NCBI GenBank assembly: GCA_001872925.1
Contig: MNYD01000069.1
Coordinates: 1-29,141, forward strand
Length of the DNA: 29,141 nucleotides
Reading direction: 5' to 3'
DNA from: Dehalococcoidia bacterium CG2_30_46_19
GTDB lineage: Bacteria > Chloroflexota > Dehalococcoidia > GIF9 > AB-539-J10
In this document: piece after piece, positions 1 through 29,141 of the stretch
How the letters are laid out: the number at the start of each line of letters is the position of its first letter
How positions within the stretch are numbered: position 1 is the first letter of the stretch
Notes under the pieces: model-generated
The model's database searches: none
Told to the model about the DNA's origin: nothing
What the model saw: the letters and a program-made list of their open reading frames with translations, nothing else
Program-made: the position numbers and the translations under genes

Positions 1-50
1 CATACCATGAGTGTTACCTATGTATCTCAGCCTCCGCAGGGGTTGTACTG

Positions 51-205
51 GAGATTGTTTAGCAACCCATTCCCCTGACCCCCTTCCCTTGCTAAGGGAA
101 GGGGGAGTGTAGTTAAGAAAGGGGTGAAACCCCTCTCTATAAATCTCTTCCCCCTCTCCTTTGAAGGAGAGGGGGATAAAGGGGGTGAGGTTAGTAAACA
201 CTCTC
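51..205. mobile_element. Family B MITE-like element, complete copy (155 bp) with imperfect terminal inverted repeats and three internal hairpins
   Basis: Left end GAGATTGTTTAGCAACCCATTCCCCTGACCCCC matches the reverse complement of the right end, GAGAGTGTTTACTAACCTCACCCCCTTTATCCCCC. Internal hairpins: CCCCCTTCCCTT-gct-AAGGGAAGGGGG, AGGGGT-gaa-ACCCCT and CCCCCTCTCCTT-tg-AAGGAGAGGGGG. Homologous to 6135-6212. Confidence 0.75.
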
Positions 206-242
206 ACTTTGCCCTTTGATTTTTGAGTTTTGCTTTTCCTGG

Positions 243-356
243 GCTTGCCACGCCGGAGCCTGCCCTGAGCGAGATTCTTCGGTCGCTTTGCTTCCTCAGA
301 ATGACAAAGGAAAATTGGGGGGCAGAATGACAGAAAAACGAAGGGGCTCGCAATGA
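243..356 (-). repeat. Family A composite repeat (stacked GTCATT starts, then a TGTCATTCTGAG...GAAGAATCTC core and a GCTCAGGGCAGGCTCCG tail)
   Basis: The minus strand reads TCATTGCGAGCCCC..TGTCATTCTGCCCC..TGTCATTCTGAGGAAGCAAAGCGACCGAAGAATCTCGCTCAGGGCAGGCTCCG. The module order is the same as at 28532-28616 and 1606-1680. Confidence 0.85.
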
Positions 357-491
357 TGTGGGGGAGGGCACGAGCAGAGCAAAGAATTGTTCGAACCCCA
401 AATTTAAGCCAAAATAAGAGTGGAAGATTACAAATCCTATTTAACAGAAATCTCAACCATTCTAGGTTTGGCTTCCGAGATTTTGGGTTAT

Positions 492-911
492 TTATTCACC
501 CATAATCTGGAGCACTAACTCACGTGACCGGGGACGGTTATCGAAATCAATAAACACAATTTGCTGCCAGGTGCCCAGAGTTAACCTTTTACTTACAAAG
601 GGCACTGTTAGCGAAGCTCCAAGCATCGAAGCACGCACATGAGAATGCCCATTACCATCTTCCCATGTTTTGTTATGCTCATAAGGGATATTCTGGGGTA
701 CCACCCTATCCCACATTTTTTCGAAATCTTCGAGAAGCCGGGACTCATATTCAATAGTGGTGAGCCCTGCTGTTGAACCAGATATAAACAAGGTTACTGT
801 GCCATTACTTACTCCCGACTGCCTCACTTCGCCCGCTACCTGAGAGGTTATATCAATGATGTCGCAACTACCTTTAGTTTTAAATGTGATGCTTTTAGTG
901 ACTACAGTCAT
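492..911 (-). CDS. yjbQ: YjbQ / UPF0047 family protein (secondary thiamine-phosphate synthase-like)
   Basis: Motifs HNKTWEDGNGHSHVRASMLG and LGTWQQIVFIDFDNRPRSR. The likely start ATG at 911 overlaps the pyrK stop (ATGA). Confidence 0.9.
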   Translation of the reverse strand: MTVVTKSITFKTKGSCDIIDITSQVAGEVRQSGVSNGTVTLFISGSTAGLTTIEYESRLLEDFEKMWDRVVPQNIPYEHNKTWEDGNGHSHVRASMLGASLTVPFVSKRLTLGTWQQIVFIDFDNRPRSRELVLQIMGE

Positions 912-1885
912 ATTTTTACCTCCTGCCATAGAACATCGTTCATCTCAAACACCGGACCATCACGGCATACCTGTTTTAAGCCATGCTTGGTATTTATAGT
1001 GCAGCTACGACAAGCTCCGATGCCACATCCCATCCTCACCTCTAGGGAAATTTGGCAATTTCTTAGCTTAGATTCTTCGCTTCGCTCAGAATGACAAGTT
1101 AATAATTCCGCCATTGTCTTATACATATCCACAGGTCCACAAGCAAATACCTGGTCTGCCCAATCAAGGAAGTCAGGCAGGATATCGGTTACCATGCCCT
1201 TCCTGCCCAGAGTCCCGTCTTCGGTAACAGGGATGAATTGAACTCCGCTTGGTAAAGACAAGAGATTGCTTTGCTTTTCACCCTCTCCTTTTTCCTCTCC
1301 CTTCGAGGGAGAGGAATTAATGGTGAGGGGCAATGACAAAAAGGGATAAATCTGAGCAGCGGTGCTCGCTCCATGAATTAATGCTACCTGATATTGAGGC
1401 GAAGCATATTGAGCCAGGAAAATAAGCGGAGCAATGCCAATGCCTCCACCCACCAATAGCAGGTTTTTCAAACCAGGCACAATGTTAAATCCCTTACCCA
1501 GTGGTCCGAGGACGTCAATTTTATTGCCCGCCGGCTGCTGTGATAGCCAAAAGGTGCCCTTGCCTACTACCTGAAATAGAAGGGCAATCTCACCCTTACC
1601 AGTTCCTTCGCGGAGTTTACCCTGAGCACGATAAGATTCTTCGCTACGCTCAGAATGACAGCAAGCGAAGGGCTCAGGACTAGCCTCATCTCCCGTCGGG
1701 GGAGAGGACAAGGATGAAACCTGATGCACACTGAAAGGGCGACGCAATACCAATCCTTCACAGCATACCGTAATAAATTGCCCCGGCTGAGCCGAAGAAG
1801 CGATGTCAGGCGCATCAAGCCACATAAGATACACGCCTGGCATGACCTCCACATTAGAAGTTATCGCACACAAAGACTGCCTCAT
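908..1885 (-). CDS. pyrK: Dihydroorotate dehydrogenase electron transfer subunit, carrying three in-frame repeat insertions
   Basis: RRPFS (FAD), GGGIGIAP (NAD), and CGIGACRSC...VCRDGPVF (2Fe-2S). At 325 aa it is about 70 aa longer than the usual ~255 aa, which matches the total length of the inserts. Confidence 0.92.
   Translation of the reverse strand: MRQSLCAITSNVEVMPGVYLMWLDAPDIASSAQPGQFITVCCEGLVLRRPFSVHQVSSLSSPPTGDEASPEPFACCHSERSEESYRAQGKLREGTGKGEIALLFQVVGKGTFWLSQQPAGNKIDVLGPLGKGFNIVPGLKNLLLVGGGIGIAPLIFLAQYASPQYQVALIHGASTAAQIYPFLSLPLTINSSPSKGEEKGEGEKQSNLLSLPSGVQFIPVTEDGTLGRKGMVTDILPDFLDWADQVFACGPVDMYKTMAELLTCHSERSEESKLRNCQISLEVRMGCGIGACRSCTINTKHGLKQVCRDGPVFEMNDVLWQEVKI
1070..1096 (-). 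repeat. Family A core (27 bp) in frame in pyrK, encodes CHSERSEES
   Basis: Minus strand TGTCATTCTGAGCGAAGCGAAGAATCT. One mismatch each to 1634-1660 and 28555-28581. Confidence 0.95.
1262..1338 (-). repeat. Family A shell with a nested family B hairpin, in frame in pyrK (LSLPLTINSSPSKGEEKGEGEKQSNL)
   Basis: TGTCATTGC-[CCCTCACC..TTCCTCTCCCT-cga-AGGGAGAGGAA..GGAGAGGGTGA]-AAAGCAAAGCAATCTC. Perfect 11-bp stem at 1292-1316. Confidence 0.85.
1606..1710 (-). repeat. Composite B hairpin + A core + tail, in frame in pyrK (SSPPTGDEASPEPFACCHSERSEESYRAQGKLRE)
   Basis: CCTCTCCCCCGACGGGAGATGAGG, then TGTCATTCTGAGCGTAGCGAAGAATCT (1634-1660), then TGCTCAGGGTAAACTCCGCGAAG, which resembles the tail at 28586-28609. 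Confidence 0.9.
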
Positions 1886-1888
1886 GCT

Positions 1889-2020
1889 AAATCCTAAATT
1901 CGAATTCCTAAACTCTAAACAAATTCAAAATTTCAATGCTCTAAATTCAAAACCACTTCGGATCATTTGTATTTTGGGTTTTGATATTGTTTGGAATTTC
2001 GTGCTTTGGATTTCGGATTT
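1889..2020. repeat. Family C AT-rich imperfect inverted repeat built from AAATCC(G/T)AAAT-like units; overlaps the carB 3' end and abuts the pyrK start
   Basis: Left arm AAATCCTAAATTCGAATTCCTAAACTCTAAACAAATTCAAAAT. Right arm, reverse-complemented: AAATCCGAAATCCAAAGCACGAAATTCCAAACAATATCAAAAC. Confidence 0.7.
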
Positions 2021-5000
2021 CCCTTTAAGTATTCCCTCAGCGGCTGAACGCTAAAACTTTGACCGACACCACCCATCGCCTCCACAACTACACGGGCAGT
2101 ATCCAGCGAGGTAAAGCACGGTATCCTCTTTTCTACAGCAGCACGCCGGATATTAAATCCATCCTTCAAGGGAAGCCGACCTCCAGCGACAGTGTTAATA
2201 ACCCCAGCCACAGAATTATCCTGAATAACGTCAATAACGTTGGGATGCCCTTCACTTAATTTTTTGGTCACCATTTTTACCGGGAGACCCGCTGCTTCAA
2301 TCATAGCTGCAGTCCCTTCGGTGGCATAAAGTCCATATTGAAGCGAGTGCAACTTCTTGATTAAAGGCAGTGATTCAGCTTTATCCCTATCAGCAACGCT
2401 TAGCAACATCCCTCCCTTCTCAGGCAACATCAACCCGGCAGCCAAGAGTGCCTTGACCAAGGCAGCATCAAAGGTATAATCAACACCCATCACTTCACCG
2501 GTAGATTTCATCTCAGGTCCAAGATAATTATCCACCCCAATCAGCTTGGACATAGAGAAAACAGGAGCTTTTATACCCACTAACTTTTGCTTCTTCCCCA
2601 ACCCCCCGTTATAACCTTGCTCAGCAAGACTGATACCAGCCATCACTTTGACGGCAATTCGCACCAAGGGAACACCAGTTACCTTGGAGATAAAGGGCAC
2701 AGTTCTGCTAGCCCGGGGATTTACCTCAAAGACATATACTGAAGAACGCCCATTTTCCCTCATTATGAGCATCTGAACGTTCATCAAGCCTTTAACTTGC
2801 AAAGCAAGACCAATTCTGGTGGTGTAATCCACCATAGTGTTTACTTCCTCATCGGTTAAATTGACGCCGGGATAGATAGCCAAGGCATCACCACTATGCA
2901 CGCCAGCTCGCTCAATATGCTCCATTATGCCCGGGATAAGCACTTCCTTCCCATCACTAACAGCATCTACCTCAACCTCCTTGCCCTGCAAGTATTTATC
3001 GATAAGGACAGGATGCTGGCTATTGAGCTCTAAGGCCTCGGTTAGATAGCGAATCAGCTCAGTCTCATTATGCACGATTTCCATAGCTCGGCCACCGAGG
3101 ACATAGCTGGGGCGAATCAACAACGGATAACCCAAGGACCTAGCTACATTCAGTGCTTCTTCAATTGATGACACGCCAGCTCCCGGTGGCTGAGGAATAC
3201 CCAACATATCTAGAAAGTCTTCAAAACGACGACGGTCCTCAGCTATATCTATTGCTTCAGCACCGGAGCCCAGTATTGCTAAATTGCTGCGTGCCAATGG
3301 CTCAACCATGTTGATGGCTGTCTGACCGCCAAACTGAACGATGGAGGGTAGGACAGACTCACCTTCGTTTTCAACTATGTCTCGAATGCTTTCCTCATCC
3401 AGAGCTTCAAAGTAAAGACGGGTGCTGGTATCGAAATCGGTGGAAACTGTCTCTGGATTAGAATTAACCATGATGCTCTTTATACCCGCTTCCTGAAGCG
3501 CCCAGGCAGAGTGAACGCAGCAGTAATCAAATTCAATCCCCTGCCCGATCCGTATCGGGCCACTTCCAATAACTAAAGCTTTCCTGCCTTCCAGAGGCTC
3601 AGCTTCGTTTTCCTTCTCATAGGTGCTGTAGAAATAAGGAGTTTCAGCATCAAATTCGCCAGCGCAGGTATCCACCATCTTATATACCGGGCGGATATGC
3701 CATTCATGACGGGCTTGCCTCACCTGCTCAGGCAATCTATCAGCCAATGTGCCAACTTGCTCATCACTGAAACCAAGCCGCTTTGCCTCCCAGAGAAGCT
3801 CGGGAGTCAAAGGCTCAGAAAGAAGCCGCTTTTCCATGTCAACGATATTGTTTAGCTTATAGATAAACCAGGGGTCTACTCCAGTGCGCTGGGAAAGCTC
3901 TTCAGGTATAGCTTCCCTTCTCAGCGCTGCTATGATTGCCCAAATTCTCAAGTCATTGGGATGAAGTGGATAGGAATCAAGCCCTTTCCCCTGCTGCCAG
4001 CTGGAATCTTCCCAGAGAAGGGCCCTCTTACCAAACTCCAGAGAGCGCACGGCCTTCTGCAGGGCAGCTTCAAAGCATCTTCCAATAGCCATCACTTCGC
4101 CCGTGGCTTTCATCTGAGTGCCAACCTCTCTATCACCTGATGCAAATTTATCGAAAGGCCATCTTGGAATTTTAACCACGCAGTAATCGAGAGCAGGCTC
4201 AAAGGATGCCAACGTCTTGCCAGTAACCTTATTGGGTATTTCATCGAGCCTTCTTCCTATAGCTATTTTGGCCGCCACACGGGCAATGGGATAGCCAGTG
4301 GCTTTGCTGGCAAGGGCTGAGCTACGACTGACACGCGGGTTGACTTCAATCACATAATACTGACTTTTTTCTACCTTTATTTGGTCTGGAGCCCATTTTT
4401 CAGCAACTACAGGGTGAGGAGTAAGGGCAAATTGTATGTTACAGCCACCCTCAACACCCAAAGCCCGGATGATGTTAATGCTCGCCGACCTGAGCATCTG
4501 GTATTCCTTGTCAGTTAGCGTCTGGCTGGGAGCTACCACAATGCTGTCGCCAGTGTGCACCCCCATGGGGTCAATGTTTTCCATATTACAGATGGTAATA
4601 CAGTTATCGGCGGCATCACGCATAACTTCATATTCAATTTCCTTCCAGCCAAGGAGACATTGCTCCACCAGAACTTCATGACTCATGCTATTCTCCAGGC
4701 CATTGGCGACTACTTTCTCAAGCTTTCCCATGGTGTAAGCAACACCGCCCCCGGTGCCACCCAGAGTATAAGAAGGACGAACAATTAAGGGCAAGCCGAT
4801 GGATTCCGTCAGCTCCCTGGCCTCTTTTACCGATTTAACCGTGGCGCTCTGGGGCACGGGCTCACCAATATCAATAAGAAGCTGTTTAAATAACGACCTC
4901 TCCTCAGCCTTCTTTATCGTTTCCACTGGTGTCCCCAAAAGCCTTACTTTATATTTATCAAGCACACCAGCATCGGCCAACTCTACCGCAAGGTTAAGCC

Positions 5001-5274
5001 CTGTCTGCCCACCAATGGTGGGCAGCAATCCATCAGGACGCTCTCTCTCAATTACCCGGGCTAAGACTTCAACAGTAAGCGGCTCAATATAGACGATGTC
5101 GGCGATACCTTCGTCGGTCATAATGGTCGCCGGGTTTGAGTTCACCAGAACCGTGGTCACGCCTTCCTCCCGCAGCGCCCGGCATGCCTGAGTTCCGGAA
5201 TAATCGAACTCCGCCGCCTGCCCGATTATTATCGGACCCGAGCCAATGACCAGGACTTTAGATGGTTTGGACAC
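1963..5274 (-). CDS. carB: Carbamoyl-phosphate synthase large subunit
   Basis: [22 protein letters not shown], two ATP-grasp halves ([10 protein letters not shown] and [12 protein letters not shown]) and a C-terminal MGS domain. GTG start. Confidence 0.98.
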
Positions 5275-5283
5275 TCAATCTCC

Positions 5284-6102
5284 CTAACCCTTTACAGCCT
5301 TTATCAACCCAAAGGCGCGAAGTTCCTTAGCAACTTTAATGAAAGCTTTATCCATATTCTCTTCGGTGAAACGCTCCCAGACTTTCTCGTCAATGTTTGT
5401 AGGAAATTTAGTCTCCTCTTGTAACAAATAAATCATTTTGTCAGGAAGAATTTCTTGAGCTCTGCCAATTTCATTAAGAATATTGCCATGCGGAATAAAC
5501 TCACCTGTTTGACCATCAACGTCACCTTTGGTTGCCAGGATTATTGTGCAATCGCATTGCTTTAGATAATGCTCCACATTTTTATCTTTCGACCTTCCTT
5601 CGCTAGGTTGCTCCTCCACAATTATAGGAGTGATACCTAGCGCATTGAGAAAATTCACAAGTTTCTTGCGGGCAGGACTTTCCCCACCATGAGCAATAAA
5701 GGCTTTAGGTGGCTCTGTATCAATACCAGGTGGCTTTCCTATTACATTCCCTTGTTTATCTCGTATACCCTTATCAATATCGTCTTTTAATTTTCCAATG
5801 GTTCTGCTTGTTGCTTGTAAACAGTTATCAAGTGCACTCACAACGAGAGTGTTTTTTTCGAAATTAAAAGCCCAATTCCAAACATCCTGTAGGCCGGCGC
5901 TCGTTTTGATTGTCTCTAAACCTGTATATTCTTTAACTAATTGAGTATACTTTCCTGCGCTGATGCTGATTTCCTCGTATATTAATTCAAAATCCGCAAG
6001 TTCTTCTTTTGTTAATCCCTTATGTTGATTTATCTGTTTTGTTCGATAGGCGAGATATTGCATGAGTTTATCTCTAAAATCTTTTAATTCATCTACAATC
6101 AT
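5284..6102 (-). CDS. Predicted nucleotide-binding TIR-like domain protein (CAP12/Pycsar-effector-like TIR at the C-terminus, unknown helical N-terminus)
   Basis: C-terminal pattern KAFIAHG...LGITPIIVEEQPSEGRS...IILAT..D...HGNILNEIG...FPTN. Strong RBS GAAGGAGG. AT-rich relative to the flanking car genes. Confidence 0.75.
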   Translation of the reverse strand: MIVDELKDFRDKLMQYLAYRTKQINQHKGLTKEELADFELIYEEISISAGKYTQLVKEYTGLETIKTSAGLQDVWNWAFNFEKNTLVVSALDNCLQATSRTIGKLKDDIDKGIRDKQGNVIGKPPGIDTEPPKAFIAHGGESPARKKLVNFLNALGITPIIVEEQPSEGRSKDKNVEHYLKQCDCTIILATKGDVDGQTGEFIPHGNILNEIGRAQEILPDKMIYLLQEETKFPTNIDEKVWERFTEENMDKAFIKVAKELRAFGLIKAVKG

Positions 6103-6134
6103 CTCGCTTTACCTCCTTCAATATCAGCCACCTA

Positions 6135-6212
6135 CCTCACCCCCTTAGTCCCTCTCTCCTTCACAAGAGAGGGGAGGTTTGGAAAGAGGGATTCCGCCCC
6201 TCTAAAACTCCC
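6135..6212. repeat. Family B repeat, partial copy between carA and the TIR-like gene
   Basis: CCTCACCCCCTTAGTCCCTCTCTCCTTCACAAGAGAGGGGAG..AGAGGGATTCCGCCCCTCT..ACTCC aligns with the reverse complement of about 107-190. Confidence 0.8.
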
Positions 6213-6223
6213 TATATTCATCT

Positions 6224-7369
6224 CTACTTTCCCTTCACCATCTCCAGAAATCTCTCAAACAAATACCTGTTGTCCAACGGCCCGGGGGAAGCTTCGGAGT
6301 GGTATTGAATTGATAGTATGGGCAAGTCCCGGTGGCGGAGACCCTCCACGGTGCCATCGTTTAGGTTTATGTGGCTTACCTCAAGCCCTCCCTTTAAGGT
6401 ATCGGCATCTATGGCATAGCCATGATTCTGAGCAGTGATATAAACCCTGCCAGTTGCTAAATCCCGCACTGGATGGTTACCACCACGGTGCCCGAACTTT
6501 AGCTTAAATGTCTTTGCCCCTAAGGCTCTGCCGATAAGCTGATGTCCCAGGCATATTCCCATAATCGGTTTTTTGCCTATGAGCTTTTTCACCGTCTCCG
6601 TTATATCATCAAGAAGAGCAGGATCGCCGGGACCGGGGGAAAGGAGGATGCCATCGGGATTCATCTCTAATACATCCTCTGCTGAGGTAGTGCAAGGGAT
6701 AGCGGTCACCTGGCAACCAAATTGGCTTAAGATACGCAATATGTTGTATTTCAGGCCATAGTCAATAACCACAATTCGCAGATTGCTTCGCTCCGCTCGC
6801 AATGACAAAAAGGAAGCGGGCAATGACAGAAAAGGCAGGTTTGCAGTGACAGATGTATCGGATTGCCATTCATAGGGCTTCTCAGTGCTGACCTGGTGAA
6901 CAAAATCGGTAGAGTCATACCGGGGTAAATTCTTCAGCTCCTTTAATGCTTCTTCAGCAGTCATCTCTGAGGTAATAATCCCCATCATAGTTCCCAGCGA
7001 ACGTATATGGCGAGTTAAGGCACGAGTATCTATCCCGCTGATTCCTGGAATGCCGTTATCCTGCAGAAACTTATGTAAGGTAATTGTGCTCTGCCAATGG
7101 CTTGGACGAGAGCAATACTCCCGAACGGCAAATCCCCTAACCTGAATTTGCTTCGATTCGAAATCGGATTCATTGATGCCATAGTTCCCAATCATGGGAT
7201 AAGTAGGCACTAGAATTTGTCCGTCATAAGATGGGTCAGTGAGCATCTCCTGATAGCCGGTCATGCTGGTATTGAAAACGACCTCGCCATAGGCATTATC
7301 CTCAGCACCGAAGGCATCCCCTTCGTAAACCGAGCCATCCTCAAGAACTAAAATTGCCTTCTTAGCCAT
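6224..7369 (-). CDS. carA: Carbamoyl-phosphate synthase small subunit, with an in-frame repeat insertion
   Basis: GEVVFNTSMTGYQE, LSPGPGDP, GICLGHQ (catalytic Cys) and QYHSEASPGP. The likely start is ATG 7369 (MAKKAILVLEDG); the ORF track extends to GTG 7378. Confidence 0.97.
   Translation of the reverse strand: MAKKAILVLEDGSVYEGDAFGAEDNAYGEVVFNTSMTGYQEMLTDPSYDGQILVPTYPMIGNYGINESDFESKQIQVRGFAVREYCSRPSHWQSTITLHKFLQDNGIPGISGIDTRALTRHIRSLGTMMGIITSEMTAEEALKELKNLPRYDSTDFVHQVSTEKPYEWQSDTSVTANLPFLSLPASFLSLRAERSNLRIVVIDYGLKYNILRILSQFGCQVTAIPCTTSAEDVLEMNPDGILLSPGPGDPALLDDITETVKKLIGKKPIMGICLGHQLIGRALGAKTFKLKFGHRGGNHPVRDLATGRVYITAQNHGYAIDADTLKGGLEVSHINLNDGTVEGLRHRDLPILSIQYHSEASPGPLDNRYLFERFLEMVKGK
6780..6850 (-). 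repeat. Family A stacked repeat in frame in carA (VTANLPFLSLPASFLSLRAERSNL)
   Basis: GTCACTGC..TGTCATTGCCC..TGTCATTGCGAGCGGAGCGAAGCAATCT. The 28-bp core at 6780-6807 is identical to 7905-7932. Confidence 0.92.
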
Positions 7370-7370
7370 C

Positions 7371-7423
7371 ACCCTCACCTTAATCCTCTCCCGTCAAGGG
7401 AGAGGAAATTTGGGCATAATGAC
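7371..7423 (-). repeat. A-prefix plus family B hairpin forming the pyrC C-terminus and stop and the carA translation initiation region
   Basis: GTCATTATGCCCAAATT-TCCTCTCCC-ttgac-GGGAGAGGA-TTAAGGTGAGGGT. Closely similar to the intergenic copy at 28487-28526. Confidence 0.85.
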
Positions 7424-8780
7424 TTCCTAAGAAATCATCCATATAAACTACCTCGCCATCGACTATGGTCGCCATTACCTTGCCTTTAAACTTACAGCCA
7501 TCGAAAGGAGTATTCTTCCCTTTAGAAGCAAATTTGCTGCTGTCCACAACCCATTCCCGGTCTGGGTCAAATATAGTGATATTAGCCGGAGAGCCTACCT
7601 TCAACATGCCTAATTCGCCGCCTTTGCCAACTATCCTTGCTGGCTCACAGGTTAGCTTGGAAATCAAGGTAACTAAACCTATCTCCCCTTTATGAACCAG
7701 GCCCATAAGAGCGCCAAAAGCGGTCTCAAACCCGCTAATGCCGAAGGCAGCCATTTCCAGGCCACAATCCTTATCCGCCAGAGTATGCGGGGCATGGTCA
7801 GTGGCAATAGCATCAAGCACCCCATTTTTTAATCCTTCTATCAAGCAAGTTATGTCATCCTCAGTGCGCAAAGGCGGGTTTACCTTGGCATTAGTATCAT
7901 ATTGAGATTGCTTCGCTCCGCTCGCAATGACATTGTTGCCTTTGCCCCAGTCCTTGCCCATTATCCTTTCCTCAGTCAATGTTAAATGGTGAGGAGTAAC
8001 CTCAGCAGTTACCAAAATTCCTTCTTCCTTAGCACGACGTATAAGCTCAACAGAGCCACAAGTACTTACATGGGCAATATGAATCCTGGCATTAGCTAGC
8101 TTCGCCAGAGCCAGGTCACGGGCTACTATCATTTCCTCTGCACTCGCTGGAATTCCCCGAAGGCCCAACTTTGTAGACACCCAACCTTCATTTACAACAC
8201 CACCGTTACTCAGCCTTCTATCCTCACAATGGTCAACAATCGGCAAGCCAAGGGCGCAGCTATACTCAAGAGCACGATGCATAACTTGTGAACTAACCAC
8301 TGGAGCACCATCATCACTGAAAGCAACTACTCCAGCCTCAGCCAGTTCAGCCATATCGCAGACTTCCTTTCCACTTCTCCCTTTAGTGACACAACCTATA
8401 GGAAAGACATGAACAATGCCCTCTTCGGCAGCTTTTTGTTTCACCCACTCCACCATAGCTCGATTATCAATAGGTGGATTTGTGTTTGCCATGCAACAGA
8501 CGGCAACAAAGCCACCCGCAGCGGCTGCCTTTGTCCCTGTAGCGATTGTCTCCTTCTCCTCAAATCCCGGCTCACGAAGATGGCAATGAAGGTCTATGAA
8601 GCCAGGACAAACGGCCCACCCCGTGGCATCGATTACCAGAGGTTGCTTCGCTGCGCTCACAATGACAATTGGTATCCCCTTCCCCAATTGTGTGATTTTG
8701 CCTTCATCAATAACCAAATCGGCAACCTGGTTCATACCCCGGCCAGGGTCAATTAAGTTCCCATTCTTAATCAGTATCAT
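7380..8780 (-). CDS. pyrC: Dihydroorotase (type I, multifunctional-complex type), with repeat insertions
   Basis: PGFIDLHCHLREPG, FSDDG, DHCED, HIAHVS, EVTPHHL, KVNPPLR, ATDHAPH, SKGKNTPF. Confidence 0.96.
   Translation of the reverse strand: MILIKNGNLIDPGRGMNQVADLVIDEGKITQLGKGIPIVIVSAAKQPLVIDATGWAVCPGFIDLHCHLREPGFEEKETIATGTKAAAAGGFVAVCCMANTNPPIDNRAMVEWVKQKAAEEGIVHVFPIGCVTKGRSGKEVCDMAELAEAGVVAFSDDGAPVVSSQVMHRALEYSCALGLPIVDHCEDRRLSNGGVVNEGWVSTKLGLRGIPASAEEMIVARDLALAKLANARIHIAHVSTCGSVELIRRAKEEGILVTAEVTPHHLTLTEERIMGKDWGKGNNVIASGAKQSQYDTNAKVNPPLRTEDDITCLIEGLKNGVLDAIATDHAPHTLADKDCGLEMAAFGISGFETAFGALMGLVHKGEIGLVTLISKLTCEPARIVGKGGELGMLKVGSPANITIFDPDREWVVDSSKFASKGKNTPFDGCKFKGKVMATIVDGEVVYMDDFLGSHYAQISSPLTGED
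7905..7932 (-). repeat. Family A core (28 bp) in frame in pyrC, encodes VIASGAKQS
   Basis: TGTCATTGCGAGCGGAGCGAAGCAATCT. Identical to the carA copy but read in a different frame. Confidence 0.95.
8640..8667 (-). repeat. Family A core (28 bp) in frame in pyrC, encodes VIVSAAKQP
   Basis: TGTCATTGTGAGCGCAGCGAAGCAACCT, three mismatches to 7905-7932. Confidence 0.9.
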
Positions 8781-8784
8781 CTCG

Positions 8785-10179
8785 TTACCTTTGCTGCGCT
8801 TTCGCTGAAGGACGAAAGCCTCTCTCCTGTGCTTTCTCTTCGGAATCGAAAAAAACGCTGTTAGAGACTTTGATTTGCCCGGCCCGAATATCTTGACACG
8901 CGTAATATATCCTGGATTTTAAATTGCCGACGTAGTTGGGCTGCTTTTCATAGTCGCAATACACACATCTGAGGGTTAAAGGCTTGTTACCACAAACAAC
9001 GAATTCAGGAGCTATATAGCGAGCTTCATGAACAGATACGCAGGCGGGATTTTCACACCTACTACCTAAATCGCTGCGGTAGATTTCAGGCTGAGTGACT
9101 ACCTCAGGTAATGTTCTTTCTGCAGGAGCCTCCGCTTGCTGCATGCCAAGCAACAAAGCTATCAACGCCATCCTCACTGCTACCCCATGGGCTGCTTGTT
9201 CGAAATACATACTTCTCGGGTCAGCATCAATTTCGCATGCTATCTCGTCAAGTCGAGGTAGCGGATGTAAAACAAGTGCCCGCTTGAGCTCTTTCCTTTT
9301 AAGAACACCCTTATCCACAACAGGGTAAGCTTTTCTGGTATCTCCCTGGGCATCAGAAAATCTCTCCTGTTGAAGCCTTGTCATGTAGAGAGCATCCACC
9401 CCTTTCAAGTCAACTTCAGCACGGAGGTCAGGTATCAACGCCAGGTCATGGGAGGTCCCTGGTGTAACATAAATGGCATCCAGGGTAGCACTCGCTTTGC
9501 CACTACCTCCCAAGGCTAAAGCCACCGAGGATAAATTACGACCTGTAGGTCTTCTAAGCACCCCGTTATATTCCGTGGTCAGCTTTCTAAGGACATACTC
9601 CGGTGGACCAAGACCGGGGCTAGAGTAAAACACGATAGTTGCTCCAAATCTAGCTAACATATATGCCAGGGAATGTGTTGTTCTTCCATATTTCAAATCC
9701 CCGCAAAGCGCAATAGTCAATCCTTTAATCTTCCCCCTTGCTTTCTTAATGGTATAGATGTCGCATAAGGTCTGCGTGGGGTGCTCATGACTGCCATCCC
9801 CAGCATTTATTACGGGAACACCAGCATATTCAGCAGCCACTCTGGCAGCCCCTTCCCAGGGATGCCTGATAACAATTATATCGGCATATTTCCCAACCAC
9901 TCTGGCCATGTCAGCGATGCTCTCGCCTTTAGACAACGAAGTTGTCTTAGTATCCACAGCACCGATGACACTGCCACCGAGCCTTTGCATGGCAGCTTCA
10001 AAAGATAATCGAGTTCTCGTGCTGGGTTCGAAAAATAGACTTGCCAGAATTTTACCCTGGCATAAATCTAACTTGCTCCCTTTACTATCCCGCATCTTAT
10101 TCGCCAAAGAAAGGATACCTTCTACCTCACCGTTAGATACATCATTTATGCTTACCAAACTTCTGCCTGCTAGACTCAT
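8785..10179 (-). CDS. pyrB: Aspartate carbamoyltransferase catalytic chain with C-terminal PyrI-like Zn domain and Ada-like domain
   Basis: FFEPSTRTRLSFE, HPTQTL, GDLKYGRT and HPLP. C-terminal CENPAC...LRCVYCD and FFDSEEKAQERGFRP. 464 aa against about 310 aa for a typical PyrB. Confidence 0.92.
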   Translation of the reverse strand: MSLAGRSLVSINDVSNGEVEGILSLANKMRDSKGSKLDLCQGKILASLFFEPSTRTRLSFEAAMQRLGGSVIGAVDTKTTSLSKGESIADMARVVGKYADIIVIRHPWEGAARVAAEYAGVPVINAGDGSHEHPTQTLCDIYTIKKARGKIKGLTIALCGDLKYGRTTHSLAYMLARFGATIVFYSSPGLGPPEYVLRKLTTEYNGVLRRPTGRNLSSVALALGGSGKASATLDAIYVTPGTSHDLALIPDLRAEVDLKGVDALYMTRLQQERFSDAQGDTRKAYPVVDKGVLKRKELKRALVLHPLPRLDEIACEIDADPRSMYFEQAAHGVAVRMALIALLLGMQQAEAPAERTLPEVVTQPEIYRSDLGSRCENPACVSVHEARYIAPEFVVCGNKPLTLRCVYCDYEKQPNYVGNLKSRIYYACQDIRAGQIKVSNSVFFDSEEKAQERGFRPSAKAQQR

Positions 10180-10244
10180 CTAATTCACCCCCTACCTATT
10201 TACCTTTTACTTTCCAGGCCAATTTCATTTTTTATCAATGCTAC

Positions 10245-10784
10245 TCACTTCTCAGTTGAATTTGTTATAGCTACCCCATCCTCACCATCTACCTCTTTAA
10301 CATACACCTCGACTTTCTCCGCCCGCGAGGTTGGTATATTCTTGCCTACATAGTCAGCTCGGACAGGAAGCTCACGGTGACCGCGGTCAATAAGAACAGC
10401 CAGTTGTATAGAGCTAGGGCGGCCTAAATCGATAAGCGCATCCATAGCTGCCCGAATGCTTCTTCCGGTATAAAGGACATCGTCTACCAAGACCACTTGT
10501 TTATCAGTTACATCAACGGGAATATTGGTGTGCTTAGCCGGTTTTGACTCCAGGAAAGAAACGTCGTCTCGATAAGAGTTAATATCCAGAACACCAACAG
10601 GAACCCGGACACCTTCAAAACCCTGGATTATATCGGCTAATCGGTGTGCCAACGGCACTCCCCGAGTCCACATGCCCACGATAAGAAGATTTTCAGCACC
10701 CTTATTCTTCTCTACAATCTCATGAGCAACGCGCACCAAAGCCCGCCCTATATCCTCCGAGGTCATGAGGAGCTTTCGCGGCAT
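10245..10784 (-). CDS. pyrR: Pyrimidine attenuation regulator / uracil phosphoribosyltransferase
   Basis: RIAHEI-like [51 protein letters not shown]. The likely start is ATG 10784, just after the leader terminator. Confidence 0.96.
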
Positions 10785-10785
10785 T

Positions 10786-10821
10786 AAAAAAGCCTCCTGC
10801 CACAGAACTGGCAAGAGGCTT
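10786..10821 (-). terminator. Attenuator terminator of the pyr leader
   Basis: AAGCCTCTTGCCA-gttctg-TGGCAGGAGGCTT followed by a U-tract. The pyrR RBS (AGGAGG) lies in the 3' arm. Confidence 0.85.
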
Positions 10822-10856
10822 CATTAGATTTTGCTAACCTTTGCGTTATCAAAACT

Positions 10857-10889
10857 CCCCTTACCAGCCTCTCCGGACTGATTTAAAGG
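10857..10889 (-). promoter_or_regulatory. PyrR-binding loop (anti-antiterminator)
   Basis: CCTTTAAATCAGTCCGGAGAGGCTGGTAAGGGG contains AGUCCGGAGAGGCU, which matches the PyrR consensus ARUCCNGNGAGGYU. Its AGAGGCU can alternatively pair with AGCCUCU in the terminator 5' arm (10814-10820). Confidence 0.88.
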
Positions 10890-10897
10890 TCTATATG

Positions 10898-10926
10898 ATT
10901 TTACCAAATTTATACTAATGATGCAA
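10898..10926 (-). promoter_or_regulatory. Putative sigma70-type promoter of the pyr operon
   Basis: TTGCAT-N17-TAAAAT, placed so that transcription would start just before the PyrR loop. Confidence 0.65.
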
Positions 10927-10951
10927 TAAATTACCCCCCCAAAAAAATAAA

Positions 10952-10981
10952 TTGTATTTTCGCTAAATCAGATGTTAATAT
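10952..10981 (+). promoter_or_regulatory. Putative sigma70-type promoter of the arg operon
   Basis: TTGTAT-N18-TAATAT with an extended -10 TG. It would give a short leader before argJ. Confidence 0.45.
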
Positions 10982-11002
10982 CGTCAGATAAGAAATATAC
11001 CA

Positions 11003-12205
11003 ATGGATTTCCCCTTAATTCCTTCGGGCACAGTTACTTCGGTGCCAGGATTTCTCGCTGGTGCAATCCATGCTGGAATAAAGGAAAAAGACGAACCTGA
11101 CCTCGCCATCCTTTATTCCAAGATGCCCTGTGTTGCTGCTGGCGTTTTCACCACCAACCTGATTAAATCAGCCCCGGTCACCCTATCCCAAAGACACCTA
11201 ACACAAAGAACGGCAAGGGCAATCGTGGTAAATTCAGGCTGTGCCAACGCTTGCCTTGGAGAACAAGGGGCAAAGGATGCTGCAGAAATGGCAAGACTAA
11301 CTGCAGAAAAGTTAGGCATACCTTCCGAGGAAATACTTGTAGCCAGCACGGGCGTGATTGGAAAGCCACTGCCTATGAGCCAGCTCAGAAACGGGTTCCC
11401 GAAAGTAAAGCTCCGTCAAGATGGCGGTCATGAACTAGCCAGAGCAATGATGACCACAGATACTATGCCCAAGGAAATAGCACTTAAAGTTGAGACAAAA
11501 GAAGGTAAGTTTACCCTCGCCGGGGTAGCTAAAGGCGCAGGCATGATACATCCTGAATTAGCCACCTTGCTTTGCTTCATAACCACCGATGCTGCGATAG
11601 ATGCTGATTTCTTGCAACAATCATTAAAGAAAGCGGTTGATGTTTCCTTTAACATGCTCAGCATTGACGGCGAAACCAGTCCTAGCGACTGTGTATTTTT
11701 GTTAGCTAATGGCTTGGCAAGAAATACTGGAATTAGCTTCAATAACGGCGAGGCTTTTCAAAACGCTCTAGGTGAAGTTTGCACTTATTTAGCTAAATCA
11801 ATAGCTCAAGATGGTGAAGGAGCAACCAGGCTCATTGAAGTTACTGTGGAAGGAGCGGTAAATCAAACCGATGCACGCCAGGCAGCCCGGACCATTGTTG
11901 GCGCTCCCCTGGTGAAAACAGCGATACACGGCAGTGACCCTAATTGGGGACGCATTGCTGCTGCCGTGGGGCGAAGCGGAGCAAAGGTGACGGAAGGCAA
12001 ACTGGACATCTATCTGAACGATATATGTGTTATGAAGCAAGGTCGCCCAATACCATTTGACCAAGATGAGTTGCGTGCATCTTTGGCAACAGCTAACAAA
12101 GTGCCTATCAAGGTGTATCTTAACCTAGGCGACGGCAGAGCCACTGCTTGGGGCTGTGACCTATCTGAAGAATATGTTAGGATAAATAGCGAGTATACTA
12201 CTTGA
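11003..12205 (+). CDS. argJ: Bifunctional ornithine acetyltransferase / N-acetylglutamate synthase
   Basis: VNSGCANAC, ASTGVIG, MTTDT, KGAGMIHPELAT (autoproteolytic Thr retained), [33 protein letters not shown]. Confidence 0.97.
   Translation: MDFPLIPSGTVTSVPGFLAGAIHAGIKEKDEPDLAILYSKMPCVAAGVFTTNLIKSAPVTLSQRHLTQRTARAIVVNSGCANACLGEQGAKDAAEMARLTAEKLGIPSEEILVASTGVIGKPLPMSQLRNGFPKVKLRQDGGHELARAMMTTDTMPKEIALKVETKEGKFTLAGVAKGAGMIHPELATLLCFITTDAAIDADFLQQSLKKAVDVSFNMLSIDGETSPSDCVFLLANGLARNTGISFNNGEAFQNALGEVCTYLAKSIAQDGEGATRLIEVTVEGAVNQTDARQAARTIVGAPLVKTAIHGSDPNWGRIAAAVGRSGAKVTEGKLDIYLNDICVMKQGRPIPFDQDELRASLATANKVPIKVYLNLGDGRATAWGCDLSEEYVRINSEYTT
12139..12192 (+). repeat. 54-bp perfect direct repeat, copy 1 (inside the argJ 3' end)
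   Basis: AGCCACTGCTTGGGGCTGTGACCTATCTGAAGAATATGTTAGGATAAATAGCGA, identical to 12730-12783. Confidence 0.97.
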
Positions 12206-12266
12206 GGACAGTAATGAAACTGCCTTCAACAAACTAAGCTTATTGTTGTATAATTAAGAAAGGAAA

Positions 12267-12641
12267 ATGAAGGAAGCATCAAGGTATCTTAAAAATGCAA
12301 GGGAGATATTATTATCTGCTCCCAAAGAGGATAGTACCTATACCGATATTAAGCCTGTCCAAGAGGCATGTGGCACTGCATATCTTGCCGTACTTAAAGC
12401 TGTAGATGAATATTTGTTAGCTAAAGGCGTGGATAAAAAAGAATTGCCCAAATCTGTAGATGGGTATAGGGAGTTGCTGAGAAAGTATGCCCTTATACAC
12501 AACGGGAAGCTAGTAAGAGAATTTGAGAAAGTTTATGATATTCTGCATATTGCGGGTTATTATAGAGGGCTTTTATGGGATGTGAATGTAGTTAAAGAGG
12601 CTTTTAAGGCCGCGGAGTCTTTTATTACTAAGCTGGAATAA
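12267..12641 (+). CDS. DUF5618 / PaREP1-like small helical (HEPN-like fold) protein
   Basis: EASRYLKNAREIL...Y.D.K.V..ACGTAYLAVL.A...Y..LHIAGYY pattern, recalled from that family. AT-rich, with its own RBS. Confidence 0.6.
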   Translation: MKEASRYLKNAREILLSAPKEDSTYTDIKPVQEACGTAYLAVLKAVDEYLLAKGVDKKELPKSVDGYRELLRKYALIHNGKLVREFEKVYDILHIAGYYRGLLWDVNVVKEAFKAAESFITKLE

Positions 12642-12674
12642 AACTTTAATCCCTTATTCTTAAAGTGGAAATAA

Positions 12675-12796
12675 CCCACGCAAAGCTGCAACATATTCAT
12701 CAAACTAGACCTAGATTTAGAGATAATAAAGCCACTGCTTGGGGCTGTGACCTATCTGAAGAATATGTTAGGATAAATAGCGAATATACAACGTAA
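12675..12796 (+). pseudogene. argJ: Displaced second argJ 3' end (about 40 codons, one -1 frameshift), containing direct repeat copy 2 (12730-12783)
   Basis: Translates as [10 protein letters not shown](G)[24 protein letters not shown] against [36 protein letters not shown] in argJ. Confidence 0.85.
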
Positions 12797-12815
12797 CACC
12801 AGGTTACCTCGACGT

Positions 12816-13589
12816 ATGAAACCACTGGTAGTTAAAATAGGCGGTAGCACTTTAGGCAACCGGGATACCGTCCTGAAGGACTTAGCAGCACTCCAAAAGC
12901 AAGGGATGCCCTTAGTGGTGGTTCACGGTGGTGCTCAAGAGGTTTCCCATTGGCTTGCCAGGCTTGGCATTCCCACGAGCTTCATAAATGGGCTGAGAGT
13001 TACCGATGCTGAGACCTTAAAGGTAGTTGCCGCAATACTTGGCGGCCTGGTTAATAAAGAGCTGGTGGTCGGCATTCAAGCCTTAAACGGAAAAGCAATA
13101 GGCATAAGCGGAAGTGATGGCAATTTGCTCCGGGCAAAGCTCAAAAACTCCGAGCTGGGCTACACTGGTGAAATTATAGCCACTGACCCTACCCCATTGA
13201 ACATACTGCTACAATCAGGATATATGCCCGTGGTAGCACCAATAAGCTTTGGGGAAGTCAACGGGAAGTTAACATTGCTCAATGTCAACGGCGATACCGC
13301 TGCTGGAGAAATAGCTGCCGCATTAGCGGCACAGAAACTCATCTTCCTTACCGATGTTGATGGCGTCTACGACAGCTCCGGAAAGATAATTCCCAGACTT
13401 AATATTGATGAGGCAAACAAAATGCTCGCCCGTAGCACAGCCTCCGGGGGGATGTCTCCCAAGATAGAAGCGAGCCTGAAGGCTCTTTCATCAACACCCC
13501 TGGTGCGCATCATCAATGGCAAAATACCCCGCGCTTTACTCAACGAGATGGAGAACGGGATTGGAGGAACAAGCATTGTCCCAAAGTAA
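12816..13589 (+). CDS. argB: Acetylglutamate kinase
   Basis: VVKIGGS, VVVHGG, GLRVTD, NVNGDTAAG, FLTDVDGV, GGMSPK. Confidence 0.97.
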   Translation: MKPLVVKIGGSTLGNRDTVLKDLAALQKQGMPLVVVHGGAQEVSHWLARLGIPTSFINGLRVTDAETLKVVAAILGGLVNKELVVGIQALNGKAIGISGSDGNLLRAKLKNSELGYTGEIIATDPTPLNILLQSGYMPVVAPISFGEVNGKLTLLNVNGDTAAGEIAAALAAQKLIFLTDVDGVYDSSGKIIPRLNIDEANKMLARSTASGGMSPKIEASLKALSSTPLVRIINGKIPRALLNEMENGIGGTSIVPK

Positions 13590-14784
13590 CGACTGGCAAA
13601 AGCTGGCGGACAGGTTATTTCTAAACACCATAACCAGATTCCCCGTGACTTTAGTTCGTGGGGAAGGAGCCCGAGTATGGGATGACCAGGGCAAACAATA
13701 TCTTGATTTCGTCGGTGGCTGGGCCGTTAATAGTCTGGGACACTGCCATCCTGCTTTAGTAAACGCTCTGGAAGAACAGGCTAAAACGCTTATCCAGGCA
13801 TCCAACCAGTTTTATACCGTCCCGGCGATAAAGCTAGCCCAGCTTCTGGTGGAAAATAGCTGTCTTGACAGGGTTTTCTTCTGCAACAGCGGCACTGAGG
13901 CTAATGAAGGTGCGGTGAAGCTAGCTAGAAAATACGGCAAAATTCATCTCAAAGGTGCTTATGAAATTATCACGACCTATGGTTCCTTTCACGGCAGAAC
14001 ACTGGCTATGACTGCAGCTACAGGGCAACGTAAATTTCAGGACCCGTACACCCCTTTGCCTGACGGCTTCATAAACGTGGAGTATAACGACCTTGAAGCG
14101 ATAAAGAGAGCCACAAATGAGAGAACCTGCGGGGTAATGCTGGAGCCAATTCAGGGCGAAGGTGGAGTCAATGTGCCAGATGATGACTATCTTAAAAAGG
14201 TGGAGGATTGGTGTCACCAGAAAGGAATCCTGTTCATTTTAGACGAAGTTCAAACTGGAATTGGACGCACAGGAACCCTCTTTGCCTATGAGCAATATAA
14301 TGTCGAACCGGATATAATGACCTTAGCCAAGGGACTAGGAAGTGGCGTGCCAATTGGTGCCTTTTTAGCTAAAGAAAAAGCCTCGGTTTTCACTCCAGGT
14401 GAGCATGGCACCACCTTCGGCGGCAATCCATTGGTTTGCGCCGCCGCCTATGCTACCCTGAAATATATCATTGATAACGACATACCTGAAAAGGTTAACC
14501 GGGTAGGAAAGTATTTTATGACCGAATTAGAAACCCTGAAGCAGCAATTTGATTTTATTACCGAAGTAAGGGGCAAAGGACTCTTGATAGCTATGGAATT
14601 TGACCGCGAGATTGCTCAGGATGTGACTATGTCCTGCCTTAATAAAGGCTTGCTGATTAATAAACTAACGCCAAATGCTATCCGGTTTATACCTCCTCTT
14701 ATCATCACTGAAAAGGAGGTAGATGAAGCAGTCAACATTTTGAGAAATATTTTCAATGAGAAAGGAAAGAAATGGACAAAGTAG
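13576..14784 (+). CDS. argD: Acetylornithine aminotransferase
   Basis: YLDFVGGWAVNSLGH, NSGTEANE, SFHGRT, EPIQGEGG, DEVQTG and TLAKGL (PLP Lys). The likely start is TTG 13576, with RBS GGAGGA 7 nt upstream. Confidence 0.95.
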   Translation: MSQSNDWQKLADRLFLNTITRFPVTLVRGEGARVWDDQGKQYLDFVGGWAVNSLGHCHPALVNALEEQAKTLIQASNQFYTVPAIKLAQLLVENSCLDRVFFCNSGTEANEGAVKLARKYGKIHLKGAYEIITTYGSFHGRTLAMTAATGQRKFQDPYTPLPDGFINVEYNDLEAIKRATNERTCGVMLEPIQGEGGVNVPDDDYLKKVEDWCHQKGILFILDEVQTGIGRTGTLFAYEQYNVEPDIMTLAKGLGSGVPIGAFLAKEKASVFTPGEHGTTFGGNPLVCAAAYATLKYIIDNDIPEKVNRVGKYFMTELETLKQQFDFITEVRGKGLLIAMEFDREIAQDVTMSCLNKGLLINKLTPNAIRFIPPLIITEKEVDEAVNILRNIFNEKGKKWTK

Positions 14785-15974
14785 TATTAGCTTACAGCGG
14801 TGGCCTGGATACCTCAGTAGCTATAAAATGGATTAAAGACAAATATAGTATGGATGTCATCACTCTCACCGTAGATATAGGCAATGTGGCTGACCTCGAA
14901 GCTATCAGGCAGAAAGCACTTAAACTGGGGGCGATAAAGGCATTTGTAATCGATGCCAGAGAACCCTTCGTTAATTCCTTTGTCTTTCCTGCCCTTAAAG
15001 CCAATGCTATTTACGAAGGTCAATATCCTCTAGCCTCAGCTCTTGGTCGCCCCCTTATTGCTCAATTACTGGTCGAGACAGCCAAAAAGGAAAACGCCGT
15101 AGCAGTGGCTCACGGATGCACCGGCAAAGGTAACGACCAGGTTAGATTTGATGTGAGTGTGGCCGCCCTTGCTCCCAAACTCAGGATAATTGCTCCAGCC
15201 AGAGAGTGGAACATGACCCGAGAGCAAACAATTGAATATGCCCAAAGTCATAATATTCCCATCCCTATCACTGTAGCCAGCCCCTATTCCATCGATGAGA
15301 ACTTATGGGGCAGGAGCATCGAGTGCGGCGTTCTGGAAGACCCCTGGACTGAACCCCCTGACGATGTTTTCATCTGGACGAAGTCGCCCAATGAGGCACC
15401 GGACAAAGCTGATTACATCACCATAGGTTTCGACGAAGGAATACCAATAAGCATTGATGGGCAGCGACTGAGTGGCGTAGCACTTACCCAACAAGTCCAT
15501 GAGATAGCCAGTAGACACGGCGTGGGCAGGATTGACCATGTGGAAAACAGATTGGTAGGCATAAAGTCAAGGGAGATTTATGAAGCGCCGGCAGCCACCG
15601 TGCTGACCAAAGCTCATCAGGCACTGGAAGCAATAACCCTGTCCAAAGACCAGCTTCGTTTCAATAATATTGTGGCTAGCCAATATGCTGACCTTATCTA
15701 TAATGGGTTATGGTTCTCGGGACTCCGCCAGGATTTAGCCTGTTATGTGGATAGTTCCCAAAAATATGTTACTGGTGAAGTAAAGGTTAAACTTTATAAG
15801 GGCAATTGTCACATAGCGGGCAGAAAATCGCCTTACTCCCTCTACGATTATAGCTTAGCTACATATGACAAGGGCGATGCCTTTGACAAGAGTGCCTCCC
15901 CTGGCTTCATACATATCTGGGGGCTGCCAGTGAGAACTCAATCCCAAATCCAACCACGGGCACAACGAAGATAA
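14772..15974 (+). CDS. argG: Argininosuccinate synthase
   Basis: LAYSGGLDTS, HGCTGKGNDQVRF, SIDENLWGRSIE, ENRLVGIKSREIYE. Confidence 0.98.
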   Translation: MDKVVLAYSGGLDTSVAIKWIKDKYSMDVITLTVDIGNVADLEAIRQKALKLGAIKAFVIDAREPFVNSFVFPALKANAIYEGQYPLASALGRPLIAQLLVETAKKENAVAVAHGCTGKGNDQVRFDVSVAALAPKLRIIAPAREWNMTREQTIEYAQSHNIPIPITVASPYSIDENLWGRSIECGVLEDPWTEPPDDVFIWTKSPNEAPDKADYITIGFDEGIPISIDGQRLSGVALTQQVHEIASRHGVGRIDHVENRLVGIKSREIYEAPAATVLTKAHQALEAITLSKDQLRFNNIVASQYADLIYNGLWFSGLRQDLACYVDSSQKYVTGEVKVKLYKGNCHIAGRKSPYSLYDYSLATYDKGDAFDKSASPGFIHIWGLPVRTQSQIQPRAQRR

Positions 15975-17315
15975 ATGTTACAAGGTAAAAACAAGCTAAC
16001 AATAAATTACACTGCCTCTATTCCTTTTGACCAGCGGTTATATCGCCAGGACATCAAAGGCAGCATCGCCCATGCCAGCATGCTGGCAAAGCAAGGAATA
16101 ATAACTGAGAGCGACGCTAAAGCGATAATCAAGGGGCTTAATTCTATTCGTGAGGAAATCGAGCAGGGCAAATTCCCATTCAGCACTGAGCTTGAAGATA
16201 TACACATGAATATCGAAGCCAGGCTATTCGAGAAGATAGGCGATGTAGCCGGTAAGCTTCACACCGCCCGTTCCCGAAATGACCAGGTGACTTTAGATAT
16301 GCGACTCTTCCTTAAAGAGGAGATTCCAAAAACTATAGACACCATAAAAGCCCTGCAATCCTCCCTTGTGGAACTAGCTGAAGTAAACAAAGAAGTCATC
16401 ATGCCTGGCTATACCCATCTGCAGCAAGCCCAGCCAGTCCTTCTGGCTCACCATCTGCTGGCTTACTTTGAAATGTTCCAGCGAGATAAAGAAAGATTCT
16501 CTGATTGTCTGAAACGCACCGATGTCTTACCTTTAGGCAGCGGAGCTCTAGCTGGAGTAGCTTACCCCGTAGACCGTCAATTTCTGGCTCAAGAACTGGG
16601 ATTCAGCGAGATAAGCAATAACAGCATCGACGCCGTTTCCGACAGAGACTTTGTGGTGGAATTCCAGGCAGCTGCTGCCTTAACCATGATGCATATTTCC
16701 CGACTGGCTGAGGAGATTGTTCTATGGTCGTCTAGTGAGTTTGGCTTCATAGAGATTGGCAAAGACTTCACCACAGGCTCAAGCATTATGCCTCAAAAGA
16801 AGAATCCTGATGTCGCCGAGCTAGCCAGGGGCAAGACAGGACGGATATATGGAAATCTAATGTCCATCATCACCACTATGAAAGGTTTGCCATTAGCCTA
16901 TAACCGAGATATGCAAGAGGATAAACAGGGACTTTTTGATACCTTAGATACTTTGCATTCCACCTTAGAAATATTTGCTGAAATGCTGAAGACAATCAAA
17001 GTCAATACCAGGCGTGTCCGTGAGGCTATTAAAGATTACATTCTAGCTACCGATTTAGCCGACTATCTGGTGAAGAAAGGCATGCCATTCCGGGAGGCAT
17101 ATAGTGTGGTGGCTAAACTCAGCGAATATGCTATTAATAAGGGCAAGAACTTCCGAGAGCTTAGCTTAAAGGAATACGACAAGTTCTCCCCTCTCTTTAC
17201 CGAAGACGTATATAATATAACTCTGGAATCATCCATAGCCGCTCGAAATGTCATCGGGGGCACTTCCCCACAACAAGTAGAGCAGGCGCTGAAAAAAGCA
17301 AGGGAATCTATATAA
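15975..17315 (+). CDS. argH: Argininosuccinate lyase
   Basis: EDIHMNIE, LHTARSRNDQ, MPGYTHLQQAQP, TGSSIMPQKKNPD. Confidence 0.98.
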   Translation: MLQGKNKLTINYTASIPFDQRLYRQDIKGSIAHASMLAKQGIITESDAKAIIKGLNSIREEIEQGKFPFSTELEDIHMNIEARLFEKIGDVAGKLHTARSRNDQVTLDMRLFLKEEIPKTIDTIKALQSSLVELAEVNKEVIMPGYTHLQQAQPVLLAHHLLAYFEMFQRDKERFSDCLKRTDVLPLGSGALAGVAYPVDRQFLAQELGFSEISNNSIDAVSDRDFVVEFQAAAALTMMHISRLAEEIVLWSSSEFGFIEIGKDFTTGSSIMPQKKNPDVAELARGKTGRIYGNLMSIITTMKGLPLAYNRDMQEDKQGLFDTLDTLHSTLEIFAEMLKTIKVNTRRVREAIKDYILATDLADYLVKKGMPFREAYSVVAKLSEYAINKGKNFRELSLKEYDKFSPLFTEDVYNITLESSIAARNVIGGTSPQQVEQALKKARESI

Positions 17316-17353
17316 ATGGTGCAAAAAGGAGATTATTTTAGAGAGGGATAACA

Positions 17354-18811
17354 ATGTCAGTCACAATGTCGCTGCAAGATTTTCTAGGTCGACTCAAGGG
17401 AGTATATAAGAGCATAGACTTAAGAATTGCTGCTGCGAAAGCTGACAATGCTTGGCAAAACGCTCTGACAGTTGTGCGTTTTTCATACAAGGAGCCAAAA
17501 GAGGTTGAAAATCAACAGGAGGAGCTTGAGGGCAATTGGGGGAAGGTTAAAACCGAAAATTTCAGGATCGAATTTCTAGCAAGGCCCATTGACAAGCTAA
17601 GCGTTCTATGTAAACAACTCAACCAAGGTAGACTCGAAGCTCGTGAGATTAACGCCGAATTTGGGCGGAGCATTGACCTGCTTTCACTTAAGGGTAGATT
17701 TGATAATTACGGGCAGACAAGAAGGGAGAGCCATTCATGGCCATGTTTTGAAGCGCTCAATGGTGAGCATTGCCGCCTCCTTGACGAAGAACAGTTCCAA
17801 GCGGAGGTAAAGTCTCAAACTCTTCTTGATCCCTATACGCTGATATCTGAGCTACTTGAGGTAGACTTCGCTTCACATATATCATTAGACTTAATTGTGG
17901 CTGCTCCCTTCTACGCTGCCATTAAAAATGTCGACTTTGGGGAACAAAGATGCAAGATACAGGTTAAATTCCACAAAGATATAAAGACCTTAGCAGTTAG
18001 TGCCATTGTGCGGAGAGGTGATCGGGAAAACACCCCCCTTAGAGATAAAGCTCGCTCCACAATAGATTTAGAGGAAGCCGAAGAACTAGACGAATATATG
18101 AGACTCTGGACAAAACAACATAATTTGTTAGAGGCAACACCTGCTGACTATCTGTCCGTAAATCTGATACAAACAGAACCGACTGCCCTAGATATTGAGA
18201 AGCCATCCTTTCCTACGCAGATAAGTCGGCTTCTAGAATCAAAGAGACCTGAGAAAGCTCCGTTAGTGGCAGCTTGTCGTCGGTTCCTTACTGAAGACGA
18301 GCTTGAGCAGTATCTTACCAAGACTGTTAAAGCTCCTTCGCCATATAAGGAAGGCAAGAAGGATGCAAGCGCTACTTTTGAGCTTGCAGTAGCGTGGCTT
18401 TTGGGCCTTTGCGGCTTTAATATTGTTTGGCTCGGCCAAACCAAACATGAAACACTGAAGGAAGACAAAGTAACACGCTTTAGCATAGATATGTTGGCTT
18501 CCCATCAGGAAAGCAAAAGTTTGTTGCTCTTGGTAGGTTGCACAATTGGCAGCCCTAACAACAAGGATATTGATAGTCTTAAGTCTGTCCACAGGATATT
18601 GCAGGACGAAGTCTTTAAAGATACTCAGGTTCAAGTAAAGCCCTTTGTTTTCTCCGCAGCACCAGACTTAAGCGATAAGGAAAGGGATGGTGTTAAAGTG
18701 CTTGACGGAGGTGATATTAGGGGTATCTTAAACTATGTGAGACAAGGCCAAATACAGCGCGCCTTAAACGAATATTTCGGTCACGAGCTAGGCTTTAAGA
18801 TAGGGTCATGA
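17354..18811 (+). CDS. Hypothetical protein with a C-terminal Mrr-like / PD-(D/E)xK-fold domain with degenerate catalytic motif
   Basis: FELAVAWLLGLCGF...IDMLA...LLVGCT...VKVLDGGDIRGIL follows the Mrr catalytic-domain layout, but G-C-T replaces (Q/E)-x-K. The N-terminal 330 aa are unrecognised. Confidence 0.45.
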   Translation: MSVTMSLQDFLGRLKGVYKSIDLRIAAAKADNAWQNALTVVRFSYKEPKEVENQQEELEGNWGKVKTENFRIEFLARPIDKLSVLCKQLNQGRLEAREINAEFGRSIDLLSLKGRFDNYGQTRRESHSWPCFEALNGEHCRLLDEEQFQAEVKSQTLLDPYTLISELLEVDFASHISLDLIVAAPFYAAIKNVDFGEQRCKIQVKFHKDIKTLAVSAIVRRGDRENTPLRDKARSTIDLEEAEELDEYMRLWTKQHNLLEATPADYLSVNLIQTEPTALDIEKPSFPTQISRLLESKRPEKAPLVAACRRFLTEDELEQYLTKTVKAPSPYKEGKKDASATFELAVAWLLGLCGFNIVWLGQTKHETLKEDKVTRFSIDMLASHQESKSLLLLVGCTIGSPNNKDIDSLKSVHRILQDEVFKDTQVQVKPFVFSAAPDLSDKERDGVKVLDGGDIRGILNYVRQGQIQRALNEYFGHELGFKIGS

Positions 18812-18873
18812 ATATGAACACCAATAGAATTGGACATTTAGAAGGATACACGATAGTAGAAACTCAAAAGTGA
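18808..18873 (+). other. 21-codon mini-ORF (MNMNTNRIGHLEGYTIVETQK) overlapping both neighbouring genes
   Basis: Its ATG overlaps the upstream stop (ATGA) and its stop overlaps the methyltransferase GTG (GTGA). Confidence 0.4.
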
Positions 18874-20213
18874 AAGCAAACGTAAGGCAGCTGAACTTAT
18901 TCCCCACCATAGAAAGGGGGCAATTAGAGGGAAAATACTCCTCTTTGATAAAGGAAAGACTTGATTTTCGCTCATTTCTCGGATTCAGGCTTAATAAAGC
19001 AGAGCCCATCTTCAGATGGTTCAGGTTTAAGGAAGCTTTCTCTGGGCGGCTTGTTGAGGAAATATTAACTAATGAGTGGAAGCTCCCCCCCGATTCTTTA
19101 ATCTTTGACCCATTTGCTGGCTGTGGGACTACTTTGCTTACTTGTCAGCAGTCGGGGTATCCAGCTATCGGGATTGACATTTTACCTATAGCCGTCTTCG
19201 CCAGTAAAGTGAAGCTACATGCTGAATATGATTTGGATGAATTGAGGAGAACTGCTGATGAACTCCGAAGCAAGCCTTTCTCCTCCACAGGTAAATCCTT
19301 CCCAAGAATTCGAATTATTGACCTCGCTCTCCCTCAAGAAGCCCAAGAGAAGCTTCTCTTTTACCGGGAGCAAATATCGAATATTCAAGAACCTTCAATT
19401 CGTGATTTCTTAATGCTAGGGCTTTTAACAAGCATTGAGGAAGCCAGCTATACCTCTAAAGACGGACAATTCCTGAGACTTGTAGAAAGGCCGCCACAAT
19501 CGGTTGAGGCGATTTTTGAAAGTAAACTAGAGGAGATGCTTGCTGATTTAAACAAACTTGATGGAACGAAACAGGGGTCTAAAACTCAGATTTTCCTAGG
19601 AGATGCTCGCAGGCTTCCTATTCAAGCTCTGAGATATAAAGGCAAGGTATCAGGAATCATTACTTCTCCTCCTTACCTAAATAGGTATGACTACTCTAGG
19701 ACTTACGCTTTAGAACTGTGTTTACTCTACAATGAGCAAGGAGAGCCGTGGGTTAAAGACTTTGAAGGCCTCAAAAATATCCGTCATAGCCTGCTTCGCT
19801 CTCATATTGAGTCATCGCCCACTCCCACCAATTCAGTAAAAGTCCCTGCTCTGGAAGAAGTGTTAAATTGCCTTGAATTAAAACAGCTTAATAACCCTCG
19901 TATTCCTATAATGATTGAAGGCTACTTTGAGGACATGAATCTAGCAACTCGGGAGATGGCAAAGATGCTTAAGCCTGGAGGGTTAGTTGCTTTAGTGGTA
20001 GATAACGTCCGATTTGAAGGAGAATTGATCCCCGTTGATTTAATCCTCTGTGAGATAGCAGCGAAGCATAAATTAAAGGCTCTTGAAGTTAGAGTAACAA
20101 GATATAAAGGGAATAGCTCTCAGCAGATGGGACGGTATGGAAGAGTTCCAGTGCGAGAAAGTATAGTTTTCTGGCAGAAGGAAATTCCCGGAGGGAATGA
20201 TGACCTCTCCTAA
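18870..20213 (+). CDS. Type II DNA N4-cytosine methyltransferase (motif I before motif IV, alpha-type order)
   Basis: FDPFAGCGTT (SAM binding) near aa 80, and ITSPPYLN (SPPY) about 185 aa later. Confidence 0.88.
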   Translation: MKANVRQLNLFPTIERGQLEGKYSSLIKERLDFRSFLGFRLNKAEPIFRWFRFKEAFSGRLVEEILTNEWKLPPDSLIFDPFAGCGTTLLTCQQSGYPAIGIDILPIAVFASKVKLHAEYDLDELRRTADELRSKPFSSTGKSFPRIRIIDLALPQEAQEKLLFYREQISNIQEPSIRDFLMLGLLTSIEEASYTSKDGQFLRLVERPPQSVEAIFESKLEEMLADLNKLDGTKQGSKTQIFLGDARRLPIQALRYKGKVSGIITSPPYLNRYDYSRTYALELCLLYNEQGEPWVKDFEGLKNIRHSLLRSHIESSPTPTNSVKVPALEEVLNCLELKQLNNPRIPIMIEGYFEDMNLATREMAKMLKPGGLVALVVDNVRFEGELIPVDLILCEIAAKHKLKALEVRVTRYKGNSSQQMGRYGRVPVRESIVFWQKEIPGGNDDLS

Positions 20214-21189
20214 AGAAATAGCTCAGACCCAATACAGCTTGAGAGCTTTTTTCTTTTACCGTGCTCGCAAAACATTTCGAACTCTATGTGAGCTTGTAGA
20301 GAAAACTGACTTCACAAAATATGATTGGAGTCATTTTCAGGAACTGGGTATTTCTAAGCCGAGTTGGAAATATATTCAAAAGAACAAAATCCATCCTTCT
20401 TTGATTTTCTGTCATCCTCAGCTTATTATGGATACCCCTGTTTTGGTAGGATATTATCGCTCTCTGGCTCTATTACCTCAGAAGGGACTGGGAAGACTTG
20501 CTTTTAGCACTAAAAGCCTCGAGGAGGGGGAAAAACGAAGTTTATCCAAGATTAAAGCCACGCAAATTTCAAAAGTAATTAATAACCTTATCAGCTCACT
20601 TATAGATAGTGATCCAAACTTCTCCGTTGAAGAGATACGGTTAGCGGCTCAAGCAAACTTAGGAACGCAGATTAATGGCTCTTGGCGAAATGAGATAGGA
20701 AACGAAGGAAGCCGACGCGTTCATGCGATTATACTGAAGCATTTCTTGGACAAGACTCAAATTTTAGAGATTATCCTGAAAGATGGTACTATTGCCCCTC
20801 CTGCTAGAATTCCCGCTTCAGTTGACGATGTTGCAGGTCTTAAGCTTGTGAATGGATATAAAGTTCTTTTTGGCACTGAACCGGATATATCTATTCGGAA
20901 TCCTCAAGGTGTGTTAGAAGGAGCGATAGAGATAAAAGCCGGGTTAGATCCAGCAGGAGCGTTAGAAAGATATGGAGCAGCAAAGAAGTCCTTTGACAAA
21001 GCTTTGAGTGAGAACAAAGCTGCTATAACCTTTTACGTCGCCAGTTCCCCTATGCTTACCGCTGCTGTTATGGATGCTATAGCCGGTGATCGGCTGGTTA
21101 GGAAAGAGTTTAACTTAACCGAGATCTTTGTTAATGATACGGCAAGGGAAGAATTCTTAAAGGATTTTGACTGGGTGAGTCATTTGTAA
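20197..21189 (+). CDS. Type II restriction endonuclease, XcyI-like family
   Basis: LRAFFFYR, LGIS, F.HP, VGYYR, GSWRN..G, EPDI and AIEIKAGLDPAGALERYGAAKKSF (PD...E-x-K). It overlaps the methyltransferase stop. The family call is from recall. Confidence 0.75.
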   Translation: MMTSPKEIAQTQYSLRAFFFYRARKTFRTLCELVEKTDFTKYDWSHFQELGISKPSWKYIQKNKIHPSLIFCHPQLIMDTPVLVGYYRSLALLPQKGLGRLAFSTKSLEEGEKRSLSKIKATQISKVINNLISSLIDSDPNFSVEEIRLAAQANLGTQINGSWRNEIGNEGSRRVHAIILKHFLDKTQILEIILKDGTIAPPARIPASVDDVAGLKLVNGYKVLFGTEPDISIRNPQGVLEGAIEIKAGLDPAGALERYGAAKKSFDKALSENKAAITFYVASSPMLTAAVMDAIAGDRLVRKEFNLTEIFVNDTAREEFLKDFDWVSHL

Positions 21190-21202
21190 GCTTTTTAGCG
21201 AA

Positions 21203-21868
21203 ATGAAAACTAAGGTTAAATTAGCGCCATCAATTCTTAGTGCTGATTTTGCTCGGCTTGGCGAGCAAGTTGCCGAGGCTACCAGAGCAGGCGCTGATTA
21301 TATTCACATCGACGTTATGGATGGTCATTTTGTGCCTAACATCTCCATTGGTATTCCCATAATAGCTTCCCTTCACTCCTGGACCAACCTACCGTTAGAT
21401 GTCCACCTCATGATACAACACCCTGAACGCTGTATTTCCCAATTTGCTAAATCCGGCGCTGATATAATCACCATCCATGTCGAAGCTTGTTCATCTCTTC
21501 ACCGGGTGATTCACTCAATAAAGGAATTAAACGTAAAAGCTGGAGTAGCGTTAAATCCCGCTACCACATTAACTTCTGTAGAGGAAATTATCCCCTACGT
21601 TGATTTGATTCTGATTATGAGTGTTGAACCTGGCTATGGAGGACAGAGTTTCATCCCATCATCGCTGGACAAGATATCGAGGTTACGCAAAATGCTGGAT
21701 AACAAAAAGAGCAACGCTGAACTCGAGGTTGACGGCGGCATCACCATTGATAATGCAACGAGCATAGTCCAAGCTGGAGCCGATGTCCTGGCAATTGGAA
21801 GCAGTATATTTAACGCCAAAAAGGGAATAAGCCAGGCAATGCAAATGTTTAGAAAGGCGGTAAGTTAG
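21203..21868 (+). CDS. rpe: Ribulose-phosphate 3-epimerase
   Basis: APSILSADF, HIDVMDGHFVPN, DVHLMI, MSVEPGYGGQ, EVDGGI. Confidence 0.97.
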   Translation: MKTKVKLAPSILSADFARLGEQVAEATRAGADYIHIDVMDGHFVPNISIGIPIIASLHSWTNLPLDVHLMIQHPERCISQFAKSGADIITIHVEACSSLHRVIHSIKELNVKAGVALNPATTLTSVEEIIPYVDLILIMSVEPGYGGQSFIPSSLDKISRLRKMLDNKKSNAELEVDGGITIDNATSIVQAGADVLAIGSSIFNAKKGISQAMQMFRKAVS

Positions 21869-22047
21869 CGTGCTTCCTTATACTGGGTGCGCAAGCAACG
21901 GGTGCAGATATTTACTTTTCCCTTTTTGCCATTTATTATAATAGTAGCGCGATGGACATTAGGCAGCCAGCGTCGCTTGGTATGCCGCTTGGAATGGCTT
22001 ACACTATTACCAGAATGAGCTCTTTTCCCACAAATATCACATTTCAT
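21865..22047 (-). CDS. rpmB: 50S ribosomal protein L28
   Basis: CDICGK...GNSVSHSKRHTKRRWLPNVH...ICTRCLR, with RBS AGGTGGAG. Confidence 0.95.
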   Translation of the reverse strand: MKCDICGKRAHSGNSVSHSKRHTKRRWLPNVHRATIIINGKKGKVNICTRCLRTQYKEAR

Positions 22048-22104
22048 AAGATACTCTCCACCTTTCTATCTTACCTTGTATAATGATGTTATCATAATAC
22101 TTAT

Positions 22105-23754
22105 GTGGTAAGCAACGGAAAAATGGAAGGAAATTCAGTTACAGGGCAACGATTCAAAGAGATGTTTGATGCCGGAACTGCCTGGTTGGAAAAGTGTGTT
22201 CCTGAAATCAACGCCATAAACGTCTTTCCTGTCCCTGACGGAGATACCGGGACCAACATGCTGCTTACCATGCATTCTGCCATGGAGGCGGTACATCAAA
22301 ACCATGATGACGATGTTTCAGCGATAGCCGAAACCATTGCTCAGGGTGCACTGATGGGAGCTCGAGGCAACTCAGGCGTGATACTGTCCCAATTCTGGAA
22401 AGGCTTCGCCAAAGGATTAGATGGTAACAAGCAACTTAGCACTAAAGCTTTAGCCAGAGCGCTATCGGAAGCATCGCAAGCTGCCTATGAAGGGCTTGTC
22501 AATCCAGTGGAAGGCACCATGTTAACGGTGCTTTATGATTCAGCCAATGCTGCTAAAGCTGCTGCAAAAGCCAATCCCAGAAACCTAATCAAAACGCTCG
22601 ATACTGCCGTGGAGGCAGCCAAAGGCTCGGTAGCCAACACACCTAACCTGCTACCTGTGTTACGGGAGGCAGGCGTGGTGGATGCCGGTGGTCAGGGTTT
22701 GTATGTTCTCCTCGAGGGCGCACTACTCTACCTTAAAGGCGAAACCGATACGCTAAAGCAGCGAAAACCGCAGTTGATTCCCACAAGCGCACCATTAGCC
22801 TTGGGGATAACTCAGATGCCCGCCGAGGTAGAGGTTCCCTACGGTTATTGCATCAATTTCCTATTGGAAGGGCAAAATCTTAACCCGAAAAAGATCAAGG
22901 AAAACTTGAAAAAGAAGGGACAGTCCCTGGTAATCACCGGTAATAACTCTAAAATTAAAGTCCACCTCCATAGCTTCAAACCTGGCGAGATAATTGACTA
23001 CGCCACAAATCAAGGAGTATTGCACCAAATAAAAATTGATAACATGGATGACCAATATGCCGAGTTCATCAAAATGCAGCGAAAAAGATTGCCCCCGCTA
23101 GATACCGCTATAGTAGCAATTGCTCCTGGTGAAGGTCTTTTCAAAGTATTCAAAAGCCTGGGAGCCACTATCATCATCCCGGGCGGACAAACTATGAATC
23201 CAAGCGTCCGTGAGCTGCTGGAAGCAGTGAATTCAGCTCCATCAAATAATGTTATATTACTGCCCAATAATAAGAACATCATCGTCGCCGCCTTCCAGGT
23301 TCAACCACTAACCTCAAAGAATGTTAAGGTGATACCCACCAAAACCATACCTCAAGGCATCTCTGCTCTGCTCTCCTTTAACTACGATATGAATCTGGAG
23401 AAGAATGCTTCCACTATGGAAGAAGCGATGAAAATGGTGAAATCCATAGAAATCACTAAATCAGTTCGGAAAAGTCAAATCAATGGTATGAACATAAAGA
23501 AGGGAGAATTTATTGCTGTTTTAGATGACAAAGAGCTGCTAGCCAGTGGTAAAAAGGTTAAAGATGTCATTACCAATGCTCTGGACAAAGCAGAGGTTAA
23601 AAATGCTGAACTGGTAAGTATTTACTACGGCGCTGAAACTAAACCCGATGAAGCTGAGAAAATAGCCAGCGAAATTCAAGATGAATTTTCAGTTGAAGTT
23701 GAAACAGTTCAAGGTGGACAACCCTACTATAACTATATAATTTCGCTGGAATAA
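22105..23754 (+). CDS. DAK2-domain fusion protein (YloV / fatty acid kinase FakA-like)
   Basis: INAINVFPVPDGDTGTNM, GARGNSGVILSQ, EGTMLTV, VVDAGGQG, GGQTMNPS, GGQPYYNYIISLE. Confidence 0.93.
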   Translation: MVSNGKMEGNSVTGQRFKEMFDAGTAWLEKCVPEINAINVFPVPDGDTGTNMLLTMHSAMEAVHQNHDDDVSAIAETIAQGALMGARGNSGVILSQFWKGFAKGLDGNKQLSTKALARALSEASQAAYEGLVNPVEGTMLTVLYDSANAAKAAAKANPRNLIKTLDTAVEAAKGSVANTPNLLPVLREAGVVDAGGQGLYVLLEGALLYLKGETDTLKQRKPQLIPTSAPLALGITQMPAEVEVPYGYCINFLLEGQNLNPKKIKENLKKKGQSLVITGNNSKIKVHLHSFKPGEIIDYATNQGVLHQIKIDNMDDQYAEFIKMQRKRLPPLDTAIVAIAPGEGLFKVFKSLGATIIIPGGQTMNPSVRELLEAVNSAPSNNVILLPNNKNIIVAAFQVQPLTSKNVKVIPTKTIPQGISALLSFNYDMNLEKNASTMEEAMKMVKSIEITKSVRKSQINGMNIKKGEFIAVLDDKELLASGKKVKDVITNALDKAEVKNAELVSIYYGAETKPDEAEKIASEIQDEFSVEVETVQGGQPYYNYIISLE

Positions 23755-23774
23755 AAATTTGGAGGTTATTTATT

Positions 23775-23902
23775 TGTCATTGCGAGGAGCGTAGCGGTTG
23801 CGAGTCGTAGCCGAAGCAAACTGGAGCATGAGATTCCTCGTTTCACTCGGAACAAGCTCCGCAATCTGGAAAGGAGATTGCCACGCTTCGCTCGCAATGA
23901 CA
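23775..23902. mobile_element. Family A MITE-like element, two-armed copy (128 bp) with 12-bp perfect terminal inverted repeats
   Basis: TGTCATTGCGAG ... CTCGCAATGACA, with an internal reversed half-copy AGATTCCTCGTTTCACTCGGAAC (23831-23853). No target-site duplication is evident. Confidence 0.85.
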
Positions 23903-24285
23903 GAGGGGAGTTGCTAAACAATAAAATTTTTGAAGTATGCCATGGTTATCGAGGAGGACGCATCGGCAAGACACAAGCTTTCCTGGGTGATTTACTCAAG
24001 GTAAATCCTATTCTGGGAATAAAGAATGGAGACACCTTTCCTATTGCCCGAGTTCGTAGTCGAGCACAAGCTATAGACTTTCTGGTAAATTTCGCTAAAA
24101 GCTTCAAAAAGGTAGAGGCTTTGGCTATTGAAGACGTTACTACCTCAAACGAGCTGGAAATACTGGGCCAGCGTCTCCAGGGACTGGTGCCCCAAGAACG
24201 TTTCTATCGCTCAAAGGTAAGCCCGGTAGTTGGCACACATGTTGGTCCCCATGTCTTAAGTGTCTCTGCCCTAGAAGGAGAATAA
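23878..24285 (+). pseudogene. degV: DegV (FakB-like) C-terminal fragment; the 5' part is missing and replaced by repeat DNA
   Basis: GGRIGK...LLKVNPIL.IK.G...P.ARVRS and SPVVGTHVGP. Only about 110 of the usual ~280 aa are present. The apparent TTG start lies inside the repeat. Confidence 0.8.
23903..23922. repeat. Family B terminus remnant
   Basis: GTTGCTAAACAAT (23910-23922) is a 13-bp exact match to the reverse complement of 54-66, and is preceded by a G-run as in that copy. Confidence 0.55.
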
Positions 24286-24288
24286 GGT

Positions 24289-26781
24289 TTGGGACAGCCC
24301 CCCAAAGAAACGAGCATAAACTCACTCCGAAGAGTCCTGGAATTAGAATGTAACAAGAGATATTCCGATAAAGCGGTAATCGGAGGATTGGATAAGTTCC
24401 TCCGAAACCAAGAAGGCAAAGTCTTACAGGGCATAGATAACCGAGAACTTTTAATGAGCTTTAATAATCTGGGGTTAGCTAAATCTAATTACAGTTCCTG
24501 GGATGTAAACAAACGTGAACAGTGGATAGCAACTATACTGGAATGGATAGGCAAAGTAGAAGAAGCAAGGGAGAAGAAAAAGTTAACCACACCAGCACTG
24601 GGTAGACCCCCCACGGTTGGTAAAACACGCCAGATCGAGAAAGTATCTCCCGAACTGGATTCACCAATAACCTTAATCAGAGGTATCACACCTAACACAG
24701 CCACTAAATTTGCCAAGCTTGGCGTAAAAACCCTGTATGATTTACTTTACTTCCTTCCTCGTCGTTATATCGATTACAGCCAGAGAAAAGCCATCGCTGA
24801 ACTCGAAGAAGGTAAAGAACAAACCATTATAGCAACGATATGGCAATCCAAAGTGGTCACTCTGGGTAATCGACAGGGCACAGAGACAATTGTCGGCGAT
24901 GAAACGGGTAATATCCGGGTAGTGTGGTTTAATCAACCTTATCTGGCAAAGAACTTTCGTACTAATGCCAGGATAGCAATTAGCGGGATAGTTAGCTCAT
25001 TTAAGGGACAACGGGTTTTTGAGTCTCCAGAATGGGAACTCATCCAGACCAAGGAACTAATCCATACCGCTCGATTAGTCCCCATTTACCCGTTAACTTC
25101 CGGTTTATATCCTCGCCAGGTAAGGAAATGGACAAAGGAGGCTGTAGATAGTTGGGCATGGCAGCTTGTTGAGTTCCTACCCTCAGAAATAAAGAAACGA
25201 TGTCAACTTCTAGATTTGTCTCAAGCAATTACCCAGGCTCATTACCCTGACAATCACCGAGTAGCAGAGGAAGCAAGAAAACGTTTAGCCTTTGATGAAT
25301 TGTTTCTACTTCAATTGGGTCTACTGGCAAGAAAGCAAAATTGGCAGGAAGGTCAGCCCGGCAATGCTTTTAATATCAACCAAGTGCTACTTAAAAAGTT
25401 CTTAAGTTATCTACCATTTACTTTAACGCATGCCCAACAGCGAGTGCTCAGCGAGGTCTTGCTTGACCTCAAACAACCAAAAGCTATGTCGCGGCTTCTC
25501 CAAGGAGAAGTAGGCAGTGGCAAAACTATAATTGCTACTCTAGCGTTACTAATTGCCGGCGATAATGGATACCAAGGGGCACTCATGGCCCCTACCGAAG
25601 TCCTCGCAGAGCAACATTTCGACAACATTTGTAACTATTTAGCCAAAGCTAGCACACAACCCCAGCCATCATTACAACCCCGTATTAAATACGGGGACAG
25701 CAATGTTCGCTGCTATGGTGGTATTCTTTCGCAACCAATCACCATTGCCTTGCTTATCGGCAGCCTTAGCGAAAGTGAAAAGGAAGAGCTGCATAATAAA
25801 ATCAGACAGCACAAAATTGACATTGTCATCGGCACTCACGCTCTCATCCAGGAAGAGGTAGAATTCCCCAAGCTAGGACTAGCGGTGATAGATGAACAAC
25901 AACGCTTCGGCGTTTTGCAACGCTCAGCATTGCGGCAAAAAGGATTCAACCCACATATGCTAGTTATGACCGCTACACCCATCCCGAGAACCATGGCATT
26001 GACTATTTATGGAGACCTTGACCTTTCTATTATTGACGAATTGCCTCCGGGACGGGCAATCGCTAAAACAAAATGGCTTGAACCACAATACCGAGGAAAG
26101 GCTTATTCCTTCATCCACCGCCAAATAAATAAAGGAAAACAAGCTTTTATCATTTACCCCTTGATTGAAGAATCGGAAGTAGTGGAAGCAAAAGCAGCTA
26201 CCACAGGATATGAGTGGCTAAGCAAGGAGGTTTTTCCGAGCTTCAAACTGGGGCTGTTGCATGGGCGAATGCCTGCTGCCGAGAAAGAACAAGTGATGCG
26301 ACGCTTCCGCAATAGAGAACTTGATATCCTGGTATCAACCTCAGTGGTTGAAGTTGGCATTGATGTGCCTAATGCTAACGTCATATTAATAGAAGGTGCC
26401 GACCGATTCGGACTGTCCCAGCTTCACCAATTTCGGGGGAGAGTAGGTCGTGATAAAGAACAAGGCTACTGCCTGCTCATCCCTGAAAGAAGCTCACCTG
26501 AAGCAAAAGAGCGCCTTGAGTTAATGGAAAAAATTCAAGATGGCTTCAAACTAGCCGAGGAAGACCTGAAGCTGCGAGGGCCAGGAGAATTCTTTGGCAC
26601 ACAACAAAGTGGCTTGCCTGAACTCAAAATAGCTAGTATAACAAACATGCAACTTCTGGAGACAGCGCGGCAGGAAGCAACCTCCTTGTTCAAAAATAAT
26701 CCCGATGCAGTGAAAGATAGAGACTCTCCCCTTGGTGAGAAATTAAGCCGAGTATGGCAAGGAAATATTGAATGGAGCTAA
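24289..26781 (+). CDS. recG: ATP-dependent DNA helicase RecG
   Basis: RLAFDELF, LLQGEVGSGKT, MAPTEVLAEQH, DEQQRFG, MTATPIPRT, QLHQFRGRVGR, DLKLRGPGE. Confidence 0.97.
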   Translation: MGQPPKETSINSLRRVLELECNKRYSDKAVIGGLDKFLRNQEGKVLQGIDNRELLMSFNNLGLAKSNYSSWDVNKREQWIATILEWIGKVEEAREKKKLTTPALGRPPTVGKTRQIEKVSPELDSPITLIRGITPNTATKFAKLGVKTLYDLLYFLPRRYIDYSQRKAIAELEEGKEQTIIATIWQSKVVTLGNRQGTETIVGDETGNIRVVWFNQPYLAKNFRTNARIAISGIVSSFKGQRVFESPEWELIQTKELIHTARLVPIYPLTSGLYPRQVRKWTKEAVDSWAWQLVEFLPSEIKKRCQLLDLSQAITQAHYPDNHRVAEEARKRLAFDELFLLQLGLLARKQNWQEGQPGNAFNINQVLLKKFLSYLPFTLTHAQQRVLSEVLLDLKQPKAMSRLLQGEVGSGKTIIATLALLIAGDNGYQGALMAPTEVLAEQHFDNICNYLAKASTQPQPSLQPRIKYGDSNVRCYGGILSQPITIALLIGSLSESEKEELHNKIRQHKIDIVIGTHALIQEEVEFPKLGLAVIDEQQRFGVLQRSALRQKGFNPHMLVMTATPIPRTMALTIYGDLDLSIIDELPPGRAIAKTKWLEPQYRGKAYSFIHRQINKGKQAFIIYPLIEESEVVEAKAATTGYEWLSKEVFPSFKLGLLHGRMPAAEKEQVMRRFRNRELDILVSTSVVEVGIDVPNANVILIEGADRFGLSQLHQFRGRVGRDKEQGYCLLIPERSSPEAKERLELMEKIQDGFKLAEEDLKLRGPGEFFGTQQSGLPELKIASITNMQLLETARQEATSLFKNNPDAVKDRDSPLGEKLSRVWQGNIEWS
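25667..25706 (+). repeat. Degenerate family A shell around a perfect palindrome, in frame in recG (PSLQPRIKYGDSNV)
   Basis: CATCATTACAA-[CCCCGTATT-a-AATACGGGG]-ACAGCAATGT. The SL...SN frame is the same as in the carA and pyrK inserts. It lies in an extra segment between helicase motifs Ia and Ib. Confidence 0.6.
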
Positions 26782-26782
26782 T

Positions 26783-28441
26783 ATGTTTAAACAAAAGATA
26801 GCCGATTGTCTACAAGAAGCAGTAGCCAAAGCCCAACAGGAAGGTAGTCTTGCTCCGGGAACACTACCTGAGATAACTATAGAGCATCCTCAAAACCCTT
26901 CCCATGGGGATTTTGCTTCAAACCTTCCCTTAAAGCTAGCTCGGATAACCAGGATGCCCCCTTTAGTCATTGCTGAGAAAATATTGGAGAAAATGTCACT
27001 CCCTTCCGAGATTGACCATGCCACTACAGCCCCGCCAGGATTCATTAACTTTACCTTGCGGAATGAATGGCTTATCAAGCAAGTAGAAGCTATACTCGCT
27101 GCCGCCGACTCATACGGAAATCTCACCTTAGGCACAGGTAAAAACATCCAAATCGAGTTTGTTAGCGTCAATCCCACAGGACCTCTTCATGTAGGTCATG
27201 GGCGCGGTGCTGTTCTAGGCAGCACCTTAGCTAATGTCCTTTCTACCGCTGGTTATCTTGTGGAAAAGGAGTATTACTTAAACGACATTGGCAATCAGAT
27301 AGAACTCTTCAGTCATTCACTCTATGTTCGTTATCTGCAATACTTCGGTAAAAAGATTGATATGCCTCCTGATGGCTATTATGGCAATTATATGATTGAC
27401 ATGGCAAAGGAAATCGCCGAAGAACATGGAGATAAGTTTCTCAATATGCCCCAGAAAGAAGCAATCGAGGCGATCACCGAAATCGGGCTTAACAAGATAA
27501 TAAATAACATCAAAGGGGACCTTCATTTATTAAACGTGGAGTTCGATGAGTGGTTTAGCGAAAAAAGCCTCTACGAGGGTGAGCAATACAACAAAGCCAT
27601 GGCATTACTGGAAAGTGGAAACTATGTGGCTAAAAAGGAAAATGCCGTTTGGTTTGAATCAAGCCTACTAGGCGAAGATAAAGATAATGTGCTAGTCAGA
27701 AGTAACGGCTCGCCCACCTATTTTGCCTCCGATATCGCCTATCATTACAACAAGTTCATGGAGCGGAATTTTGACACCGTGATTGACATCTGGGGAGCTG
27801 ACCATCAGGGACATGTCCCCCGGATGAAAGCAGTAATTAAAGCCATCGGGCAAGACCCGGAGCGACTCAAGGTGATAATATGTCAGCTGGTTACCCTTCA
27901 TCGCGGAAAAGAAATGCTCAAGATATCCAAGCGAAGTGGTGACCTCATCACCCTGCGTGAGGTGATCGACGAAGTAGGAACAGATGCTTGCCGCTTCTTT
28001 TTCTTATCCCGTTCCGCCGATAGCCAAATGGACTTCGACCTGGAGTTAGCTAAAAAACAGTCAGCAGATAATCCTGTTTACTATGTCCAATATGCTCATG
28101 CTCGAATTGCCAGCATCATTCGGCTCGCTCGGGAACGAGAGATAGACTACAGCCAGGGAGATGTCTCCCTGCTCTCCACTGAGCCAGAGCTAACCTTGAT
28201 TCGCCATTTAATAATGCTCCCCGAGATAGTAGAAAGAGTAGCTATCAACCTTGAGCCCCATCACCTACCCTATTACGCTCAAGCACTGGCTACCGTGTTC
28301 CACAGCTTCTATAAGCAGTGCCGGGTTGTCTCCCAGGATGAGGCATTGACCCAAGCCCGGCTTAAGCTGGTCAGGGCAACTCAAATCGTCCTAGCTAAGG
28401 TGCTCTACCTTATGGGTATGACCACCCCTGAAAGAATGTAA
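26783..28441 (+). CDS. argS: Arginine--tRNA ligase
   Basis: EFVSVNPTGPLHVGHGR (HIGH), WGADHQGH, KISKRSG (KMSKS-like), NPVYYVQYAHAR. ATG 26783 follows the recG stop. Confidence 0.98.
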   Translation: MFKQKIADCLQEAVAKAQQEGSLAPGTLPEITIEHPQNPSHGDFASNLPLKLARITRMPPLVIAEKILEKMSLPSEIDHATTAPPGFINFTLRNEWLIKQVEAILAAADSYGNLTLGTGKNIQIEFVSVNPTGPLHVGHGRGAVLGSTLANVLSTAGYLVEKEYYLNDIGNQIELFSHSLYVRYLQYFGKKIDMPPDGYYGNYMIDMAKEIAEEHGDKFLNMPQKEAIEAITEIGLNKIINNIKGDLHLLNVEFDEWFSEKSLYEGEQYNKAMALLESGNYVAKKENAVWFESSLLGEDKDNVLVRSNGSPTYFASDIAYHYNKFMERNFDTVIDIWGADHQGHVPRMKAVIKAIGQDPERLKVIICQLVTLHRGKEMLKISKRSGDLITLREVIDEVGTDACRFFFLSRSADSQMDFDLELAKKQSADNPVYYVQYAHARIASIIRLAREREIDYSQGDVSLLSTEPELTLIRHLIMLPEIVERVAINLEPHHLPYYAQALATVFHSFYKQCRVVSQDEALTQARLKLVRATQIVLAKVLYLMGMTTPERM

Positions 28442-28486
28442 CCAGCTGAACCATCCCTACCATACAGATAGCAATCCAGTCAAAAG

Positions 28487-28526
28487 TCCCCTCTCCCTTG
28501 ACAGGAGAGAGCTAGGGTGAGGGTGA
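28487..28526 (+). repeat. Family B hairpin repeat
   Basis: TCCCCTCTCCCTTGACAGGAGAGAGCTAGGGTGAGGGTGA, similar to the minus strand of 7370-7406. Confidence 0.8.
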
Positions 28527-28531
28527 AAGAG

Positions 28532-28616
28532 GTCATTGCGAGCGCTCCGCCTCCTGTCATTCTGAGCGGAGCGAAGAATCTCAAGATGCTCAGGACAGGC
28601 TCCGCGAAGCAATCTC
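28532..28616 (+). repeat. Family A nested composite (outer GTCATTGCGAGCG...CGCGAAGCAATCTC, inner 27-bp core at 28555-28581)
   Basis: Inner core TGTCATTCTGAGCGGAGCGAAGAATCT, with tail TGCTCAGGACAGGCTCCGCGAAG. Confidence 0.92.
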
Positions 28617-28623
28617 ACGAAAA

Positions 28624-29141
28624 CTAAAGCCCTTCCTTTTTATACTGCTTAGCTAATTCAATGTAAGCTATTGACCCCAATTGTGTCCATAATAACTGTT
28701 CCTGCGAAACTTCTTTTTTTACCTTGCCAGGTACGCCGGCAACAAAAGACCTATCGGGAATCTTCGCCCCCTGCCCCACCAATGCGCCCGCAGCAATGAT
28801 ACAAAAATCACCAATCTCAGCATCATGAAGTATGGTGGCATTTATTCCAATGAGAACATTATTCCCGATTTTGCGAGCATGGTTAACGGCACCATGTCCG
28901 ATAACTACGTTTTCTCCAATCACAATATCCTCAAACCCATCAAGCGACCCTGAGTGTATAACACAATTATCTTCCACGATAGTATTATCGCCGATTGTTA
29001 TTTTACCAAGGTCAGCTCTAATCACTGCCCCAGGCATCACCACACAATTTTCGCCAATCGCCACATCGCCAATAATATAAGCTGTCTTGCTGATAAAAGC
29101 CGAGCTGGCTATCCTTGGGGTCTTACCGTTAAAGCTCTTGA
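28624..29141 (-). CDS. Gamma carbonic anhydrase family / hexapeptide-repeat protein, 5' end just outside the window
   Basis: The frame is open from the edge: (I)KSFNGKTPRIASSAFISKTAYIIGDVAIG, IRADL, EDNCVIH, IGHGAVNH and I-G-x-x hexapeptide repeats. Confidence 0.9.
   Translation of the reverse strand, partial: KSFNGKTPRIASSAFISKTAYIIGDVAIGENCVVMPGAVIRADLGKITIGDNTIVEDNCVIHSGSLDGFEDIVIGENVVIGHGAVNHARKIGNNVLIGINATILHDAEIGDFCIIAAGALVGQGAKIPDRSFVAGVPGKVKKEVSQEQLLWTQLGSIAYIELAKQYKKEGL

Follow-up and report, generated by a model that had tools for sequence, protein, structure and literature searches.

It was reportedly Ogata et al. who in 2000 described the Rickettsia palindromic elements of the RPE-1 type, and Elhai et al. 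(2008, Genome Research) are said to have found in Nostoc the SDR, mobile-looking hairpins of 21–27 nt that often lie inside their own copies. Elements of the RPE-1 type measure about 100–150 bp and are restricted to Rickettsia (PMC10969869, PMC3733652). The REP super-family tagged with CGTC/TGTC (Di Nocera, De Gregorio and Rocco 2013, BMC Genomics 14:522; PMC3733652) includes Neisseria dRS3/NTS and Rickettsia conorii RPE-4 and RPE-6, all as short as the unit described here, and its intragenic in-frame copies have been catalogued, with peptides VIPAKAGI, SFPRKRES and DSRFRGND and with one copy in a dihydroorotase. More recently, NTS and Ssn-related motifs were connected with a site-specific endonuclease for single-stranded DNA, the GIY-YIG protein SsnA of CDD family cd10448, which cuts next to the repeat (Nat Commun 2025;16:2388, PMC11893778); what that work demonstrated is cleavage, together with an influence on transformation, and not transposition, Ssn/NTS being modulators of transformation in Neisseria, where NTS were proposed to be nuclease targets that limit gene replacement by incoming single-stranded DNA.

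Here we analyse such a repeat, family A, in Dehalococcoidia bacterium CG2_30_46_19 (hereafter G000), a MAG of 1.2 Mb in 160 contigs, about 85% coding, starting from a window of 29,141 nt. The organism lives free in groundwater as an anaerobe, and its genome is small. An earlier note on this DNA had proposed an independent, much shorter and undescribed system, and this has to be given up, because the tag-plus-hairpin architecture of the CGTC/TGTC-tagged REPs was already described (PMC3733652), and the exact 27-mer is present in at least 12 phyla. By its architecture, family A is a known class of tagged hairpin repeat in a new host, and not a new lineage-specific system. We consider it highly probable that it is selfish or neutral DNA whose in-frame copies are tolerated as disordered loops, with an Ssn-like nuclease as its likely partner.

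The repeat unit

The family A unit is 27–28 nt long, with a 5' TGTC (sometimes CGTC) tag, a stem starting with A-T, a short loop and a conserved 3' tail, CT(C), and its core, GAGCGNAGCGAAG, occurs six times in the window against 0.12 expected. The tag is TGTC in nearly all copies of G000, and CGTC in some copies of this genome and of its relatives G003, G013 and G032. The 27-nt form has five Watson–Crick pairs, two G-A mismatches, a clamp of two GC pairs and a 3-nt GNA loop, its stem running AT...AT, and the 33–34-nt forms have 5+2+5 stem positions and a 4-nt loop. Because the folding energy of the 27-nt unit is uninformative, being no better than that of shuffled sequences under standard DNA parameters (z ~0), we take the support for the hairpin from the stem variants, which covary as ATTCT/AGAAT, ATTGC/GCAAT and ACCCT/AGGGT. 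Literature searches for the letters of the unit and of its peptides gave no match, nor did a search on Dehalococcoidia together with REP.

Copies in the window

The unit had been claimed to lie inside pyrK, carA and pyrC as well as between genes, and we located it there in five full internal copies (1070–1096, 1634–1660, 6780–6807, 7905–7932 and 8640–8667), all on the minus, coding strand, and in three intergenic ones. The internal inserts had been counted as seven; inserts do exist, but there are really five A units plus three hairpins of another family, B (1293–1315, 1686–1708 and, in the pyrC tail, 7384–7406). All three reading frames are indeed uninterrupted, with Pfam domains and conserved motifs preserved. 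The odds of (1/3)^7 once attached to this fact are nevertheless invalid, because an essential gene put out of frame by an insertion would be lost before it could be counted, and the unit itself has no stop codon in five of its six frames.

The gene pyrK (908–1885, minus strand) encodes the dihydroorotate dehydrogenase electron-transfer subunit, with the Pfam domain DHODB_Fe-S_bind, and about 70 of its 325 aa, at three sites, are repeat-derived; its orthologues have 258–339 aa, and their alignment breaks at the same three sites. Site 3 (1070–1096, minus) is a solo A unit of the TCT variant that reads CHSERSEES immediately before the 2Fe-2S cysteines; the congener G002 has there a GC-variant unit in another frame, and G024, G028, G030 and G033 are empty. 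Site 2 (1262–1338, minus) is a shell made of the left and right arms of an A unit around a family B hairpin element, whose perfect 11-bp stem lies at 1293–1315 (folding z = -3.7); in relatives the shell recurs around a different interior, is replaced by a solo unit (G004), or is absent altogether (G024 and more distant genomes). Site 1 (1589–1717, minus) is a B hairpin (1686–1708) interrupted by a triple nest, with an outer A-like unit enclosing an inverted CCC-type unit, which in turn encloses the TCT unit at 1634–1660. Orientation thus alternates within this nest: outer unit, inverted unit, unit. A codon-threaded alignment arranges the site as a series, with no insert in G013, G018, G023 and G024, the B hairpin by itself in G002 and G006, the outer unit as well in G007 and G011, and a further 57 nt in the loop of that outer unit in G000. 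A free counterpart of this insert is the intergenic composite of a B hairpin and A at 28487–28616 (plus strand, including the full unit 28555–28581), 73 nt of which are 81% complementary to 1603–1675. In the AlphaFold model of PyrK, the core has pLDDT values of 85–92, and the two large inserts, at residues 60–95 and 182–209, drop below 50 without any secondary structure and are thus predicted to form disordered loops.

In carA (6224–7378, minus), encoding the glutamine amidotransferase subunit of carbamoyl-phosphate synthase, the insert occupies the linker (6780–6840, minus) between the Pfam domains CPSase_sm_chain (10–135) and GATase (203–379), and consists of a half unit (6818–6835) and a full GC-variant A unit (6780–6807) that reads LSLRAERSNL. 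Compared with the order's other families, the repeat-bearing family has 20–45 aa more in this linker, and its repeat content varies from genome to genome. The dihydroorotase gene pyrC (7380–8780, minus; 466 aa, Pfam Amidohydro_1 and DHOase) has at site 2 (7905–7932, minus) a GC-variant A unit whose DNA is identical to that of the carA unit and which is read as VIASGAKQS. The earlier note was right on these points, namely on the frame-dependent peptides of the three genes and on the identical carA and pyrC DNA with unrelated peptides, which also supports its claim that the DNA, and not the peptide, is the conserved unit. At the same site, the loop contains further nested units in G001, the copy of G012 is decayed, and there is no insert in G010, G026 and G030. 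Site 1 of pyrC (8640–8667, minus) is an A unit with two mismatches, read as VIVSAAKQP, which G003, G004 and G005 share; in its place, the congeners G001 and G002 have another short sequence. Directly before the carA start, a family B element (7369–7423, minus) supplies the last pyrC residues and the stop codon, giving the C-terminal tail ...ISSPLTGED; in other genomes the tail is of the A type or missing.

Between genes, a long-loop (34-nt) family A member lies at 271–306 (minus), and a cluster of family A units, including the full unit 23876–23902, fills the FakA-DegV spacer (23767–23919) and is missing from the same spacer in the congener G001. The truncation of DegV was considered as repeat damage and rejected, being a separate 495-nt in-frame internal deletion, with the repeat cluster in the spacer upstream. 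A degenerate copy claimed for recG (24289–26781) could not be substantiated, since no unit appears there at up to nine mismatches, a level at which shuffled sequence gives 6–11 hits, and the RecG protein has no repeat-type peptide.

Abundance and distribution in relatives

A genome-wide count, proposed as a check of the first observations, bore them out. G000 has 73 short units against 0–1 in shuffled genomes, and about 134 copies of the wider family, counted as shells with perfectly complementary stems; 104 of these 134 are intergenic, although the genome is some 85% coding, and the intragenic share is about 12–17%. At least 16 internal copies are in frame in 13 intact, Pfam-verified genes, among them those of PyrK, CarA, PyrC, SecA, PheT, Mfd, IspH, NadC, a LeuC-like protein and ThiE, with five verified copies grouped in one pyrimidine operon. 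We also looked for genes split at intergenic copies and found none in five cases, as the tight tandem spacers holding units all separate complete, different genes.

Among the relatives, 33 of 41 have the unit, the reversed control pattern giving 0 hits. Empty sites occur in orthologues from the order's other families, as the earlier note had asked to see, same-genus genomes vary at the insert sites, and units are nested in the loops of older ones, so that the orthologues of PyrK, PyrC and CarA all show empty, polymorphic and nested states. Target-site duplications were not visible at the junctions compared, where diverged empty alleles limit the comparison. In-frame copies common to several genera are 78–89% conserved against about 50% at third codon positions (n = 18–27 nt), which, from the sequences, could mean some constraint instead of pure neutrality.

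A candidate partner enzyme

A search for a repeat-flanked nuclease or HUH transposase, as the earlier note advised, gave a nuclease and, in G000, no HUH enzyme. On contig C114 of G000 (721–1191) there is a small single-domain GIY-YIG gene (Pfam), flanked by one unit at 14 nt on its upstream side and by another, inverted, on its downstream side. Repeat-flanked small GIY-YIG genes are found also in G021 (L252) and G032 (L258), and units accompany 5 of 16 small GIY-YIG loci in the relatives vs. 0 of 14 UvrC control loci. In other phyla, 3 of 120 exact-unit loci (L135, L174 and L231) have an abutting small GIY-YIG gene, at 12 nt, at 5 nt or overlapping. The C114 protein matches weakly PDB 1ZG2, a UPF0213 protein, and has no hit in NCBIfam; exact look-up of two nuclease homologues in a protein collection gave no match. 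The likely partner enzyme of family A is such a small GIY-YIG nuclease with a single domain, similar in kind to Ssn. We infer that it mobilises the repeat, and also that the inserts are carried along neutrally.

Interpretation and alternatives

According to the explanation that we favour, family A would have multiplied to about 130 copies in G000, chiefly between genes, and new copies would often enter the loop of a resident hairpin, whereby occupied sites would grow through nesting. Genic copies would persist only if their length is a multiple of three, if they are stop-free, and if they land where an insert is tolerated, in a surface loop, a domain linker or a terminus, and therefore one DNA would give different peptides in different genes; the persisting copies are predicted to be translated as short disordered peptides. 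The claim that the inserts add peptide loops to housekeeping enzymes agrees with the in-frame copies in core enzymes. A further idea, tentative and in our view rather doubtful, is that units insert preferentially into resident hairpin loops in alternating orientation, an in-frame copy thus being a growth point for stepwise loop lengthening over evolutionary time. Were it true, it would define how loops of core enzymes can expand and, with an Ssn-like nuclease as the driver, the first evidence for mobility of Ssn-type repeats.

There is practically no chance that an assembly or binning artefact has falsely joined repeats to genes in a fragmented MAG. The G000 assembly is certainly in many contigs, and short-read assemblers tend to break at repeat copies, as the comparison with Logan assemblies illustrates, but the 1-kb pyrK stretch is complete in at least 23 runs from many samples (no RNA run containing the locus was listed in this search), four independent groundwater runs in Logan are identical to G000 with 0 differences, and the 1634–1660 copy of pyrK and the 8640–8667 copy of pyrC are each spanned by single contigs, the latter in four runs; besides, many other MAGs have orthologous inserts at the same sites. 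Classical REP/REPIN elements moved by a RAYT (HUH-Y1, IS200/IS605-type) transposase are also hairpin repeats of comparable size, dispersed and often clustered, but this reading is largely refuted, and we give it an extremely low probability: G000 has no match to Y1_Tnp, the matches in 7 of 41 relatives are unrelated to repeat load, eight Y1 loci from relatives have no unit within 1.5 kb, and the tag is TGTC/CGTC, not GTAG.

Enzyme-free spread, in which dispersed hairpins would exchange sequence through template switching or gene conversion while DNA is replicated or repaired, is unlikely, and yet it would suit the constant outer arms with interiors varying by genome at the PyrK, PyrC and CarA sites, the different unit variants of two congeners at pyrK site 3, and the copies that stay near consensus while host genes diverge. 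Some repeat-rich assemblies (G002, G004 and G013) also lack the small GIY-YIG gene, which in incomplete MAGs is weak evidence, and such a process leaves unexplained how the repeat first reached empty sites, why the one-sided tag is conserved, and why a nuclease gene is bracketed repeatedly in several phyla. It is very unlikely that the in-frame copies are kept as useful, either as functional loops or as nuclease targets restricting the replacement of core genes by incoming single-stranded DNA. Ssn/NTS does modulate transformation in Neisseria, shared copies are conserved above synonymous sites, five copies sit in one operon, and 13 of 14 internal copies in crude gene calls have the sense orientation. 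This bias is, however, not significant in the Pfam-verified set (8/9, p ~0.07) and absent from intergenic units, 10 of which are co-oriented with transcription vs. 14; the host genes are unrelated, their sites are empty in many relatives whose enzymes are fully conserved, insert content varies freely among close genomes, and the models predict disorder for the loops.

At least 1% of G000 genes bear inserts, including those of SecA, PheT, Mfd, IspH and three pyrimidine enzymes, and the orthologue series from empty through solo to nested would be a natural experiment on loop tolerance and repeat growth. For annotation, these repeats yield spurious small ORFs and inflated protein lengths in many MAGs.

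Comparison with known repeat systems

The Nostoc SDR differ from family A in their sequences and cyanobacterial host, and no association of tag and nuclease is reported for them. Terminal inverted repeats that stem from an IS, together with target-site duplications, are the hallmark of MITEs; the family A unit is itself a palindrome. With the CGTC/TGTC-tagged REPs, family A shares the one-sided tag, the A-T-first stem, the short loop and tail, tens to hundreds of copies in several phyla without RAYT, and reading in three sense frames and in antisense, here as VIASGAKQS, SLRAERSN and LRSARND (PMC3733652). Chloroflexota is, however, not among the five host phyla listed there, and nesting in loops is prominent in family A, whereas head-to-head dimers predominate in the 2013 survey (PMC3733652). 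In that survey, the stem has 8–9 bp, the loop 4–5 nt and the tail the consensus CCA, compared with a 5-bp stem and a 3-nt loop in the 27-nt form of family A and a CTC tail (PMC3733652).

Like NTS/Ssn, family A consists of oriented tagged hairpins in hundreds of copies, wide across phyla, and the IS-like arrangement of a ~95-aa single-domain GIY-YIG gene bracketed by its own repeats is the same on C114 and in G021 and G032 (PMC11893778). NTS are intragenic in only 2% of cases in N. meningitidis, vs. the larger share given above for family A (PMC11893778). The published degenerate SRM motif matches none of four A-unit variants, the Neisseria NTS control being matched (PMC11893778), and has six hits in G000 vs. 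2–6 in shuffled genomes, without enrichment. This search motif therefore misses a widespread variant that is associated with an Ssn-like small GIY-YIG gene.

The analogy with Rickettsia drawn in the earlier note holds. As in RPE-1, selfish palindromic DNA lies in frame in unrelated housekeeping genes, relatives have empty sites, and the inserts, translated as surface peptides in Rickettsia, are predicted to be so in family A (PMC10969869, PMC3733652). The differences are that the basic unit of family A has 27–28 nt and reaches ~130 nt only through nesting, and that its host is a free-living groundwater anaerobe and not an intracellular parasite (PMC10969869, PMC3733652). Translated hairpin repeats, with translation being predicted here, would thus be extended beyond intracellular parasites, to a groundwater lineage that is free-living and has a small genome.

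Repeat units in the window

The 29-kb window carries the core motif GAGCGNAGCGAAG six times, compared with 0.12 occurrences expected, as part of a TGTC/CGTC-tagged hairpin repeat that we call family A. Full units of 27–28 nt lie on the coding strand of pyrK (1070–1096 and 1634–1660), carA (6780–6807) and pyrC (7905–7932 and 8640–8667), and others are intergenic (23876–23902 and 28555–28581), together with a long-loop variant at 271–306. The pyrK units are translated as CHSERSEES, and, as the earlier note had stated, the carA and pyrC units are the same DNA giving different peptides, LSLRAERSNL and VIASGAKQS, respectively. PyrK, CarA, PyrC, a PyrB-PyrI fusion and RecG all have Pfam support in the window; the degenerate copy also proposed for recG was not recovered, as this gene has no A-unit match at ≤9 mismatches, a level at which shuffled sequence already yields 6–11 matches per window, and the RecG protein contains no peptide of the repeat type.

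A separate and abundant palindrome, family B, is a CCTCTCCC...GGGAGAGG hairpin frequently nested within A shells, that is, within the outer arms of A units. It has an 8–11-bp CCTCTCCC/GGGAGAGG stem with flanks of the GGTGAGGGTGA type, and 38 such hairpins occur in the source genome (G000) vs. none in shuffles. It is found in pyrK (1293–1315 and 1686–1708), as the C-terminal tail of pyrC (7384–7406), and at 151–191, 6134–6174, 7369–7407 and 28490–28526. The 6134–6174 copy is just upstream of a 272-aa ORF (5284–6102, minus strand) with a CAP12/Pycsar-type TIR effector domain, located between carB and carA in the pyrimidine operon. Elsewhere in the window, a 464-aa protein (8785–10179, minus strand) combines the aspartate carbamoyltransferase catalytic chain with a zinc domain of the PyrI type and an additional C-terminal region; a 63-nt direct repeat (12139–12201 and 12730–12792; 97% identity, 591 nt apart) flanks the end of a 400-aa ORF (11003–12205) and the next small ORF; and a DegV-family gene (23940–24285, plus strand) retains its start and last 112 residues without 495 nt (165 codons, in frame) found in the congener G001, which could reflect pseudogenization, shortening of a paralogue or a collapsed assembly.

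An assembly artefact is ruled out for the inserts. The pyrK stretch is complete in 23 or more runs from groundwater or aquifers, which may include the source samples of the MAG and therefore confirm the assembly, not the organism independently. In four of these runs, independently assembled contigs show 0 differences from the window and span the 1634–1660 copy, the B hairpins and the 8641–8667 copy, while contigs break inside three exact 27-mers, where 31-mer graphs are expected to break, with consistent overlaps on both sides.

Orthologous sites in related genomes

The relatives are Dehalococcoidia/Dehalococcoidales MAGs; 33 of the 41 carry the unit (0–49 copies per genome), the reversed control pattern giving 0 matches. 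When PyrK, PyrC and CarA orthologues from 20–24 genomes were aligned, PyrK proved to have three insert sites and PyrC another three, namely two loops and the tail, and CarA has inserts in its inter-domain linker. In other families of the order, the native loops at these positions are short, and thus the empty-site orthologues by which the earlier note proposed to check its reading do exist for PyrK, PyrC and CarA.

Within the repeat-bearing family, the content of one site varies between genomes, as read from codon-threaded DNA alignments. Site 1 of pyrK is empty in G013, G018, G024 and G023, holds a solo unit in G016, a B hairpin alone in G002 and G006, and B plus an A-like unit in G007 and G011; in G000, the loop of the A-like unit contains 57 nt extra, namely an inverted CCC-type unit whose loop in turn carries a TCT unit. 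Site 2 has constant outer arms, with nothing extra between them in G004, another unit in G007 and G006, a B element in G000 and G002, and three nested units in G011. Site 3 has different unit variants in different frames in G000 and G002, which belong to one genus, and site 2 of pyrC has units nested in the loop in G001 and a decayed copy in G012. Units thus nest in hairpin loops, and this orthologue series displays the nesting unusually clearly. The aligned sites indicate that the occupied positions are in part old and have been re-targeted or remodelled, which accounts for the recurrence of the same loops.

The earlier note had expected the inserts to map to surface loops. In an AlphaFold2 model of PyrK made from a 19-sequence alignment, the core blocks have pLDDT 85–92 and the two large inserts (residues 60–95 and 182–209) are predicted to be disordered (pLDDT <50, without secondary structure), and the third, of nine residues, is part of a short helix-loop preceding the iron-sulfur domain.

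Abundance and gene context

The window is one contig of a 1.23-Mb genome (160 contigs, 88% complete), in which 73 short A units are found at ≤6 mismatches vs. 0–1 in shuffled genomes. With a shell defined as the tag, a 5-nt stem, GAG and the complementary stem, the count is 134, of which 69 are solo, 31 have a longer inner hairpin and 34 are nested. The stem variants co-vary (ATTCT/AGAAT, ATTGC/GCAAT, ACCCT/AGGGT and others), and the standard folding energy of the 27-nt unit is not better than that of shuffles. By a crude ORF call, 104 of the 134 are intergenic although some 85% of the genome is coding, and therefore this tagged hairpin family is strongly depleted from genes.

The copies that survive in genes are in frame, stop-free, and placed in loops, linkers and tails. 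At least 16 internal copies in 13 genes were confirmed with Pfam: two each in PyrK and PyrC, one each in CarA, SecA, PheT, a HisC-like aminotransferase, Mfd, ThiE-ThiD2, IspH, NadC and a LeuC-like aconitase-family protein, and one antisense copy each in a methyltransferase and a XerC/D-like recombinase; additional copies form C-terminal tails, e.g., in HisD and a HemN-like protein. All five sampled tight same-strand spacers holding a unit separate complete, different genes, with no repeat-split gene among them. The odds of (1/3)^7 previously calculated for seven frame-preserving inserts reflect survivorship and not a property of the element, because the unit lacks stop codons in every sense frame and in two antisense frames, and frame-breaking insertions in essential genes are lost. 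The inserts are probably neutral passengers. Two observations hint at constraint: copies that different genera share are conserved above third codon positions, and internal copies favour the sense orientation (13/14 in crude gene calls; 8/9 in an interim Pfam-verified set, p ~0.07).

A small GIY-YIG nuclease gene as likely partner

The suggestion of an HUH transposase flanked by the repeat found no support, given that G000 has no Y1/RAYT gene and no unit lies near the Y1 genes at eight loci fetched from relatives. The alternative suggestion of a nuclease gene did hold: when the flanks of intergenic copies were tested, a small GIY-YIG gene turned up on contig C114 (721–1191); a unit precedes it by 14 nt, and repeat modules and an inverted unit follow it. 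In relatives, units occur at 5/16 small GIY-YIG loci vs. 0/14 UvrC control loci, and repeated doublets of the unit enclose the gene in G021 and G032. From other phyla, 120 loci were selected solely for holding the exact unit, and three of them contain a small GIY-YIG gene; each of these genes has a unit directly against its reading frame (at 12 nt, at 5 nt and overlapping it) and units on both sides. The repeat is thus linked to an Ssn-like gene for a small GIY-YIG nuclease, and the units might be spread by this nuclease or else by template switching between hairpins.

A second small GIY-YIG gene of G000 (C152, 5814–6002; ~1480–1700 of the fetched locus L247) lies exactly between the 10-bp inverted repeats CCCAGCACTT and AAGTGCTGGG, an arrangement suggestive of insertion into a hairpin loop, without full flanking A units.

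Comparison with known systems

To the earlier note these repeats looked like an independent system, with no description known to it for this lineage. Di Nocera et al. defined CGTC-tagged REPs, whose tag is often TGTC, with a stem beginning with A-T pairs, a short loop and a short tail, without a dedicated transposase, in five phyla, including Neisseria dRS3 and Rickettsia RPE-4 and RPE-6 (PMC3733652). Intragenic copies in their supplementary table encode VIPAKAGI, SFPRKRES and DSRFRGND, one of them in a dihydroorotase (PMC3733652); in the corresponding frames, the repeat here gives VIASGAKQS, SLRAERSN and LRSARND, respectively. At least 12 phyla have MAGs or isolates with the exact 27-mer found in the window (Chloroflexota, Pseudomonadota, Thermodesulfobacteriota, Cyanobacteriota, Bacteroidota, Planctomycetota, Spirochaetota, Nitrospirota, Bacillota, Patescibacteria, Calditrichota and Fibrobacterota-like), and therefore family A is neither lineage-specific nor undescribed in kind. 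In an Anaerolineae MAG (L160, 1826–2031), also of the Chloroflexota, six exact 27-mers form a tandem array on one strand with ~34–37 nt spacing.

The pairing of a small GIY-YIG gene with flanking repeats is likewise already published: SsnA of Neisseria meningitidis, like its homologues, is a small GIY-YIG endonuclease that acts site-specifically on single-stranded DNA, NTS or Ssn-related motifs flank the genes for these enzymes, and the authors remark that the architecture is IS-like and parallels that of RAYT and REP (PMC11893778). In summary, the translated hairpin repeats are real and well supported, of a kind already known and in a new host lineage. They differ from the Ssn system in that the A unit does not match its published degenerate search motif, and in that 12–17% of copies are inside genes here, in contrast with 2% of NTS in N. 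meningitidis (PMC11893778).

Follow-up and report, generated by a model that had tools for sequence, protein, structure and literature searches.

A widespread miniature hairpin repeat with a GCGNAGC core, probably selected or propagated as a fold in single-stranded DNA

What is being kept in a short repeat whose stems change while its loop does not? The question is raised by a 29,141-nt stretch of a Dehalococcoidia genome (the window), in which the initial annotation had picked out a repeat, family A, centred on the heptamer GCGNAGC. The window contains 29 occurrences of this heptamer, where shuffles give 11.0 ± 3.0, and 13 of TGTCATT, where 4.0 ± 2.1 are expected by chance. A family A unit is 27–30 nt long and consists, in order, of TGTC, an ATTNN arm, GA, GC-GNA-GC, GA, the complementary N'N'AAT arm and CYC; in layers, this amounts to a 5-bp outer stem, tandem G.A steps, an inner stem of 2–3 bp closed by a C-G or T-A pair, and a GNA, sometimes GNNA, loop. 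Some copies stack several tiers, following the grammar (GA-stem)n-GNA-(stem-GA)n. All sites reported for the two families were recovered at their coordinates (Table 1), including the deviant copy with GCAAAGC and the GTGAAAC unit, which indeed keeps its GAA loop on a swapped stem. The latter belongs to a repeat of at least 10 copies, one other of which has AT-GGA-AT instead of GT-GAA-AC. The central hairpin of family B does carry the same GAA loop; no other of the family B hairpins that we read has a GNA loop.

Table 1. Hairpin units of families A and B in the window.
Feature	Position	Strand	Structure	Context
Family B central hairpin	120..134	+	AGGGGT-GAA-ACCCCT	
Two-tier variant	271..306	-	ATTCT-GA-GG-AA-GC-AAA-GC-GA-CC-GA-AGAAT; loop G -> A, hence GCAAAGC	
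Family A unit	1070..1096	-	ATTCT/AGAAT stem, GA steps, tip GCGAAGC at 1079-1085	within pyrK, in frame, read as CHSERSEES
Family A unit	1634..1660	-	tip GCGTAGC at 1643-1649	in frame in pyrK; in a 73-nt composite that matches 28540-28612
Family A unit	6781..6807	-	ATTGC/GCAAT stem, tip GCGGAGC at 6790-6796	within carA, in frame, read as SLRAERSNL; upstream, two ~21-nt half units, TGTCATT at 6822-6828
Family A unit	7906..7932	-	tip GCGGAGC at 7915-7921	within pyrC, in frame, read as VIASGAKQS
Family A unit	8641..8667	-	ATTGT/GCAAC stem, tip GCGCAGC at 8650-8656	close to pyrC N-terminus, in frame
Composite unit	23775..23819	+	ATTGC shell around two mini-hairpin modules, one GCGTAGC at 23789-23795	
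Related unit	23831..23857	-	TTCC-GA-GT-GAA-AC-GA-GGAA (holds GTGAAAC)	
Family A unit, GTG subfamily	23876..23902	-	ATTGC-GA-GCGAAGC-GTG-GCAAT; tip GCGAAGC at 23885-23891 (-)	intergenic
Nested composite	28532..28616	+	outer shell ATTGC...GCAATCTC	encloses full ATTCT unit 28555-28581, tip GCGGAGC at 28566-28572, and inverted repeat CCTGTC..CTGAGC / GCTCAG..ACAGG

That N is free while the loop G and A are fixed, as first read from a handful of copies, holds in a far larger set. When none of the three loop bases was prescribed, the loop was GNA in 595 of the 672 copies from five distant genomes, and the other triloops, among the rows listed, were mostly ANA, which makes up about 10% of triloops. 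Per position, entropy was 1.27–1.34 bits at N and 0.2–0.5 bits at G and A of the loop, which, together with the GA steps, are the least variable positions of the unit. The base at N goes by lineage: GAA in Nitrospirales, GCA in two Dehalococcoidia-type genomes (G044 and G096), and GGA and GCA in Mucilaginibacter. The loop-closing pair is 5'-pyrimidine...purine-3' in 108 of 130 copies and the opposite in 22; in the GNNA tetraloop variants, a pyrimidine at position 3 is no rarer than GNRA, and the loops of a GGCAC...GTGCC subfamily are not G..A. The fixed features outside Watson–Crick pairing, namely the GNA loop and the flanking sheared G.A steps in tandem, are all G.A, and the Watson–Crick stems co-vary around them. 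On the reading preferred below, family A is a DNA-type mini-hairpin, present on one strand only.

The proposal of compensatory stem changes is likewise borne out. The outer stem pairs in 91 of 95 copies from the window's own genome (shuffles: mean 51.6, maximum 69) and in 106 of 114 cross-phylum copies (mean 34, maximum 49), figures to be read with many of the stem changes being subfamily replacements rather than independent point events; a few founder subfamilies could be the source of much of the covariation. Four outer stem types occur (CT/AG, CC/GG, GC/GC and TC/GA), and the inner 2-bp stems are GC/GC (47), GT/AC (24), AC/GT (15) and AT/AT (9). Compensated swaps are also found within a single subfamily, at both the outer and the inner level, and in one orthologous in-gene copy (G012) A-T has become C-G with the pairing kept.

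The unit is abundant and widely, if unevenly, distributed. In the 1.23-Mb genome, 88% complete, nhmmer found 101 copies (E<0.01), and the complementary ATTNN/NNAAT shell occurs in 146 copies, 82 of them with a GNA loop. Within the host phylum, 77 of 301 genomes carry it, patchily, and related genomes range from 0 to >300 copies, as in patchy bursts. In many phyla it is a high-copy repeat, with 48–319 copies per genome; cross-phylum pattern counts were 48–206 against 0 for reversed-pattern controls, and the 3' arm, unforced by the search, was present in 107 of 135 matches. Two complete chromosomes hold 86 and 48 copies, and G096, 100% complete, holds 80; cultured carriers include Mucilaginibacter and Bradyrhizobium (184 copies in the isolate), and plasmids carry the unit as well, family A-like copies lying on those of Calothrix and Planktothrix. 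Copies occur as singlets, perfect inverted doublets, tandem arrays and nested sets, the last at 28532-28616 and at the pyrK and pyrC sites. The doublets, found in Bacteroidales and Acidobacteriota (L072, L074, L080), fold at -37 to -40 kcal/mol, and their arms match perfectly, loop included, resembling inverted terminal repeats; pairs of + and - copies 55–75 nt apart are also numerous, and no inverted doublet lies within the window. Rfam gave no match over any window copy at E<=1 and none in 18 cross-phylum loci at the gathering score, and we found no published description of the unit.

Such patterns could arise with no selection on the fold at all. Units would then be palindromic copies of a few masters, multiplied by copy-paste or gene conversion, with template switching between the two arms of such quasi-palindromes holding them complementary and the GNA loop merely inherited. 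The lineage-specific N and the perfect doublets fit this account, as do the orthologous sites: the tips at shared pyrK and pyrC sites differ, whole tips or subfamilies having been swapped rather than mutated, and some orthologous in-gene copies have decayed (G012, G046). Template switching would, however, turn the G.A steps into Watson–Crick pairs, yet it is these steps and the loop G and A that vary least. Four inner stems, moreover, and shells of differing sequence all carry the GA-stem-GNA grammar, the closing pair is biased towards Y...R, and two genomes have copy orientation tied to the skew strand. We regard inheritance from masters as an unlikely explanation.

Copies inside genes raise a different question, that of the encoded peptide. 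In this genome, 31 of the 101 copies lie inside ORFs and about two thirds are intergenic. The pyrK, carA and pyrC frames stay open across the inserted units, and orthologues with empty sites exist: several genera have the pyrC site at 7906-7932 filled while other genera have it vacant, and the site at 8641-8667 measures 30 nt here and 15 nt in a same-genus genome. While the in-frame translation of many copies in these three genes would suit a unit kept as a protein module, all three reading frames are used (CHSERSEES, VIVSAAKQP, SLRAERSNL), most copies lie between genes, and in other phyla the unit is intergenic; we give the idea next to no credence. In this small genome, many copies are retained in frame within enzyme surface loops, and the sense orientation, encoding hydrophilic peptides, would be filtered for there.

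The ORF-internal copies, 25 sense and 6 antisense, also bear on a role in RNA. REP sequences in mRNA have been proposed to function at that level, and the unit might similarly act as a transcript stabiliser, a terminator-like stop or a protein-binding site. Tandem G.A pairs and G..A-closed loops are stable RNA motifs too, RNA parameters favour the top strand by ~1.5 kcal/mol, and the Nitrospirales copies lean towards sense (40 against 29 antisense). Against this, the bias within ORFs may be explicable by the encoded peptides, and the intergenic copies in this genome ignore transcription direction: 20 have antisense genes on both sides and 12 have sense genes. In G096, 9 copies are sense and 13 antisense, not following the gene strand, while all 22 follow the GC skew. 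Triloops and GNYA tetraloops are not favoured RNA loops (PMC13037366), and the Rfam searches were negative. An RNA hairpin thus appears doubtful.

Copy orientation can also be set against GC skew. Among the three genomes covered by the counts, G044 has 33 of 36 copies (p = 2e-7) and G096 22 of 22 with their GNA strand on whichever strand is locally C-rich, and a replication-strand bias is absent from the Nitrospirales chromosome G043 (33 versus 36). The 16S and rpoB genes of G044 are on the G-rich strand; in the window's own genome, GC skew tracks the coding strand (r = 0.84). If GC skew is read in the usual way, the GNA strand corresponds to the lagging-strand sequence and not to the exposed template of the lagging strand. 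As the element windows of G044 skew more than element-free ones, the link between orientation and skew may be partly local. Intergenic copies that ignore transcription and, in G044 and G096, an orientation that goes with the skew strand together point to single-stranded DNA at replication rather than RNA. Nearest-neighbour folding gave -1.9 versus -1.7 kcal/mol, no strand difference, the energies being marginal with z near 0 and the models being without terms for mini-hairpin stability; the case for stability is therefore built on published measurements (PMC13037366). These show d(GCGNAGC) and d(GCGNNAGC) to be exceptionally stable and resistant to nucleases, with much weaker RNA versions (PMC13037366; PMC3201870). 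The suggestion that selection acts on a strand-specific, single-stranded structure is supported by the fixed G.A features, the closing-pair bias, the tetraloop variants, the indifference of intergenic copies to transcription and the skew orientation in two genomes; that structure is more likely one of DNA than of RNA.

The initial annotation had further named an HUH/REP-associated tyrosine transposase, and this part did not survive. Short hairpins as singlets and inverted doublets are indeed what REP and REPIN systems look like, and the replication-linked orientation in two genomes recalls IS200/IS605. The enzyme, however, is missing: PF01797 (Y1_Tnp) is absent from this genome, from G096 despite its 80 copies, and from three of five distant high-copy genomes (the Bradyrhizobium isolate and the two complete chromosomes, of Nitrospirales and Dehalococcoidia), and its presence in 7 of 41 relatives has no evident link to copy number. 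No repeat lay within 1.5 kb of Y1 genes at any of 18 loci and none adjoined those at 11 further loci, where two stray copies were ~1.3–1.5 kb off, making 0 of 29 Y1 genes flanked. REP-RAYT pairs differ between species, unlike the near-identical sequence seen here across phyla. No gene recurs beside copies in the 120 loci checked, and no transposase was found between distant inverted copies or adjoining copies. The RAYT (HUH Y1 transposase) is accordingly rejected as the mover, and a REP/REPIN system moved by it or by another HUH enzyme is very improbable. A MITE would have terminal inverted repeats, a target-site duplication and a related autonomous IS; of these, the doublets resemble the first, but no duplication is seen at the pyrC or pyrK sites, and our searches found no clean pair of empty and filled sites and no linked enzyme.

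Overall, we hold it probable, at roughly 0.6, that family A is the local form of widespread miniature hairpin repeats, non-autonomous mobile DNA whose fold in single-stranded DNA is selected or propagated. The fold would become exposed during replication or else be extruded as a cruciform, and hairpin tips would be exchanged while the shell TGTCATTGC...GCAATCTC is retained; the bursts, singlets, doublets, arrays and nesting suggest the behaviour of non-autonomous mobile DNA. A bolder and rather doubtful idea is a new kind of mobile DNA without a dedicated transposase, in which units would spread as nuclease-resistant single-stranded mini-hairpins that enter the nascent lagging strand at replication forks, in the manner of recombineering oligonucleotides. 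If true, it would account for one 27-nt sequence recurring across many phyla, for the absence of a linked gene, and for the GNA strand of G044 and G096 coinciding with the lagging-strand sequence. On the preferred reading, of a selected or propagated fold, a non-B DNA structure, neither protein nor RNA, appears to be what is conserved in a repeat family that many phyla share almost unchanged and without a known enzyme, linking the physical chemistry of mini-hairpins to genome evolution and replication-strand asymmetry. In annotation, thousands of odd peptide stretches in metagenomic proteins find their explanation in the family, such as CHSERSEES and VIASEAKQS, and insertions in housekeeping enzymes of small genomes; the cultured carriers Mucilaginibacter and Bradyrhizobium make experiments feasible.

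Among known systems, Rickettsia palindromic elements reportedly lie in frame in housekeeping genes, tolerated in surface loops, and are said to be ~100–150 bp long and confined to Rickettsia and relatives (Ogata et al. 2000); family A shares the in-frame insertion in conserved genes but is 27–36 nt long, with hosts across many phyla. The orientation of IS200/IS605 copies is reportedly tied to replication direction (Ton-Hoang et al. 2010), as is that of family A in two of the three genomes counted; family A units, however, are of 27 nt and come with no TnpA, and compared with IS608 the arrangement is opposite, the stable strand of family A being on the lagging-strand sequence by the usual skew rule. 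REP, BIME and REPIN elements (PMC3116915) are similar in their short hairpins, singlets and inverted doublets, high copy number and possible action in single-stranded DNA, but family A has no RAYT, no repeat beside RAYT genes and no GTAG head, its sequence is nearly constant across phyla, and many copies are intragenic, not extragenic. The small dispersed repeats SDR4-6 of Nostocaceae, reported from only a few cyanobacteria (Elhai et al. 2008, Genome Res 18:1484; via PMC3116915, PMC5861425), are by description alike as nested, mobile-looking hairpins of 21–27 nt with no transposase known. The DNA mini-hairpins of Hirao and colleagues (PMC13037366) have the very heptamer of family A, with any base at N; the C-G closing pair (PMC3201870) and the loop G.A pair are common to both, and the GNNA and CCGAAGG-type (GCCGAAGGC) variants are both present in family A. 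While the known natural mini-hairpins are single sites, at phage and plasmid priming origins and N4 promoters (PMC13037366), here the mini-hairpin sits, framed by tandem GA steps and an outer stem, at the core of a repeat dispersed in hundreds of copies.

Family A is a hairpin specific to one strand; its GNA loop is conserved, as are its GA steps, and its stems co-vary. Its copies in the window all lie where the initial annotation had placed them, with the centres listed there (GCGAAGC, GCGTAGC, GCGGAGC and GCGCAGC, in TGTCATT-first orientation), the GTGAAAC variant whose outer stem is TTCC/GGAA, and GCAAAGC in one deviant copy. GCGNAGC occurs 29 times in the window against 11.0 +/- 3.0 expected, and TGTCATT 13 times against 4.0 +/- 2.1. 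The window is a complete contig of a 1.23-Mb assembly that is 88% complete; across this genome, nhmmer finds 101 copies (E<0.01), and a scan for TGTCATT plus a shell (the outer stem arms) of complementary ATTNN and NNAAT, with nothing else required, finds 146. The GAA loop ascribed to family B, a second repeat in the window, is present but is a lone case, the remaining B hairpins that were read having different loops.

Each unit runs in the order TGTC, ATTNN, GA, GC, GNA, GC, GA, N'N'AAT, CYC, with one extra base after the second GA in the ATTGC class. The fold returned by ViennaRNA is the proposed one, in which an outer stem of 5 bp leads through a 2x2 or 2x3 internal loop to an inner stem of 2 bp that carries the triloop. 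The fold energies are marginal, with z near 0 for both strands as DNA and as RNA, and the strands differ as DNA by only 0.2 kcal/mol; since the models lack mini-hairpin terms, these energies count neither for nor against the fold. The inner part is modular, its variants including GCC-GAA-GGC, GA-GC-GNNA-GC-GA, GGCAC-N3-4-GTGCC and multi-tier forms with a GA step on both sides between Watson–Crick segments (e.g., GA-CCCT-GA-CTCT-GA-GT-GTA-AC-GA-AGAG-GA-AGGG-GA). On contigs C43, C88 and C129 of the window's genome, multi-tier hairpins of three Watson–Crick segments split by tandem GA steps sit inside an ATTCT shell and follow a regular "GA-stem" grammar. Half units of ~21 nt, consisting of TGTCATTGC and a run of pyrimidines, lie 5' of many full units, and units are also nested one inside another.

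Features with coordinates, in the window and in other sequences
Sequence	Position	Strand	Feature
Window	120-134		Family B central hairpin with GAA loop
Window	271-306		Deviant family A copy
Window	908-1885	-	pyrK, repeat-derived inserts at loop sites
Window	6224-7378	-	carA, repeat-derived inserts at loop sites
Window	7380-8780	-	pyrC, repeat-derived inserts at loop sites
Window	10784-10893	-	PyrR binding site, RF00515 (60.5 bits, above gathering score)
Window	11003-12205		400-aa ORF
Window	12139-12201 and 12730-12792		63-nt direct repeat, 97% identical
Window	28532-28616		Example of nested family A units
G044:C1 (OZ242191.1)	106688-107102		Tandem array
G044:C1 (OZ242191.1)	~1.35 Mb		dnaA
G252:C5	208619-208689		Tandem array
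L258 (MT838150.1)	2597-2690		Degenerate family A doublet, loop TAA

The claim that the loop G and A are fixed while N is free is borne out. With the shell held fixed and the inner 11-12 positions left free, entropy is 1.27-1.34 bits at the loop N, against 0.2-0.5 bits in the GA steps, in the stem and at the other two loop positions, G and A; with the triloop itself left free, 595 of 672 matches in five distant genomes (88.5%) are GNA, and the others are mostly ANA among the matches listed. The stem changes are likewise compensatory. Outer variable pairs, of four types (CT/AG, CC/GG, GC/GC and TC/GA), are complementary in 91/95 copies of the genome itself (shuffle mean 51.6, max 69) and in 106/114 cross-phylum copies (shuffle mean 34, max 49). 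In the pattern GA-XY-GNA-X'Y'-GA, both inner pairs are Watson–Crick at 130 of 878 sites against a shuffle mean of 48 and maximum of 66, the stems being GC/GC (47), GT/AC (24), AC/GT (15) and AT/AT (9), and the closing pair is pyrimidine-purine 108 times and purine-pyrimidine 22 times. Even within single subfamilies, the inner stem swaps while GNA and GA stay constant, as in AC/GT vs. AT/AT, GT/AC vs. AC/GT, or GT-GAA-AC vs. AT-GGA-AT. Copies differ in many cases by replacement of a whole tip (the inner hairpin) or a whole subfamily, so the independent events are fewer than the counts suggest.

Turnover of the tips is seen in pyrK, carA and pyrC, which carry family A copies in frame, in three different frames. 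The insert sites in these genes are hot spots; orthologues of the same genus or family carry different modules at matching positions, and a few sites are empty. Three pyrK sites are shared as insert positions by five genes of the same genus, the shell being constant and the inner modules different. The pyrC sites are empty in some genera, and in others hold units with a common 3' end, GCAATCTCAAT, but a divergent tip; the N-terminal site has 30 nt here vs. 15 nt in a same-genus genome. In an old orthologous pyrC copy from a relative (G012), an A-T pair of the outer stem has become C-G, so that pairing is kept, while the tip has decayed. No target duplication was visible at the pyrK and pyrC insert sites in the orthologue comparison. 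Upstream of the pyr operon bearing these repeats lies a PyrR binding site, and the two copies of a 63-nt direct repeat flank a short gene that follows the 400-aa ORF.

Family A is not lineage specific; its distribution is cross-phylum, patchy and high-copy. A scan of 596 Gb (one genome per species) with the pattern TGTCATTNNGAGCGNAGCG gave at least 120 loci; some 280 matches are expected by chance, yet 107 of the 135 matches listed have the 3' arm, which the pattern does not require. Hosts among the matches listed include Nitrospirota, Acidobacteriota, Chloroflexota/Dehalococcoidia, Bacteroidota, Planctomycetota, Verrucomicrobiota, Alpha-, Beta-, Gamma- and Deltaproteobacteria, candidate phyla radiation groups, Omnitrophica, Clostridia and one Nanoarchaeota bin. 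Copy numbers in five distant genomes were 99 (Mucilaginibacter isolate), 184 (Bradyrhizobium isolate), 86 (Nitrospirales chromosome), 48 (Dehalococcoidia chromosome) and 206 (Acidobacteriota genome), with no hits for reversed-pattern controls. Within the window's own phylum, the exact pattern is found in 77/301 genomes, with 0 to 319 copies even inside one family; among close relatives, 32 of 41 carry it. The base at the loop N depends on the lineage. Copies also occur on plasmids (Calothrix, Planktothrix, Oscillatoria, Hymenobacter, Novosphingobium and Granulicella), as perfect inverted doublets of ~95 nt in Bacteroidales and Acidobacteriota, and as tandem arrays in other genomes, one of five copies at an exact 100-nt spacing and another of three at 26 nt. 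A degenerate doublet lies between ordinary-looking ORFs on a 5.6-kb scaffold from human faeces that is labelled "Bacteriophage sp." but is unverified; it lends no support to phage as a vehicle.

The loops point to DNA rather than RNA: triloops are of DNA rather than RNA type, as are GNYA tetraloops (PMC13037366), and GNYA outnumbers GNRA among the tetraloops of the genome (18 vs. 10). No Rfam family matches the repeat. In this genome, copies within ORFs are sense in 25 cases and antisense in 6; between genes, no lean towards sense is seen (20 copies between antisense genes, 12 between sense genes). The bias within ORFs is not accounted for by stop codons, and the sense frames give Ser/Glu/Arg/Lys-rich peptides vs. 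Phe/Leu/Cys/Met-rich ones for the antisense frames; the simplest reading is thus a filter at the protein level.

Replication direction is unreadable in this genome because GC skew tracks the coding strand (r = 0.84). On the Dehalococcoidia chromosome (G044), the orientation of family A flips with the chromosome half, and the TGTCATT strand is the locally C-rich strand at 33/36 independent sites (p = 2e-7), local exceptions included. The 16S rRNA and rpoB genes lie on the G-rich strand, which agrees with the replication direction read from skew, and the usual rule then makes the C-rich strand the lagging strand. A 100% complete genome of the window's class (G096) has long same-orientation runs, with 59 like neighbours vs. 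12 switches in a hand count of positions; its copies are on the C-rich strand at 22/22 sampled sites, of which 9 are sense and 13 antisense to genes. A Nitrospirales chromosome shows no link between orientation and GC skew (33 vs. 36), and the replication-strand bias is therefore strong but lineage limited. It could reflect loss of the orientation in which the exposed template of the lagging strand bears the hyper-stable strand, or entry of the element via the nascent lagging strand. In G044, dnaA coincides with a terminus-like switch of GC skew from plus to minus and seems, oddly, far from the origin. Skew there reaches 0.27 in 4-kb windows with elements vs. ~0.07 in element-free ones of the same chromosome half, and the elements may lie in stretches whose skew is unusual.

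Selection on a single-stranded DNA structure, as first proposed, is consistent with the conserved strand-specific hairpin, and the fold would act in single-stranded DNA; the suggested recognition by an HUH/REP-associated tyrosine transposase fails. PF01797, the Y1 (HUH) family that includes RAYT, was not found in the 88% complete assembly, in G096 or in three of the five distant high-copy genomes, and only 7 of 41 relatives have it, its presence bearing no evident relation to copy number. Of 29 Y1 genes, none adjoins a copy, the nearest being two strays ~1.3-1.5 kb away, and family A is independent of RAYT. Genes adjoining copies at 120 cross-phylum loci, when clustered, yielded nothing but short-chain dehydrogenases and response regulators, with no recurrent family. 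In an acidobacterial genome, a search for an autonomous element between inverted copies lying far apart met ordinary genes and no transposase.

We suggest that family A units are non-autonomous mobile DNA. A literature search returned no paper on the repeat or its peptides, and the closest likenesses are to several known systems. [quoted passage not shown]
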